DNA from: an uncultured Mycoplasmataceae bacterium
GTDB taxonomy: Bacteria > Bacillota_I > Bacilli_A > Mycoplasmatales > Mycoplasmoidaceae
Reading direction: 5' to 3'
Length of the DNA stretch: 64,000 nt
Assembly: GCA_947429165.1 (NCBI GenBank)
Contig: CANEON010000001.1
Location: 237,021 to 301,020, forward strand
Part shown: piece by piece, positions 1 to 64,000 of the stretch
Position numbering within the stretch: the stretch's first letter is position 1
How the letters are laid out: the number at the start of each line of letters is the position of its first letter
Notes under the pieces: generated by a model
Seen by the model: only the letters and a program-made list of their open reading frames with translations
Databases searched by the model: none
Told to the model about the DNA's origin: nothing
Made by a program: the position numbers and the translations under genes

Positions 1-52
1 TTAATGCAGCGATCAATTACTTGTAGGACAAATTATATAACAAAACTAATTT

Positions 53-1153
53 TTAGATATTTTTATTTTGTTGGTTTAATTTGGAATAAATTTTCTTACA
101 TCCAATAATAGAATACTTTTCAATATACATCATTGCAAGTCCAGAAAGAATAGAACATGCAAAAACAAGAATAGAATAAACTTCAAAAGTGTAAGGCATT
201 ATCATGTGTCGAAATATATAGCAAAATAAGCAATGAATTATGTAAATATAAAAACTAGATCTTCCTATAAAATTTATATATTTTGAATTAAATTTAAAAT
301 ATATATTTATCGTTAGGATATCAATAAGAGCAAGGGTAACCTCAAAAAAAATAATAATGTATATGATATGCAAAACAATACAAAAAAACCAAATTAGAAA
401 GAGCAATTAAAATTCATCCATATTTTCTAAGTATTGCGTTTATTCTTTCAAAATATATTGCATACAAAACACCCAGAGGAAAACATCATCAGCCTTTTAA
501 ATATGTATCTATAAAAATTTCTGTATATCTACCTAACAATAGAATTAAAAAATAATAAAGAACAGAGAAAACAACTAAATAGATTGGAAGGTCATCTTGT
601 TTCTTAAATTTAAATAATATTAAATATGTAACAGCACCGAAAAAGTAGTAAAAAAATATTTCATATAAAAACCAGTCGGCTTTATTTAAGTTGCTACCTA
701 AACTTAAACCAAATATTTTTAATATTGATGTTTGTGAAAAATTTGAAATATCTGTACTTGCAAAGAAATATATAAGATTAGTCAATACTAACCAAAAATA
801 CATCTTTGGAATCTTAAATAATAATATTTTTTTGCATATTTTTCACCATGTGTATGGAAATTCTTTACCAAACAAAAAGAAGAAAGAAATAAAAATATTC
901 CAACTCAAATTTGTGCAATAAATGTATTAAATTGGTATGTTGTTATTATGTGTTTATCAAAAAGTTCACCATTTTGTAGAATTTGATCACAAAGATGCGA
1001 AAAAACTATAAAAATGCACCCAAACCCCCTTAATGTATCTGTTTGTTTCTTATTAAAATAAACTTTATGGTGATAAACTTTATGGTGTTCTTTTTTTCTA
1101 TTTTTAATGCAAGAAAGAAAAGAAAAAATTAGAAAAAATAATACTAACAGCAT
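53..1153 (-). pseudogene. acyltransferase family 3 (membrane O-acyltransferase-like), reading frame broken twice
   Basis: Track ORFs 905-1153, 489-803 and 53-406 are consecutive hydrophobic pieces in different frames (end coordinate mod 3 = 1, 2, 1). N-terminal LRGFGCIFIVFSHL and C-terminal IGRSSFYIYIIHCLF resemble acyltransferase_3 motifs. The frame switches coincide with homopolymers (T7 827-833; A7 382-388 or A8 344-351). Confidence 0.55.
1058..1087 (-). repeat. perfect 15-bp tandem duplication (ataaactttatggtg x2) inside the acyltransferase N-terminus
   Basis: Read directly from the sequence. It encodes the duplicated HHKVY-HHKVY in track ORF 905-1153. Confidence 0.8.
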
Positions 1154-1156
1154 TCA

Positions 1157-1809
1157 TTAGCAAACAGCAATAGTAATACTGAAGTTTAGAGTTTTAAAAT
1201 CTCCTGTAGGAGATAAAACCGCGTGGGGAACTCCTTGCTTGTCATATAATTTTAGGAGTAATTCGGCATCATAAGTGCTATACGAACCGTCCGACATAAC
1301 ATAGTCTGTAATTGAAAGCGAAGACAAGACACTATTACTAAAAATTGTTTTTGTAGTAAAAGTTAATCTTACATTATCATTATCATCTGCTGAAAGAGAT
1401 CAATTAATTCAATTAAAAAAATCAATATTTTGGTTTAATGAAGAAAATACAAGATCCATATTTTTAGATTGTGTTTGATCATCTTTTTTAAAAAGCATAA
1501 CGTTTTTAATTAAAAGATCATAAGAAATTTTTGTTTGATCAATGTTTGAAAATTTGCAAAGAGAACTTTCATCAGATATTAAAGTTAAATCTGTTCTGTA
1601 TCCAAGATAATTATTACTTGTTGTTCACAAAAAATAAAAATAAGTTTCTCCCTCTTTATTAGTAAAATATTTAGTGTCTAATTCGTCAACACTTCATTCT
1701 CCTGTTATTGGTTGGTTGTTATTTTTAGAACAAGATGTTAAGGCAAAACCAAAACAGCTACCTAACCCTAGAAATATACATGCCATACTTTTAAATACGT
1801 TTTTTTCAT
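1157..1809 (-). CDS. putative lipoprotein; the SD-preceded ATG is out of frame with the body (A7 tract after the start)
   Basis: AAAGGAGAAATT precedes the ATG at 1809. ATG+A7 then runs into TAG after 13 codons. The body frame (in-frame ATG at 1786) encodes MACIFLGLGSCFGFALTSCSKNN with a lipobox, continues across TGA codons and ends ...ITIAVC* at 1157. One extra A would give MKKNVFKSMACIFLGLGSCFGFALTSC. Confidence 0.55.
1800..1806 (-). repeat. poly(A)7 tract (T7 on + strand) immediately after the start codon
   Basis: Counted in the sequence: ...acgt|tttttt|cat. Confidence 0.7.
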
Positions 1810-1835
1810 AATTTCTCCTTTACGCATTGTTATAT

Positions 1836-3734
1836 TTATTTTATCTTAAAATCGTAAAATGCATTAATAATTTTGATTGTTTCTACCATCTCTTCTTTAT
1901 TCACATAACAAGATTGGATTCTTGTTTTTGTTCTATCTGATTTTAATAACATTAACCCATCACCATTGCCAAATAAGTTTAATGCTTTTGGCGAATTTAA
2001 GAATAATTTTGAAACATTTTCATCATCTGTTTTAAAAATAAAATATGAGGAAATATTTTTTTGTAACTCTTCGTTTCATAAATACGAATCAATCGTTTGA
2101 GCATATAAAATAACCTGAATTCCACACATTTTCGCTTCTCTGGATAATAATTCATTAAGAATCGCAGAATTGTTTGGTGTCTCACCTAAAAATTGATCAA
2201 CGTCAAATAACGCAATTAATACTTTACTTATTTTGTTATCTGGATTTTTTTGGTTATATGTATCAACATTAGAACAATGCGCCTTAGAAAGTAAAGTTTT
2301 TGTTTGTTTTAAATCTTCAAGAACGTTTGATAAACAAGTGTTTGTTTCGTTTTGACTAGAAGTTGGTGACGACAATAAATGAGTTAATCCAGAAAAAGAT
2401 TCAAATATTTTTTCTTCTTTGCATGAACACAATAATACTTTTAAATCATTTGGTGTATTTAAGAAAACGTAAGAAAGAATCATCGAAGAAACTTGCATAA
2501 TTGCACCACTACCAGGTTTACCGATTATCAAAGTTGAAGGACTAACATTAAAATCGTATAGTACATTGATTCCGCTGTATGTTGCACCTACTGCAGCCAT
2601 GCCAGAATGAACTGTTTTTTGTGTAGTTAATACATTTTTAATTGACACCCTTGAAGGATCTTTATTTAATACTTCTATCGTGATTTTAGAACCTTTAACA
2701 GAAAAGTTTATTTTTTCTGTTTTAAATAAATCAAACAAACCTTTCTTTAGATGAACTAATTTATTAATTTGTTCTTCATCTGAAAATTTATAAACATATT
2801 CACAATATAAAGGCATTACATTAGAAGTAACAAAAGCTAATCCTATGTTGTTATCTCTAATAAAGTCATTTAATTGCTTAATTGTCTTTGCAGATCTTTC
2901 GGTATTCTTGTGATAATTGTCTATACTTGTATCTGTTAAGAAAGATAATGGCGGAGTTGCTTGAACATTGTTGGCCGCTTTCATTTTTATAGAGTTCAAA
3001 TCAAAAATATTTACCTTTTTATCTTTTCTTGTTCCATTAAGTTCATCTTCTGGTTTCTTTTCATCAACATAAACTCCTCCAAGCGCATGAACAATTGATC
3101 GTTTTATCTTATTTAAAAACTTAATGTTCTTTACCCCAAACAAAACTAAAATTGCGGCAATTAATAGAACAACTTCAAAAATAAACAATGTTGACCATTG
3201 CATGATAAATGATAAACTTACAAAAAATTCTCCAATTAATCCACCAGTAATATTAGAGTTAATAAAATTAATAAACCAAAATTTAAAAGAATTTATTTTT
3301 AAATAATCTCCAAAGTAAATGTGATATTTGTATAGAGGATCAATAAAATTTTCGCCTATGTTTTGTTGAATATGATTTCCCGCCAATCACGAAGACGCAG
3401 ATGTCATAATAAAAATGAACAAAAACAAAAGTGTTTCAAATATCCACATCTTATGTGTGAAAAAAGTTTTCAAAATGCTCTTATTACACAATTTAAAAAT
3501 AAGTATTAGATATAGAAAAGAATAAACAAAATATTTAGAAACTCCAAATAAATATTCGAAGAATATCGAATCTAAATAACACCCTGTATACGGCAATCTA
3601 AATAGTGATATAGTCACTAAAATCATTAACATGCAACAAGTAAAAATTCTTGATGTTTTTCTTGCTCTGTTATAGTTGGCTAAAATACTAGAATTTACTT
3701 CGGATATGTCTTGGTTTGCTTTTTTAGTATCCAT
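1836..3734 (-). CDS. FtsK/SpoIIIE-family protein with N-terminal TM region and degenerate Walker A/B motifs
   Basis: Track ORFs 3387-3734 and 2076-3386 share a frame across TGA, and I read the tail down to TAA at 1836. FtsK-like blocks are present: STLIIGKPGSGAIMQVSSMILS, CGIQVILYAQT, FGNGDGLML. Walker A is GKPGSGAI rather than GxxGSGKS, and Walker B is FDVDQF rather than DE. Confidence 0.75.
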
Positions 3735-3742
3735 ATATACAA

Positions 3743-5428
3743 CTATTTTGAAAATATTATAGTTGTTATAACAAGTGGCTTTTTGCTAAATTTTTTGTCA
3801 AATTGTTTTCCTACAATTTTTCTAACAAACAATTTGTATTCTTTTACATCAAAAGTTTTAGCTGCAAGTTGTGCTTTTGCATATTCATTTAAAGATTTAA
3901 CAAATTCTTCATTTAATTGAGATAGTATTTGTTTGTTTGCATCTGTAATATTTAAAACACCAACAACATCAAAATTAAATTTAATAATTTCTTTGGTCTT
4001 ATTTGAAAGTAAAAGATTAGCTAGTACAACACCAGTTTCTTTCATTTGATCTCTTTCAAACATTGAACTTGTTTCGCCATCAAGTGAACCTTGAAAGTTT
4101 ATAAATTGCGGAGTTAACTTTACAAATTTCTTTGCAGATAATAATTGTGCGTTCTCAAATGTTACTTTGTCGCCGTTATCAAGAACTAATATTGAGTTCT
4201 TATTAATTCCCATAGATCAAGCGCACTTTTTGTATGCTTCAAAACTCATGTGTAATCCGTTTACTGGAATAATGTATTTTGGTTTAAAACAGTTGATTAA
4301 GAATTTGTGATCTTCATTTGAAGCTTTTAAAGGAAGAATTGTTTTTGGTAATTTATAAATTTGATTAATATTTGAACGGTATAAATTATCAATTAAGTTT
4401 GCTTCTGCTTTTTCATATCCAAACAAAGTGTTGTTTGCATAGACAAAATTGTCAGACGGTAACAATTGAATTTTTGGATCTTCTCCGTTAATTACTTTTT
4501 GTAATTTAACAAAATATTTTTCTAATGAATCAACAATTAATACAACCGCGTTCGGATTTTGTTCAAGTTGAGAGTCGTTGATGATTTTTAGATTCTTAAT
4601 AAATAGTTTTTTTGTTTCTTGTAAGTGTTTAAAAGTGTAAAAAAAGTTTTTACCGTAAATGCATATTGGTCTACCCATTGATGCACATGCACTAACAAGT
4701 GATAACATACGGTAAATTTCAAAATCATAGCATGACACCAACACTCTTGTATCAATGTGCTCTTGTAATATTCCAACAAAGTATTTAATAACATGAGCAT
4801 TTGGATAAGTAAAGCCAGTTGACTCTCCAACTAAACCAGAACCAACAATTAATGCAAGACATCTTGTTCCAAATAATTGAGAAATTTTCAAATAGTCATT
4901 TGGGAATAAATCGCCAATACTTGAATTTAAAACAAAATCATCAATATAAATAATTGCTCCGTCTTTTGTATTAAATACAAAACCTGTAGAATGAGGTGTA
5001 TATGAAGACACTTTGAACATCGTTACTGATGCTTTTCCTATTTGATTAGGTTTTAGTGTTTCAAGTGTTCTAATATTTAGGTTTAATGTTGTATTGGTGT
5101 TGTAGAAAAGATTTCTAAAATAAGTGATTATTATTGAAGCACTAATATCGTTTGTATAAATTGGAATATTAGGTAAAAGTTTATAAAGATATTGCAACCC
5201 ACCAAAATTAATGTAAGTTGCATTACCAATAAAAATACCTTTGATGGCATTTTTGTTATTAACTATTCATGAATAGTCAGGAATTATCTTCTTAATTCCA
5301 AGTGATGTTGATGTGGGCAAAGACACGCCGCAGTTTAAGATATAAATATCACCATCTATGGTTAAAGAATAACAAGGGTTTTGTTTTTCATCTAGTCCGC
5401 CAAAACCTAAAAAATCAATTTTTGACAT
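3743..5428 (-). CDS. RNase J-like MBL/beta-CASP fold protein lacking the HxHxDH metal motif
   Basis: ORFs 3743-4213 and 4217-5197 share a frame across TGA, and the N-terminus was read to the ATG at 5428. The N-terminus MSKIDFLGFGGLDE...IKGIFIGNATYINFGGLQYL aligns to the RNase J block ...GIFITHGHEDHIGG. The C-terminal PVNGL sits where HGE is expected. Confidence 0.7.
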
Positions 5429-5494
5429 AATAATATTAAAAGTATATTAAGATTGTTATTGCTCTTTATTATATAGAGTTTTTATAAATGCTAA

Positions 5495-6199
5495 TTATTT
5501 TTTAACTTTGTCGATTTGTTTGCTCTTTTTTGTAAAGAAGAAATCTGATTCCTTAATGTATAAGAAATTTTCTGCAATATTTAACGCATGATCAACATTT
5601 CTTTCAACGTGTTTAAAAATAATAATTGCTCCAGTTAAAATGTTTGCAATTTCTTTTGCTGTTTTTGAGTGAAGAATTTTAGATAATTCAACCATTGTGT
5701 TTGAATATTTATCTTGATATGCTCTTTGATATTTAACTGCCACTTCATATGTTTCAACAGCTTTTTTGTTCATTAAACAGTCTAATATTTTTTCAATGTA
5801 ATTAGAAGAGTCTTTTATTGAAGAAACCAATAGGTCATATATTTTGTTCCCAACTTTTTTATGAGTATAAAAGAATTTAGCGGTGCTCATAACATAGTCC
5901 GCCATTCTTTCTAAATCAGTTATTGAGTTTAATATAGCAATAATGAATCTTAAATGATTACCAACTGGTTGGTTTCTTGAAATTGCTCAAATTGAATCAT
6001 CTAATATTTCTGCTTCAAAATGATTTGATTGATCTTCTAATTCAAAAAATTTGTGTAGTTGTTCTTCAGAAATTGTTTCATCTGTTTGAAGAGTTTTATA
6101 TAAAGCTTTTCAAGAAAAAATTACATGTCTTGCGAATGTACGAAATTTTTCTAGTAATTCATTTTCTGAATCTTTTAATAATGAATAATTTGCAGCCAT
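5495..6199 (-). CDS. phoU: phosphate transport regulator PhoU
   Basis: ORF 5495-5905 extended upstream across TGA codons to the ATG at 6199. Two PhoU-like helical repeats (ERMADYV..., ERNVDHALNIAE). Located in the pst operon. Confidence 0.85.
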
Positions 6200-6200
6200 A

Positions 6201-6761
6201 TTATTTTTCCTTTCTGTCTCTTGGTTTCATAAAAATACCTACTGTATAGCATCCTAAAGAAAGCACATATAAAGCGGATGTTACAAACAACGTAATAATG
6301 CCAGATGTTGAATGTTTTATATCTAGTGAGTCTTCTGCTACAATCTCAAATATTCACGATAAATTGTTGTTTGGACCATTGATTGCTGTACTTGGAATAG
6401 CGGTTATTCCAATTAAAAAAATAGCAATAACAAAAATTAATAAAACATATAAAAACGTGTCCATTAAAGCTGGTTTTTGTTTTGTTTTTATATTTAAAGA
6501 TAGGTGTAATGCAACAAACAATATAGAAACAAAAATAAGGATGAAAGAAATAATTCCAAAAATATTAATTTTTCTTATATAGGCATCAGAACTAGATGAA
6601 TCAAATGCTAAAGTAAGGTCCCACATACCTTGACTATTCTTAAATGAAAGCGTGCTTAGATCTGAGAGATTTCTTCCTTGAAAAGTAGCAAAGGTTATAA
6701 AACAAAAACTAATAGTTAAAATAATTGCAGTTATTATTGATGTAATTTTAAATTTTTTCAT
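6201..6761 (-). CDS. multi-pass membrane protein, unknown function
   Basis: ORF 6354-6761 continues across TGA to TAA at 6201. Several hydrophobic helices. Tightly packed between the PQ-loop gene and phoU. Confidence 0.5.
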
Positions 6762-6762
6762 A

Positions 6763-7122
6763 TTATTTCCCTCCTTTTGATTCTCTAGCTAATTTTAAGC
6801 AATAGTCTTTTTCCGACATTCCTGCTTTTCTAGCACGATACATATAAATTAGTTTTATTGTTAATACACTTGCTGAAAGTATGAAACTAAAAATGTTAGC
6901 TATAGTTACTCCAATATATGTTCCTCATATATTTGGATTCAAACAAATGTTTGTAATTCCTTGAATTGTAAAACAAAGACTTCCAAAAGCCAAAATAGAA
7001 AACATTAACAAAGGAACTGAATAAGTGTCTTTTGTTTTAATAACTCTTATAAGTTGTGGTGATGAAAAGATAGCTATACAAATAGCCCCTAAATATCCTA
7101 ATACTGTTGCAAAAGTTTCCAT
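6763..7122 (-). CDS. small PQ-loop / SemiSWEET-like membrane protein
   Basis: ORF 6925-7122 continues across TGA to TAA at 6763. About 119 aa with 3 predicted TM helices and an SSPQLIRVIKTK PQ motif in the first helix. Confidence 0.5.
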
Positions 7123-7130
7123 GTTTTCTC

Positions 7131-8087
7131 CTATCCAATCTTTCCTGAAATATATTCTCTAGTTTTCTTATTATCAGGAGAAGTAAATATTTTCTTAGTT
7201 GTATTTTTTTCAATTAATCTTCCTTGATAAAAGAAAGCTGTATCATCACTAACTCTTTGTGCTTGCGCCATTGAGTGAGTAACGATGATAATGGTGTAGT
7301 CTTGTTTTAAATTTAGAACAAGTCTTTCAATTTTAGAAGTAGCAATTGGGTCAAGACCACTAGTAGGTTCATCCATTAATAAAACCTCTGGTTTTAATGC
7401 GATCGCTCTAGCAATACATAGTCTTTGTTGTTGACCACCAGATAATGAAGTTCCTAAATCATACAAGTTGTTCTTAACTTCATCTCATAATGCAGCACCT
7501 TTTAAAGATTCTTCGACTATTTGATCAAGTGCTTTTTTATCATTAATACCATGAGATCTAGGACCATATGCAACATTGTCATAAATACTCATAGGGAATG
7601 GGGAAGGTTTTTGGAAAATCATTCCAACACGTGTAGTTAATTCAAGGGTGTTAAGCTTAGGTGATTTTAAGTTTATACCGTCATCAAAGTAAATATTTCC
7701 CTCGCTATATGTGTTATCTATTTGGTCATTCATTCTATTTAAACAACGCAAGAAAGTAGATTTACCACATCCTGATGGACCAATAAATGCAGTTACTTTT
7801 TTACGAGCAATTGTAGTATTGATATCAATTAAAGCATGTTTGTTTTGATTTCTGTATCAGAAGTTAAAATTTTCAACTTCGAAAATGTTGTTTTTATCAA
7901 AGTTTTCATTTTTAGTTTCTAACTCTGATTTAAGTTTATTTTTTAAAGTCTTATAAATGGTTTTTTGGTTTTTATCAAGAAAAAGAAAAGACAGTGATGA
8001 AACCACTTTATTTTTTTCTAAAATTTTCTTTACTTTTTGTGCATCTTTTTGATCTTTATCAATAGATGTTTTCTTGTTTTCTGCCAT
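7131..8087 (-). CDS. pstB: phosphate ABC transporter ATP-binding protein PstB with N-terminal extension
   Basis: ORFs 7857-8087, 7485-7751 and 7131-7466 share one frame and are joined by TGA. Motifs: Walker [10 protein letters not shown], signature LSGGQQQRL, Walker [12 protein letters not shown], and the PstB-typical [17 protein letters not shown]. Confidence 0.9.
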
Positions 8088-10126
8088 TATATTGATTGAA
8101 TATAGTTATGTAATAATTGTATTTTATTAACAACAATATTGTTATTTTTATTTTTTGAAGTTTTTGAGAATAATTTGCGTTTTGTATTCTCTCCTGAAGT
8201 TGATGTTGGTTTTGAGTATTTCTTTTTAATTCTTTTTTGCTTCCAAACAAAGTAGTAAGGAATTAAAACGTGTGAAACCATGATAATTAATAAAACTAAA
8301 ATCATTGTGATGAATGCACACTCATACATTACAGATGTTCCTTGACTAATGTCTGCTGTGTAAATTTGATCATAAATTCTTGTTGTTAATGTTTGGCCTG
8401 CAGTATTTAAAGCAATAGATCCAGAAGAAGATAAGCCAGATGTTAAATATAAAGGCGCTGTTTCTGCTAAAATTCTTCCAATCGACAACACAACACTAGT
8501 TGTTATTCCTTGCAATGCTGTTGGTAAAACAATCTTTCTAATAGTCTCTCATTTCCCTGCACCAAGAGCCATTGAATTTGTTCTTAATTCTACTGGTACA
8601 GATTGTAAAGCTTGTTGAATAGTTCTGATAAATGTAGGAAGTATTACTATCAAAATAGTTAATGCTCCTGCAATTAAAGATTTTCCAGCACTGCCAGCCG
8701 AAGACATTCCACAAGTTTGGATAAAAAATATTAAACCAAACATACCAAACAAAATAGAAGGAGTTGCACCTAAAGAATCAATAAAGAATAATAGCACTTT
8801 TTTTGTTTTACCATTTTTAGCAAATTCATTTAAATAAATAGCTATTAATAGAGATAAAGGCAATCCTATTCCGATTGCTAAAACAATAATTAATAAAGTG
8901 TTAACAAATGCTTGTCCTGTTGTGTCTTTACCAAAAGAGAATGCAGAAGCATATCCGCTAGCAAGAGCAACACCACCATATCCTAAGATATCAATTAAAA
9001 TTCAAAATAAGAACGCCAATGTGATGATGATTGAAACTCATTCTCAAAACATTTTTCAACCTGTATAGAAATTAGTTAATAGTCTATTAGATTTAACTCT
9101 TACATAAAGATAGTTAGAAATATCTTTACCGTCATATTCTTTAATTCTGAAAAGTTTTTTTAGTCCTCTTTTGATTTGTGATGGAACATATAACAATCAT
9201 TCTCAAACCCTCTTTATAAATTGGTTATATTTTTTGTGTTTAGAAGATTTCTGTTTGCTTATTTTCATTACAACAGCATTCAAAATCATAATGAAAATAA
9301 ATAAAAAGATACCAAAAGCAAAAAGCAATCCTTGAAGTGCAGGGCCTCCACCTTCAGCAAACATATTTGCAGATATCAATGCACCAAGTGTTCTTAAGTT
9401 TGATGTTAATAATCCTCAGAATCCTTGATTAAAGGTGTCATTAAATCCTTGTGATTGAAGAATCATTGAAACTGCCATTGTTTCACCAATAGCTCTTGCT
9501 AAAGCAATAATGATTCCTACATAAATACTTCCTTTAACTTCTTTTTTTACTACTTTGTATATTGATCTGGTTCTTGTATTTCCTAAAACCATTGAAGCTG
9601 ATATTAAATCATTATTAGCTCCATCTAATGCATTGAGTGTTAATGATACTACTGTAGGCAATATCATGAAGATCAACATAATACCTGCGGTTAATAAACT
9701 GTATGTTGTATCTAAATTAAATATTTTTTTAACAATTAATCCTAATGATTCTGCAGCAAACAAACCGAATATAACTGAAGGGATATCAGCTAATAATTCA
9801 ATACCAACTCTTGTTACTTTTTTATATTTCTTTGGTAATCTATATTTAATAAATATTGCAGTTTTGATTCCGATTGGTCCTGCAAAAATAATAGCTATTA
9901 ATGAAATCAATATAGTCACGCAAAGTGGTAATCATATAGATGCTTTGTTGTTAGCTAAATCAAAAGTGGAAGTAAATAAAATATTTTGAATTCCATATTC
10001 TTTGAACCCAGGAATTGAGGCATAAATAATAAAAATAATTAAAGCGAAGAAAACTAAAGCAAAAACTCAAGATAATGCACAAGATAAACCTTTGGACACG
10101 TGGTCTTGATTGGTTTTTCTTGACAT
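8087..10126 (-). CDS. pstA: fused phosphate ABC transporter permease PstC-PstA
   Basis: ORFs 9416-9919, 8549-8863 and 8087-8515 share one frame. Start ATG at 10126 (MSRKTNQDHV...). Two permease halves, each with an EAA-like loop (SASMVLGNTRTRSIYKVV; NSMALGAGKW). Confidence 0.85.
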
Positions 10127-10151
10127 TAATTTTGAATAACCTGTTTTTTTC

Positions 10152-11351
10152 TTAAGCATATATAGCTCCAAAAACTTTTGCATTATCTCCAGAACGAGAT
10201 TTCATTAATTCATAATCAGATATTGCATAATTATCATTTAATTTCATTGAGTTTTTTTGCTGCTCACTTAAAACTGCAGCACCCATTGTTTTCCAAATTT
10301 CTTTTGTCTTGTCGTCATTTAATAAATAATCTTGTATAAATGCTATTTGTCCTTCATCATTGTCAAGAGAAGTCATTAAATTTAAAGGTCTACATCAATT
10401 GTATAAACTGTTTTGCATATTATCTACTGTATATGAATATGTAGGTGTTGTGCTGTCTTTTTTATATCCGAATATACCATAATGATTTTTTCTAATTAAA
10501 TCTTCGTTTTGAGCAATAAAACCAGATGATAGGTAAACAACAGAACCTGGTGTATTGCTTTTAGAAAACATATCTCATGCACGACTGTTGGCTTCATCTG
10601 TTTGAACTAATTTTCAATTACTGCCGTAATTACCAACTTTAAATGCATTTTGTGTCCTATCGCTTAATGTTTTAGAATCAAAAGATTGAAATCTAAAATA
10701 TTCATAAAATGAAGCAGCTGTTCCTGATGTTAAAGATCCACCGGTTCTTACATACGGAATCATTCTTGTATTAGATAAAGCGGTTTTTATCGAAGGATCG
10801 ATATATGAGCTTGCAAAATCTCCTAATGTAGGATATGAATTTTGATAGTCATCGTCTGAAAAACCCGAAAAAGCTTGATACAGTTTTTTAATTGTGTCGG
10901 GTGACACAGACAACATACTTGAGTTGTTGTCTGGAGAAAATAGCATATCGTCTGTTATTGAAGAATTTTTAGGCGGAATATAAACTAGACAAATAGCTTC
11001 TCATGCAACTGTATATGTTTTAATGTTTCTATCTGTCCATTTTTGTTTTAATTCGTTTTTTTCATCATTTACTGAATCAAACGGATTTTTAGAAGCGTTG
11101 CCTATGTTGGTAAATCCATCTGCTACTTGGTCTATGCCAAAACCAGAACCACCAGCATCAACTGTGATGTCAATAGATTTGTGATCTTTTAAATATTCTT
11201 TTGATAATTCTTCAACAAACGGTTTAACTCCCGATGAACCAACAGAAGTAATTGTTGTTTTGTTAGATCAATTTGTACTAAACCCTACTACAAATCCAAG
11301 CGGAATTAGACATGCGACTGATATTAAAGTGTTTTTTAGTCATCGCTTCAT
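10152..11351 (-). CDS. pstS: phosphate-binding protein PstS-like (probable lipoprotein)
   Basis: ORFs 10614-10946 and 10152-10376 are in frame and extend to the ATG at 11351 (MKRWLKNTLISVACLIP...). Motifs GSSGVKPF... and VDAGGSGFG are typical of PBP-type phosphate binders. Sits upstream of pstCA-pstB. Confidence 0.7.
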
Positions 11352-11398
11352 ATTAGTTTAGGTTAATTAATCTTTCGCACATATTATAAATATTATTA

Positions 11399-11995
11399 TT
11401 AATATTTAGTTTTATTTTTTATAGCGTATTTTAAAGTCAAATTATCAGCATAATCTAACGCTGAATTGATTGGTAAACCTAATGCAATACGATATACTTC
11501 TGCATCACAAACTGTATTTATGATTTTTTTAATAAAGGCAGCAGTGGCTTCACCATTAACTGTCCAGTTTGTAGCAATAATAACTTCTTTTACTTTACCT
11601 TTTTTTAGAATTTCCATCATTTTTTGAACTACTAATTGATTTAATACCGTCTTATTCTTAACATCTAACTCACCATTTAATATGTAATATCTTCCAGAAT
11701 ATGAGTTTGTGCTTTCAACTTTTTGTAAATCTTCTTGAGAAGAAACAATACAAAGTTTTGTTTCGTCTCTGTCAGGATTTGAGCAGATATCACATATCTC
11801 GCCCATACAATAATTGTTACAAATGCTACAAATTTTAATCTTTTGTTTAGCATGCGTAATTCTATCTACAAATTCTCTTATATATTGATCGTCTTTCTTA
11901 ATAAGAAAATGAGCAATCCTTTCAGCTTGCTTTTTTCCTACACCCGGTAAAGATTTAAGTGCATCAATTAAATAATCAAATTCTGTGTTATCCAT
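11399..11995 (-). CDS. recR: recombination protein RecR
   Basis: 198 aa with the HhH motif LPGVGKKQAERIA, a C4 zinc finger CSICNNY..CDIC and a Toprim region. Confidence 0.95.
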   Translation of the reverse strand: MDNTEFDYLIDALKSLPGVGKKQAERIAHFLIKKDDQYIREFVDRITHAKQKIKICSICNNYCMGEICDICSNPDRDETKLCIVSSQEDLQKVESTNSYSGRYYILNGELDVKNKTVLNQLVVQKMMEILKKGKVKEVIIATNWTVNGEATAAFIKKIINTVCDAEVYRIALGLPINSALDYADNLTLKYAIKNKTKY

Positions 11996-11997
11996 GA

Positions 11998-12306
11998 TTA
12001 AAATAAACCTGGCATCCCACCTTTTGGCATTGCAGAAGCAGTAATTTCATCTTTAGCTGCATTAACTTCTTTGATAGCAGCACTTACAGCTTCAACAACC
12101 ATATCTTCTAAAGTTGTTTTGTCTTCTGGATCAACTAATACATCGCTAATAGTAATTCCTTTAATTTCTAGTTTTCCTGTAATTTTTACAATTACTGATG
12201 AATTTTTATAATCGTATTCAAATTCTTTAGCTTCAAACTCTTCAAGTTTTTTAGCCATTTCTCTTTGCATCTTTTGTGCTTGTTGCATGATACTTTGAAA
12301 ATTCAT
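11998..12306 (-). CDS. ybaB: YbaB/EbfC family nucleoid-associated protein
   Basis: 102 aa starting MNFQSIMQQAQKMQREM...; conserved position directly upstream of recR. Confidence 0.9.
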   Translation of the reverse strand: MNFQSIMQQAQKMQREMAKKLEEFEAKEFEYDYKNSSVIVKITGKLEIKGITISDVLVDPEDKTTLEDMVVEAVSAAIKEVNAAKDEITASAMPKGGMPGLF

Positions 12307-12371
12307 AATTAGTGGTCCTTTATTAAATAACTTTAATAAATTATACTTATAAAATATAAAATATACATATT

Positions 12372-14171
12372 ATGGAAAACAATAAATATAGTTGAGATTT
12401 GGAATGTTTATTAAATGGTAAAACTCTTGATAACTTGATTAAAGAATGAGTTAACAAACAAGAACAAATCTTAAAAGCTTATCCTAATTTTTATAAAAGT
12501 CTTTCTAACTTCAAAAAATGGTTAAAAATAAATGAAGAAGATGAAATTATTTCTAATCGTTTGATGAATTATATTTCTAATAACTATCAAGAAGATCTGT
12601 CTAATCCAAAATGAATTTCATATTCTCAAAAAATTTCTACTCTTGCAAATGAATATGCTCAAAAAACATCAGACTATGAAAATATTGTTTTAAAAAATGA
12701 AAAGAAAATAAGATCTTATTTGAAAGATAAATCTATTAGTGAATATCAAAGGGTTTTTGATTTAATATTTAAAACAAAAAAACATATTCTTTCAGAAAAA
12801 GAAGAAAAACTCTTAAGTAAAATTTCAAGAATTAATGGTGGGTTTGAAACAATTTTTAATACATTAACAGATTCAGATATTAAATTTGAAGATGCAAAAA
12901 ACTCAAAGGGTAAAAAGGTGCCATTAAAAACAATGGCTGATGTTTCAAAGAATTTAAAAGATAAAGATCGTGAATTAAGAAAAACAACATGAATAAATTT
13001 TAATCATGCATTTGATAAATTTGAGTCAACTTTAACTCAAACTCTTTATTACAACTACTTGATGTTGAATACAAATTCAAAATTACGTAATTATAAAGAC
13101 TACATTGATGCTGCAGCTGACGCTGATGAAGTTAACCAAAAATTTATTCTTCACATTTATAAGATGGTCCAGACATTTAAACCATCTATTAAGACCTATT
13201 CTGACAAAGTTAATAAGTTACTAAAAAAACAATTAAATCTTAATAAACTTGAACCATGAGACAAAACTGTCGACTTAACTAAAAAACAAGTAAAAGTTTC
13301 AATTGAACAAACTAAAAAAATTGTTTTAGAATCTTTGAAACCATTAGGAAACGAATATTTGTCAAATATTAAAAAAGCTTTTAATGAAAACTGAATATCT
13401 TGATTGCCAAAACCTTCTAAACAAACAGGAGCTTATTCAATCGGTGGAACTAAAGGGTTAGATAAATACTACATATCTATGAATTTTGATGAAACATTTA
13501 GATCTGTAAGTACAATTGCACACGAATTAGGGCATTCAATGCATTCTTTATATTTCAACAAAAAACAAAAAGTTTATGCAGACTGTGCAATATTCTATGC
13601 AGAAATAGCATCTATAGTTAATGAAACGTTGTTATCTTTATATTTAATTGATAAATATAAGAACGACAGGGAAATGAAAAGAATGATTTTAGATGAGTTT
13701 GTTTCTAATTTCTTTGCAACAACAACTAGACAAATAATTTTTTCAAATTTTGAATATGTTGCAAATCAATATGTAAACGAAGCTAAACCATTTACAAAAG
13801 AATCACTTAAGAATTTGTATATTGATATGATAAAAAAATACCAAGGCATGTCAAAAGAAATGGATAAGAAAATCAATAAAATTGTTCCATATAGTTATAT
13901 GCCTTCAACAATTTTTAGAATTGGACATTTTTATGTTGGAAACTTCTATGTTTACAAGTATGCAATAGGCCAGATTGTTGCAATAGATGTTGCAAGCAAA
14001 ATCTATAAAGGTGATAAACAAACGTTAAAAAGATATTTTGAATTCTTATCAAGTGGTTGTTCAAAATCACCACTAGAAACAATTAAGATATTGGGTATAG
14101 ATTTGTATAGCAATAAGCCTTACATTGAATCTAAGAAGTTTATAGACGAAATAATAAAAAAATTTAATTAG
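12372..14171 (+). CDS. pepF: oligoendopeptidase F (M3B family)
   Basis: The ATG at 12372 is in frame with track ORFs 12720, 13059 and 13404 across TGA codons. HELGHSMHS zinc motif. About 599 aa. Confidence 0.9.
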
Positions 14172-14490
14172 CTTTCATCAATAACGAAATAATAACGGAA
14201 ACAATAATTGAAAATGTTGGAGTGATTATTGCAACTGCTAATGTTTTAAAAAAATCTTTCCGAGCTGTTTTTTTCTCAATTAAAAATTTAAGTGCAGTTA
14301 ATGCATTAATTACATCTTGTGATGGTTCTATTAATTTAGTATCAAGTTGTAATTTTGTATTTAAATACATCGTGTTTAAAACTGACAGCTTCTTACCTTT
14401 GTGTTTTTCAATAAGAGCATTAACCTCTTGTGAAAAATCGTTCTTGCCGTTAAATAAATTTTTAATTGATTCAGGAATATATTTTTTCAT
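14164..14490 (-). CDS. hypothetical tail-anchored membrane protein
   Basis: 108-aa ORF with a single C-terminal TM helix (LAVAIITPTFSIIVSVIISLL). No recognisable family. Confidence 0.45.
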   Translation of the reverse strand: MKKYIPESIKNLFNGKNDFSQEVNALIEKHKGKKLSVLNTMYLNTKLQLDTKLIEPSQDVINALTALKFLIEKKTARKDFFKTLAVAIITPTFSIIVSVIISLLMKAN

Positions 14491-14500
14491 ACATAAATAT

Positions 14501-14537
14501 TATAAAAAATAAAAATCATCCAATGAAGGATGATTTT
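14501..14537 (-). terminator. rho-independent terminator after the Ig-like lipoprotein gene
   Basis: Stem aaaatcatcc / ggatgatttt (14512-14537) with a 6-nt loop, followed on the minus strand by a T-rich run. Confidence 0.55.
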
Positions 14538-14542
14538 GTAAA

Positions 14543-17500
14543 TTAACAAGTTATATAAAAGGTTTTGTAGTCACAGATTAATAAACCGTTTTGATCAGAA
14601 ATTACGTGTAATTTTCCACTCTTATCTCTAATTAACAATCCATATTGTAATTTTGGCTCGTCACTCATATTGTCGTTATGCAAAGTTCAAGTGCTGTGCT
14701 CAGCTATTTTTGGGTGATTCATTAAATAATCATCTAATCAAACATTTGGTTTCATGCTAAATTGAATTCCATCATCACCAATTTTAGTTATTTTAATTCC
14801 TCAATCATCTAAATTAACAGGAGTAAGCCCTGGTGCATATGTAATGTCATCTACATAGAATGACTTACCGGTGCTTGAATCTCTAACATTAATATGATAA
14901 AAGTTTAAGTATACAAACACATCTTCAGGTTGGGTATCAGCAGTGATTTCGTTACTAAATATGGTTATGCCGAATTCATCAGTGTCATTTTCTCCTAATG
15001 AAAAATCTCATTCTGGTTCCTCTGGTCCATTTAACTCTGTTCTTGTAGCAACATAAGGATCGTTTTCAGTAATATACAACTCTAAATCCATAGTTGCAAC
15101 AATTGAACTATCAACAGTTGAGGTAGCTTTTAAAGTGAAACGAATGTGGGTTGTGTTCGCAACAGCATTTCAAGAAAGAATGTTGTTTTCAATATATAAA
15201 ACATCTTCCACGTCTGGATTTAATATATCTCATTTAACATTTGTTGATGGGTTATTCCCTTGAGCTGAAACAGCTAATGCATTTTTGTATGATCCAGCCT
15301 TATTTTCAACACCTAAAATTTGGTTAGAACCAGGTCAGATAATAGAAATAGAAATTGGTTTAATTTCGATGTTCAATGCAAAATGTTTTACAGAACGAAT
15401 CTGAGTATTTTTTTTGCATGTAGCAACAACATCAAATGTTGCTCTTGTGTATGAACTTTGAGTAGAAATGGCGTTCCATGTTATTTGATTTGAACTATTA
15501 ATGGAAATTTCAACACCTGGCACACTAGTATTTTCTATAGATCAATTTACTTCATCGCTTGCATCAGAAGGGTGAAGAGTTGCAGAAAGTGTCTCGGTTG
15601 TTTTACCTGCTTTCCCTACTTCAGCACCATAAATTTCAGATATATCATTAACGTAATCTGTAGATCCTGTTCAGTTTATATCTAAACGTTCAACTGGAGG
15701 GTAATCTAAAACAAGAGTTATATCATTTCTTGTTTGAGAAATACTTCATTTTGCACTAGTTGCTTTAATTGATAATGTAATGTTTCCTGCTTTTGAAATA
15801 GGATTTCATACAATGTTTTTAGATACAGGATCAATTGATATTGAATTTGCAGGAGCAGATTCACCATCATCATAAGTAGCACTTATGATTGTTCATGTAG
15901 CATCATCTATTTCTTTTGATCCTTCAGGATTTGAAGAAACAGAAAGAGATTGACCTTGAGAATAACCTGATTTGTTGATTGTTCCATTTATAGATGTTGA
16001 ACCATTTCATTCTATTTGCATTCCAGTTGGGTCAGGACGATCAAGTACCAAAGTTAAATCTATTGTTCTAGAAATTGATGAATCTTCAATTGATGTAGCT
16101 TTTACTTTAAACGGATAAGTTCCTGGATTAGCAAAACTTGATCATTTTATACTTTTGTGTGTGTTAATCACTGAATCTACAAGCGAAATTGTCGGTCCGT
16201 TTTTAGGTTGTTCGATAATCGAAAAATCTACTTTTTGTTCAGCGTTATCTGGATGAATTTGCGCTACTAAAGGTTTTGAATAAGTCTCTTCTTTGTTTAT
16301 AAGACCATTAATTGTGGTAGCACCATCTTGTAGTCCTAAATCCATACTTGTTGGATTAGCAGTGTCAAAATCAATTTGAACATTGTTTTTTGTAACCGTT
16401 TTTGTTGATCCGTCTTCTCCTGTTCATGATGCTTTTACAACAAGCGGTGCAACATGTGGTCTAATTTCTTGAGTTTGTTTTTTAAATGTTCAACAAATTT
16501 GTTTTTGGTCATTAATAGATAAATCTAAATATTGTGAATATGTACTTCCTGAAGCGTGCTCCACAGTATAAGTTACATCTGCGGATGAATATGATGGTTT
16601 AAAAACACTGATTAAATGTCCAGATGATGAACCATTTTCATTAACTGTACCATTCATAATAATAGTTGAAGATGCATCAGAATTTTCACTTCAACCTATT
16701 ACGACATTTGTAGGTTTTGCCGTTTTAAAAGAAATTGAAAATTGAGCACTAGTTACTGTTAAAGATGGTGTTTTAGTAGAAGTTGCTTTTACTTTGAATG
16801 AAACTACATCAACAGATGAATCTGTTGGAACATCTCAACTAATTTGTTTAGAAGCATTAATGGTTACATTAGCATCAGATGACTTTTCTATAATATCGTA
16901 ATTGAAGTCTGCCGGATTAAAATCTGCATAAGTTGGATCAGGACTTACCGAAAATGATTCAGTTGTTGTTCCTGCAACTCCTTTTGTTCCTGAAATATTG
17001 TATTGACCATTTCAATTTAGTCTTATAGATTTTGGTTGAGGTTTATTTAAAGTTAATGAAAAGCCTGTTATATCTTTAGATAATGTTGTTCCTTCTACTT
17101 CTGCACGAACAGTGAATGTTAAGTTACTAATGGGGTGTTATTTTCATATTTCTTTCATTGTATTTTTCCCTCTGCAGAAACACTTAAAATTTGATCAACT
17201 AATGACTGTTGTGATGTATTTGTAGCTATAAGTTGATAATTAACTTTAGTGTTTGGATCAATGTATGAAGATGGCTCTACACTTGAGGTTAAATTTCCAA
17301 GACTTTCTCCAGCTTTATAAATTTCACCAACGTACGCTTTGTCAGAACCGTTGTAGCTAGCTGTTAAAGTTTCAGGTTGAGCATATCCAATATTTAATGT
17401 AAAAGACAAGTTTGCTGGTGGAACTGATCTATAACCTCTAAAATAAGCTGAAACGTAAAAATTGTATTGACCTTTAGCGTGTTGTGATCATTGAATTTTT

Positions 17501-18740
17501 CCTTCGTTTGTTACAGAAATTCATGATTTCATTTTTGTAGGCATTATTTGGTACGAAACATCATCTCCAGTTGCTATAGCATCTGTTGGTGTAACGGTCG
17601 GTTGTAATACACCGGTAGATTCTCCACCTTCTTTGTTACTTCCATATAATACTGTAGATCCTTCAGAATATGCTAAAGAGATTGATTGTGGATCAACCTT
17701 TTCTAGAACTAACGCGAATTGTTTAGAAGAAGATATGGAAGTGTTTTTATATTTAGCAGTAACAGTGAAAGAGTAAGTGCCTTCTGTCGATTTTGCATCT
17801 CAAGAAATTTGTCCATTCGTTACATGAATAAAGTCTTGTCCTGAAACAGATCATTCAACTTCTGGAGTTTTAGCATAACTAGGAGTAGGTGACGCAATTA
17901 AACTATCAATAGATGATTCAGCTTTATTTACTTTTCCATATAAAGCAATATCACCCATAGTGTACATTGGGTCTGTTCAAGTTAGATTTAATGCTGTTGG
18001 ATCAGGTTTATTTAGCTTTAATCTAAAATTTTGAATATCTCTTGCTCTGCCGTCCGCACTTGTTGCAGATAGTTTAAAATTAATTGTTTTCTCTGCTGAA
18101 ACAGATCTCCAAGCAATATATTGTTTTTCATTTATTGTCTTTAAATAAACAGCTGAATCTGTCGCATCATACAATTCATATGTAACATTTTGTTGGGCTT
18201 CTGTAGGTAAAACTGTTGCTGTTAAAGGTTTTGATTCATAATAACCTTCTTGATTTATATACCCACCAATTTCGTGAATTTGGTTTGTACCATCTCAATT
18301 TAACGAAACATTTGTAGCGTGAGCATAATCAATTAAAAGAATAAAATCTTTTGATGCTGATAATGATGGTTTAACTTTAGAGGTCGCAGTTACTGTAAAA
18401 TTAATTTTTTACCTTGATGACAAGTATTAGGAATTGTTGACCAACAAATACGATTATGTGAATCAACATTAAAACTTACATCTGTTGAAGTTGTAGTTAT
18501 TGCATAATTAACTTCTTGTGGTTTATCTGCTGGATAAACAGAAACACTTAATGGTTGAGCACTTCATGAACCAGAAGAAAGCAAATTACCTTTAATTTCT
18601 GTAGAACCCTCTCAATTAAATTTGATTTCAGTTGGGCCGTTGTCTTTTGATCCGCAAGATGTTGAAGTTAAAATAGCTGTTGAAGAGCCTAGAACAAACG
18701 CTCCTGCTGCCATCATTTTAATTATTTTTTTTGATTTCAT
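14543..18740 (-). pseudogene. giant surface lipoprotein with about 13 tandem Ig-like (Big_2-like) repeats, interrupted by two homopolymer frameshifts
   Basis: Start MKSKKIIKMMAAGAFVLGSSTAILTSTSCGSK (lipobox). Repeats of about 95-105 aa share the pattern ...G.I.W......G.Y.F.V.A.... Track ORFs 17977-18174 and 17155-17409 (frame 0) and 16142-16345 and 15335-15523 (frame 1) are all repeat units. The frame changes are pinned to T6 18405-18410 and G4 17132-17135. The protein ends ...KTFYITC*. Confidence 0.7.
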
Positions 18741-18794
18741 TTATATATCCTTTTTTGTAGTTAATCAACTTATTATATGGAATATATATCTATA

Positions 18795-18830
18795 AAATAA
18801 AAAAGATGGGGAAACGCCCATCTTTTTTTT
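18795..18830 (-). terminator. rho-independent terminator after the permease gene
   Basis: Stem agatggg / cccatct with flanking A and T runs (aaaagatggggaaacgcccatctttttttt). Confidence 0.55.
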
Positions 18831-18833
18831 AAA

Positions 18834-20435
18834 TTATTTAACTTCAATTTTTGTTTCGAAGATGTCTTGTTTTTCTCAAATTAAAGCTTGATTGTAACTC
18901 TTATCTGTGTATTTAATAACTAACTCGTTTAATATTGGAACAAGAATTAATATAGCACACATTATTCAGAATCACATACATGCCATTCATGCTTGCATAG
19001 TAAATGCATTTTGGTGAAATAAACCTCATGCATCAAAACTTGCGTTTGGGTTTGTGGCAATAGCACCACAGAATTGTCAAATCATACCGTAAGCAAATAC
19101 GAAATAGCATCCAAATGCTCCAATGCCTGCAGCAGCAACTTGTCCTTTTTGCTTTACAACTTCTGGTGCTTTTGGTTTGTATCTGTTAAATATAGATGCA
19201 GCTGATAGTGTTGCATAAATACCAAAGAAAGCTAATACTATAAAGTTTGATACTCCATCAAATATTTGGTCTGTATCCATTACACATGAAGGAATACCTA
19301 AAATCACAATATATAAGATTTGAGTGATTATTAATAAGATAAATCCATTTAATAAGAATTTACCATTTCCTAATTTTTTGATTCATTTGCTTCCCGCAAT
19401 TACTTCTTCTTCAATTGCTGAATCAAAAGATCTAATTGCACCCATAGTCATTGAGTTTAAAACACCAAAAATCGAAATAAAAATAAAGATTGAAATTATT
19501 AAATGGAATGCTGTTTTTCAACCTTCACTGAATGAGAAAACATAATCAAATACAGCATATGCACTTCCGCATCCTACACAAATTTGACCTAATGTAACTA
19601 ATAGGTATAGAATCCCTGAAACAACCATTGAAACCACAATAGATAAAGGAATATTCTTATTTGGTTCTTTCATTTCTCCAGCAATGTTTCCAATAATTAA
19701 GAAAGAATCAAATGCAAATAAAATTGCAGGTAATGAATCTAACATTCCGGCAAAATTAAATTTGCCATCATAATTGTTTCCTGACTTATCAATTGCTTCT
19801 GTAGCATGAGTAAATAAGTTTTGTCCACTGTGTAAAGAACCAAAGATTATTCCAGAAAAAATAACCAATGCTAATGGAATAAACTTTAATAATGTAGTAA
19901 TGCCTGAACATTTTTGTAACACGTTTGATGCAAACAAGTTAAGTGTTGCAAAAAAGAAAATTCCAGCAACAGCAACCAAAAGAACATAGCCCATATGTGC
20001 TGTAATATTGTTATCGGAATAAAAGCAATTGAATATTGCTTCACTAAAGAATATTGCATCTACTAGTACATAGATACCATAGTATAGTAAAGGAAGCATT
20101 ATCTTTACAGTTCTTCCTGATCTGTAACCAATAAACCTTTCAAACCAACCAGCTAAACCAGAGTTTGCTGATTTTGTTTTACATGTAACAATTTCACCAA
20201 ATGAATATGCAACAGCTAAAGCAATAATAAATGCAAGAATTCACGAACCTAAAATACCACCAGCATTACCGTGGTTATTTTGAAAAACGGTATTATTTTT
20301 AAAGAATATACCAACACCTACTGTACTTCCAATGATAATGGAAACAGCACCAAACAATCCTATTTTTGCTGCGGTTTTTCGTGATACATTAATATCAGAA
20401 CTTGCAGCATATTTGCTCTTTTTATTAAAACTCAT
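18834..20435 (-). CDS. APC-family amino acid permease
   Basis: ORFs 20241-20435, 19518-20099 and 19077-19307 share a frame across TGA. About 533 aa, about 12 TM helices, and an N-terminal GSTVGVGIFF motif typical of amino acid/polyamine permeases. Confidence 0.8.
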
Positions 20436-20437
20436 GA

Positions 20438-20815
20438 TTATTTTTTATAAGCAATAGCTTCAATTTCGATTAAAACGTCTTTAGGAAGTCTAGCAACCTC
20501 AACGCAGCTTCTAGCTGGTTTATGACTTGAGAAATATTGTCCATATACTTCATTAACTTTCGCAAAGTCATTCATATCTTTTAAAAAGATACCGCAACGA
20601 ACAACATCATTTAATGTACATCCAGCAGCTTCTAAAACTGCCTTAACATTTTCAAGTGATTGTTTTGCTTGTTCTTGTACATCTTCACTAACTTTAGTCA
20701 TTGTTGAAGGTACAAACGGAATTTGTCCTGAAACAAATACCATGTTTCCCGCTTCAATAGCTTGAACGTATGGTCCAACTGCTGCAGGTGCATTATCTGT
20801 GTGAATTACTTTCAT
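20438..20815 (-). CDS. ridA: RidA/YjgF family reactive-intermediate deaminase
   Basis: 125 aa with [20 protein letters not shown]...[22 protein letters not shown], the classic YjgF/RidA signature. Confidence 0.9.
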
Positions 20816-20899
20816 TATTTTCTCCTTAAATTAATAACTATGATAATTATAGAGAAATATAATTTTATTTATAAAATTAATAAGGCTTATTATTAATAT

Positions 20900-22000
20900 A
20901 TGAAACAAATTCCTATAGTATATGCTTCAGACAATAACGGTATTAACCAAATTACCGTTTCTGTTTATTCTTTGCTAAAAAACAAAAAACCTGAAACAAA
21001 CTATGAAATTTATGTTTTTAGTAAAGATTTTGCTGAAGCAAGTCAAGTTGATTTAGAAACTATAGTAAATTCTTACCCAGGATCAACAATTCAATTTATT
21101 GATTGCAAAGAATATGAAAAAAGATTTGATCTTTCTGGAATAGAAATGAGAGATGAAGGATTAAGAAATATTAAATGACCTTCCCCTACTTATTACAGAT
21201 TATTAACTCCTTTAATATTAAAAGATAAAGAAAGAGCAATCTATCTTGATATTGATACACTTGTCTTGTCTGATTTAACAGAATTATTTGAGCAACAGTT
21301 TAATGGATATGCTGCTGGAGCAATCAACCATCCAGTTGCTGGATGAATTAAATGAATGAATGAGTGTATTCGTAATAACACAATGGAAGAAAGATGAATA
21401 TATAAGCATTTTAATAGTGGAACAACAGAATATGATATCTATATTCAAGCTGGTATGTTTTTATTCAACATACCAATGTGAAAAGATGTTGATTTTGATA
21501 AACTATTTGCACTAGCACATGAAAAGAATTTTAACGACGAAGATCTAATTAATTATTCTTTTAAAGGACAACTACATATTTTACCAAACAAATACAATTA
21601 CTGTGTTCATTTTGTAAATGATACTAATTACAAAAACTTCCCAGAATACTTTGGTAAGCCAATTGAAAAGTTTGATGAAGAACTAAATCAAGCGCAAATT
21701 ATTCACTTTTCAGCCAGAGGAATCAAGCCTGACTATATTGTTAATCAATCAACTATATATTTAATGAGTGAAACTGGCGATTTTGATAAGTTTATGAACT
21801 TACTTGAAGACTATGAAATGTTTTCAATGATCTACGACATGAAGAAAAGTCCTCAATATGCTCAAAGAATGAAACTTTTGGCTGATACTTACCAAAAGAT
21901 TGTTCAACAATCATCAAAATCTGGAGTTTATTCAAAATTGTTTAGAAAATGATTCTTGTATGCTTACGAAATTCTAAACAAATACGGCATTAAAGCATAA
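20900..22000 (+). CDS. glycosyltransferase family 8
   Basis: N-terminus IPIVYASDNNGINQITVSVYSLLKN and a DxD motif (YLDIDTLVLSD). ORFs 20900 and 21764 are in frame across TGA. TAA at 22000. Confidence 0.8.
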
Positions 22001-22073
22001 ATTATTCTTATATAAAGATTAAATACATATAATATTAAAGTTAATTTAATATATTAAATTACTAGGAGAAAAT

Positions 22074-22781
22074 ATGTCAAAAAATCAAATGTTATATGAA
22101 GGTAAAGCAAAGAAAATTTTTGCTACAGATGTTGCTGATGAAGTAATCATTGAATATAAAGATGATGCAACAGCTGGCAATGGGGCAAAAAAAGGTACTA
22201 TCAGCAATAAAGGTATTTTAAATAACGCAATTACTACATTCATTTTTGAAATGCTAAAAGAACACGGCATCCCAACTCACTTTATTAAGAAATTAAATGA
22301 TCGTGATCAATTATGTAAAAAAGTAACTATCGTTCCATTAGAAGTAATTGTTAGAAATGTTGCTGCTGGAAGCATGGCTAAACGTTTGGGAATTGAAGAA
22401 GGAACTTCTTTAAAAACTCCCGTTCTTGAAATTTCTTACAAAAACGATGCATTAGGTGATCCATTAATTAACAATTACCATGCGGTTGCAATTGGAATAA
22501 CAACATTTGATGAATTAAATACTATTTATTCTTACACTAAAAAAATTAATGAATTACTAATTGAATTCTTTAAAAAACAAAACATTCGTCTTATTGACTT
22601 TAAGATTGAATTTGGAAAAGACAAAGATGGTAAAGTTTTGTTGGCTGACGAAATTTCTCCAGATACTTGTAGATTATGAGATCTTACAACTAATGAAAAA
22701 TTAGATAAAGATCGTTTTAGAAGAGATATGGGTAAGGTTGAAGAAGCTTACCAAGAAATTTTCAAAAGATTATCTAAATAA
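22074..22781 (+). CDS. purC: SAICAR synthetase
   Basis: YEGKAKKIF...LIDFKIEFG...[13 protein letters not shown]. The ORF continues across TGA at 22677-22679 to TAA at 22781. Confidence 0.93.
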
Positions 22782-22784
22782 TAT

Positions 22785-24200
22785 ATGAAGTTGTACGAAC
22801 ATACTTTTGATTTTGAATTAGACAAATTCAAAGATGAATGTGGTGTCTTTGGTGTCTATTCAAAATCTAACAAAAATAATGTTGCATTGTTAACCTACTA
22901 TGGTTTATTTGCTTTGCAACACCGTGGTCAAGAATCTGCAGGTATTGCTATAAGCAATGCTAAAAATGTTATATGTAAAAAAGGTCTTGGTTATGTTGGT
23001 GACGTTTTTACAAAAGACTTAATGCAACAATTATCAAAAGGCAATCCTAAAATTGCTATTGGTCATGTTCGTTATTCAACAGCTGGAAGTAAAACAGTTG
23101 AAAATGCTCAACCATTTGTTGTAAAAACTAAAGCTGGTTCAATTGCCGTTGCTCACAATGGTAATTTAGTTAATGCAAATTCTCTAAGAGAACAATATAA
23201 GAAAAAAGGTATGAAATTTGTTTCTTCTGTTGATTCAGAAGTAATTGCAAATATCATTGCACATAATCTTAAAAAAGAAAAAACAATTGAAGATGCAATC
23301 ATTAAAACAACTAAAGAAATTAGGGGTGCATATGCTTTAGTTGTATTAACTAAAGATAAATTAATCGGTTTAAGAGATCCTAATGGTATTAGACCATTAT
23401 GTTTAGGAAAATTATCAGACGGTTCATATATTCTTTCATCTGAAAGTTGTGCTTTTAGTTCAACTGGAGCTAAGTTTGTACAAGACATTAAAAAGGGTGA
23501 AATTATTACAATCACTAATAAATGTGTAAAAACAAAAACTTATAGCAATGCTCCAAAAAAATCTTGTATCTTTGAATATGTTTATTTTGCTAGACCTGAT
23601 TCTACAATTGATGGGATCAATTGTTATTTGTCTAGAATTGAACAAGGTAAATTACTATATAAGGAACATCCTTTAAAAGCTGATATGGTAATTGCCGCAC
23701 CAGAATCTGGAAATTATGCGGCTATGGGTTATTCTCAAGCTTCTAAAATTCCTTTTGGTATTGGTTTAATTAAAAATAGATATATTGCAAGAACTTTTAT
23801 TAAACCTACTCAAGAATTAAGAGAAAGAGATGTTTATATTAAATTAAATCCTCTTGAAATTAATGTTAAGGGTAAAAACTTAGTTTTAATTGATGACTCT
23901 ATTGTAAGAGGAACATCTTCTCTTCACTTTGTTAAGGCTCTTAAAAAAGCAGGAGCTAAGAAAGTATATTTCTTATCTGCTGCTCCAATGGTTAAATGAC
24001 CATGTTTCTTAGGGATTGATACTCCTAATAAAAAAGATTTAATGGCTGCAAATATGTCATTAAAACAAATGCAAAAGAAAATCGGTTGTGACTATTTAGG
24101 ATTCTTAAGCATTAAGAGCTTATATAAATGTTGTTTAAATAAAGATGAATATTGTGACGGATGTTTTACAGGAAAATATCCTGTTAACAAGGAAGAATAA
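22785..24200 (+). CDS. purF: amidophosphoribosyltransferase (propeptide + Cys nucleophile, Fe-S type C-terminus)
   Basis: ECGVFGVYS N-terminal nucleophile motif after a propeptide, PRTase motif LVLIDDSIVRGTS, and C-terminal CDGC cysteines. Joined across TGA at 23997. Confidence 0.93.
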
Positions 24201-24211
24201 GGAGAATAAAG

Positions 24212-25231
24212 ATGAAAAAGAAATTAACATATCAAAATAGTGGTGTAAATATTCATGAAGGCTATAAGTCTGTAAGTTTATTTAAACAACATACAAAGAA
24301 AACTATGAATAATTTAGTTCTAAACGGATTAGGTTCATTTGCTGGAATGTTAAAAATTCCAAGCTGATATAAAAAACCTATCTTAGTTTCTGGAACTGAT
24401 GGCGTAGGAACTAAAATTGCTATTGCATGTAAGAATAAGAAATATGATACAGTTGGTATTGATTGCGTAGCAATGTGTGTCAATGATGTTTTATGCCATG
24501 GTGCTAAACCTTTATTTTTCTTAGATTACATTGCTTGTGGAAAATTAGAAGCAAAAGTTGCTGCTGATTTAGTTAAAGGTGTAAGCGAAGGGTGTATACA
24601 GTCTGGTAGTGCTTTAATCGGTGGTGAAACCGCTGAAATGCCTGGTTTCTATAAAGCAGGAGATTATGACTTAGCAGGTTTCTCTGTTGGTATTGTTGAT
24701 CAAGACAAAATTATTAATGGTAAAAACATTAAAGCTGGTGATGCTTTAATCGGTATTGCTTCAAGCGGTTTCCATTCAAATGGTTATTCATTAGTAAGAA
24801 AAGTATTTACTAATATGAATGAATCATTCAAAGGTAAACCATTATGAAAAACTTTATTAACACCTACAAAAATTTATGTTAAACCTGTTCTTAATTTATT
24901 AAAAAAATACGAAATTAAGGGTATGGCTCACATTACTGGTGGAGGATTTATTGAAAATGCTCCTAGAATGTTGAAACCAAATTCTAACTTACAATTGGTT
25001 ATCGACACTAAGTCTTATCCATTGCCTGACATTTTTAAATTAATTAATAATCGTGGTGTTGAAAAATCACACATGTACAACACGTTCAACATGGGTATTG
25101 GATTCATGCTTTGTGTTAACAAAAAAGATGTTAAGAAAATTCTTAAAGACTTATCTTTAATGAAAGAAAAAGCATGAGAGATAGGTTATGTAGAATCTAA
25201 TAAAAAAGGTCAAACAATAAAGATCATTTAA
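24212..25231 (+). CDS. purM: AIR synthetase
   Basis: [35 protein letters not shown] and MAHITGGGF. Three track pieces are in frame across TGA. Confidence 0.93.
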
Positions 25232-25236
25232 TAAAT

Positions 25237-25266
25237 AAAAAAATCCGCTTAATTGCGGATTTTTTA
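25237..25266. terminator. bidirectional rho-independent terminator between purM and the convergent Ig-like gene
   Basis: aaaaaaatccgc-ttaatt-gcggattttttt: 8-bp GC-containing stem flanked by an A-run and a T-run. Confidence 0.6.
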
Positions 25267-28200
25267 TTAACATGTAACATTGACAGCTGGCGCTAATACG
25301 AATTGTTGATTTTCCGGTGTAACAAATTTATAAATTATGTTATTGTTTGAAATGCCAAAAGTAAATTTAACATCATTCTCACCCATCATAGAATCAGCTC
25401 ATCATCCGTCTCCTTCTTTTTTGAAAACTTCATCGTCTAAAGCTCTGCGAAAACTTATGTTTATAGTAATCGAAGATGTAGATCTATCATAGTTATATGT
25501 TATATCTAAAAATTCATCAATTAATAGCGACCCGTCTCTACCGTTTTTTGTTCACTTGTAATCTGTTTTTTTGACTTGATCTGCAGCATTTCTTAATTGT
25601 ATACCGGTTCAAGTCATCTCCACAACAATTTGTGAATTGTCATCATAGTTAATGTTATCCCCTGTTAGTGTTAATGTGTATTCTGAATACTCCCAAGTCG
25701 GTTCTCCTCTGTGTATGTATATAGCATTCGTAATGTTGTCATTTTCAAAATATTCTTCTGTGTAATTGGTTACAGAAGGTTGATTACCATCAACAAAAAT
25801 AACTGTTAATGTTAATGAATCTGTTATTGATTCGTCAACTGCAGATTTTGCAGTAATTGTAATTGCTGCTTCGCTTGTTGCACCACTATATGCAGATCAA
25901 GATAGAACACCATTTGATGAACCTATATTAAACAAATCAGGAACAAGTGGACATTCTAGAGACCATTCAACTTTTTTAAATTCATCTGATGCTGTACCTT
26001 CGGTTTTTACACTAAACGGAACTAAATATTCTCCTTCGACATTTTTTTGAATATAAAGCACATCACTTCCAGTTCAATTTATCTTAATAGCAGTTAGTCT
26101 TTCTTGAATAGTTAATGAGAAACATTTTGATGCAGAAATTCCATATTTTCTAGATGTTACATTAACAGTGAATTCATAATTATCACATTTACTTGTGCCT
26201 GGTCATTTAATTTTTCTTTGTGCGCTGTCAAATTCTACCACACTACCAGATTGACTAATACTTCATGTAAGATCACTGTAATCGGTTGGAATGTCTATAG
26301 GATCAAATGATGCAGATAGAACATCTGAACTACCTTCTGTACCGACAACACCTGTCAAGTTTGTCTCTCCATCATAATCTATTGATAGTGATGTTGGTGT
26401 TAAAGCTGCCAATGTTAATGTAAATATATCTGAATCAATATTAATTCCTGTTGATGCGCTTGTTGCATTAATTTTAAATGTTACTATAGTTTCATCAATT
26501 GAATCCATATATGATTTTCATTGAATTTGTCTAGATTGGTTTACAAAAACCAAATCTGAAGATGTTAAAACGCCATTAATTCTTAATTCTTTTACTCTAT
26601 ATACAACATCTGATACAGTTTCAGTATATGATGGTGTTATTAATGAAATTGCTTGTGTAGAAGTTCCTGCTTCTCTAACTTTTCCTGAAAGCGAAGTGCT
26701 TATTGAGTTAAATTCTACATCATCTAAATTCGGATCAACATTCGGTTTTTTAAGCACAAGTGTTATAACAGATGATGAAGCTCAATCTACTGTTGAACCT
26801 GTAGCGGTTGGCTTAGCTTGAATTTTAAATCTAAGGGTTAATTGTTGGTTTTCGTTGCATGATCAAGTTAAATTATTTCCTGATACAGCAAGTGACACGT
26901 TTGATACTTCTCTATTTAAGTCAACATCTCAAAATCTAGTTTGGAATCCTTGGTCTGCATATTGAGAATTAACCTTTATATTAACTCCAGAAGCTTGACC
27001 GTTTCTGTGGATGTATCCTTCAATTTGAGAGGCTCCATTTCATTCACAAGTAATTGATTCTGGTAAAGGTTGTTTTAAGTTTAAAGTAATTGTTTTTGGT
27101 GAACTTGATACATCACCACATTTACCGACAACCGTAATTGTGCCAGTAGTAGCGCTAGTAATGTTTGTTGCATCTCAAGATAATATACCAGTGGTTTGGT
27201 TAATTGAAACATTTGCTGTTGCCAAAGAACTACTAGCTGTAACAACGAATTTTCTTTCTCCTATAGCATAAGATGGAGTTACTCCTAAAGTAAACGGTTT
27301 ATCTAATGAGCCAGTTTTTGAATAATCTGCATTGATTGTTGTTGCGCCGTTATATATAAGATCAACAGAACTTGCTGCTGCACCTTGCATAGATAAAGTG
27401 AAATGTAATGAATTACTTTCAACATTAGATGCTTTTGCAATTACATCAAATTCAACTGCTGAATTATCTCCTAAATCAGAAGCATAAATAGCTGGTCACG
27501 AAATTTTACCATCAGCAGTTATATTAATTTGCTTAGAAATATTTAGATTTTTAATTTCATAAGATGTTGTTATTCCTGGGTCTACGTCTGTAGGATTAAT
27601 TTGGTAAGAAAGGGCTTGAGTTGTTGTACCAGATTCACCTTCAGTTATAGTAAAGTTCTTCTCTCCAGGATAACTTAATGTTATATTTTGAATTGGATTG
27701 TAAGCGATAACTAGAGTAACGTTTTTCTGTTCACTAATAATATCTGTATCCTTTATCTTAGCAGATACACTAAAACTGTATGTCCCTACAGCGCTATGTG
27801 CTTTTCAATTAATGTATCCATCTGAATCAACAGATATTCAATCACTATAGTTTGTAACAATGTATTCAACTTCTAAGTTTGGAGAATAGTTTGATCCTTG
27901 TATTTGATATGAAAATTTATTAGTAGATTTTCCAGATTTATTGATAAAACCTTTAGTAGTAATAGGTGTGGTGCCATCTCATGAGATCGAAATGCCAGTC
28001 GGTTGTTCGTAGTGAGTTTCATATATAAAACTTACAGTATTTGCAGCACGAATTTCAGGCATTTCTTTAATACGTGCCACTATCCAAAAATCAACTCTTC
28101 CTTCGGTAGGACGAGATTTAAATTTAAGTTTATTATCTGAAGTAAGTTCAACATAATCTTTGATATTGCTAGTGTTTGATTGTATTATGAATTCAACATG

Positions 28201-29415
28201 TAAGTCAGGGGAACAATCAGCAGCATTTTTTATTACACCAGTACAATATCCTTCTGATGTTTTTTCTGTATTTACTGGTAAATCAAATGTACAACCTTCT
28301 GATGATGGTTTGTTTCAAGTTCATTCTATCCCTGTCGGTTGTTGATAATTTAATGAAAGAGTAAATGTTTTGGTAGCTTGTAAATTAAATTGATCACATT
28401 CAGCTTTAATTGTAAAACTGTAATTTTGGATATATGAATGTGAATCTCACGATATAACGCCATTGTTAACACGAATAAAACTTGCAGCATCACCCATAAC
28501 ACTTCATCTAATAGAGTCTGCAACTGGTTGTTTTGCATAACTTGGGCTAGAAACTAACGTTAGTCTGTTTGTATCAGATCCAGCTTTATTAATAGACCCA
28601 GTTAAACTAGTTGAAGTTCCTGAATAATTAATTTGTATAGATTGTGGTTGTGGAAGATCTAGAGTTAATTGAAAATATTCCTTATCTGTCATTCCACTAT
28701 CTGTGTGTGTTGCAACAACTTGGAAAGTAACAACTTTTTTTACAGAAGAGTTAACAGCGTTTCAACCAACATATTTTTTTCCGTTTTTTTCAACGATTTT
28801 AACTATCCCAGTTTCACTTTCACTACCAGAAAGTATATTTATAGTTGAACTTTGGTCAGCATCGGCTGGTAAAATCTCTGTTTCTAGAGCTTGTGCTTCG
28901 TAAACACCAGCTTGATGAACAAAACCTGATATTTTGTGAACTCCTTTTTCTGGTCACTTTAAATCAAAGGTTGTTGGGCTTGGTTTGTGGAGATTTAAGA
29001 TAAATGATAGTGTTTCAGACTTTACATCTGGATAATTAACTGAATATGCGTATACATCAAAATGAATAATTAAATTTGGGTCGCTTGGAAGTTTACTTCA
29101 AGAAATAATTCCGTCATCATTTACACTAAATTTAACATTTACATTTTCAAGAACATCAAAATGATAGGTAACATTCTTATCAACATCCCCTTCTCCATCT
29201 ATATTGCATATTAAATGACCATATTGGTAATTACCTTCTCTATTAATTGTTCCTGGTAACTTTTTTTCTTGTGATCCGCTTCACGATAAATCAATTTTTG
29301 ATGGTTTTGTTAATTTTGAACCAACTAATGTAGAATAGATAATTCCACCAACAGCAACACTCATAACAAGAGTAATGCTTGATATTCATCCGACTAATTT
29401 TTTTCAATTTTTCAT
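25267..29415 (-). CDS. giant (1382 aa) membrane-anchored surface protein with about 12 tandem Ig-like (Big_2-like) repeats
   Basis: Start MKNWKKLVGWISSITLVMSVAVGGIIYSTLVG (signal anchor, no lipobox). Track ORFs 28504-28692, 27175-27390, 26518-26757 and 26263-26508 are all in the start frame. Same repeat pattern as 14543-18740. Ends ...APAVNVTC*. Confidence 0.75.
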
Positions 29416-29467
29416 ATTCATTTTCCTCAATATATATAACACTATAACACTATTTTTTAAAGGGGAC

Positions 29468-29496
29468 AAAAAAATCCACATTTAGTGGATTTTTGT
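29468..29496 (-). terminator. rho-independent terminator after the YiiX-like lipoprotein gene
   Basis: aaaaatccac-attta-gtggattttt hairpin followed by a T-run on the minus strand. Confidence 0.55.
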
Positions 29497-29509
29497 TTTG
29501 CTGTTTTAA

Positions 29510-30784
29510 TTACTTAAGGAAGTTTCAGCCAATAATTGCTTTTGCATTATTGTAGTAAAGAATTTCTCAAGGTAAAATTCCCGGAATGTCAGCTGCATAG
29601 TAATCATTAGATTGAATATCAATACCTTGATTCATGTAACCTGCTCATACTAATTCTGAACAATATCAAGCGCCAGCATCTGCATCTACATCTTCACTTA
29701 AGAAAATAGGAATATTGTAATTTTTACCTAATTGTGATTCACAGAATTGTGTTGCAGCTTCTATTTGTTCGTCGCTTGCATCACTAATGCGAAGAACTGT
29801 CATTTGATCTTTAACCATTCTTACATCATCTAATAAACCATATGAAACACCAAATTGGTTAGCTTCAACAACACGTAAATATTGAACTACTTAATCTGTT
29901 CCTTGAACTTTTGCATTGTATCATCCATCAACAATAGCACAGTGTCCAGAGTAGTGACCACCTAAAGCAAAGCCTTGAGCAGAGAATACTACATCACCAC
30001 GTTTAACGTTATCTCATGCATATTTATTTGTATATGTTGGGGTATCTAATAATTCATATGTACCTTGAATTCTTTCACCATTTTTGTGGTTAAAGTCTAA
30101 TCCAGTATAGTAAGTGTCACTATATACACTGAAAATTAATTCTCAAGCTTTTTCTTTAGCTTGTTCACCTTCACCAAATAATGGGTATAAGATTCCTTCA
30201 AAAATATCTTGTAATGATCAGTTGTTCTTAGCATATTTTTCTAAATCTATTTGTTTAGTTAAAATGCCTTCTCACAAATTAATAAAGTGATTAATTTTTT
30301 CTTCACCAAACAAGAATTGAACAAATTGGTTTTCGCATACTTTATTAATAGCATTCATGATGTCATCATGAAATAAAACAAGAACTTCTTGAAAAATTTC
30401 TAATGGATCTTGTCATTCTTCAACATCTGGAGTTTTTGAAGTGATTGTTTGTAAAACGGGTTTAATATTTTGTTCAAGTAAATTAAACAATTGTTGAGCA
30501 TATCCTTTGTATACTTGGGGAACATTTCTATTAGCAGAAATAACTTCTACAAGTTGAGCAGCTACAGTTTCAAATTGGTCTGCCATTTTCATAACAACAT
30601 CTTTTACGTCGTATGGTTTGTAATCAGTAACACTTTTTTTGTTAGCAAAATTACTATTCAAAACTACTTGTTTGTTTTGATCATTAGTTGTTTTGCTGTA
30701 ATTAATAGCAGTAGCAGGAATTGCTGCTGCAATACCTAATCCGCAAGATGCTAAAAGAATACTTTTAAAGATTTTTTTATTCAT
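29510..30784 (-). pseudogene. lipoprotein with C-terminal permuted papain-like amidase (YaeF/YiiX, C92-like) domain, interrupted by an in-frame TAA
   Basis: MNKKIFKSILLASCGLG lipobox. The C-terminal region GDVVFSAQ...GHCAIVDG...VVEANQFGVSYG...QLGKNYNIPIF...WYCSELVWAGY matches the YiiX-type order of motifs. In-frame TAA at 29891-29893, checked codon by codon; 126 codons follow in the same frame to TAA at 29510. Confidence 0.65.
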
Positions 30785-30910
30785 ATTATTTCCTCTCTTT
30801 TGTATTTCTACTCTTATATTAACACTAATTCGAAAAAATAAAGTAACTTTTATTATTTTTTTATTACTTCTTATAACTTATAAATATTATTTATAATTTA
30901 TCTATTAACA

Positions 30911-31507
30911 ATGAAAAATATTGCAGTTTTTGTCTCTGGTGGTGGAACTAATTTACAAGCAACCATCAATGACGCTAAGAAATCTAAATTTTATAAAGTT
31001 TCATTAGTAATTTCTAATAAAGATAATGCTTATGGGCTAGTTAGAGCTAAAAAGGCTAACATACCTAATATATGTATAAAAAGCAAAGATGTATCGAAAA
31101 TATTAACAACATTATCTAAATATAAGATTGATTACATTGTATTGGCTGGTTACTTAGCAATAGTGGATCCTAAAATTATTAAAAAATATCCAAACAAGAT
31201 TTTAAATATCCACCCTTCATTAATTCCTTCTTTCTGTGGTCCGGGCATGTATGGAATTCATGTGCATGAAGCAGTAATTAAATCTGGAGTTAAAACGAGT
31301 GGATGCACAACTCACTTTGTAAACGAAAGGGTTGATGGTGGTGCAATAATTATGCAAAAAACAGTCCCTGTATATTATGAAGACACACCTGAAATTCTTC
31401 AAAAACGAATATTAAAATATGAACATCAAATATTGGTTAAATCAATCAACTTGTTAGTAACAAATAAATTAAAGGTAATAAACGGAAGGACAAAAGTATT
31501 AAAGTAA
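30911..31507 (+). CDS. purN: GAR formyltransferase
   Basis: 198 aa with [14 protein letters not shown]...[12 protein letters not shown]....HEA... motifs. Confidence 0.92.
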
Positions 31508-31509
31508 TT

Positions 31510-33015
31510 ATGAAAAAAAGAGCATTAATAAGTGTATTCAAAAAAGATAAAGTATTAGAACTTGCAAAGTTCTTAATTTCTCATGATGTTGAAGTTGTTT
31601 CAACTGGTGGAACTTTTAAATATTTAAAAGAAAACAATGTACCGGTAACAGAAATTAGTGACATTACTAATTTCCCCGAAATGTTAGATGGTAGAGTAAA
31701 AACTTTACATCCTAATGTTCATGGCGGAATTTTAGCCATTAGAGATAACAAGCAACATATGAACACAGTTAATAAACATAATATTGGTTTAATTGATTAT
31801 GTTGTTGTTAACTTATATCCTTTCTTTGAAAAAGTTAAGGAAAACTTAACTTTTGAACAAAAAGTTGAGTTTATTGATATCGGTGGCCCAACCATGTTAA
31901 GATCTGCAGCCAAAAACTTTAAAGATGTAACTGTTATTTGTGATCCTGATGATTACGAATTAGTAATGAATGAAATCGCTAACAATGGATCAACTTCAAT
32001 TGAAACAAGACAAATGTTAGCATCTAAGGTATTTAATTTAACAACTGCATATGATGCAGCTATTTGCAATTTCTTATCTAAAGACGAATTCCCTAAATAT
32101 CTTTCTGTTTCATATGTTAAGAAGCAACCTCTAAGATATGGTGAAAACCCTCATCAATCTGCTTGCTTCTACGAAGATACCGTAAGAAAAGGAGCGATGA
32201 ATAGTTTTGAAATTCTTAACGGTAAACAACTATCATATAACAATTTCAAGGATGTTGATATTGCTTGAAAATCAGTTTGTGAATTTGAACCAAGTGAATA
32301 TGCGTGTTGTGCATTAAAACACAATACCCCTTGTGGTTTTGCTATTGGTTCATCTGTATATGATTCATATATGAAAGCATATAATGTTGACTCTACTTCA
32401 ATCTTTGGTGGTATTGTTGCATTCAATAACACCGTTACAGCAGATGTTGCTACAGAAATGTCTAAAATCTTTTTAGAAGTAATTTGTGCTCCTGAATATG
32501 AACCAGAAGCTCTTGAAATTTTAAGAAAGAAAAAGAATTTAAGAGTTCTTAAATTTCACTCTAAACCAACTAACACTCATGCTTATATTAGTGTTGATGG
32601 TGGAATTATGGTTCAAAGTGAAGACTTAAATTCAAAAGAAGAATACAAAGTTGTAACTAAACTAGCACCAACTGAAGAACAATTGAAAAATCTTAAGTTT
32701 GCTATGAAAGTAGTTAAATACGTTAAATCAAATGCTATTGTTGTTGCAAATAATGGTGTTGCTTGTGGTATTGGTGGTGGACAAGTTAATAGAATTTGAC
32801 CAACTCAAGATGCTCTAAGACGTGGTAAGGGTGCAACCGTATTAGCATCTGATGCTTTCTTCCCATTTAGAGACGTTGTTGATACATGTGCTAAATACGG
32901 AATTAAGGCAATTATCCAACCAGGCGGTTCATTAAGAGACCAAGAATCAATTGATGCATGTAATGAACACGGTATTGCAATGATATTTACAGGAGTAAGA
33001 CACTTTAAACACTAA
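31510..33015 (+). CDS. purH: bifunctional AICAR formyltransferase / IMP cyclohydrolase
   Basis: [13 protein letters not shown]...STGGT...[14 protein letters not shown] and C-terminal [11 protein letters not shown]. Pieces are in frame across TGA at 32266 and 32797. Confidence 0.93.
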
Positions 33016-33017
33016 TT

Positions 33018-34265
33018 ATGAAAATATTATTAATAGGATCAGGCGGTCGTGAACATGCATTAGCATGGAAGATGGCCCAAAATAAAAAAGTTACAAAAAT
33101 TTATGTTGCTCCAGGAAATGCTGGGACAGCTACAGAAAATAAATGTGAGAATGTAGCTTTACATTCTAACAGCGAATATGTTAAGTTTGCTAAAGCAAAC
33201 AAAATTGATTTAACTGTTGTTGGCCCTGAAGTTCCGTTAGTAGATGGAGTGGTAGATTTATTTAAGAAAAATAAGTTAAAAATCTTTGGACCAAATAAAA
33301 AAGCAGCTCAATTAGAAGGTAGTAAAGTTTTTGCAAAGAAATTTATGCAAAAACACAATATTCCTACTGCAAAGTTTGGTAGTTTTACAAATCCAAAATC
33401 TGCTATTAAATATTTAAAAGAGAAATGCGATTTTCCAATAGTTATTAAAGCTGATGGACTAGCAGCTGGTAAAGGTGTAGAGATTTGTCCTAATTTAAAA
33501 TCGGCTATCAACTGTATTAATGAATTTATGGTTAAAAATATCTTTAAAACAGCAGGTAGTAAAGTTGTTATTGAAGAATTCTTAGAAGGGCCAGAAGCTT
33601 CTATTATTTGTATTACTGATGGTAATACAATATATCCTTTTATTTCTTCAAAAGATCATAAACAAGTATTTGATAACGATAAAGGTCCTAATACTGGTGG
33701 TATGGGCGCCATATGTCCAAACCCTTATGTAACAAAATCTGTTTTGAACGATTTTGTCAAACAAATAATGTTACCAACATTAAATGGTCTTAAAAAAGAC
33801 AAGATTGATTTTATGGGTTTTATTTTCTTTGGAATTATGATTACAAAGAAAGGACCTAAACTTCTTGAATACAATGTAAGAATGGGCGATCCTGAAACAG
33901 AATCTATTTTACCATTGCTTAAGAATGATTTAGTTGATGTATTTAATAAAGCGCTAAGTAAAAAATTAAAAGATGTTAAATTATCTTGAGAAAAGAAAGC
34001 ATCAATTAATGTTGTTTTATGTTCTAAAGGTTATCCAAAAAAAGCAGAAACAGGAAAAGAGATTAAGATTAAAAAATTAAAAAATTCTAAAATTTTCTTT
34101 GCAGGTACTAAACTTGAAAATAAAAAACTAATCACAAGTGGAGGAAGAGTTTTATCTGTTGTTTCTACAGGAAAAACTTTATCTGAAGCTACAAAAAAAG
34201 TTTATGCTGACATTAAGAACATAAACTTTTTTGGAATGCATTATCGTAAAGATATTGATAAATAA
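33018..34265 (+). CDS. purD: GAR synthetase
   Basis: MKILLIGSGGREHALAWK...VIKADGLAAGKGV...NVRMGDPETE. Continues across TGA at 33987 to TAA at 34265. Confidence 0.93.
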
Positions 34266-34345
34266 AATTTTAAATTGTTACAAATTAAGGTATTCACTTT
34301 ATATGCAGGTTTCTAAATGAATTTAAAATTTTATAATAAATTCCA

Positions 34346-36300
34346 TTAGGACTTAGCAGTTCAATCGTTGTCGTTTATGAAACTACATTTTTCTTTAAGT
34401 CAATCTAATAAATTTTGTGAACTAACTGAGCTATTTAAAGATTCAACTTTTCCTGTTGTTGCATTTTCATTAAAACATCATCGAGAATTAATCGTTACTG
34501 CGAAAGAAGAAGGTATATCTCAAGCAATATAGTTCAATAACGGATTTTCACTAAATGCAAAACCACCAATATAATTTAATTTTCTTGGAAGAATTACAGA
34601 GGTTAATGATTGATTTTCCGAAAAGGAATAACTACCAATTGATGTTAAATTAACACAATTTGACAAATCAGCAGAAATTAATCCTGTACGCATAAAAGAA
34701 TAATCATCAAGTGATGTTAAACTTTGTGGAAGATTTATAGTTTTCAATGAGGTACAATCAGTAAAAACAAAAGAATGAATCGTTTTTAAATTATTAGGTA
34801 ATTTAACATCGGATAATAACGTACATCCTGAGAAGGCGTGTGTATAAATTGCAGTTAAATTATTACAATTTGATAAATCAACAGAAGCTAATGAAGTGCA
34901 TGAGTCAAATGCATATTGCCCAGTAATTTCAGTGAAACTACTTGGAAATATTACAGAAGTTAGAGACTGGCATTTATAGAAAGCGTATCCACCAATTGTA
35001 GAACAAACTGAACCTTCGGCAAAAGTTAATTTTGTAATAAATGATGGAATAGTTGATTCTCAATTTTTATAAAAAGCACCATCATCAATACTTGTAACAT
35101 TTGCTGGGATTTCCATTGTGTCAGATAATCTATATGCACTTGGATTGGCTAAAAATCCAGCAGTAAATCCTTTTAATACATTGTTTTCAATAATATAAAC
35201 ATCATCTGGTAATTCAGGATCTGGTAATCAACTTTCTGGCAATCCACCATTATTTACTAAATATTGAAGTAAATCTACACCATCATATTCACTAGAGCTG
35301 GTTACGACAACTGTTCCTTTAGAAGAAACACGTAAGAAAGAAGAATTAACTAGACTAGTGTTGCCATCTCAAGCATCTCATGTAATACTATTTAAATTAG
35401 GGCAATCTGAAAAAGTGTTATAACTTAAAGATGTCAAACTACTTGGTAAAGATATTGAAGTTAATGAGTTACAAAATCTAAAAGCTTGTTGTCCAATTGA
35501 AGTTAAATTAATTGCATTTTCAAGATCAACAGAAGTTGATAATAGTGGACAATGACTAAAAGCTGAATTTTTAATTTTGGTTAAACCTGTGCATTCTGAA
35601 AAGTTGACAGAAGTTAATTGGTCACAATAGGTAAAAGCTTGTGCTCCGATTATTTTTAAACTACTTGGTAAAGTTACTGAACTTAATGTTGAACAATTAC
35701 CAAAAGCAAAACCATTAATTGAATCTAAAATAGCACAATTTGATAAGTTAGCTGAAGATAATTTTATGCACGCAGTAAAAGCATCTTCACCAATTGAAGT
35801 CAACTTAATTGCATTTGAAAAATCAACTGAAGTTAATGTAGAACATTCTTCAAAAGCAGAATCTTGAATTGTTATTAAAGCACTTGGTAATTTTACAGAA
35901 GTTAATGAAGATGATCTGAATGTATCATTACCAATTGAAGAACAATTAGACCCATCAGCAAAAGTTAATTTTGTAATAAATGATGGAATAGTTGTCTTGT
36001 ATTCTGTATCATCATAAAAAGCAAACCCATTAATACTTGTTACATTAGCTGGGATTTGCATAGTGTCACACATGTCATAAGCAGTTGGATTAGCCAAAAA
36101 TTCTTTAGTGAAACCCATCAAAACATTGTTTTCAATAATGTAAACACTTTTTGGCAAAACATTTGGATCAACCGGTTCATCTCCACCATTTTTTTCTAAA
36201 ACAGAATAAATTATTCCGCCTACGCCAACTGCAAGTGTAGCTATTATTCCACTACATAATACAATCAAATTTAGTAATTTCTTGTTTAACTTTTTTTCAT
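34346..36300 (-). CDS. BspA-type leucine-rich-repeat surface protein with internal two-module duplication; the ATG is out of frame (A7 tract)
   Basis: Track ORFs 35378-36268 and 34520-34747 share a frame, and I walked the whole stretch codon by codon across TGA. There are two modules, each starting VYIIENNVL.GFT..FLANP.AY...M.IPANVTSI followed by LRR_5-like repeats (C.SLTSV.LPSSL..IG..AF). ATG(36300)+A7 hits TAA after 4 codons; A8 would give MKKKLNKKLLNLIVLCSG.... The only in-frame start as read is the TTG at 36268. Confidence 0.75.
36291..36297 (-). repeat. poly(A)7 tract (T7 on + strand) immediately after the start codon of the LRR gene
   Basis: Counted in the block tttttttcat (36291-36300). 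Confidence 0.75.
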
Positions 36301-36371
36301 ACTTATTCCTATATTAATAAATATTTTAGTCTTTTTTTGTAACAAAAATTAAAAAGTAAGATTATGAAAAT

Positions 36372-37535
36372 TTATTTGTGTGATTTTTTTCAACAATTTG
36401 CTACAGCTTTTGCTACAGCTTTAGGCACAGCCATATCTAATGCTGATGGAAGAATATAGTTTTTATTTAATTGACTTGGTTTTACCAATTTAGCAATTGC
36501 CTTTGCTGCAGTAATTTTCATTTCATCTGTAATTTGTTTTGCGCCCGCATCAAGAGCACCTCTAAAGATTCCAGGGAAAACCATAACATTGTTAATTTGA
36601 TTAGGGAAATCACTTCTTCCTGTCCCCATAACTTCAACACCTGCTTTAAGTGCAACATCTGGCATAATTTCGGGAATAGGATTTGCCATCGCTAACACGA
36701 TTGGCTTTTTATTCATTCCTTTAATCATCTCAGGCTTTAAGACGTTACCTGCAGAAACACCAATAAAAATATCTGCACCTTTTAATGCATCAGTTAAAGT
36801 ACCTTTAACTTTTTTCTTATTAGTAATTTTTGCCAATTGTTTTTGGTAAATGTTTATCTTTTTATCATTTGGATTTAAAATTCCTGTTCTATTACAGAAG
36901 ATAAGATTTCCTATACCCATTTTTAGTAATAATTTACCAATAGCCATACCAGCAGCACCAGGACCATTAATAACTGCGGTAACTTTGCCCATATCCTTTT
37001 TAACAACTTTTAAAGCATTGATAATTGCTGCAGCAACAATAATTGCAGTACCATGTTGATCATCGTGAAAAATTGGAATATCACACATTGCTTTTAATTT
37101 GTCTTCAATTTCAATACATCTTGGACTAGCAATGTCTTCTAAATTAATACCACCAAATGAACCTGATAGTAAATAAATTGTTTTTACAATGTCATCAACA
37201 CTCTTAGATTTAATACATAATGGAACCGCATTTACATTTGCAAATCTTTTAAACAATGCGCATTTACCTTCCATAACAGGCATACCAGCTTCTGGGCCAA
37301 TATCACCTAATCCTAATACTGCTGTACCATCAGTAACAACAGCAATAGTGTTTTTTCTTCATGTTAAGTCATAAGACTTTTTAATATCTTTTTGAATAGC
37401 TAAACAAGGAGCAGCAACTCCTGGTGTATATGCTAAAGCAAGATCTTGTTTGTTGTTAATTGGCGCTTTACAAACAATATCAATTTTTCCTTTTCATTTA
37501 GCATGTAATTCTAATGATTTTTTACCGTAATCCAT
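36372..37535 (-). CDS. NAD(P)-dependent malic enzyme (short form)
   Basis: The N-terminus read to the ATG at 37535 is MDYGKKSLELHAKWKGKI.... Motifs: VVTDGTAVLGLGDIGPEAGMPVMEGKCALFK and INGPGAAGMAIG (Rossmann). Tail read across TGA to TAA at 36372. Confidence 0.85.
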
Positions 37536-37554
37536 AATTATTCTCCTTTATTTA

Positions 37555-38928
37555 TTAAACCATTTTTTTTGGGTCTACGATCTTAATAAATTCTCGATCA
37601 GGAATTATATTAAGATGTCTATTTGCTTCTCTTAATGTTACTTTATGTTTATATGCATATTTAGAAATAGCAGCAGACTTTTCATAACCTATTGCATCTT
37701 TAAGTTGAGTGACTAGCATTAATGAATTATTAACTAATTCACTCATACGATCTTCGTTAACTGTAATTCCAGAAACACAATGAATATTAAAACTATTAAT
37801 CATATCTGATAACAATGTTACAGAAGTAATGAAATCTTGAATCAGGTAAGTACCAAAAGTATTTAATTCGAAATTTCCTTGAGATGCTAAAAACGCAATA
37901 GATGAGTCATATCCAAATACATTAATGCACATCATTGCCATACCTTCACATTGTGTTGGGTTTACTTTACCCGGCATAATTGAACTTCCTGGCTCGTTTT
38001 GTGGAATGTTGATTTCACCAAACCCAGATCTTGGTCCAGAAGCTAAGAATCTAATATCTTGTGCAATTTTATATAAATCCATTGCTAAGGCTTTAATTGC
38101 GCCGTGTGCATATGCTATTGTTCCTTTCGATCAAGAAGCATAATATTTATTGCCAACAACTTTAAACTTTTTTGTATTTAATATCTTGTTAATTTCATTA
38201 ACACAATAGTGATCATAGTTATGCTTTGGTGCTGTACATCCAGAACCAATTGCAGTACCACCACAATTTAAATAATATTGTGTTTCAATTGCCTGTTTAG
38301 CGTTTTTTAAATCAGTTTCAATTGCAAATCTTCAGCCACTAACTTCTTGACCAAAAGTTAAAGGAACAGCATCTTGAATGTGTGTTCTACCTAACTTGAC
38401 AACATTTGCATATTTTTTTTCTAGTTTTTTAAAACTGTTAATTAATCCTTCTGCAGCAGGAACTAAGTATTTATTAAATACATAGATTGCAGTCATATTT
38501 GTTGATGATGTATATGAATCATTTGTAGATTGAGACATATTAGCATCATCATTTGGATGAATCATCTTTTTCTTTGCAATTTGGTTGGCGCGATGAGCAA
38601 TAACTTCGTTAATGTTCATATTTGTTTGCGTACCACTACCAGCTTGAAAAGCTTTTGTAGGGAAGTGTTTGTCTAATTTACCTTCTCAAATTTCTTTACA
38701 AACTTTATATATCAAGTCAGCTTTTTGCTTAGGCATCTTTTTACATTTGTAGTTTGCAATAGCACATGCAGCTTTTAAAACTGCTAGTTGATGAATTAAA
38801 TCAAGACTAACTATTTCATGGCCAATTTTAAAGTTTTGTAAACTTCTTTGGGTTTGTGGCCCTCACAATGCCCAATTTGGTACTTCAATTTTTCCTAATG
38901 AATCTTTTTCGATATGACATTTTTTCAT
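37555..38928 (-). CDS. class II fumarase/aspartase-superfamily lyase, divergent paralogue
   Basis: [17 protein letters not shown]-loop and GRTHIQDAVPLTFGQE. The second conserved block reads SQSTNDSYTSSTN instead of [13 protein letters not shown]. ORFs 38332-38619 and 37555-38082 are in frame. ATG at 38928. Confidence 0.8.
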
Positions 38929-38941
38929 AATCATTTAATCT

Positions 38942-40309
38942 CTAACACATTTTTGATGGATCAACAATTTGATCAAATTCTTTTTCTGATAAATATCCAG
39001 ATTTTATAGCAGCTTGTTTTAATGAAATTCCTTCTTTAACAGCAAGTTTTACAATTGTTGCTGCTTTATCGTAACCAATCTTTGTGTTTAATGATGTTGC
39101 CAACATTAAACAATGGTCTAAATTGTTCTTTATTCTCTTGTTATTTGGTGTAATTCCAATAACACATTTTTTATTGAATGAGTCCATTCCATCAGCTAGC
39201 AAATTTATTGATTGGTTGATGTTATAAGCAATCATCGGCATAAATGTATTTAATTGAAAATTACCTTGAGTATTACCAATTGTAATTGCTAAATTGTTTG
39301 CAATCACTTGAATACACAACATCATCATGCTTTCACATTGAGTTGGGTTGACCTTACCAGGCATAATCGAACTTCCCGGTTCGTTTTGTGGGATGAATAT
39401 TTCTCCTATACCGCAATTCGGACCAGATGATAATCATCTAATATCATTTGCAATTTTATATAAGTTTTCAGCAAGAATCTTTAAACAAGAATGAAAATGT
39501 GAAACGCTATCTTTCGAACTCAAACCATGGAATTTGTTTTTCATTGGAGTTACTTTTGTCCCAACAATATTAGATAAATGTTTGCATACTATAGTGTCAA
39601 AGTTTTTAGGTGTATTTAATCCTGTACCTACCGCTGTTCCACCAATAGGGATCATAGAAACAAACTTAATAGATTGTTCAATCATGTCTTTTGCGTTTTC
39701 TAGCATCGCAATATAAGCAGAGAACTCTTGAGAAAGTTTGATTGGTGTTGCATCTTGTAAGTGTGTTCTACCAACCTTAATTACTTTTTCAAAATTTTTA
39801 GTTATCTTCTTTAAAGAGTTTATTAACGATTGCAAAGAAGGAATTAATTTCTTCTTTGTTAAGATCAAACACATTAAATGAATTGCAGTGGGAAATGTGT
39901 CATTCGAACTTTGCGACATATTAACATGATCATTTGGGTGAACATTTGTTTTTGAATTCATGCTTAATGATCTGTTTGCAATAACTTCGTTAACATTCAT
40001 GTTTGTTTGTGTCCCACTTCCTGTTTGTCATATAGAAAGAGGGAAGTTATCATCTAACTTACCCGATAATATTTCATCAACAACTTTACATATTAGATTT
40101 GCTCTTGTTGTATCAAGTTTTTTTGCATCTTTGTTAGCTAATGCACAACCCTTTTTTATCATAGCCAAAGAATAAATTAATGTCTTTGGCATTTTCTCAT
40201 CATTAATGGTAAAATTTTGTTTACTTCTTTGAGTTTGAGGCCCTCAATATTTATCACATGGAACTTCAATTTCACCAATTGAATCCTTCATTATTTTTGT
40301 CTTACTCAT
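38942..40309 (-). CDS. fumC: class II fumarate hydratase
   Basis: Canonical FumC blocks: [48 protein letters not shown] and [18 protein letters not shown] at 40309. Confidence 0.85.
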
Positions 40310-40364
40310 AATTCATCTATTTAAATAATTATATTATTTAAATATTTGTAAATTAATTTAACTA

Positions 40365-40697
40365 TTATTTAGTTCATTTATGTTGTTTAAATTGTTGAAG
40401 AACAAAGTTATTAAATTCTTTCTGTTCTTTAAATTGTTCAAGAACAAAGGCATTAAATTTAGTTTGTTGTTTATTAAATTGCTGTTGTTGGCTGATGAAA
40501 TCTAAAACACGATTGTTAAATTGATCTTGTTTTTTCTCGTAATCAATAAATCATTCAGGTTTTTTCACAATTTCACCAGTTCCCTTAATACTCATTATAT
40601 CAACAACATATTTCTTATTATTTACACACTTAATGATCTCTATAAGAGATCTTCTTGATTTACCTAATTTATACTTTTCATTACACTTATTATTCAT
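40365..40697 (-). CDS. hypothetical 110-aa protein with Q/F/N-rich C-terminal repeats (absent from the ORF track because of two TGA codons)
   Basis: Walked codon by codon: MNNKCNEKYKLGKSRRSLIEIIKCVNN...FNAFVLEQFKEQKEFNNFVLQQFKQHKWTK*. No family recognised. Confidence 0.4.
40386..40459 (-). repeat. imperfect direct repeat of about 32 bp with a 42-bp period
   Basis: tttaaattgttgaagaacaaagttattaaatt versus tttaaattgttcaagaacaaaggcattaaatt; encodes FN.FVL.QFK. Confidence 0.6.
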
Positions 40698-40788
40698 AGT
40701 GAAATAATCTTAATACAAAAGTGGATAAATAAAGGCACTTAAATAGTTAAAAAATTTATCAATTAATTTTCAAAATTATTCTAATTTT

Positions 40789-43626
40789 TTATAGTATTTC
40801 TTTTAAATATTTAGCTGTGTATGAAATATCATCATGGGAAGCAACTTGTTCTGGTGTTCCTGTTGCAATAATTTTTCCACCAGCTTCCCCGCCATCTGGA
40901 CCTATATCGATAATGTGATCAGCACATTTAATTAAATCTAAATTGTGTTCGATAACAATAATTGTGCTTCCTGCATCAACTATTCTATTTAACACTTTAA
41001 TTAAATTTGCAATATCGTGTGTATGTAAACCTGTTGTTGGTTCATCCAAAATAAGAATTGTATTCTTACCACTTCTTCTTTGTAAAAATTTTGCAAGTTT
41101 AATTCTTTGAGCTTCACCACCAGAAAGTCTATCTGAAGGTGTGCCTAGTTTTAAATATCCTAAACCAACGTCATTCATTAACTGGATTTTGTGGTGAATA
41201 TTTGGAATGTTTTTAAAGAATTCCAACGCTTCAACAACAGACATATCTAAAACATCAAATATTGATTTACCTTTATATTTAATTTGAAGTGTTTCTTCGT
41301 TATATCTTTTACCGTGACATTCATCGCATGTGATATATACATCTGGTAAAAAGTGCATTTCAATTCTAATTACACCATCACCTCAACACTTTTCACATCT
41401 TCCGCCTGAAACATTAAATGAAAATCTTCCTTTTGTATATCCTCTGGCTTTCGCTTCGGGAGTTGAAGCAAATAATTCTCTGATGTCGTCGAAAACACCA
41501 ACATATGTTGCCGGATTACTTCTTGGAGTTCTACCAATTGGTTCTTGACTCACCATGATAAGTTTGTCAACATCTTGAGCACCGATTAAGCTTTTAATCT
41601 TTGGTGCTTTAACAAAAGGATTAAATACTAATCTCTGAATATTTTTAGCAAGAGCTTCATTAATTAATGAAGATTTACCTGAACCTGACACTCCGGTTAC
41701 AGCAATAAATTTTCCTAATGGTATTGTTACATCAACGTTCTTCAAGTTGTTAACGGTAGCACCTTTTAAAATTATTTTTTTACCATTACCTGATCTTCTT
41801 GTTTTAGGAACTGGAATAAATTTTTCTCCACTTAAATATTGCCCTGTTAATGAATCTTTATTTTGAATTATTTCTTGTGGTGTTCCTTTAGCAATAATCT
41901 TCCCACCAAATTGTCCTGCGCCTGGACCAACATCAATAATGTAATCAGACTCTAACATGGTTTCTGTATCGTGTTCAACAACTAATAGCGTATTACCTAA
42001 ATCTCTCATTTTTTTAAGAGTATTAATCAACATTCTATTATCTTTTTGATGTAAACCAATAGACGGTTCATCTAATACATATAAGACGCCGGTTAGTGAG
42101 CTTCCGATTTGTGTAGCAAGTCTAATTCTTTGAGCTTCACCACCAGAAAGTGTTGCAGCACTTCTACTTAATGTTAAATATCCTAAACCGACATTATCTA
42201 AAAATGTAAGACGATCAATAATTTCTTTTAAGGCTAGTTTAGCAATTTTTTGTTGGTTCTCAGTTAACTTTAAATCTAAGAAGAAATCAATTAATCTTCT
42301 AATAGATAGATTTGTTAAATCTATGATTGATTGACCATTAATTTTTACACATAATGCAGCTTGTGATAAACGTTGTCCTTTACAGTCTGGACAAACTTTT
42401 TCAGACATATATTTTGAATAATATTGTCTTGCTTGTTCACTAGATGTTTCTAAATGTCTACGTTTAACTAAAGATAAAACACCTTCAGCATAGTCATATT
42501 TACTATAGACATTACCTCCACTTGATTTTATAGTGATATCAATTGGTTCTGGAGAACCACACATAATAATGTCCATTTCTTTTTTTGTGAATTGGCTTAA
42601 TGGTTTTGATTTTGAAATTTTGTAATGTTTTAATAATTGATCAAATCTTAACCAATCCATTGATGTTGTGTTTACGGTGTTTTTAAAATAATCTAATCCG
42701 CCTTCATTAATACTTAATGAACGGTCAATTATCATTTTATTTTCATCTGGTTCGTATGTAAAACCTAATCCCTTACATTTTTGGCAAGCACCAACCGGAG
42801 AATTAAAAGAGAATAATCTTGGTTCTAATTCCGGAATGTTAAACCCGCACACTTTACAAGCGTGAGATTGAGAATATAAAGTTTCTTTGTCATTGACTAA
42901 AACTACAACTTTATTTCCTCCATGTTTAATCGCTGTTTCAACAGCTTCTGTTATTCTAGATTTTGTATCATTATCTTTGTTTCCAATAATACGATCTACA
43001 ACAATATCAATGTAATGAAATTTGTTTTTTTCTAAATTAATTTCTGAGTCAAGAGATAGTATTTCTCCGTCAATTCTTACACGTAAAAAACCCTCAGCTT
43101 TTAATTTATCTAATTCATTTTTAAATGTTCCTTTTTGTTTGTAAGCAATTGGAGATAAAATTTGAATCTTGTCGTTTTCTTCAAACGAATCAAATATTTT
43201 GTTAACTATTTGTTTAATAGTTAAAGTTTCAATTTTGCCATGACCATTAGGACAATATGGTTCACCAATTCTTGCAAATAAAACTCTTAAATAATCATAA
43301 ATTTCAGTAACTGTACCAACAGTAGATCTAGGATTGTTTGAGGTTGATTTTTGGTCAATAGCAATAGCTGGGGATAATCCTTCAATTGAGTCTACATCGG
43401 GTTTTTCGTTGCCACCTAAAAATTGTCTAGCATAAGAAGAAAGAGATTCTAAATATCTTCTTTGTCCTTCGGCATATATAGTGTCAAAAGCAAGCGAAGA
43501 TTTACCAGAACCAGACAAACCAGTAATAACTACTAATTTGTTTTTTGGTATATCTATGCTTACATTTTTTATATTATTTTCTCTTGCTCCATGAACAGAG
43601 ATGTAATTTAACGTTTTATCACTCAT
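40789..43626 (-). CDS. uvrA: excinuclease ABC subunit A
   Basis: ORFs 41383-43626 and 40789-41358 are in frame across TGA (CEKCWGDG). Two ABC modules and zinc-finger cysteines. 945 aa. Confidence 0.97.
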
Positions 43627-43639
43627 AGGGTAATTTATT

Positions 43640-43658
43640 TTACCACATTATGTGGTAA
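43640..43658. promoter_or_regulatory. perfect 8-bp-arm palindrome ttaccaca-tta-tgtggtaa just upstream of uvrA
   Basis: Read directly. It lies 14-32 nt upstream of the uvrA ATG and 18 nt downstream of the stop of the preceding gene. It could be a weak terminator or an operator. Confidence 0.3.
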
Positions 43659-43675
43659 TCAAAAATTATCTGCAA

Positions 43676-44008
43676 CTATTTTTCTTTCTTAGTTTGAGAC
43701 TTTGCTTCGATTTTTTTCTTAGATTCTAATTTACTTGCGTGTTTTTTTAAAAAATCGTATGTAAATTTAGAATTTTCATTAACAAATTCTTCAAGTAATT
43801 CTGAATACTTAGAAAGTTTGCTTAATGCCTCAACTGTAGGCATTAACATTTCAGATTTATATGTTATATCTTCTACTAAATAATCGGTTTTTTTAGAAAC
43901 AATTCCGATTTTTCTAAAAGCGATAATTGCATATAAAAGAGAAAAGATTAATAAGATTAATGCAATTATTCCTAAAACTATAAATGTTAATTCAACTTGT
44001 TGTGACAT
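43676..44008 (-). CDS. small membrane protein, DUF948-like (N-terminal TM helix + coiled coil)
   Basis: 110 aa with the single N-terminal helix LTFIVLGIIALILLIFSLLYAIIAF followed by a charged helical region. Confidence 0.5.
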   Translation of the reverse strand: MSQQVELTFIVLGIIALILLIFSLLYAIIAFRKIGIVSKKTDYLVEDITYKSEMLMPTVEALSKLSKYSELLEEFVNENSKFTYDFLKKHASKLESKKKIEAKSQTKKEK

Positions 44009-44060
44009 ATTTGTGTTTGATAAATATTATATTATTACAATATACATTTAAAATATATTT

Positions 44061-44786
44061 ATGGACTTTGCAAAAGCTAAAGAATGAATTTTAAGTTCTA
44101 AAAGACTAATAGTGTTCACTGGAGCTGGTGTTTCAGTAGAAAGTGGAATACCACCTTTTACTGGTGTTGGTGGATTATGAACACAATACGATCCTAAGTT
44201 TATAGAGCTAGATTATTTTTATAATAATCCCGAAAATTCTTGAAAAGAAATCTACAAGATTTTCTATCAATTTATGGATAAAGCAAAACCCAATTTTGCC
44301 CACAAAGAAATTGGTAGATTATACAAAGAAGGAATTGTAAAATCAGTAATTACACAGAACATCGATAATCTTCATCAAGAGGGTGGCGTTGATAAAGTAA
44401 TAGAGTTTCATGGTACTACAAAAACGTTGGTTTGTCCTAAATGTAATAAACAACTTAAAGCTGATAAAAACATTCTTTCTTCTATTCCACCAAAATGTAC
44501 AAGTTGTGGGTCTATATTAAAACCAAATTTTGTTTTTTATGGAGAACAAATAAATCCAGAAATTCACAATAAAGCATTCGACGAAATAGTTCGTGCAGAT
44601 GTAATATTAATAATCGGAACATCTGGCCAAGTTATGCCAGCAAATAGCTTACCTTATCTTGCAAAGCAAGAAAACAAAGATATTAAGATTATTGAAGTTA
44701 ATCCAAAAAAATCAACTTTTACGGACGCAATAGTTGATTTATATTTCCCTGTAAAAGCAACAGAATTCTTTGAAAAAATTAAATAG
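44061..44786 (+). CDS. cobB: NAD-dependent protein deacylase (sirtuin, CobB-like)
   Basis: The ATG at 44061 is in frame with track ORF 44274 (213 nt apart) across three TGA codons. Motifs: GAGVSVESGIPPFTGVGGLW, QNIDNLH, and the Zn ribbon CPKC...CTSC. Confidence 0.8.
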
Positions 44787-45867
44787 AGTAAGTCGTTTCG
44801 TAAAAGTTTTTCCTTTTCTGGCAAACGGCGTGCCTCGCAAGACAACCGGCATATATTACTAGAATTAGCATTAATATTGCAGGTTGAATAAAACTATATG
44901 CAACACTTTTTGCACCGACACTAACTATATTTAAATTCATAAATGCGACTATTGTTCCGTATATTATCGCAACAACAATATCGGCAAGAATATAAAATCT
45001 AGCACCCCCCCCTAGAGGTTTCTTATCGTCTTTATATATTCTTCCTCATGTAAGTTCTTCACCACTTCCAAAACGATTTTGTGTGTCATAATATCCCATC
45101 ATTCAACCAAAATTTATAAATAATTTATTGAATCAGTTTGCGACTTTGTCGTTTTTAACAAAACGCATTGCTATTCAGCAAACAATACAAATAATAACTG
45201 ACGGAATCCAATCTACAAAAAAATGTGCTTTTAAAACAAAAGTAGAGACACAAACCATTACTGCATAACAAGAAAATAATGAAGTGAAAATTCATTTTCA
45301 AATTAATATTTTTTTGCTATCTTTTTTGTTCGTTTTATTAAAGAAATTAAAATCAATAATTGCAAACATTAAAAGTATTTCATTGGTACAGTGATTACTT
45401 GGAAAAGAAAGCAACGGAAAGTTGGTGTTAAGCATCCATTTTTCAATGTCGTTTCAAAATCCGAATTGGTTTACCATCTGCTGTTTAGCATATTGTTGAA
45501 CCGGTTCTGAGCTAACAGGAAGAATAATACTAATTACAAAACAAATCGAGTAAACGAGAATTTCAATACTTATTAATTTACCAAATCTTTTAGGTCCATA
45601 AACTAAAAATAATACTATCGGAACTATTGTTCATGTAGGAACAGCAGTTAGATAAAATGCATTGAATCAAGAAATAATTGGAATATTGTAGTCACATGTA
45701 ATAAGTGAAAGTGGTGGATAAGCGCCACTATTTTGATAAGTTTTTTGAATAGCGACTACAAAATTCCCTTCATATGATTGAATCACACAAAAAATCACTG
45801 TCCAAATTAATGCAGCAAATAGACAGTGATGAAACTTTAACAAATTATGTTTAGTTTTTGGAAGCAT
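44779..45867 (-). CDS. polytopic membrane protein, PAP2-superfamily-like, carrying a G8 tract
   Basis: The ATG at 45867 overlaps the rplA stop (TAATG). 362 aa in one frame across TGA codons. FPSNH and STFVLKAHFFVD fit the PAP2 C2 (PSGH) and C3 (SRx5Hx3D) patterns loosely. Ends at TAA 44779. Confidence 0.5.
45005..45012 (-). repeat. G8 homopolymer (C8 on + strand) inside the coding sequence (codes GGG)
   Basis: Counted across the blocks agcacccccc cctagaggtt. Currently in frame (PLGGGARF). Confidence 0.8.
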
Positions 45868-46547
45868 TATTTTGCAAATAACACTTTAATTGAAGGACCC
45901 ATTGTTGTAGATAAATAGATCTTTTGAATGTATTCACCTTTAACTGTTGAAGGTCTTTTAGATTTAATAAAATCTAATAAAACATTGAAGTTTTCAATAA
46001 CTTTTTCTGCTCCAGCAGACACTTTACCAATTGTCATATGAATGTTACCATATGTATCAGTACGGTAGTTCATTTTACCTTTTTTGAATTCCTTAACTGC
46101 ATCTAATGGTTTAGGTGTAACTGTACCTAATTTAGGGTTAGGCATTAAACCTTTAGGACCTAAAATCTTACCTAATTTAGATAATTCTGGCATGAATTTA
46201 GGTGTAGTAATAATTACATCAAAATCTAATCAACCATTTTTAATATCAGCAATTTTGTCGCTTCCACCAAAGTAATCAGCACCAGCTTCTTTAGCTTGAG
46301 CTTTAGTAACGTCGCTACTAATTAATAAAACTCTTTTTGATTTACCAAAGTAATGAGGTAAAGCAATAGTTCCTCTTAATTGTTGTTCGGCTTTAGTTGT
46401 ATCAAGGTTTAACTTGATAGCAACATCGATTGAAGAATCAAATTTAGTTGTTGAAGTTTTCTTAGCGATAGCTACAGCTTCTTCAATAGAATACAATTTT
46501 TTTGTATCAAAAAGCGATTTAGCACTTTTATATTTTTTTCCAGGCAT
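45867..46547 (-). CDS. rplA: 50S ribosomal protein L1
   Basis: ORFs 46230-46547 and 45867-46193 are in frame across TGA. Contains GKILGPKGLMPNPK. Confidence 0.95.
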
Positions 46548-47002
46548 TATTTCTTACCTCCGTTTTTAACAGGTGTTAAATCAACATCTTTAATCTTGAT
46601 TCCCATTTGTTTTGCAGTACCTGCAATCATTCTTAATGCAGCTTCTTCATCATATGCATTAAGGTCAGGTAGTTTGTATCTAGCAATTTCTAAAGCTTGT
46701 TCTTTAGTAATTGTAGCAACTGTATCAGTTAATTGGTTTTTACCAGCCGTTTGAATCTTAGCAGCTTTCTTTAACATAACTGATGCAGGTGTAGTCTTAA
46801 TGATAAAAGTAAAAGACTTGTCTGAGAATGCAGTAATAACACATGGTACTACTTCTCCCATACGATCTCTAGTTTTATCATTGAATTGTTTAGTGAATTC
46901 AGCCATATTAATACCAATAGACGCAAGTGCTGGTCCTGGTTTGGCTTGTCCACCAATTAGTTGAATCTTAGCGATTCTCTTTATTTCTTTTTTAGCAGCC
47001 AC
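46547..47002 (-). CDS. rplK: 50S ribosomal protein L11 (GTG start)
   Basis: [30 protein letters not shown] lies 8 nt upstream of the GTG at 47002. Confidence 0.95.
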
Positions 47003-47094
47003 AAGTAACTTCTCCTTTCCTATATATTATTTGTAAGTTCTCTACGTGGTTTATTGACATTTTGCCTTCCACATGCTACTTAATTTGTGTATTT

Positions 47095-47122
47095 ATTATA
47101 TAAAGTTTTTAAAAAAAAGCAA
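47095..47122 (-). promoter_or_regulatory. putative sigma-70-type promoter of rplK-rplA (TTGCTT-16nt-TATAAT)
   Basis: Read on the minus strand. It would give a leader of about 90 nt before the rplK GTG. Confidence 0.35.
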
Positions 47123-47201
47123 ATTTTGTTTAGTTGTTGGTAAAATTTTACCTACAAATATATTTAATAACAAATATTAAATATCTTTATAATAGAAAAA
47201 T

Positions 47202-50200
47202 ATGTGAAACTTGTTAAAGAACGTCTTCCGTTCTCTGGCGAAGAACAAAATTGCTGTAATTGGTTTAACATTTCTTATATTTTTATCGGTTGGAATGTTT
47301 ACTGTATTGCAAAGTACGACAACTAACATAAATAATACATATGATAAGGTTTCCACCCAAGGAAATCAGCATGATTTTACCATATCTGAAAAATATGATA
47401 TAGGTAATATTAAGTTTGCTCCAGGTAACGCAAAAGGCGAAGGTGTTGGAAAGTCTTCTGATAAAAACCCGGTATATTGACCAGAACAAACAGGCCCAGA
47501 CGAAAAAACAGGCTTATATTCTAAAAAATACTTTATAAGGCTTGATGCGTCCTTAACTGGCGATAGCCCCATTGATAAATTTTATCAACAATATTACAAC
47601 GATGAAGATTCACCTGAGTATCAGCTTATATATAAAACTTTAATTGTAACAAATGCAAATCATCTTACATATATGACTGATGAGGCAAAACATGAATCAT
47701 CATTTTCTGACCTAGAAATACAAAATCAATTATCAGATGTTGCAAACCAAGGTAAAGATAGCGATACTGTTGTAATTAATACATTCCTAACAAGTTGATC
47801 AACTGATCTAAACAATTATTTGACAGAATATAACAGTCCTTTGAACCAATACCTTTCCTCTGATTTAAAAAACGAAGTATATTTTCGTAATTTTAGGTCT
47901 TTAAAAATTAACAACTCAACTGATGGTGTGTTTTATGACGTGGTGGAATCTTGCCCCGAAGATGATGCACATCCATATGATTCTATTGTCGATAGAGAAA
48001 TAATATTTGATACCAACGATTTTGACGGTTTAGGATGAAATAATTTTTCTGTTGATGATTGAAAACCCTCATCTTTAGTTTCATCTAAAAATGAAGTAAA
48101 AGATGTTTTATCTCATAGTTTAGTAGATTGAGACAAACTTATAGAGAGCAAAAAAGAACAAACATATTTAAGAAAATTTATCGATATCTTAACTAGAGGT
48201 AAAGTAAATTCGAGTGACCCTGCTCAAGAATTTAAAAATCTTGTTGCAAAAATTGATGCTTCTTTAAAGGCATCCCCTGATAAATTCCCATCTGATGATA
48301 CAACATTATCTACAAACTATTCAAATTTTAAAAGTTGATTTAAGTTAAATGATGTAAACGACAAAAAATATGAATACGCTCTTTCTTATGAATTTGTAAA
48401 GAGCACTCCAGTACCGTTTACTTGATTACTTGGTGATTGAACATCAAATTTTGGAATCTTTGCACCACAATACTTGCAAAAAAACGGATACAAACCTCTT
48501 GATATAAGCAAATTAATGCAAAATGATAAGGATTATCAAGAATGAATATCTGAACATCAAGATATTCTTACCGAAAGAGCTAGATTCATATCTTGAATGA
48601 ATTCTTTAACCCAGGATCAAATTGAAGAAAAAATGGGTAACTCTAAAGACGGATGACAATCTTTATATAAAGATAGCGTAATTAGTGTTGGCGGTGGAAC
48701 ACCGTTCTTTATTCTTGCTGCCGGTATTACTGGAGATTATGTTTACCCTGTTGTTTCTATTGAAAGACCGATCCCTAATCCAAATGATGAATGCATATTC
48801 TTTGGAAACAACAGTGCATATGAAAGAGTTCAAATTGCATTCCAAGGAAACCAGACAGAAAAATATGTTGTAGGTAAATTTTACAATAAAAAGAATGGTA
48901 AAAAAATACTAGATGAAATTAATACTAGATGTAGAAGTATAATGGCATGACCAGATAACATTAATGCTGCTTATATGGCAAACGACTTGTCTTGCACATT
49001 AAATGCTGCTGCATTTAGAATTTCTTATATTCCTCAACTGGTAGATAAAGTAAATTTAATATCATACTTATTAACTATTTTTATATTGATTGTTGGTCTA
49101 ATAATCTCTGCTATCATTGTTAGAAGATATGTGTCAAATAGTAGATCTACTATTGGTATTGTTCAAGCAAATGGTATCAAAAAACGGACTATTGCTTTAT
49201 CACTAACTCCATTTGCCTTTATCCCGTCATTAATTGGAGGTATTTGTGGTTATTTAATAGGAACGTTCTTACAATCTGCCGCTATTGGATTGTTCTCTTC
49301 TTATTGAACCCTTCCTACAAATTTATTAGCTTTCTCTTGACCATCGTTGTTACTATCAGTTTTCTTGCCGTTCTCTATATTTGTATTAGTTTCAGTTATT
49401 TCAACTTACATTGTGTTAAGAGAAAAAACAACAGACTTAATGAAGTCTGGTAGTGAATTTAAATCAAATTGATTGTCTAGAGTTATTAAAAAACCATTTA
49501 AAAAATTTGGCGTATTAACAAAGTTTAGGGTTTCAATTGCATTTAATTCTTTGTGAAAACTTACTATTTTGTCAATAATGGGTTCATTAGCGATGTCAAG
49601 CTTAGTCTTTGGTATGACAATGAATGGTAAATTTGATTCTGCTATTTCAAAAACGTCTGATACACGAAATTACCACTATTCTGTTGATTTATATTCTCCA
49701 ACAACGCAAGGAGGACAATATGTCCCAATTAGTGCTGATAGTTTTGGTACAAGTGGTTTCCAAAAGTCTGCTTGAAATGCTGGTGATAACTTTTTTCCTT
49801 CTTTATATTCTAATAAAACTAATTATTCGTGAGACACTAGTTGAAACGGAATTTCTTCATCAATAAAAGAAACGTCTAAATTCTACAAACAATATTACAA
49901 TTTCTCTTTTGAAGCTATTAATTTAGCACATTCCCATATCACTGACGCTGACTGGTATTACCAACCTTTTGAATTTAATAACACTTCTCACCAGAATGTT
50001 TTTATTCCGTATTTAAGTGATTCAATTGGCCAAAAAACAGACTTACAATATTTAAAAAACAGAGTTTCATCAGAATTCACAATGAATTATTTGATCGGTA
50101 TATCTGCTTTAGGATTAACTTCCAACCCTTGAGATATAGCATCATCATTAATGCCTGAAAACACACGTAATATTTGTGCGCAAAAATACACAAAACTTAT

Positions 50201-51869
50201 TAACGATATAGGCAAGAAGGTTTATTATGAAAAGAAAAAACCAGAAGATCCTGAACCAGATAAAAATTGAACAAACACAACAAATCAATCTTTCATAAAA
50301 AAAATATCTGATGATAAATATGAAATTAACCAATCGAATGTAATTGATTACACAGGAATGGGATTAAAATATGAATTCATTTCTTTATTAATGAGAACAT
50401 ATTTAGATACGTATTCTGACGAAGACCACAATGTCTTCCCTGTTATCGATTCGGCAAAAGATGATTTTATAACGACATACAACAGCATTCCTTTATCTGA
50501 TTCAGAAGAAACATATACATATTTAACTGTAAATGGTGTTAAAAATTCGGGAAATTCATCTCTTCCTAATAACCAAAAAATAATTGGTTTATACAACAAA
50601 ACAAGATATATGAATTTGATCAATGAAAGTGGTGATGATTTATTACCGTTATTACAAATTGATAAGTCTGCTCTTCCATCTATTACTGAGTTCCCAATGG
50701 TTGTTAACGAATTGGTTGCTAAAAAATATAACGTTAACGTTGGGTCAACGATGAGCTTTAAAGTTCAAAACAAAGCAAATAGATTTGTTAAGGAAATAAG
50801 CGGTGAACAAGATAATGAAGTAACCAAATTTAAAATTGTTGGAATAATGAAATCAAGAGAAAACGAAGAATACTTTATTGACCAACAAGTGGCTAACTAT
50901 ATTTTGGGTTTAAAATCTACGCTTACTGATTCGTATGAATTAAATAATAGTTATATTAACTATGGTGATGCCATCCATTCAACAATAACTGTTGATAGTG
51001 GAAGTAAGTCTGTTGCGACAATAAATGATATATCTGAACTTAAAGCAGACGATGAATCAAAGAATATTATTCCGTATGGCTTTAATGGCTATTTCACTGA
51101 TGACGAAAACGGTAGCAAGGCATTAACTAGCGCATATTCTCTTTATTCCCCTTACGGTTTATATCTCCCATCTAGTGATTTAACATCAAATAGTTCTGCT
51201 GATGTTCTTAAATATGGTGCAAATCTACAAATTGCTAACATGTTAACTGGGCTTGACAAAACAGAACTTGGTCAAAAAATTACGGATGCTTATAATTCTT
51301 GGCAGAACAAAAAGACATCGTTTGATGAATGAAAGAAGTTTGTTGATAACAACATTACGGAATTTACAAATGCTATAAGTAAGCTTTGAGGAAATACTAC
51401 ATATGTTTCTTTAGTAACTAACGCAATGGACAAAAATTCAAATGAAATGGTTTATAAAACTATGTCTAATACGATTTCTAACATCGAAATTGTTGTTCTT
51501 GTAATTATTGCTTTTATGGTATTCTTCATTGTATTATTAATGTCTTCAATAATTATTGCTGACTCTAAAAAACTTGCTGCCATATTAAATTCTCTTGGTT
51601 ATACAGACGCAGAAAACGCTCTCTCATTTATGTCTATTTATGTTCCTGTAATTATTTTTGGTCTTTTAATAGCAATACCGCTCACGATGGGCTTCACAGC
51701 AATGTTCCAACTTGCCATAATGAAGGGAATAGGATTGTTAATTGATGCTTCAACTAAATGATATTTCTATTTAACTGGTGCTTCGGTTGTTATATTTGAA
51801 TTGATTTGTTCAGTTATATCTAGTTGAATATCTTTAAGAAAAGGTTCATTAAGTCAAATGATTAAGTAG
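47202..51869 (+). CDS. giant ABC transporter permease (MacB/FtsX-type, two FtsX modules with large extracytoplasmic regions)
   Basis: The ATG at 47202 (MWNLLKNVFRSLAKNK) is in frame with track ORFs 47211, 47820, 48975, 49569, 50358 and 51426. I read the gaps 48039-48974, 49308-49568 and 49776-50357 and found only TGA codons. TM clusters lie at about 48975-49450 and 51426-51860. 1555 aa. Confidence 0.85.
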
Positions 51870-51878
51870 GAGGAAAAT

Positions 51879-53225
51879 ATGAAAAAAAATAACGCTAATA
51901 AAAAAATAGAATATTACAAAATGAAAAACGATTATTATGCTAATCGTATTTCTAATGTTGACAAGAAAATCAACGAGACCAAATCTTTTCTTCTGCAAAT
52001 AAAAGTTACAAATGGGAAATCATATAACAAAAAACGTAAATGTTTAAAAACATTAAGTAATTTGTTGGTTTTAAAAAATAAACTGCAAGGGCAAAAAACA
52101 AAATTTAATTATTCATACGAATGATCTAAATCTCTTGTAGAACATAAAGTGAACAAACCAAACGACTTAGTTTATCACGATTTTATAGAATACATCGAAT
52201 CTAACGAAGCTCATTCTGAAGTGCCTTACAATCCATATAGAATTTTCCATTTAAATAGATGAACAAAAAAACTTAATAAATTGTTATTAAAGATTTCATA
52301 CATTGAGTTTATCCTAGAAAATAAAAAACTAAACAAAGCAAAAAAAATGTATTTATCAAAAAGACTTGATTTCTTGAAAGATGGCGCTCAATCTTTTGAA
52401 AGTTATATTAATGATACAAAACTTAATTTCTTCTCTAAGTTTCATTCAAAACAAGTATCTAGATTGGAAAAACTACCTAAGAGTCACGGGGCAAAAAAGA
52501 TTAAATCAAAATATGTAATTGACTTAAAAAACGCAGTTAAATATTACAACAATGGAATATTAGCTACAAAAGTTTTAAAAGGCGTTAATTTGCAAATCCC
52601 ATATGGAGAGTTTGTTGTTATTTTGGGTCCGTCTGGTTCAGGTAAAACAACTTTATTAAATGTTATTTCAGGAATGGATACAGCAACATACGGTACAACC
52701 GTTGTTTGCAACAATAATTTAATTAATTATTCATCAAGTGAGTTAACAGATTTTAGAAGAAAGAATATTGGATACGTTTTCCAACAATATGGTTTGTTAC
52801 CAAATCTTTCTATTAAAGAAAATGTTGAAGTTGGTTCGAATTTACAAACTAACAAAGCAAAAAGAATAAATATAGATGAATTGTTAAAGAGCATTGGAAT
52901 CTACGAACACAGAAATAAATTCCCACACGAATTATCTGGCGGTCAACAACAACGTGTTTCTATTGCTCGTTCTGTCGCTAAAAACCCCGACATTATTTTC
53001 GGTGATGAACCAACAGGAGCAATTGACGAACAAATGTCAAAACAAATTATGCAATTATTTCTGGATGTTAACAAAAAATATAAAACGACTATCATTATTG
53101 TTACTCACAACCCTATATTTGCTAATCTTGCAACTATGGTTATTAAAGTAAAAGATGGTAATATTGCTCAAATAATTAAAAATAAGAAACCTAAGAAAGT
53201 TGAACAACTAAACTGAACAAAATAA
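51879..53225 (+). CDS. ABC transporter ATP-binding protein with an N-terminal extension of about 215 aa
   Basis: ORFs 51879 and 52281 are in frame across TGA. Motifs: Walker [35 protein letters not shown]. Tail ...QLNWTK* at 53225. Confidence 0.9.
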
Positions 53226-53226
53226 T

Positions 53227-54327
53227 ATGAAAAAAGCTTTAGTTATCACATACAATCCTAATCACGACTTCGCCGGAACTGAACTATATGCTGAAAAAGT
53301 AATCAATATTTTAAAAAGTAAAAAATGAGATGTTACTGAATTTTCTCTAAACGTAAGAAATGAAACACCAAAATCAAAATCATCTCATAAATTAATTTTC
53401 CCTAACAAAAAAGTAACAGAGAGAATTGGTTTAAGAAATTTACATTTTTTAAAAAAAGCAAAAAGACAACTTGATGAATTTAAAAAAAATAATAAATTTG
53501 ATTTAATAATTAATAACTTAGGTGATGGTTTTAAATGAGAATTCATTCCAGAAAACGAACTATTAATTCAACATTTTAACATTGAAAAATATGAGTATGG
53601 AACAGTTTCGGACTCTAGATTTGTAAATGTATTAACTAGATTTTTTTATAGATTAATAGGGTTCGGAAATTATTTATTAATGCATCATTCTGTTGTTTTT
53701 TTTAATGATGAAAATAACGAATATGCGAATAAGTTTTATAAGAAAAAATTCAATAGTATAGAAAATATAGATCTATCTGCCCTAAGTAAATCGCAAATTA
53801 ACAAAAACAAGAAAAGCAATAATCCTAAAAAAATTGTATATATAGGAAGATTAGACAACCGTCAAAAGAATATCAAATTTTTAGTAAAGGTTGCAAAATG
53901 TTTGAACACAGAAATTGATGTTTATGGAAATGGACCTGGAAAAAAAATCTTAAAGAGAAAGAAGAATATAAATTATTGTGGTTTTGCAAAAAAAGATAAG
54001 ATATTTGATATTTATTCAAAACATTTAGCTAGCATTATTGTTTCGAGATTTGAGGGCGAACCGTTTGCAGCAATTGAATCATTGTCATCATCTACACCAG
54101 TAATTATTAGAAACACATTTTTGAATGCTTCTGTTTTGTTATCTAATAACAACGGCTTGCTTCTAGACAAAAAATTATCTGCTAAAAAATGTGCGCATTC
54201 AATTAATAGTTACATTGAAAATGCAAATTTAGATAACGATTCTAAAAACGCAAAAGAGCTTGCAATTAAAAAATTTGCAGATGATGTTTTTGAAGAAAAA
54301 TGAAAGAAAATATTAGACAGATTCTAA
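53227..54327 (+). CDS. glycosyltransferase family 4-like (GT-B)
   Basis: The ATG at 53227 is in frame with ORF 53680. The C-terminal motif SRFEGEPFAAIESLSSSTPVI matches the E-x7-E GT4 signature. Confidence 0.75.
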
Positions 54328-55329
54328 TTTTTTAATAATTCTATATTGTCTTCTGTATTTCAATCTAAATGCTAGTGTTAAAAGTTTTTTTCACCAAGAA
54401 CCCGCTATTCTTAAATTCAAAATACTAATATCGTTCATTTTATGTTTTTTTGTAATTAACAAAATGTATTCCAATTTTATTTTTTCATAAATCAATTTGG
54501 AATCTTTAGATTTTGTGGAATTAAAAAACAAAATAAAGCCCATAGATGCATACAAAGAAGAAATGATTGCTTCTCTATATTTTTTTTGTTCAATTAATTT
54601 TGTTTTTTCAAATAGATTTAGTAAATAATCAATCTGTGCTATTATGTCATTAATAGCATTAAAATTTTTTCCTTCTAATTTCGAAGTAGATCCTTTTCGT
54701 CTGAAATAATAATATATTGTTCTTGGTATTGTTAAGAAAGATTTTGCATTTAGAAAAACGTAAGGCATCAATCCTAAATCTTCAAATGTTTTTGCAGTTC
54801 TGTCGTTGAATTTAACGTTAAGCGAATTTCAATAATATCTATTTATGAAACAACCCCAACAAAGCAGGATATTTTTTTTAGCATATTCTATATTGTTTGT
54901 GTTTCTCTTAAAAGAAGATGTTGGAAAAAATTTAAATTTAAAGTGTTCGTGGTTTTCAAATACTGTTTTAACTTTACCAACAGCAATATCATAATCTTTG
55001 CCTTTTGTGAATTTTACAAAATTCTTACATGCATTTTTTGGCATTCAGTCATCAGAATCCAAAAAGAAAAAATATTCTCCATGAGAAGCATTAATTAAAA
55101 GATTCCTGTTGTGTGGGATTCCCATATTTTTTGAGTTTTTAAAAACTGTTATTCTTTTATCAATCTTCTTGTATTTATTTAAAATTTGTAGGGTCTTATC
55201 GGTACTACAATCATCTACACAAATAATTTCAATATTTTCGTATGTTTGGTTAATGGCGCTATTCAAGCATCTTTCCAGATACTTGCTTGAGTTATATGAA
55301 CATATAAGTATTGATATTTTTGGAATCAT
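54313..55329 (-). CDS. glycosyltransferase family 2
   Basis: ISILICSYNSSKYLERCLNSAINQTY.NIEIICVDDCSTD...FLDSDDW. Three track ORFs are in frame. Tail read to TAA at 54313 (15-nt convergent overlap with the GT4 gene). Confidence 0.85.
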
Positions 55330-55330
55330 T

Positions 55331-56191
55331 CTATTTGTCTAATTTTACTAGTTCATTTCAAATTGTATCACTATATTTTGTGTCGATACTTAATATGTGA
55401 GTTCCGTGTTCTAACAATTTAATAACATTATTAGAAGATTTTGATTTTTGAAGAATAGAAATTGTATTTTTATTCTTGTCATAATAAAATTCTTCTTTTG
55501 AATCGATTAAAGTGATTGTGGGCAACAAATTTTCTTTAAAGTGTTTCTTTAAATAATGTCTTGTTTTGTGCATTGAAAATCATGCAGCTAAATTAACTTT
55601 AGTGTCTTGTTTTTGCTTATTGGAATACATTTTTCATACTCTGATAAATATCTGATTATTAGTTAGCTGATTAATGCCTTTCGGTATTGAGTAAGTGTTG
55701 ATATTTGTTAGTATTGTAAATATAAATTTACATGTTAATTTAAATGTGTTGTCAGCACCTTTTTCATCTATAGATTTCTTAGGGTTTTTCAGTTTTAAAG
55801 GTGGGTTAATAGCAATTACATTTTGAACTAACGAAGAATATTTTTTAGTTAATAGAATGGCTAAATTAGCTCCAAAAGATTCTCCAACAAGAAAAACTTT
55901 CTTAATATTTTTGTTTTGCTTTTTAATTAATTCAATTAAATTCTTAATAATATCTACAAAATATGAAGTTCTTCTTGAAGCTTTTATTTTACACTCACCG
56001 TGACCTGGTAAATCAACTATCAAAAAACAAGATTTTTTTAAGTTTGGTATCTTAAAAAATTTTGAAATTTCTTTATTGCCATTGGAAATATTTAAATGAA
56101 GGAAAATATTTGATGATTTCTTTATGTCTCCAAACAATATCCCAGGAATTGTTCCTTTTTTGATTTCGTAATCTACTTTTTGAGAGATCAT
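55331..56191 (-). CDS. alpha/beta hydrolase
   Basis: GHGEC... and the nucleophile elbow GESFGAN. ORFs 55634-56191 and 55358-55573 are in frame. TAG at 55331. Confidence 0.65.
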
Positions 56192-56194
56192 ATT

Positions 56195-57385
56195 TTATTG
56201 CTCTGGTAAAAGAGTTTGTTCTTCTTTTTTATTGCTCTTACCAAAGGTTTTAAATTGTATAACGGTTAATCCTATAAATGTTCCTATACCTATTGCAGAC
56301 GGAATATATGTTCCGAAGAATCTATTAACTAAAATTGAGTTATTAATGTAATTGTCTAAATCTGATTCTATAGATGAAGGTCAATTACCAGAAACTAGCA
56401 ATAATCATTTTAGGGTTCACTCATATGAAATTTGACCACCAGGAATAGGTAACATTTTATTAGCTGTTACTGCAATGTTTGCACAATTAAATATATCTCA
56501 AAAACTTAAATTAATGCCTTCCGGAACAAGTCATTGAATACAAAAGTATGCAAAAGCATATCCTACAAATTCAATTATTAATTGAACAACAACTATAAGC
56601 GAAGAGGCTTTTCAATTTTTAAAAAGTTCAATTGATTCACGAGTAACTTTACGTTGTTTCAAATATTGTTCTTTTACTTGTTCTTTTGTGTGATATTTCA
56701 TGTGTAATATCTTTTTAATTTTATTAAAAGTTAATGACAACACATATGAAAAGTTTTTAGAAAAACTTGCTATACAGAAAAAACCAATACTTAATATATC
56801 AATAGATAAACCGATAACCATTAATCAATAAACAGATATAGCCTCGGGTCCAGATGATAAGAAGTTGTTATATTGAAGAGAAATAATGATAAATGATGGT
56901 AAAGTAATTAAAACTTGAGCTGTTTGACATAGAATCCCTTGTGAACAAATAATACAAAAGGATTTTGAGTTAGATATACCGTGAGATTTAACTCAAAATA
57001 ACGCATATGGATCAGATACTAAGTTAGCAGGAGTAACAAATGCCAAAAAACACATTGTAAAATCATATAACAAGTTTTGTAAAAAAGTTGATCTGTAACC
57101 TAATTGTCTTATTCTAATTAATAATGTAATAGAGTTTAAAAGAGGTCTTAAAAATGCATAAAATACTAGCAAAAATAAGAAAAATGGTCTTAAGTCGGTG
57201 CCTACACCAAGTTGCTTTCAAAGAGAACTAAAATCAATTGATAAAACAACTTTTACAGTCAATGCAAAAAAGGCACAAGACACCAACAAACCAACACAAA
57301 GAATAATTATTCTTTTTTTTGTAAAAAATGGCTGTTGTGCTACTTCACTAAACTCTTTTTTTGGTGTTTTTTTTGTATTGGCCAT
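56195..57385 (-). CDS. polytopic membrane protein, flippase-like / LPG-synthase-TM (UPF0104)-like
   Basis: The ATG at 57385 (MANTKKTPKKEF...) is in frame with ORF 56612-56821. About 396 aa and 8 or more TM helices. First gene of the hydrolase-GT2 operon. Family assignment is tentative. Confidence 0.45.
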
Positions 57386-57448
57386 TATTAAATAATATTT
57401 TTTCTAATTATACTTATAATTATTAATTACTTAATATATAAAAAAGTT

Positions 57449-60022
57449 ATGGAAATCGCAAGAGCAAGTATCTTTGCACCAAGAAAAAGAATACTTAAAA
57501 AAGCAAAACTAATCGCAAACCGTGTAGAAGAATACAAAGATTATTTTAGAAAAATGTCAAATGACAAACTTTCTAATATGACTAATGTATTTTTAAAGCG
57601 TTTAGAAAAAGGTGAAAATCTAAACGACATTATGCCTGAAGCGTTTGCTGTCGCACGTGAAGCTATTTACCGTGTTACAGGAATGTTTGCTTTCAATGTT
57701 CAAATTGTTGGTGCCGTTGTTGCTCATTGAGGTGATTTCGCTGAAATGTATACAGGTGAAGGTAAAACCTTAACTGTTGTTATTGTTGCTTATTTAAATG
57801 CTCTTGCAAAAAAAGGTGTTCATGTTGTTACTGTTAACGAATACTTAGTTCAACGTGATGCTAAATTCTGTGCAGAATGTTTAAACCCATTAGGAATTAC
57901 GGTTGGATATAACATTTCTTCATTCCAACCTAACGAAAAGAAGAAGATGTTCGCTTGTGATATCACTTATACAACAAACTCAGAATTAGGATTTGACTAT
58001 CTTCGTGATAATATGGTTAGAAAATACGAAGATAAGGTTATTCGTGATCTTTTCTTTGCTATTGTCGATGAAGCAGATTCGGTTTTAATTGACGAAGCTA
58101 GAACTCCATTAATTATTTCTGGTCAACCTAAAAAAGATGTTTCGATGTATGTACAAGTTGACGAATTTGTAAAGACATTAAAAAAAGACGACTATAAAAT
58201 TGAACCAGAATCTAACTCTATTTCTTTAACTGAAAAAGGTGCAGAAAAAATTCAAAATCATTACAGAATTAAAAACTTATTTGATTTTGAAAACTCTGAA
58301 TTACTTCACAAAGTAAAAAACTCATTAATGGCAAACTTTGTGTTCCAAAACGGTGTTGAATATGTTGTTAAAGACAACAAGATTTTGTTGGTTGATCACT
58401 TTACTGGCCGTATTCTTGAAGGGCGTAGCTACAACGCCGGTTTGCAACAAGCAATTCAGGCAAAAGAATATGTTAAAATCGAACCAGAAAACGTTACTGT
58501 TGCCACAATTACATATCAATCATTCTTTAGACAATACCAAAAGATTGCTGGTTTCTCTGGTACGGCTTTAACAGAAGAAGAAGAATTTTTGAAAATTTAT
58601 AACATGGTTGTTGTACCTATTCCAACCAATAAGCCCGTTATTAGAAAGGATATGAATGATTATGTTTTTTCTAATAAAGCAAGTAAGTGACACCACGTTG
58701 TAGCTGAAATAGTGCGTGTTCACAAAACAGGGCAACCAATCCTTGTTGGTACAGCGTCTGTTGAAGATTCCGAAGAACTATCTCATTATCTAAGAAACAA
58801 GGGTTTAGGATATGAATTACTAAACGCTAAGAATAATGCTCGTGAAGCTGAAATTGTTAAAAAAGCTGGACAAAAGGGAGCTATTACAATTTCTACTAAC
58901 ATGGCTGGTCGTGGTACCGATATTAAATTAGGTGAAGGTGTAGCACAATTAGGTGGTTTGTACGTTATCGGTACAGAAAGAAACGAATCAAGACGTATTG
59001 ATAACCAATTAAGAGGACGTTCTGGACGTCAAGGTGATCCTGGTATTACTAGATTCTTTATTTCATTAGATGACACATTGTTTAAACGTTTTGCTACAGA
59101 TAAGTTTGATAAAGCTAATGACAAGATTATTGACGAAGACTATTATGACTCTTGATTCTTTACTAAATTATTAAACTCTACTCAAAAGAAAGTAGAAGGT
59201 TTAAACTTTGATACACGTAAAAACTTAATTGATTACGATAGTGTATTAAGTAACCAAAGAGAATTGGTTTACTCTCAAAGAGACCAAATGCTTTTAGGAA
59301 AAGAAAATCTTGAAATCTTAAAAGGAATGGTTAATACAGTTGCTCACGATATTGCAAGATTGTACAAAAACCCTGATAACGAAGTTCATATTAACGCAAA
59401 CAAAGTAGCAGAAACTATTAATATGAAGGTTTTTGGTGCACCAATTATTACTTATCATTTCTTCGAAAACAAAACAATTGAACAAGGTGAAAAAATCATA
59501 TTTGAAATTCTTTGATTAAGTATTCAAAACAGAATCAAAATGTTAAAAGAAGAAGCAGCTAAGAACATTATCCGTGACATTATGGTTCAATGTTTAGACT
59601 TCCAATGAACAGGACACCTTGACAAGATTACTAAAATTAGAGAAGGTGTTCAATTACGTTCTCTTGAACAACGTTCTCCATTAAATATTTATGTTGAAGA
59701 AGCCGATTGAAACTTTAATGAAATGAAGAAAAATATTGCTCACCAAGTGGTTATTTCAATTCACCGTATCTTCATACCTAAGGTTAATGATCAATTAAGA
59801 GAAGAGTTAACTAAGATATTACCTAAGTTAAACTTAACTTCTAATGCTCTTGTTGAAAACCCTAAAGTTGATAATATCAAGATTGAAGAAGTATTCGCAC
59901 AAAAACCTAACTTGAAAATTAACACAAATCCTAAATCTCCAAAAGATGCTCCAAAACCATCTAATGCCAAAGAAGAATTATTAAAGAAAGTTTTTGAGCA
60001 AAAGAAACAACAATCTAAATAA
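57449..60022 (+). CDS. secA: preprotein translocase ATPase SecA
   Basis: Five track ORFs are in frame across TGA. Motifs: [38 protein letters not shown]. Confidence 0.97.
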
Positions 60023-60024
60023 TT

Positions 60025-60936
60025 ATGAAACAAAAAAATCAATTTACATTTTCTGTAATTACTCCTGCATACAATTCAGAACAATATATCTCTAAATGCA
60101 TTGAATCTGTTTGTCATATGGATTATGACCTATCTAAAGTTGAACACATCATTGTAGATGATGGGTCTACAGATAATACATCTAAAATTGTAAAAGAATA
60201 TCAAAAGAAATTCCAACACATAAAATATTACAAAAAAAATAATGGAAATTGAGGAAGCGTTATTAATTATGTTAAGGCGCACAAACTTGTGCATAATGAT
60301 TACACAATTATTATTGATTCAGACGATTTTTTCAACAAAAACGCTTTTAATATAGTTAACAAATTTTCTAAAAACGTTGATTTGTTCTTTGGACGGTATA
60401 AACATACTGATTCTAAAAAACATTCTTTTGTTACATATTTTTCGTATTACTATCTTTTTAAGAGAAACCCATATTCTAAATCTTTTAAAAGAACGCCATA
60501 CCCATCACGATACTATCCTGGCTCGTTTTTTTTCAAAACTAAGTATTTTTATAAATTACATGAGTTACATGAAAAAATTCCTTATCAAGACACAGAATTG
60601 TTGATAGATTTATTAGTAAATTGTAAATCATCAAGATTTTCAAATAAACTTGTATCATATTGTTGGAGAAATAGAGCTGGAAACACAATGACAAATACAA
60701 ATAGAACTCAAGTATGTGAAAGACTTTTACCTGCTCTCCAATATGCTAATAAAGTTGGTTGCAACGAAACAATTTTTATTAATTTAATGTGATGTAAGGG
60801 TTTAAAAGAATATTTGAAAAAAAACAGTATCTATTTTGCAAAACCAAGCAAAATATGTTTAAAAACTGATTTTTGTTTAATAAGACCTTTTCTTTGAATA
60901 ATTTATAAAATTCTATCTAAAAAGTATTTTAAATAA
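60025..60936 (+). CDS. glycosyltransferase family 2 (paralogue A)
   Basis: FSVITPAYNSEQYISKCIESV...IIVDDGSTDNT...IIIDSDDFF. Continues across TGA to TAA at 60936. Confidence 0.85.
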
Positions 60937-60982
60937 TTTCTTGTTTTTTTATATCTTTAACAATTAATATAATTAATAAAGT

Positions 60983-62017
60983 ATGAAAAACAGATATATC
61001 ACTTTTTCAATAATAACTCCTGCATATAATTCAGCAAAATACATTCAAAAGTGTATTGATTCTGTGTGTAATGTTGACTATAGTTTATCAAGAGTTGAAC
61101 ACATTATTATTGATGATGGATCAACAGACAACACACAAGCTATTGTTAAACGGAATATGAGAAAATTTCCTCATATCAAATACTACTATAAAAAAAACGG
61201 GAACTGAGGAAGTGTTATTAATTATGCAAAGCATAATAAATTAGCAAAAAACAAATATGTTTTGATTTTAGATTCAGATGATAGAATTACACCTCAAGCT
61301 TTTAAACTTGTTAATAAGAAGTCTAAAAATTGTGACATATTTTATGGTTCTTTTATCATGACCGATTTCAAAAAGAAAAACTTTCCTGTTCAACCATATT
61401 ATTATGTGTTTAGACGTTCAGTTAATTTAACTAAAAAAACAAAAATAATCCACTCCCCATTATCCATACCTTGTAACACTTATTTCAAGACTAATCTTTT
61501 TTATAAATGTGAAGATCTAAAAGAAAAAGTTAGCTATCAAGATGGAATTTTTTATGCTAACTTGTCTCATCTGGCTAAAACCGCAAGATATACATCGCAA
61601 TGTGTTGCTCAATATTGAAAATATAGACCAGACAACACGATGTCTCAATTTAAACAAGACTCTACATTTAAATCTTTACTTCCTAAATTTGAATATCTCT
61701 TAGAAAATGGCAACTTTGAACCTGCTGTATTACAAATAATAGGCTGTCGTGAATTCCAAACATTCTTGAAAAAGAGCGATTATAAATTTCATATTAAAGA
61801 TAAAGCCAAATTTGAATGATTACCATTTTATACAAGACCATTCTTATGAATGCTATATGGTTTTTACATCAATAAATACTTTATTAATGACAAAAAAGTG
61901 TTAAAAAAATATTCTAAAATTGCAAACACTAAACGTAAGCAAATTGAACGTAGAAATAAAAAGAACAATTCTAAAAAAACTAAAACTATTAAGAAGATAA
62001 AATATGGCCGGGTTTAA
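60983..62017 (+). CDS. glycosyltransferase family 2 (paralogue B)
   Basis: FSIITPAYNSAKYIQKCIDSV...IIIDDGSTDNT...LILDSDDRI. Read across TGA codons to TAA at 62017 (14-nt overlap with uvrB). Confidence 0.85.
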
Positions 62018-63992
62018 GTTAACAACTAAGATGACACCAAAAGGTGACCAACAAGGTGCCATTGATAAATTAACTAAAAATATTAAAAACGGTATTAAAT
62101 CTCAAGTTCTATTGGGTGCGACTGGTACTGGTAAAACTTTTACTATTGCTAACGTTATTAAGAACACCCAAAAGAATACATTAGTTATAGTTCACAACAA
62201 AACATTGGCTGCTCAACTATATTCTGAATTCAAAGAATTATTTAAAGAAAATAAAGTTGAATATTATGTTTCATACTTTGATTTTTATCAACCAGAAGCA
62301 TATATACCTAGAACTGATACATATATTGAAAAAACAGCTAAACAAAACCAAGAGATTGAAATGTTACGTCTTTCAACGATTAATTCTCTAGCAACCGAAA
62401 AGAATGTTATTGTTGTCGCATCTGTTGCTGCAATCTACGCTTCAGTTGCTCCTGAAGATTTTAATACTTTTAGAATCATCTTAGCAAGAGATCAAAAAAT
62501 GAATTTAAAACAATTCACTTATGATTTAGTAAGACTTCAATATCAAAGAAATAATGTTGATCTATCACCGGGTACTTTTAAAAAAAAAGGTGATGTTGTT
62601 GAAGTGGCACCAGGATATGCCGATGATTACTATTTAAGAATTTCTTTTTTTGGAGATGTTATAGAAGATATTGCAAAAGTTGATGTATTAACAGGAAACG
62701 TACAAGAAAAACTAAAACTATGTGTTATTGCACCTGCTAACGAATACATCATGAATCACGATAGATTGGAAGAATCTATTTCGAGAATAAAATCTGAATT
62801 AATTGAAACTGAAAAGAAATTTAAGTTAAATGATAAATTACTTGAAGCTCAAAGAATCCACGAAAGAACAATGCGTGATATTGAATCGATGCAAGAATTA
62901 GGCTATTGTAGTGGAATAGAAAACTACTCTAGACACTTGGAATTACGTAAAGCAGGAGAAACCCCATATACCTTATTTGATTACTTTAAGAATGATTGAT
63001 TGCTTGTTGTAGATGAATGTCATATGACAATTCCTCAAGTTAGAGGAATGTACAACACAGATAGATCAAGAAAAGAAACTCTTGTTAAATATGGTTTTAG
63101 ATTACCATCTGCTTTAGATAATAGACCTTTAAATTTTGATGAATTTAATTCTAAATTAGACAACATCATTTATGTTTCTGCTACGCCTAATGAATATGAA
63201 ATTCAAAAATCAAATAATAATGTAATTGAACAAATCGTAAGACCAACAGGGCTGTTAGATCCTATTATTGAAATACATCCTTCTAAATATCAAATTGATG
63301 ATTTAGTAGTTGAATTACAAAAGCAAGTAGATAAAAAAGAAAAAACTTTCATTACGGTTCTAACAATTAAAATGGCAGAAAGTTTAACAGAATATCTTAA
63401 GAATCAAAAATTTAAGGTCGCATATTTACATAATGAATTAAAGACTTTAGATAGAGCAAAAATAATCAATGATTTAAGACGTGGAAAATATGATGTTATA
63501 GTTGGAATAAACTTATTACGTGAAGGATTAGATGTCCCTGAAGTATCTTTGGTTGCAATTTTCGATGCAGATAAACCTGGTTTCTTTAGAAACGATAAAG
63601 CATTATTACAAACTTTTGGTAGAGCAGCACGTAATGCTAATGGACGTGTTATTCTTTATGCGGATACAATAACAGAGGCAATGAAAATTGCTATTGACGA
63701 AACAAATAGGCGTAGAAAAATTCAAGAAGAATACAACAAGAAATACAAAATTGTTCCTAAAACCATTGTTAAGCCAATATTCGAAGACCTTAAATCTAAA
63801 GACGATCAAAAAGCTGTGGAAGCAATATTTCATAGTAGAAATAAACCAAATGCAGAAAAAACTACAAAAGCAATTAACATTTTAAGAAAAGAAATGCTTG
63901 AAGCTGCAAAAAATCAAGAGTATGAACGTGCAGCATATTTGAGAGATCTAATAATAGATTTAGAAGGACAAATTAAGCAATCGAAGAAATAG
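62004..63992 (+). CDS. uvrB: excinuclease ABC subunit B
   Basis: ORFs 62004 and 63000 are joined by TGA ([11 protein letters not shown]). Motifs: GATGTGKTF, beta-hairpin [14 protein letters not shown], and a C-terminal UVR domain. Confidence 0.97.
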
Positions 63993-64000
63993 TTTAAATA

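Follow-up and report, generated by a model that had tools for sequence, protein, structure and literature searches.

Out-of-frame A7 tracts at the start sites of two surface-protein genes of an uncultured Mycoplasmataceae bacterium are probably strain-fixed lesions

In the 64,000-nucleotide stretch of DNA analysed here (the window), a lipoprotein gene and an LRR protein gene each have an ATG directly followed by seven A residues, and the question arises whether these tracts are reversible on/off switches or fixed lesions. The first-pass annotation had noted that the tract puts the start out of frame in both genes and had proposed both as phase-variation candidates. The out-of-frame arrangement was borne out, as each start lies one base off its long open reading frame (ORF) on the minus strand. 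The host genome reads TGA as Trp and has a GC content of 29%.

Results

The start site of the lipoprotein gene

The lipoprotein gene has the following features:

1815..1820, minus strand: AAGGAG resembling a Shine-Dalgarno sequence, with 5 nt between it and the ancestral ATG; kept in the alignment with relatives
1807..1809, minus strand: ancestral ATG; the orthologues P0003 and P0004 start at the same ATG (MKKNVFKSIAC...)
1800..1806, minus strand: A7 tract directly 3' of the ancestral start codon; in-frame orthologues have A8, one base more
1784..1786, minus strand: internal in-frame ATG, codon 9 of the ancestral lipoprotein; a lineage-specific ATA-to-ATG change and the start chosen by gene callers
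1157..1786, minus strand: lipoprotein ORF, 209 aa from the internal ATG; N-terminus MACIFLGLGSCFGFALTSC followed by SKNNN, lipobox LTSC

On the plus strand, T7 at 1800–1806 and CAT at 1807–1809 correspond to ATG+A7 on the minus strand. As written, the frame of the ancestral ATG encodes MKKTYLKVWHVYF and ends with TAG at 1770–1768, which gives the 13 codons counted before; the 209-codon ORF is one base out of register with it. The AAGGAG reported earlier was located at 1815–1820 of the plus strand. The orthologues have the features of a signal peptidase II substrate (charged N-region, hydrophobic core, lipobox, MKKNVFKSIACIFLGLGSCFSFALTSC followed by S), as judged by eye; by the same inspection, the ORF called in the window has kept the hydrophobic core and the LTSC lipobox and has lost the charged N-region. 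Every A7 assembly has ATG at 1784–1786, where every A8 assembly has ATA. The equivalent in-frame tract ascribed to the YiiX-like lipoprotein gene was also found: ATG AAT A7 at 30784–30772 (minus strand) heads a 297-aa lipoprotein ORF.

The start site and promoter region of the LRR gene

For the LRR gene, the corresponding features are:

36320..36345, minus strand: degenerate remnant (A7-G-ACTAAA) of a long poly(A) promoter spacer, recognised by alignment with orthologues and ~11 nt shorter
36298..36300, minus strand: ancestral ATG; homologues start MNKKLNKK...
36291..36297, minus strand: A7 tract after the ancestral start, formed when an Asn codon lost its C (or T); relatives have ATG AAC AAA AAG
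34346..36268, minus strand: ORF of a BspA-type LRR surface protein (Pfam LRR_5), 640 aa when read from TTG 36268, the first start in frame

T7 at 36291–36297 and CAT at 36298–36300 give ATG AAA AAA AGT TAA on the minus strand, with the TAA at 36288–36286. This frame comprises 4 codons, again as counted before, and the 640-codon ORF is one base out of register with the ancestral ATG. The product matches PF13306 LRR_5 in five stretches (E=1.5e-98, 325.9 bits against a cut-off of 27.7), the ORF from the TTG still encodes an N-terminal hydrophobic anchor, and the gene is syntenic with its orthologues, between the malic enzyme gene and purD. The N-terminus of the homologues, MNKKLNKKLLNLI..., agrees with the predicted upstream start; in both genes, the homologue N-termini thus bear out the upstream ATGs as the true ancestral starts.

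The two genes had also been said to carry the same kind of tract, which did not hold. LRR orthologues read ATG AAC AAG/AAA AAG and the paralogues in the same genome ATG AAT AAA AAA, i.e. ATG AAC/AAT AAR AAR throughout, and A8 is not the natural ON state of the LRR gene. Because the orthologues read ATG AAC AAR AAG, the A7 of the LRR gene is the product of losing a non-A base and not of the contraction of an A8 tract.

In the Vlp system of Mycoplasma hyorhinis, the promoter is switched by a poly(A) spacer between -35 and -10. Similarly, the LRR orthologues and three surface-protein genes of the same genome carry A14–A22 between -35-like and -10-like hexamers; unlike Vlp, where the spacer is the switch, the element of interest here is the start tract, and the spacer has degenerated in the LRR gene of the window. 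The A15–A22 found between -35 and -10 in the LRR relatives is absent from this gene. A promoter scan of the window, with the orthologue assemblies L013 and L012 scanned alongside, found no promoter-like site on the strand of the LRR gene.

Tract length within the strain and among relatives

A7 is found in the window and in assemblies from ERZ14499241, SRR18439540, SRR12464015, ERZ13641601 and ERZ14499255, which are 99.8–100% identical. Same-clone contigs agree throughout, with A7 at the lipoprotein start in all 12 and at the LRR start in all three; the in-frame version occurs in 0/12 and 0/3. The gene callers placed the lipoprotein start at MAC... in every case (P0001 from 10 contigs, P0002 and P0005, each in a one-member cluster) and the LRR start at the TTG of the ORF (P0006 from three contigs, also a one-member cluster). 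The protein collection contained no ON-variant protein of either gene. The first-pass annotation had held that a uniform A7 without protein variants would speak against switching, and this is the state of the consensus assemblies; with a coverage of about 5–10x, minority ON alleles are invisible at this level.

Between strains, the lipoprotein tract does differ. In the alignment of this gene, A7 is present in the window and four independent assemblies, and A8 in L006, L007 and L008 at ~95% identity, where ATG+A8 encodes MKKNVFKSIAC.... Tract length follows lineage, together with many SNPs. A between-strain difference in tract length is the signature used in in-silico phase-variation screens. 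Close relatives thus have both tract lengths in the lipoprotein gene (A7 vs A8 at ~95% identity); in the LRR gene they do not, as the relatives have an interrupted run. In both genes, the frame is disrupted relative to intact orthologues, as in a frameshifted pseudogene.

The lipoprotein/acyltransferase cassette is accessory and absent from species-level relatives. No lipoprotein homologue was found in 40 GTDB relatives (0/40), and a scan of genome contigs with the lipoprotein was also empty. Pattern scans of JGI metagenomes, allowing A6–A10 at the starts of the lipoprotein gene and of a third gene described below, gave no match.

Start-proximal tracts in the whole genome

The whole genome was scanned for ATG followed by at least five A residues whose frame differs from that of an adjoining ORF, the ORF being 100 aa or longer and lacking an upstream extension. 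Only three sites were returned: the lipoprotein gene, the LRR gene and C1:110278 (minus strand), which lies outside the window. All three start-proximal out-of-frame tracts of the genome belong to secreted proteins. The third gene has ATG+A8 here and A7 in a sister lineage, with both lengths among lineages at 90–94% identity. Its tract length is invariant in five contigs of the same clone; an adjacent (AT)n repeat varies between the same kind of assemblies and within lineages.

The start-proximal location of the tracts is statistically unremarkable in itself. The lipoprotein and LRR genes contain only two to four runs of at least 7 each, start tracts included, and both the first-pass search and the present scan looked specifically at starts. 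In a genome-wide census of internal homopolymer frameshifts, normal gene boundaries and open frames on the antisense strand dominated the output, and we claim no genome-wide rate of frameshifted genes. MutS was not found in the genome.

Lesions in and around the two genes

The neighbour of the lipoprotein gene is broken as well:

53..1153, minus strand: Acyl_transf_3 gene, a pseudogene in this strain, in three frames, with A8 to A7 at 827–833 and T7 to T8 at 344–351

This gene also carries a 15-nt tandem duplication near 1058–1087. It is intact (361 aa) in the A8 strains L007 and L008, and the lesions of the window recur in the independent assembly L003. The lipoprotein gene of the window has an 18-nt deletion in addition. 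On its branch, 14.5 nonsynonymous and 0.5 synonymous changes were counted, against 25:13 on the other branches, and pairwise dN/dS was 1.1–1.2 against 0.58. Neither the lipoprotein nor the LRR ORF contains a second frameshift; the 5' lesion aside, they are open over their full 209 and 640 codons.

The window also contains a large Ig-like lipoprotein gene that is broken into three frames; a search of relatives gave no intact orthologue close enough.

Discussion

The lesions at the two start sites are real DNA states, namely one-base deletions fixed at consensus level in one near-clonal strain. We consider it somewhat favoured, with a probability of roughly 0.55, that the two accessory surface genes carry strain-fixed start-site lesions and are locked-OFF alleles or decaying genes, not active switches. 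The lipoprotein tract arose by a slippage-type contraction from A8 to A7 in the run of Lys codons that encodes the charged N-terminus of the signal peptide, and the LRR tract when the Asn codon of ATG AAY AAA AAG lost its non-A third base. Ribosomes that initiate at the ancestral ATGs would stop after 13 and 4 codons, and therefore both genes would be silenced or strongly attenuated, presumably irreversibly. Any residual product would come only from downstream starts, the new ATG at 1786 or the TTG at 36268, and would be devoid of the Lys-rich N-region of the signal. The genes would then be strain-level OFF alleles or early pseudogenes, and belong to a broader process in which homopolymer indels that go uncorrected erode accessory surface genes. 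The acyltransferase frameshifts, the nonsynonymous excess, the lost LRR spacer, the third gene and the absence of MutS point to such fixed inactivation or decay. The picture resembles pseudogenes of repair-poor reduced genomes, in which ±1 changes in A/T runs are the main lesion, several lesions fall in neighbouring accessory genes and constraint is relaxed, as it may be here; such inactivation or decay is ordinary for this kind of bacterium. Some observations run counter to this reading. The otherwise open ORFs resemble a reversible OFF state, which is also expected of a recent lesion, the nonsynonymous excess could be diversifying selection on an expressed antigen, and the ATA-to-ATG change suggests that expression was rescued instead of lost.

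Reversible phase variation, in which slipped-strand mispairing would toggle the tracts between A7 (OFF) and A8 (ON) at ~1e-3 to 1e-4 per generation with OFF cells dominating the samples, is possible but doubtful. The Vaa adhesin of Mycoplasma hominis has a poly(A) tract in its 5' coding region that is ON as A8 and OFF as A7 or A9 (Zhang & Wise 1997, via PMC524362), and clonal lineages were shown to switch it at 1e-3 to 1e-4. The tracts described here match Vaa in position and length classes: in both systems, a short run of A7 or A8 close to the 5' end of the coding region of a surface (lipo)protein gene, a few codons in, sets the frame by a one-base change, in a genome without mismatch repair. 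Also in favour are the A7 of the lipoprotein gene vs A8 in relatives and the A8 of the third gene vs A7 in the sister lineage, the ORFs that are intact beyond the 5' lesion, the strong Shine-Dalgarno-like site that the lipoprotein gene still has, and the fact that three of three cases are surface proteins. However, in contrast to Vaa, the clone has a single tract length, and other lengths occur only in strains ~5% apart; no difference exists among the 12, 3 and 5 same-clone contigs, yet the (AT)n repeat close to the third gene varies within lineages. In the LRR gene, the homopolymer is not a conserved feature; it was born by loss of a non-A base, and the relatives retain the interrupted run. 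Both proteins are unrelated to Vaa. Two independent frameshifts in the acyltransferase neighbour cannot work as a single switch, and the promoter spacer of the LRR gene has collapsed. Membership of the BspA-type LRR family (PF13306) is uninformative about a switch. The proposal of phase-variation candidates is partly supported, in that the lipoprotein tract differs between strains; within the strain no length variation was found at consensus level, and the surroundings point to decay or a locked-OFF state. Poly(A) frameshifting in the N-terminal coding region of a lipoprotein, P78 of Mycoplasma fermentans, was reportedly described by Theiss and Wise in 1997; there, too, a localized frameshift lies in an A run near the lipoprotein signal peptide, and again the tract of our gene differs in being invariant within the clone. 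Rather speculative is the broader idea that the three start-proximal A7/A8 tracts and the A14–A22 promoter spacers of the paralogues form one contingency repertoire that switches BspA-like adhesins and lipoproteins on and off across a clade of uncultured gut Mycoplasmataceae, the clone being all-OFF and ATG 1786 a leaky bypass.

It is improbable that start codons have been relocated, with expression now from ATG 1786 and TTG 36268, truncated signal sequences, and possible initiation after upstream mini-ORFs that end 16–18 nt away. The in-frame ATG is present in every A7 assembly and in no A8 assembly, the lipoprotein retains hydrophobic core and LTSC lipobox, the LRR product retains its membrane anchor, and all gene callers accept both downstream starts; but neither ATG 1786 nor TTG 36268 is preceded by a Shine-Dalgarno-like sequence, export would normally be supported by a Lys-rich N-region, which is gone, TTG is frequent by chance in this AT-rich genome, the LRR promoter appears defective, and a new in-frame start would arise by chance in this stretch at ~5% divergence in ~5–10% of cases (rough estimate). 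Recoding to an in-frame product, whether RNA polymerase slips on A7 (+1 A) or tRNA-Lys slips by -1 on AAA AAA A, is very unlikely. A -1 shift on the run would, from the sequence, restore the orthologous frame, and slippage on A runs is well known, from dnaX and from the poly(A) frameshift rescue of endosymbionts; against this, efficient transcriptional slippage generally takes a longer run than 7 nt, the stable downstream structure that would stimulate a programmed -1 frameshift is missing at the three tracts (z = +0.78, -0.12 and +1.38 vs shuffled controls), and the relatives encode each protein in a single frame. The rescue of homopolymer frameshifts by polymerase slippage in endosymbionts is said to have been described by Tamas et al. 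in 2008; unlike those cases, the tracts here are shorter (7–8) and there is one lesion per gene. The alternative raised in the first-pass annotation, that the true tract is in frame and was undercalled in sequencing or assembly, has next to no probability. Homopolymers are classic error sites and coverage was low (about 4–10x), but the same A7 in independent short-read assemblies from at least five samples contradicts it, the A8 of the relatives was called correctly, the housekeeping genes within the window are intact, and the data are of the Illumina type, as a G46 tail on contig C4, a mark of two-colour Illumina data, indicates.

The favoured reading, that of fixed lesions, belongs to a mechanism class known since the 1990s, homopolymer frameshifts in mycoplasma surface genes, and opens no new question. 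For annotation, a frameshift at the ancestral start should be recorded for both genes and the called starts (MAC..., and TTG in the LRR gene) treated as secondary; proteins of the LRR family naturally begin with MNKK... and not with MKKK.... If the contingency repertoire were true, uncultured mollicutes that live as commensals, and BspA-type LRR proteins, would join the known cases of Vaa/Vlp-type variation. In sum, strains of this gut mycoplasma vary in which surface proteins are readable, via one-base changes in runs of Lys codons; where repair is poor, such changes are the raw material from which strains are expected to come to differ in their antigens.

Lesions at the starts of two surface-protein genes

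Sequence reading confirmed what the first-pass annotation had reported, namely that a lipoprotein gene and an LRR gene both begin with ATG+A7 out of frame, and the long open reading frames (ORFs) lie one base off:

1809-1800, minus strand: ancestral start of the lipoprotein gene, ATG AAAAAAA
1157-1786, minus strand: long ORF of the lipoprotein gene, 209 aa, MACIFLGLGSCFGFALTSC..., one base out of register with ATG 1809
36300-36291, minus strand: ancestral start of the LRR gene, ATG AAAAAAA GT TAA, stop after 4 codons
34346-36268, minus strand: long ORF of the LRR gene, 640 aa from a TTG start

The lipoprotein ATG at 1809 has AAGGAG 5 nt upstream and opens a frame that stops after 13 codons. 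The long ORF is callable solely via an internal ATG, from which the lipoprotein was called in 10 contigs and in two near-identical variants of the protein collection; A7 was also found in DNA of four other samples. Since two lineages with ~95% nucleotide identity carry ATG+A8, the lesion is an A8-to-A7 contraction, and their proteins, which begin MKKNVFKSIAC..., prove the predicted N-terminus correct. Codon 9 is ATG in all A7 assemblies and ATA in all A8 assemblies; the internal start used by the gene callers is therefore a lineage-specific novelty. On the branch of the window, nonsynonymous and synonymous changes stand at 14.5 to 0.5, compared to 25:13 for the two remaining branches; pairwise dN/dS values are 1.1-1.2 versus 0.58, and an 18-nt deletion is also present in the gene. 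This indicates either relaxed constraint or diversifying selection; the data fit both.

The LRR gene encodes a BspA-type LRR protein (PF13306, E=1.5e-98), and its start is unchanged in two further assemblies. Orthologues in syntenic position between the malic enzyme gene and purD, as well as one paralogue-like gene, start with ATG AAC AAG/AAA AAG TTA AAT (MNKKLNKK...), and paralogues within the own genome with ATG AAT AAA AAA. Thus, A7 was produced when an Asn codon lost its third base, and the assumption that A8 was the original state does not hold here, the interrupted run being ancestral. The -35-like and -10-like hexamers of the orthologues are spaced by runs of A15-A22; the window gene has just A7-G-ACTAAA, a spacer ~11 nt shorter, and on its strand a promoter-like site was not found. 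This is a second lesion of the gene, independent of the first and located in its expression signals.

Split reading frames next to the lipoprotein gene and elsewhere

Two further genes run through several reading frames:

53-1153, minus strand: Acyl_transf_3 acyltransferase pseudogene downstream of the lipoprotein gene, recognised by comparison with related strains
18740-14546, minus strand: large Ig-like lipoprotein gene, start MKSKKIIKMMAAGAFVLGSSTAILTSTSC, spanning three frames

The acyltransferase gene, intact with 361 aa in A8 strains, has here an A8 to A7 change at 827-833 and a T7 to T8 change at 344-351, both also carried by an independent assembly; two lesions cannot form one switch. 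A 15-nt tandem duplication lies near 1058-1087. The lesions show that +/-1 homopolymer changes get fixed in this lipoprotein/acyltransferase cassette, which is accessory: in species-level relatives the RNase P RNA gene directly follows FtsK and the cassette is absent, and no homologue of the lipoprotein was found in 40 GTDB relatives. The Ig-like lipoprotein gene is split into frames of 116, 429 and 864 codons. One junction is at an A6 run (about 18393-18408), the other at a short run of G/C (about 17122-17137), and a search of the relatives found no intact orthologue. MutS was not detectable in the genome, so homopolymer indels would stay uncorrected.

Genome-wide scan and a third gene

The genome was scanned for ATG that is followed by at least five A and lies in a different frame from an ORF of 100 aa or more, provided that this ORF does not extend upstream. 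Three sites were obtained, the two described and one at C1:110278 (minus strand; C1, a contig of the same assembly) outside the window, and secreted proteins are encoded at 3/3:

C1:110271-110278 (positions 1971-1978 of locus L014), minus strand: ATG+A8 preceded by AGGAGG; the ORF of a 581-aa BspA-LRR lipoprotein lies one base off

In the own clone the tract is A8 (out of frame), in a sister lineage with 90-94% identity it is A7 (in frame); the full-length protein of the latter is P0127, and the proteins of both share one 90% cluster. Some 90 nt upstream of the gene, an (AT)9-10 repeat varies by one unit inside each lineage (four assemblies), demonstrating that a truly unstable repeat can be seen at assembly level. 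Because start-proximal tracts are among just 2 to 4 runs of at least 7 per gene and the searches were aimed at starts, the start position by itself is not significant.

Other repeats in the genome

The genome, 709.6 kb on 7 contigs, has a GC content of 29% and reads TGA as Trp; among named relatives, the nearest are MAGs that carry the label uncultured Mycoplasmataceae or Mycoplasmatales, one of them taken from a mouse-gut catalogue. The purine-biosynthesis genes purH and purD are intact at 31510-34265 (plus strand) in this 0.7-Mb mollicute genome, which is unusual for the group. Several genes encoding signal-peptide or membrane-anchored proteins are preceded, at a distance of 20-40 nt, by A14-A22 runs that separate a -35-like from a -10-like hexamer:

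L011:1440-1470, L013:1440-1465, L012:1452-1479: promoter poly(A) runs in loci of relatives, including orthologues of the window LRR gene
C1:3209-3223, C1:23365-23379, C1:43806-43821: promoter poly(A) runs in the own genome

This arrangement is Vlp-like, and for genuine phase variation the spacers are better candidates than the A7 tracts at the two gene starts. Outside the window, another contig carries a G8 run (C2:43373-43380, plus strand) that breaks the frame within the methylase motif (GKSGG...YTPQEV) of a type I restriction-modification system; a one-base length change would join two open frames, one of 207 and one of 323 codons, and a second G8 lies at C2:44937. The locus is a classic candidate for a phase-variable restriction-modification system. 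In the window, a G8 at 45005-45012 (minus strand) is in frame (PLGGGA) in the intact gene of a 362-aa polytopic membrane protein (ORF 44779-45867). A contig-terminal G46 (C4:17758-17803) is a two-colour Illumina signature, not biology.

Fixed lesions or switches

The assemblies sharing A7 are 99.8-100% identical to the genome of the window and hence represent one near-clonal strain from several samples (samples, not hosts, were counted). Their contig names are SPAdes- or Logan-style. Housekeeping genes near both sites are intact. An assembly artefact was rejected as practically negligible, since independent assemblies agree in tract length. In these consensus assemblies of low coverage (about 4-10x), each of the three tracts showed a single length within the strain, and the protein collection contained no in-frame variant of this strain: the called lipoprotein variants (P0001, P0002) and the LRR protein (P0006) each stand alone in their cluster, and in the third cluster the 581-aa protein is that of the sister lineage.

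The arrangement resembles the class of mycoplasma frameshift switches to which Vaa and P78 belong; in Vaa, A8 is ON and A7 or A9 OFF (PMC524362), the same A8/A7 lengths as at the lipoprotein start. Reversible switching with OFF cells dominant would be compatible with the consensus data if an ON minority were hidden, but that class is defined by within-strain reversibility, whereas here the tract length is constant within the strain at consensus level; we consider such switching unlikely. The LRR gene departs further from the class in that its tract is not conserved. Of the proposed phase variation, what stands is that A7 and A8 at the lipoprotein start differ between lineages; constancy within the strain and the non-ancestral LRR tract speak against it. 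Expression could also continue from relocated starts (ATG 1786, TTG 36268), as the new ATG is found in every A7 assembly, although we regard this as more doubtful still, and recoding by slippage is highly improbable given that no structure was found downstream of the tracts.

The best-supported reading, to which we assign a probability of roughly 55%, is that strain-fixed one-base deletions shut down or severely impair two accessory genes for surface proteins. The broken acyltransferase gene, the accessory nature of the cassette, the excess of nonsynonymous change in the lipoprotein, the degenerate LRR promoter spacer, the split Ig-like lipoprotein gene and the missing MutS all speak for fixation or decay. 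The deletions at both starts are fixed in the consensus of the strain, the orthologues are intact and the neighbouring gene has decayed; expression would thereby be lost, and the loss would be practically irreversible. The case is a further example, in an uncultured mollicute, of an already known kind of lesion.

Follow-up and report, generated by a model that had tools for sequence, protein, structure and literature searches.

Mollicutes are regarded as textbook purine auxotrophs, and papers of 2024-2026 still say so, describing salvage as their sole route and stating that they carry out no de novo nucleotide synthesis (PMC10928387, PMC13328217). An earlier note on a 64,000-nucleotide stretch of DNA (the window), from a 369.7-kb contig of an uncultured, probable member of the Mycoplasmoidaceae, listed six de novo purine-biosynthesis genes in two groups (purC-purF-purM at 22074-25231 and purN-purH-purD at 30911-34265). 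The locus raises the question of whether some mycoplasmas can make purines from PRPP and, if so, how they came by the genes. We consider it likely that the lineage houses a long-resident Clostridium-type pur operon, which has been split into three units and encodes a near-complete pathway. The Pur enzymes are ordinary; the surprise is the host lineage.

Pur genes of the window and their genetic code

Translation with table 4 gives six closely packed pur ORFs on the + strand, while table 11 leaves the region fragmented:

22074-22781, + strand: purC, SAICAR synthetase (step 7), 235 aa; TIGR00081, 253 bits against a cut-off of 190
22785-24200, + strand: purF, glutamine-PRPP amidotransferase (step 1), 471 aa; TIGR01134, 494 bits against 350
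24212-25231, + strand: purM, AIR synthetase (step 5), 339 aa; TIGR00878, 437 bits against 236
30911-31507, + strand: purN, GAR formyltransferase (step 3), 198 aa; TIGR00639, 179 bits against 150
31510-33015, + strand: purH, AICAR formyltransferase/IMP cyclohydrolase (steps 9 and 10), 501 aa; NF002049, 707 bits against 402
33018-34265, + strand: purD, GAR synthetase (step 2), 415 aa; TIGR00877, 537 bits against 288

Family membership was assigned when the whole-protein score exceeded the curated NCBIfam equivalog cut-off and coverage was full-length. All six proteins score above their cut-offs, with the best stretch spanning almost all of the protein and of the profile, and their catalytic motifs are kept, which bears out the earlier description of full-length genes with signature motifs. 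The purC gene has an AGGAG ribosome-binding site within its 73-nt upstream spacer, and among PDB structures its product matches 3NUA best (361 bits; runner-up, 284), an entry that we take to be the C. perfringens enzyme. PurF is of the B. subtilis type, with an N-terminal propeptide and a [4Fe-4S] cluster, and has 1AO0 as its best structural match. In an alignment, Cys19 stands opposite the Cys1 of the mature B. subtilis enzyme (1AO0), so that a propeptide of 18 residues is predicted; the same alignment shows all four cluster cysteines to be kept (SCIFEY, WPCFLG and CDGC positions). With the PRPP loop DDSIVRGT also kept, the cysteine nucleophile behind a propeptide and the PRTase loop are both as first described.

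Long ORFs occur only under table 4, and every listed gene stops at TAA or TAG. The in-frame TGA codons previously placed at ORF ends 22679, 23999, 24847, 25177, 32268, 32799 and 33989 are all correct, and there is one more, at 24365-24367, so that purM has three (aa 52, 212 and 322). There are two TGA=Trp codons in purH and a single one in purC (aa 202, with Trp at the aligned position in the related loci L096 and L084); purN is, as noted before, the only one of the six genes with none. Six of the eight TGA codons in these genes lie opposite Trp in the table-11 clostridial homologue (10 of 15 when all eight pur genes of the contig are counted), and 11 of the 12 Trp residues of that homologue are also Trp in the Pur proteins of this lineage.

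Table-4-only long ORFs, TGA at conserved Trp positions and mollicute-type markers on the contig agree with the initial assignment to a TGA=Trp mollicute. Among these markers, Myco_protease genes and an RNase P RNA of class B occur in the contig's upstream flank, and cluster mates at 90% identity or more bear the NCBI name 'Mycoplasmoidaceae bacterium'. The EF-Tu of locus L087, which is 99.5% identical to that of the contig, matches best the 7PAJ-family ribosome entries, presumably those of Mycoplasma pneumoniae. A GTDB scan gave no close relative among the matches listed. These mycoplasmas are probably gut-associated.

Layout of the locus and the remaining steps

The two groups of pur genes are separated by an insert and are followed by genes of malate and fumarate metabolism:

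25238-25265, no single strand: bidirectional intrinsic terminator, a palindromic hairpin with A-runs/T-runs at its flanks
25267-30784, - strand: operon-splitting insert, 5.5 kb, two genes
25267-29481, - strand: repeat-rich surface protein, 1404 aa
29510-30784, - strand: Peptidase_C92 lipoprotein gene (Pfam family assigned)
30785-30910, + strand: purNHD upstream spacer, 126 nt, AT-rich
36372-37535, - strand: malic enzyme (NCBIfam score)
37555-38934, - strand: class-II fumarase paralogue 1 (NCBIfam score; best PDB match FumC)
38942-40309, - strand: class-II fumarase paralogue 2 (NCBIfam score; best PDB match FumC)

The terminator, with an 11-bp stem containing four GC pairs and then a T-run, closes both purCFM and the surface-protein gene that runs towards it. 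The surface-protein insert is shorter in L086 and absent from L084 and L096; in the window its lipoprotein gene is broken by a TAA at 29891-29893, a single-base difference. Because divergent genes and the terminator after purM precede purNHD, the spacer at 30785-30910 would have to carry the promoter of this unit; a consensus scan called none there. Neither a regulatory RNA nor a recognisable promoter was detected, and no mollicute pur locus showed a guanine riboswitch.

Steps 4 (purL/QS), 6 (purE/K) and 8 (purB) are indeed missing from the window, as first reported. The description of the pathway as partial holds for the window but not for the contig, which encodes two of these enzymes further upstream:

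236,230-240,428 of the same contig: purL (1249 aa, single-chain; step 4) and purE (149 aa; step 6)

This pair lies 31 kb upstream of purC, with its 3' end lying 8.9 kb short of the window, and its locus (L093) overlaps window positions 57-656. Just upstream, in the same flank, are prs and a pyrimidine de novo operon, pyrB-pyrC-pyrK-pyrD. Class-I PurE proteins (N5-CAIR mutases) have SAHR in the 40s loop, and class-II proteins SAHK; the L093 PurE carries ILSAHRVPE, the class-I motif. Its best PDB matches are 1O4V, 2YWX, 3ORS and 1QCZ, and it is closest to characterised N5-CAIR mutases. One contig therefore encodes the enzymes for steps 1-7 and 9-10, nine of the ten between PRPP and IMP.

Neither purK nor purB was found. 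The former was not seen in the window, in L093 or at any relative's locus, and the clostridial-type operon is also without it. Class-I PurE can work without PurK at high CO2, and PurK-less organisms have been documented in high-CO2 habitats (PMC3261824). The search for purB covered contig positions 226,230-313,323 (~87 kb, some 10% of a typical mollicute genome) and all relatives' loci. A signature scan for PurB in the window and all mollicute loci returned only two FumC-type lyases, and a code-4 probe with a profile search recovered other mollicute PurBs, none of them tied to this contig or its samples. Eleven metagenome loci of TGA=Trp organisms yielded purA-purB(-hpt) units. If purB is truly lacking, there is no route to AICAR.

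We propose that the prs product would supply PRPP, on which PurF, PurD, PurN, single-chain PurL and PurM would act in steps 1 to 5. Class-I PurE could perform step 6 without PurK, by way of non-enzymatic N5-CAIR formation in a CO2-rich habitat, and PurC would follow at step 7. Step 8 would fall to a PurB whose gene lies in another part of the genome, probably next to purA in the pairing that is frequent among mollicutes, and PurH would complete steps 9 and 10. Judged from gene content, the pathway is probably complete and the organism probably a purine prototroph. The malic enzyme and fumarases could remove the fumarate that PurB releases, if the pathways are linked in this way.

Relatives, selection and competing explanations

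The cluster was thought to be novel unless close relatives commonly carried it. It is common among uncultured relatives and hence a lineage trait rather than a one-off; novelty persists with respect to cultured and named mollicutes, in none of which was a pur cluster found, nor did we find a paper describing one. Locus L086 (table 4) has the layout of the window. At L087-L089 (table 4), purL-purE stand beside a pyr operon extended to pyrF and pyrE. Pur genes occur in two or more further uncultured lineages of TGA=Trp mollicutes. L084/L085 (table 4), from a common lineage, have an unbroken operon purL-E-C-F-M-N-H-D and never use TGG. L095 (table 4) has purM-N, purH and purC scattered, and close to its purH is a gene for a phosphoribosyltransferase of 184 aa, probably hpt. 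All eight pur genes are under purifying selection (dN/dS, 0.03-0.12). Ratios against L087 are 0.03-0.04 for purL and purE, and those against L086 are 0.06-0.12 for purF, purM, purN, purH and purD (purM, 0.08; purD, 0.06), the latter being rough because dS is near saturation (0.9-1.5).

The genes are probably of foreign origin. Comparison of sequences and gene order suggests that the operon was originally acquired from Clostridiaceae-like bacteria, is old and fully recoded, and was later split in three. The table-11, clostridial-type locus L096 has identical gene order, an equal PurL length and proteins 54-73% identical to those of the contig; the closest named matches of PurH and PurE are from Clostridium and Fusobacterium (70-72%). 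Such high identity, in data that come wholly from metagenome assemblies, might also arise if pur genes of a co-occurring Clostridium-like organism had been mis-joined to mollicute DNA during assembly or binning. However, a code-11 organism with TGA in frame at conserved Trp positions would yield truncated proteins, and the pur genes match their neighbours in composition (GC, 29-32% versus 29-35%; GC3, 14-21% versus 13-23%), as the earlier note had said. They are flanked by mollicute housekeeping genes on one contig, and identical junctions occur in three independent assemblies and again in related species. Native composition and repeated junctions exclude contamination, as well as very recent transfer, both of which had been argued against from the window; we reject the artefact, whose probability is negligible. 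A less easily dismissed alternative, though still an unlikely one, is that the operon descends from the Bacillota ancestor of the Mollicutes and has disappeared from every cultured lineage, its function being unchanged. Both recoding and composition are wholly those of native genes, the divergence of Pur proteins between mollicute lineages (49-78%) tracks that of housekeeping proteins (44-71%) in the same range, and in the PurH tree the mollicute sequences lie outside the sampled Clostridium clade. Because of this lack of nesting, and of bootstrap values of only 38-64% among mollicute lineages, transfer is what we infer rather than what the tree displays. Against vertical retention, the operon is of the Clostridium and not the Bacillus type (a single-chain PurL, and no purS, purQ, purK or purB in the cluster), PurC matches 3NUA far better than Bacilli structures, and PurH is 70-75% identical to the Clostridium-type and L084 proteins as opposed to 45-50% for other Bacillota. 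Many independent losses across the Mollicutes would also be needed.

It is somewhat less probable again that the genes are a remnant in a lineage without purB, unable to make IMP from PRPP and either slowly decaying or kept for side functions, such as conversion of salvaged AICAR (ZMP) to IMP by PurH or balancing of formyl-folate by PurN and PurH. The absence of purB from the ~87 kb, from all relatives' loci and from the search results would fit such a remnant, as would the breaking up of the operon by insertions and the generally reductive evolution of mollicutes (PMC10928387). But all eight genes, and not purH alone, are intact and under strong purifying selection, pur genes are kept in at least three diverged lineages, and PurF, PurD, PurN, PurL, PurM, PurE and PurC have no known use without flux to AICAR. 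Moreover, the search covered about a tenth of a typical genome, and purA-purB is widespread in code-4 mollicutes. A different solution to step 8, which we rate as very improbable, is that the diverged fumarase paralogue at 37555-38934 took over the SAICAR/adenylosuccinate lyase reactions in a lineage without canonical purB; if true, a purine pathway would have been completed by non-orthologous replacement inside the fumarase/aspartase superfamily. This paralogue falls short of the FumC cut-off, carries substitutions within the conserved substrate motif [14 protein letters not shown] and is 46% identical to its tandem partner. It adjoins the malic enzyme and is convergent with purD, in L086 as well as in the window; in L086, too, the malic enzyme follows purD.

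Our preferred reading, that of an acquired and near-complete operon, would have rearrangements and inserted surface-protein genes cutting the operon into three transcription units: purL-purE, 31 kb upstream; purCFM, ending at the bidirectional terminator; and purNHD, with its own upstream spacer.

Significance and comparison with known systems

Mollicutes are the standard case of lost nucleotide biosynthesis, and minimal-cell models, media and some drug ideas assume purine salvage. A near-complete purine pathway under selection, beside a pyrimidine pathway and with pur genes recurring in at least two other code-4 lineages, suggests that some uncultured mycoplasmas may not need nucleotides from a host or community. 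The locus may also be a case in which a reduced genome, its code already changed, took up a long multi-gene pathway again and then recoded the acquired genes to TGA=Trp. Media free of purines might aid the isolation of these organisms. In several deposited sister MAGs the annotations are cut off at TGA, and such truncation hides pathways of this kind from automated metabolic surveys.

The closest known system is the Clostridium-type operon. L096, which carries endospore-appendage genes, has, like L084, the order purL-purE-purC-purF-purM-purN-purH-purD, a 1249-aa PurL, a class-I PurE and neither purK nor purB in the operon; the nearest named proteins are from Clostridium uliginosum, C. perfringens and C. 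thermobutyricum. The genes of the contig differ in their TGA=Trp codons, their mollicute-like GC3 and their spread as three units over 63 kb. The B. subtilis operon (purEKBCSQLFMNHD) shares the core order C...F-M-N-H-D and a PurF with propeptide and [4Fe-4S] cluster, whereas the mollicute cluster is without purK, purB, purS and purQ, has PurL as one large chain and has no detected guanine riboswitch. A pyrimidine de novo operon has reportedly been described in Malacoplasma penetrans, also of the Mycoplasmoidaceae. That precedent concerns pyrimidines only, and we found none for purines in the mollicute literature searched; the pyr genes on our contig and in its relatives indicate that the nucleotide metabolism of the family is less reduced than the Mycoplasma stereotype would suggest. 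Salvage by hpt/apt and the purA-purB purine nucleotide cycle belongs to the same host class, and to it, unlike the salvage-only mollicutes, this lineage would add a de novo route from PRPP.

Reading frames and identity of the pur genes

Translated with the standard bacterial code (table 11), the interval 22074-34265 falls into fragments. Every gene in the last 12 kb of the window contains TGA. Read with table 4, in which TGA is Trp, the entire 64-kb window consists of long, closely packed ORFs, among them six pur genes that each end in TAA:

22074-22781, plus strand, purC
22785-24200, plus strand, purF
24212-25231, plus strand, purM
25238-25265, strong palindromic terminator after purM
30911-31507, plus strand, purN
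31510-33015, plus strand, purH
33018-34265, plus strand, purD

The presence of these six genes, first claimed in the earlier note, is confirmed, and the interpretation offered there is supported: along its full length, every protein passes the curated cut-off of the corresponding NCBIfam equivalog model. PurF and Bacillus subtilis PurF (1AO0) align over their whole lengths, and all four [4Fe-4S] cysteines are kept; Cys19 corresponds to the N-terminal Cys of the mature enzyme and the PRPP loop is kept, in agreement with the Cys nucleophile after a propeptide and the PRTase loop that the note had described. Alignment of all eight pur genes (the six here plus purL and purE) with a table-11 clostridial-type homologue places 10 of 15 TGA codons on a Trp of the homologue, and TGA is therefore read as Trp; 11 of the homologue's 12 Trp residues are also Trp in the window lineage. 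Every in-frame TGA that the note listed is correctly placed, but its list missed the codon at 24365-24367 (residue 52 of PurM). Its observation on composition also holds, as the pur genes, at 29-32% GC and 14-21% GC3, resemble their neighbours.

Compared with L086, the locus of a related code-4 mollicute with an 84% identical PurH, purF, purM, purN, purH and purD have pN of 0.06-0.16 and pS of 0.53-0.64, and dN/dS is 0.06-0.12 with dS near saturation. For purL and purE against L087, another such locus, dN/dS is 0.03-0.04 at a dS of 0.5-0.6. Within units, 2-11 nt separate the genes, and the ribosome-binding sites are of the AGGAG type. Because of the terminator after purM, purCFM and purNHD are predicted to form separate units, with purL-purE as a third; purNHD would need a promoter of its own, expected in the 126-nt spacer 30785-30910.

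At gathering threshold, Rfam detected nothing except RNase P and SRP RNA in the window and six related loci. The mollicute pur loci showed no riboswitch, and sensitive scans gave chance-level matches only. The 240-nt purL leader (9760-10000 of L093, an upstream stretch of the same contig) is significantly more structured than shuffled sequences (z = -4.0); a terminator-like hairpin with a T-run closes it about 60 nt ahead of purL. It is identical in L094, a copy of this region. L087 has a 108-aa ORF there, and only the last 60 nt or so before the start codon are kept; the leader was rejected as a regulatory element because it is not conserved in this close relative.

Pathway steps outside the window

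An unbroken operon, purL (1274 aa)-purE-purC-purF-[TM2 gene]-purM-purN-purH-purD, is present in L084, which represents a relative (PurH 74% identical, 27% GC, zero TGG) found in 289 blocks of the collection. The PurE of this type, used as a probe, led to a 149-aa PurE subgroup, and the cluster members included a PurE (P0297) and a 1249-aa PurL (P0306) with a longest contig of 369,700 bp:

contig 236,230-239,979 (in L093), purL
contig 239,979-240,428 (in L093), purE

L093 reaches into the window with its 3' end (window 57-656), which ties both genes to the window's contig; purE ends 8.9 kb before the window begins and lies 31 kb upstream of purC. The earlier note's description of a partial pathway fell short on extent, nine of the ten steps being encoded. 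PurE carries SAHR, the class-I motif, and its best matches are N5-CAIR mutases. No purK was seen in the window, L093 or related loci, and the clostridial-type operon likewise lacks it; class-I PurE without PurK has been documented in CO2-rich habitats (PMC3261824).

The purL-purE flank also holds tuf, prs (PRPP synthetase; 7 kb downstream of purE) and pyrB-pyrC-pyrK-pyrD. This pyrimidine operon (L093 1-3365, contig 226,230-229,594; L087 1-5612) is divergent and lies upstream of purL-purE. Relatives add pyrF and pyrE, and neither carA nor carB was seen in the stretch read around it.

The pathway described here comes entirely from metagenomes, and purB was not located within the approximately 87 kb of genome examined. 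Scanning the window and the mollicute loci in six frames for the lyase signature returned only two FumC-type genes and no purB. A code-4 purB DNA probe (MPHKxNP, 26 aa, then the TGA-coded W of WHERDISH, an invariant PurB Trp; spacing verified) found 11 purA-purB(-hpt) loci of code-4 mollicutes in metagenomes, none tied to the window's contig or lineage. A profile built from eight of the recovered PurBs found mostly consensus-like PurBs of Erysipelotrichaceae, Alistipes and segmented filamentous bacteria, and neither it nor follow-up look-ups gave a match tied to the window's contig. In L101 and L104, two of the metagenome loci, purA-purB adjoins a Cas9-like gene (1086 aa, start MNEKKKVNIGLDIG) in one code-4 group, with carbamate-kinase-like genes nearby; L105, a third, has more arginine-deiminase-pathway-like genes. 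These names come from the starts of the ORFs and from a single weak BLAST match, and the L101 and L104 organisms are unrelated to the window lineage.

Converging on purD is a minus-strand group (36372-40309) of a malic enzyme and two tandem class-II fumarase paralogues; the malic enzyme likewise follows purD in L086. The paralogues are 46% identical to each other and both score below the FumC equivalog cut-off; in the one at 37555-38934, HPNDDANMSQSTND replaces FumC's conserved motif. We rejected these genes as PurB in our main reading because both retain the catalytic His of GRTH and the conserved loop and match FumC structures end to end, and it is very improbable that a diverged paralogue beside the cluster replaces PurB. 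Malic enzyme and fumarases may route PurB-derived fumarate to pyruvate.

Host chromosome and neighbouring genes

Proteins identical to those of the window are in public collections, and the window corresponds to positions 249,324-313,323 of a 369,700-bp metagenome contig (ENA ERZ14499241 NODE_2). Its glycosyltransferase-purC and purM-surface-protein junctions recur in two further assemblies, which rules out a chimera. Cluster mates of the lineage's proteins at 90% identity or above are named 'MAG: Mycoplasmoidaceae bacterium' at NCBI. Supporting evidence for a mollicute host comes from EF-Tu, from two Myco_protease genes and a class B RNase P RNA in the upstream flank, and from DUF3196 and DUF5385 genes in related loci. 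The EF-Tu in L087's copy of the upstream locus is 99.5% identical to the contig's own, and its best matches are the 7PAJ-family ribosome entries, which we take to be Mycoplasma pneumoniae. Two RNA genes lie about 1 kb ahead of the window start:

L093 22103-22197, plus strand, small SRP RNA
L093 22773-23118, minus strand, class B RNase P RNA

The 64-kb window itself has no tRNA or gathering-level Rfam match. Its other genes are those of an ordinary chromosome (pstSCAB-phoU, ftsK-like, RNase J, recR-ybaB, pepF, uvrA, uvrB, rplK-rplA and glycosyltransferases). A livestock faecal survey is no more than hinted at, by the record name of one relative ('MUNK18-1 ... METAG').

A 1404-aa surface protein (25267-29481) interrupts the former pur operon; its counterparts have 1382 aa in L001 and 264 + 1096 aa in L002, both other assemblies of this locus, and there is none in L086. 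With repeat-rich paralogues at 14543-16657, 17119-18174 and 18390-18740 (26-35% identical over 80-460 aa), it resembles a locus of variable surface antigens. At 29893, the sole difference from the ENA contig (L001) in 21.4 kb, the window has A and the contig C. The window's A makes a TAA stop codon, which divides a 424-aa Peptidase_C92 lipoprotein gene (29510-30784, minus strand) into ORFs of 297 and 102 aa. The gene is uninterrupted in L001, L002 and L086. After purD, 34346-36268 (minus strand) encodes a 640-aa leucine-rich-repeat protein whose two halves open with almost the same segment (VYIIENNVL.GFT..FLANP.AY); in L084, too, purD is followed by LRR_5 proteins, and such proteins flank L087. 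BspA-like LRR proteins occur in host-associated mollicutes.

Distribution and origin of the pathway

The window group (PurH 83-95% identical) is known from metagenomes only. At least two further code-4 lineages have pur genes: the L084 type, which is common, and a type represented by 'Mycoplasmataceae bacterium' MAGs, for which the accession suggests a possible origin in termite gut. In the latter, purM-purN, purH and purC are dispersed among rpsT, fmt and aspS (L095), and purE adjoins suf genes in another MAG (L092). A PurF scan of GTDB gave relatives at most 49% identical among the matches listed (rumen and gut Treponema, Clostridia). Between lineages, Pur proteins are 49-78% identical, the same range as housekeeping proteins (RecR 59%, YbaB 55%, Pst proteins 54-71%, PhoU 44%), so the pur genes probably predate the split of these lineages. 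The earlier note had held that the novelty would go if close relatives commonly carried the cluster; this applies in part, since uncultured code-4 relatives do carry it, and the cluster is a lineage trait, not a one-off.

Mollicutes are said to lack de novo nucleotide synthesis (PMC10928387), and a 2026 review describes Mycoplasma and Ureaplasma as without any de novo nucleotide genes (PMC13328217). The paper library searched contained no account of pur genes in mollicutes that use code 4. The genes are present in public databases, yet several NCBI entries of sister MAGs end at TGA (MDE6477588.1, MDE7434041.1): a deposited PurF of 404 aa is exactly the table-11 ORF (compare window 22785-23999), and a deposited 111-aa 'PurQ' is a piece of the 1249-aa PurL. 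Table 11 was apparently used to annotate the sister MAGs, which fragments their proteomes, and such entries would conceal the pathway from automated surveys.

For the origin of the operon, we prefer the reading that it was transferred long ago from Clostridiaceae-like bacteria and then fully recoded. This reading is based on the following comparisons. L096, a table-11 locus with endospore-appendage genes, has the order purL(1249)-E-C-F-M-N-H-D and proteins 54-73% identical to those of the window lineage. Among named organisms, Clostridium and Fusobacterium have the closest PurH and PurE (70-72%), PurH of other Bacillota being only 45-50% identical. PurC scores 361 bits against 3NUA, presumably the C. 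perfringens enzyme, and 284 and 250 bits against the next entries, presumably from Bacilli. The Bacillus operon is unlike that of the window lineage, which has a single-chain PurL and lacks purS, purQ, purK and purB. Vertical retention without any transfer would fit a neighbour-joining PurH tree (100 bootstraps) in which the mollicute sequences are not nested inside the sampled Clostridium clade; the same tree did not resolve the monophyly of the mollicute lineages (bootstrap 38-64%), and given these comparisons we consider retention unlikely. An old transfer would suggest regained biosynthesis in a reduced, recoded genome, and the finding contradicts the textbook generalisation on mollicutes. 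These are standard enzymes in an unexpected class: each is a canonical member of its family, and what is unusual is the host.

Follow-up and report, generated by a model that had tools for sequence, protein, structure and literature searches.

A canonical fumarase, a divergent fumarase paralogue and a malic enzyme as a candidate C4-acid node in an uncultured mycoplasma

Mollicutes are a textbook case of the loss of TCA-type enzymes. Phytoplasmas, which are without fumarase, import malate by a 2-hydroxycarboxylate symporter and convert it to acetate via MleP, the malic enzyme SfcA, PDH and acetate kinase (PMC3322544). In another member of the Bacilli, Granulicatella balaenopterae, the locus L071 holds three tightly packed genes (aspA-fumC-malic enzyme) whose products would be a lyase able to make fumarate, a fumarase and a malic enzyme of the short form; the first gene carries all of the aspartase signatures. 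Our search of the literature found nothing, experimental or other, on fumarases or aspartases in Mollicutes, nor on the aspA-fumC-malic enzyme operon. Here we describe a cluster of three genes that invites comparison with these systems, in a window of 64,000 nt (the whole stretch of DNA that was analysed) from an uncultured, very small mycoplasma of the gut or rumen; a scan of the genome contigs matched only two near-identical MAGs.

The cluster consists of fumC, a fumC-derived paralogue that we call DIV, and a gene for a short-form malic enzyme (Table 1), whose products are referred to as P0001, P0002 and P0003, respectively. An earlier note on this DNA had described three co-directional, tightly spaced genes, and this stands once TGA is read as tryptophan: the three open reading frames are intact under table 4, and under table 11 the region is fragmented. 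The TGA codons fall at conserved tryptophan positions, for example W22 of P0001 within the motif K-Y-W-G-P-Q-T-Q-R-S. As for the spacing, the 19 nt given previously between DIV and the malic enzyme gene was confirmed, and this gap contains an AAAGGAG ribosome-binding site upstream of the latter; the 13 nt given between fumC and DIV applies only if DIV starts at its second ATG (MKK...), the gap being 7 nt from the first (MIMKK...). The compact same-strand layout is what an aspartate-to-pyruvate operon would call for, and the same gene order occurs in G080, G085 and L004. A scan found no terminator-like sites on the minus strand inside the cluster, and the number of sites in a promoter scan of the region did not exceed that in shuffled sequence.

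Table 1. Positions within the window of the three-gene cluster and of neighbouring features discussed in the text.
Feature	Position	Strand	Remarks
fumC, canonical class II fumarate hydratase (P0001)	38942-40309	-	455 aa; 3 TGA=Trp codons
DIV, fumC-derived paralogue (P0002)	37555-38934	-	459 aa; 4 TGA=Trp codons
Short-form malic enzyme (P0003)	36372-37535	-	387 aa; PF00390 and PF03949
AT-rich short spacer 5' of fumC	40310-40364	-	one promoter-like match (TTTACA, 16 nt, AATTAT) at 40352-40325; consensus match only
purN, purH, purD	30911-34265	+	TIGR00639, NF002049/TIGR00355, TIGR00877, all above cut-offs
purC, purF, purM	22074-25231 (purC 22074-22781)	+	TIGR00081, TIGR01134, TIGR00878, all above cut-offs
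RidA	20438-20815	-	TIGR00004, 191.7 bits
APC-family amino-acid permease	18834-20435	-	

Two of the three products are readily assigned, and in each case the family named in the earlier note held up. P0001 has E. coli FumC as its best PDB match (5.6e-159) and contains the motifs QTGSGTQ, SQSSND and GRTH together with a further motif of 15 residues (letters not shown). In an alignment it is identical to E. coli FumC at Ser98, Thr100, Ser139, Ser140, Asn141, Thr187, His188, Ser318, Lys324, Asn326 and Glu331, which are known from the literature as catalytic or binding residues. Its score against TIGR00979 (fumC_II) is 649 bits for a cut-off of 664.75, a threshold exceeded in only 7 of 14 control genomes in a whole-genome search. 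P0003 passes the gathering scores of both malic enzyme domains (102.3 bits for a cut-off of 23.1 with PF00390, and 76.6 for 23.5 with PF03949), possesses the metal-binding and catalytic blocks NLEDI and FHDDQHGTA, and matches two PDB entries named as NAD-dependent malic enzymes, 2a9f (2.6e-128) and 5cee (2.8e-127). Its assignment as a malolactic enzyme was rejected, the score against NF041582 being 64.4 bits for a cut-off of 850. From homology and conserved residues, FumC is predicted to convert fumarate to L-malate, and the malic enzyme to convert malate to pyruvate, CO2 and NAD(P)H.

The distribution of this pair is restricted and tied to purine synthesis. Of the family's 135 genomes, 29 have FumC-family genes, the same 29 have malic enzyme, and the other 106 have no TCA-type enzymes, in keeping with the earlier remark that such enzymes are unusual in mycoplasma-like genomes; outside the family, FumC is paired with malic enzyme in Clostridia as well. 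Within the window's genus, purH accompanies FumC in 19 of 21 FumC-positive genomes, as against 1 of 20 FumC-negative ones (Fisher p = 1.7e-8, without phylogenetic correction), and every pur-positive genome tested has purA and purB. The tie is also physical: purC-purF-purM-fumC-malic enzyme are contiguous and co-directional in G084, and purM-fumC-malic enzyme, from purM to the contig end, are contiguous in G083 (L053, L054). In the window itself the malic enzyme gene lies 2.1 kb from the end of purD, much as noted previously, on the strand opposite to the pur genes, which means that there is no shared transcript. The co-occurrence with pur genes and the operon fusion seen in relatives support the proposal, already raised in the earlier note, that the fumarase-malic enzyme pair may dispose of the fumarate released by PurB; in genomes that make purines, FumC and malic enzyme would thus remove the product of adenylosuccinate lyase. 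Such disposal is not obligatory, since G081 has purH without fumC or malic enzyme. Other sinks were considered and rejected. For fumarate reductase, PF00890 matched only its first ~47 model positions (the N-terminal FAD-binding part) in all 20 genomes, and a role for fumarate as acceptor for dihydroorotate dehydrogenase is at odds with a pyrD of class 1B (388.8 bits with PRK07259 versus 134.6 for class 1A) that adjoins pyrK.

DIV is more unusual. That it is a divergent second lyase of the fumarase superfamily was borne out: its best family is TIGR00979 (542 bits, short of the cut-off), and it is 46% identical to P0001. In our tree, which has aspartases as its outgroup, the DIV proteins form a monophyletic group (support 100) within the fumarases, with canonical mollicute FumC as the sister clade (support 95). 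Compared with the canonical stem branch (0.079), that of DIV (0.48) is longer by a factor of about six, and the trio of DIV proteins that includes the window's own has an additional long branch, of length 0.53. With dN/dS values of 0.03-0.055, the same as for fumC, DIV is, judged from these sequence comparisons, an old fumC duplicate that arose within this lineage and has been under strong purifying selection. A recent tandem duplication is ruled out by the 46% identity and by a split older than two genera; gene conversion from an aspartase was likewise discarded, as no 40-residue window of DIV is nearer to aspartases than the equivalent window of the canonical copy.

The active site of DIV combines features of both families. 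Its motifs read QAGSGTQ, SQSTNDSY, GRTHI and TQCE, and it retains Thr100, Ser139, Asn141, Thr187, His188, Ser318, Lys324, Asn326 and Glu331, along with the fumarase-type Gln101 and TQCE. Among the catalytic and binding residues of FumC, Ser140 alone is replaced (by Thr), and neighbouring positions are altered by T96A, F144Y and L189I. T96A, S140T and F144Y lie in the signature blocks C1 and C2 and L189I adjoins His188; these are among the substitutions fixed in DIV at columns that are invariant across the 63 fumarases compared. L268T/S, M362G and P363T are further clade-wide changes, and the window's trio has YTSS and GSGC in place of the YPT and GTGL of other DIV members. The substitutions S140T, F144Y, F242Y, L268T/S and L402V match aspartases; in one subclade S98A, G229A and K264L come on top of these, and the motif of P0009 is QGGAGTQ. 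Thr140 is, however, weakened as a diagnostic aspartase marker by its presence in other fumarase-like representatives in a library-wide profile search, which also revealed many mixed motif combinations in the superfamily. On every whole-protein measure DIV is nearer to fumarase than to aspartase: it scores higher with fumC models than with aspA models and with fumarase structures than with aspartase structures. Of 18 columns that strictly separate fumarases from aspartases, the window's copy agrees with fumarases in 13 and with aspartases in 2. With the aspartase model TIGR00839 it reaches 353 bits for a cut-off of 681.2, and the aspartase motifs GGAGTS and KVNPV-x-PE are absent (DIV reads QAGSGTQ and KVNPTQCE), only SQSTND being shared. 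We know of no enzyme of the class II fumarase clade with demonstrated aspartase activity.

The genomic surroundings of DIV may point towards an amino acid. In about ten genomes the order is DIV, APC amino-acid permease, malic enzyme, and all six of these that were tested are without purA, purB and purH and hence have no internal source of fumarate. Elsewhere the context says less: DIV and the canonical gene are apart in most genomes, often on separate contigs, solitary DIV genes have uninformative neighbours (RNase J-like and FtsK-like genes in convergent orientation), and the extra genes between module parts in relatives either have no family match or encode surface proteins. There is no confirmed case of DIV without a canonical copy, and the canonical copy occurs alone in 7 genomes. 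The window's own APC permease shares 40% identity with the operon permease of L008 and 33% with that of L006; besides it, the only hit to them in the genome is one of 22%, on contig C2. Since the pair of RidA and permease is also present in relatives that have no DIV, and since these identities are no higher than 33-40%, the nearby pair is not specific evidence for an aspartate module, and its tie to the cluster is a weak one. We found no canonical aspartase and no aspartate aminotransferase; the latter was dismissed as another link to aspartate, PF00155 matching SufS only in this genome and giving no match in 4 of the 6 permease-type genomes tested.

Taking these observations together, we propose, with a probability of about 0.5, that the cluster acts as a small node of C4-acid metabolism, in an organism that lacks a TCA cycle, and that DIV interconverts L-aspartate and fumarate plus ammonia. 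On this view the cluster would correspond, in a mollicute, to the aspA-fumC-malic enzyme operon of other Bacilli, and the position that an aspartase holds there would be taken by DIV, an enzyme derived from a fumarase. The suggestion that the divergent lyase is aspartase-like survives in part. Four observations argue for it (the substitutions near the active site, the permease that separates DIV from malic enzyme in those relatives where fumarate has no other source, the missing canonical aspartase and aspartate aminotransferase, and the Granulicatella operon), and the whole-protein scores, the structure matches and the tree favour a fumarase; on the sequence evidence, DIV probably ties the route to aspartate. 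With acetate kinase available (in 19 of the 20 genomes examined for it), the pathway could continue from pyruvate to acetate and ATP. The reactions of FumC, of the malic enzyme and, if it is aspartase-like, of DIV are all reversible, and the direction of the route is putative. A bolder version, to which we give somewhat less than even odds, is that duplication of a fumarase gene in this lineage gave rise, independently, to a new aspartase, DIV, with living subclades keeping the successive active-site states QTGSGTQ/SQSSND, QAGSGTQ/SQSTND, QAGAGTQ and QGGAGTQ, and that together with the permease, the canonical fumarase and the malic enzyme it provides these minimal cells with an aspartate-fermenting, ATP-yielding route; we tentatively regard such a pathway as one not described in Mollicutes.

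DIV might instead be a second fumarase, an isozyme with other kinetics, regulation or stability, in a cluster that turns fumarate from PurB or from outside the cell into pyruvate. The retention of all fumarase catalytic residues, including His188 and Glu331, the best matches to fumarases, the nesting within the fumarase tree and the occurrence of Thr140 in other fumarase-like proteins all speak for this, but genomes of 0.6-0.7 Mb would then need to maintain two functionally equivalent enzymes at a dN/dS of ~0.04, DIV has no confirmed sole-copy case, its changes are concentrated in active-site blocks, and the genomes without purA, purB and purH would lack substrate except for what an amino-acid-type permease imports. 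We regard a redundant second fumarase as a serious rival, although the less probable reading. Less probable still is that DIV makes aspartate, the net flow running in the opposite direction from pyruvate and CO2 through malate and fumarate, so as to supply PyrB, PurC and PurA or to recycle PurB fumarate in a gut rich in CO2 and ammonia. The genome does encode de novo purine and pyrimidine synthesis, with a complete pyr operon that includes pyrB and the class 1B dihydroorotate dehydrogenase, and pyrD is found in 3 of 4 tested g5 genomes without pur genes; the reversibility of the reactions and the missing aminotransferase would also fit. Reductive carboxylation is, however, usually the minor direction for malic enzyme, the permease within the relatives' operon suggests import, neither pur genes nor pyrD accompany the module in G048 and G086, and in 7 pur-positive genomes without DIV the route would be unusable.

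DIV could also act on a different amino or hydroxy dicarboxylate, such as an N-substituted aspartate, hydroxyaspartate or tartrate, and so provide the malic enzyme with fumarate, malate or oxaloacetate. The altered active-site blocks, which fully match neither family, would agree with this, as would the YTSS, GSGC and long branch of the window's trio and the wealth of uncharacterised motif mixtures in the superfamily. Yet no further pathway genes are conserved beside DIV, and aspartate is the only amino acid importable by an APC permease that is known as a direct substrate of the superfamily, which makes this reading improbable. Finally, active sites in the fumarase/aspartase family are formed by three subunits, and the adjacency of the two genes in the window would suit a non-catalytic or regulatory DIV that enters mixed tetramers with canonical FumC; with the catalytic residues intact and the genes apart in most genomes, we think this very improbable.

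A fumarase-malic enzyme pair that is kept together with purine synthesis would offer a testable answer to the question of how a minimal cell disposes of fumarate. Should DIV prove to be an aspartase, it would represent a natural fumarase re-tuned to ammonia instead of water, a change that deliberate engineering is not known to have achieved, and aspartate would join the short list of mollicute energy substrates; the DIV subclades would then show by what natural steps a fumarase can become an aspartase. If DIV is only a second fumarase, the cluster represents ordinary metabolism, though unusual for the group.

Set beside known enzymes, P0001 is an ordinary member of the same kind as E. coli FumC (PDB 1fuo/1yfe). 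Both lyases share with that enzyme their length, the Lyase_1 and FumaraseC_C domains, the loop of 15 residues, the pair His188/Glu331 and, at the B site, His129, Asn131 and Asp132; DIV differs in carrying T96A, S140T, F144Y, L189I, L268T/S, M362G and P363T and in scoring 120 bits under the family cut-off. The aspartases AspA (E. coli, 1jsw) and AspB (Bacillus sp., 1j3u) are members of this superfamily too, with the same catalytic Ser loop, and have SQSTND(x)Y in common with DIV and GAGT, GATA and an N-L-x-x-x-T-W block in common with some of its subclades, but DIV lacks their GTS and the V-x-P-E after KVNP and lies outside the aspartase clade. The Granulicatella operon follows the same logic as the window's cluster; there, however, the first gene is a canonical aspartase, whereas in the window the additional lyase is fumarase-derived, comes second in order and is read with TGA as tryptophan. 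The phytoplasma pathway likewise belongs to a mollicute without a TCA cycle, in which a short NAD-type malic enzyme (5cee, a top match of P0003) feeds ATP-yielding formation of acetate, but its point of entry is malate, whereas that of the window's cluster would be fumarate and, as we propose, aspartate.

G+C makes up about 30% of the window, whose long genes form open frames only with TGA as tryptophan. Under table 4, three minus-strand ORFs were returned at exactly the coordinates where the earlier note had placed a three-gene cluster: a canonical class II fumarase (fumC; P0001), its divergent paralogue (P0002) and a short malic enzyme (P0003). The two fumarase-like genes are 7 nt or 13 nt apart, depending on whether the first or second ATG of P0002 is used, and the 19-nt gap between P0002 and P0003 contains an AAAGGAG site. 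A scan found no terminator-like sites on the minus strand within the cluster, and a promoter scan of the region gave no more sites than shuffled sequence. P0001 scores 649 bits against the class II fumarase model (cut-off 664.75), and its matches to structures of E. coli FumC reach about 1e-159. The second protein, P0002, is 46% identical to P0001; it also has class II fumarase as its best family (542 bits) and scores only 353 bits against the aspA model. Both malic enzyme domains are found in P0003, whose closest structures (2a9f and 5cee) are short NAD-type malic enzymes.

Upstream of the cluster lie an unassigned 110-aa ORF and uvrA; downstream are a BspA-type LRR gene and then purD, purH and purN on the opposite strand. 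The pur genes of the window (22074-34265) form two blocks, purC-purF-purM apart from purN-purH-purD, with RidA and an APC permease located past purM, purF and purC. The genome holding the window, G000, comprises 709,615 bp in 7 contigs; the closest relatives that carry a name are MAGs with the label uncultured Mycoplasmataceae or Mycoplasmatota, and ruminant gut metagenomes are the source of related contigs.

Features of the cluster, its surroundings and related loci (window positions unless a contig or locus is named)
Feature	Position	Strand	Remarks
P0001, canonical fumarase, 455 aa	38942-40309	minus	ORF under table 4
P0002, divergent copy, 459 aa	37555-38934	minus	ORF under table 4
P0003, malic enzyme, 387 aa	36372-37535	minus	ORF under table 4
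110-aa ORF, Gln/Asn/Lys-rich	40365-40697		no family match; directly upstream of fumC
1404-aa ORF	25267-29481	minus	no family match; splits pur genes
102-aa and 297-aa ORFs		minus	no family match; split pur genes
carB, pyrE, pyrF, pyrD (class 1B), pyrK, pyrC, pyrB	G000 contig C1 208899-217284		pyrimidine operon; outside window
Two ORFs, 462 and 922 aa	L051 2548-6722 (G082); L052 4073-8246 (G079)		no Pfam or NCBIfam match; position held by the divergent copy in the window

FumC-family genes occur in 29 of the 135 family genomes, confined to two genera, and malic enzyme in those same 29 and one further genome. Canonical and divergent copies are found together in 21 genomes, and the canonical copy without the divergent one in 7. 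In G053 the divergent copy alone was seen, with a malic enzyme fragment at the very start of the contig; because this contig break would remove an adjacent canonical gene, there is no confirmed divergent copy without a canonical one. In layout A (window, G080, G085 and L004), the order is canonical copy, divergent copy, malic enzyme. Layout B, found in a second genus (g5) and in G048, G086, L006 and L008, consists of divergent copy, APC amino-acid permease and malic enzyme, with the canonical copy convergent or at most 10 kb away. In layout C the divergent copy stands by itself, its neighbours being convergent RNase J-like and FtsK-like genes, and a canonical fumarase-malic enzyme pair lies elsewhere in the genome. 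Such solitary copies were seen in nine genomes (L025-L033), in 7/9 convergent with the FtsK-like gene, which follows the RNase J-like gene, and in several with a 4-nt overlap; ORFs matching these neighbours in length and order lie at 1836-5428 of the window, distant from its divergent copy. Two genes separate divergent copy and permease in G025 (L035 11603-15586), and G028 (L034) has a similar-sized gap there; one encodes 614 aa without a match, and the other a 708-aa protein that has a weak Peptidase_M20 match (E = 1.6e-4) and could be a peptidase releasing amino-acid substrate.

In a maximum-likelihood tree of 23 divergent copies, 27 canonical copies, 35 other FumC, E. coli FumC and four PDB aspartases, the divergent copies are monophyletic (support 100) and sister to the canonical ones (support 95), both within the fumarases, and therefore derive from duplication within this lineage. 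Their stem branch measures 0.48 substitutions per site versus 0.079 for the canonical copies, and the trio that includes the window's copy sits on an additional branch of 0.53. In that trio dN/dS is 0.03-0.055, equal to the canonical copies, so the gene is strongly constrained. No large family made up of divergent copies alone emerged when 1.84 billion representatives were searched with a profile.

By alignment, the divergent copies keep Ser98, Thr100, Ser139, Asn141, Thr187, His188, Ser318, Lys324, Asn326 and Glu331, positions whose roles we take to be those described in the FumC and AspB literature. In P0002 the GRTH motif is intact (His185 being the His188 equivalent), and the counterpart of E. 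coli His149 is an Asn. Fixed changes at positions that do not vary among the 63 fumarases compared include T96A (signature block C1), S140T and F144Y (block C2), L189I adjoining His188, and L91T, L268T/S, M362G, P363T and L402V; S140T, F144Y, F242Y, L268T/S and L402V equal the aspartase residue. The layout-B subclade also has S98A (GAGT), G229A (GATA) and K264L, and one metagenomic copy has QGGAGTQ, where aspartases have QGGAGTS. Across 18 strict discriminating columns, the window's copy is fumarase-like at 13, aspartase-like at 2 and other at 3, and the layout-B subclade at 8, 4 and 6, respectively; four aspartase matches in ten changes give p ~0.01 if the chance-match probability is 0.1. Gln101 and the TQCE after KVNP remain fumarase-like. 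No segment is nearer to aspartases than the canonical copy is, so the resemblance is point convergence, and gene conversion from an aspartase is ruled out. Thr140, like many mixed motif combinations, occurs in other fumarase-like proteins of the profile search, and is therefore not diagnostic alone. Mixed signatures are common among family representatives P0124-P0273 (for example SQSSND, QTGSGTS and KVNPVIPE together in 7), and, on these motifs, several subfamilies between fumarase and aspartase appear uncharacterised. P0124, an apparently eukaryotic protein of 1420 aa, contains a pair of aspartase-like domains, with long stretches resembling regulatory domains between and ahead of them; it tops the search only because the two domain scores add up.

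In the genus of the window, 19/21 FumC-positive genomes carry purH, versus 1/20 FumC-negative ones (Fisher p = 1.7e-8, with related genomes not independent). In G084, purC-purF-purM-fumC-malic enzyme are contiguous in one direction; G083 has purM-fumC-malic enzyme at a contig start, and G079 and G082 have the G084-type array with two extra ORFs between fumC and malic enzyme. Every pur-positive genome tested has purA and purB (outside the window in G000), and fumarate reductase is absent from all 20 genomes tested. The co-occurrence and the arrays support the proposed purine link, with the fumC-malic enzyme pair disposing of PurB fumarate; such disposal is not obligatory, because G081 carries purH without fumC.

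Of the layout-B genomes, six were tested, two of them single-contig; purA, purB and purH are missing from all six, and the canonical and divergent copies are their sole members of the lyase superfamily. The malic enzyme and the two fumarase-like enzymes would therefore have no substrate source other than import by the operon's permease, which is assigned no further than the amino-acid (APC) type. No canonical aspartase was found in the genomes, nor an aspartate aminotransferase; the only PF00155 match in G000 is SufS. Aspartate is needed nonetheless: G000 carries purC, purA and all of the pyr operon, including pyrB. An operon complete for de novo pyrimidine synthesis is unusual in a mollicute of 0.7 Mb.

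We infer a route in which aspartate, imported or internal, would be converted by the divergent copy to fumarate and NH4+; fumarate from this step and from PurB would be hydrated to L-malate by FumC, malate would yield pyruvate, CO2 and NAD(P)H through the malic enzyme, and pyruvate could be converted to acetate with ATP formation. Homology is the basis for the FumC and malic enzyme steps. Acetate kinase is present in 19/20 genomes tested, and the phytoplasma malate pathway offers a precedent for this last step (PMC3322544). The cluster observed in the earlier note is confirmed; the note's aspartate/fumarate-to-pyruvate interpretation finds partial support, and comparison with other genomes strengthens part of it.

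The main rival is that the divergent copy is a plain second fumarase, which would account for the retained catalytic set but leaves unexplained why such small genomes maintain two copies, why the divergent one is never the sole copy, and why it is linked to a permease. Less likely readings are that it acts on some other substrate or serves as a partner in mixed tetramers. The proposed route may also run in reverse and, where CO2 and ammonia are high, make or recycle aspartate for nucleotide synthesis.

Clostridia, too, commonly have FumC-malic enzyme pairs. In the cultured Bacilli member Granulicatella balaenopterae, a LysR-linked operon comprises aspartase, FumC and short malic enzyme, the genes being 16 and 12 nt apart, and its aspartase is canonical (QGGAGTS, QSTND, KVNPVIPE). 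In layout, the mollicute cluster thus matches a gene cluster of known type, with a fumarase-derived paralogue in the place where G. balaenopterae has a canonical aspartase.
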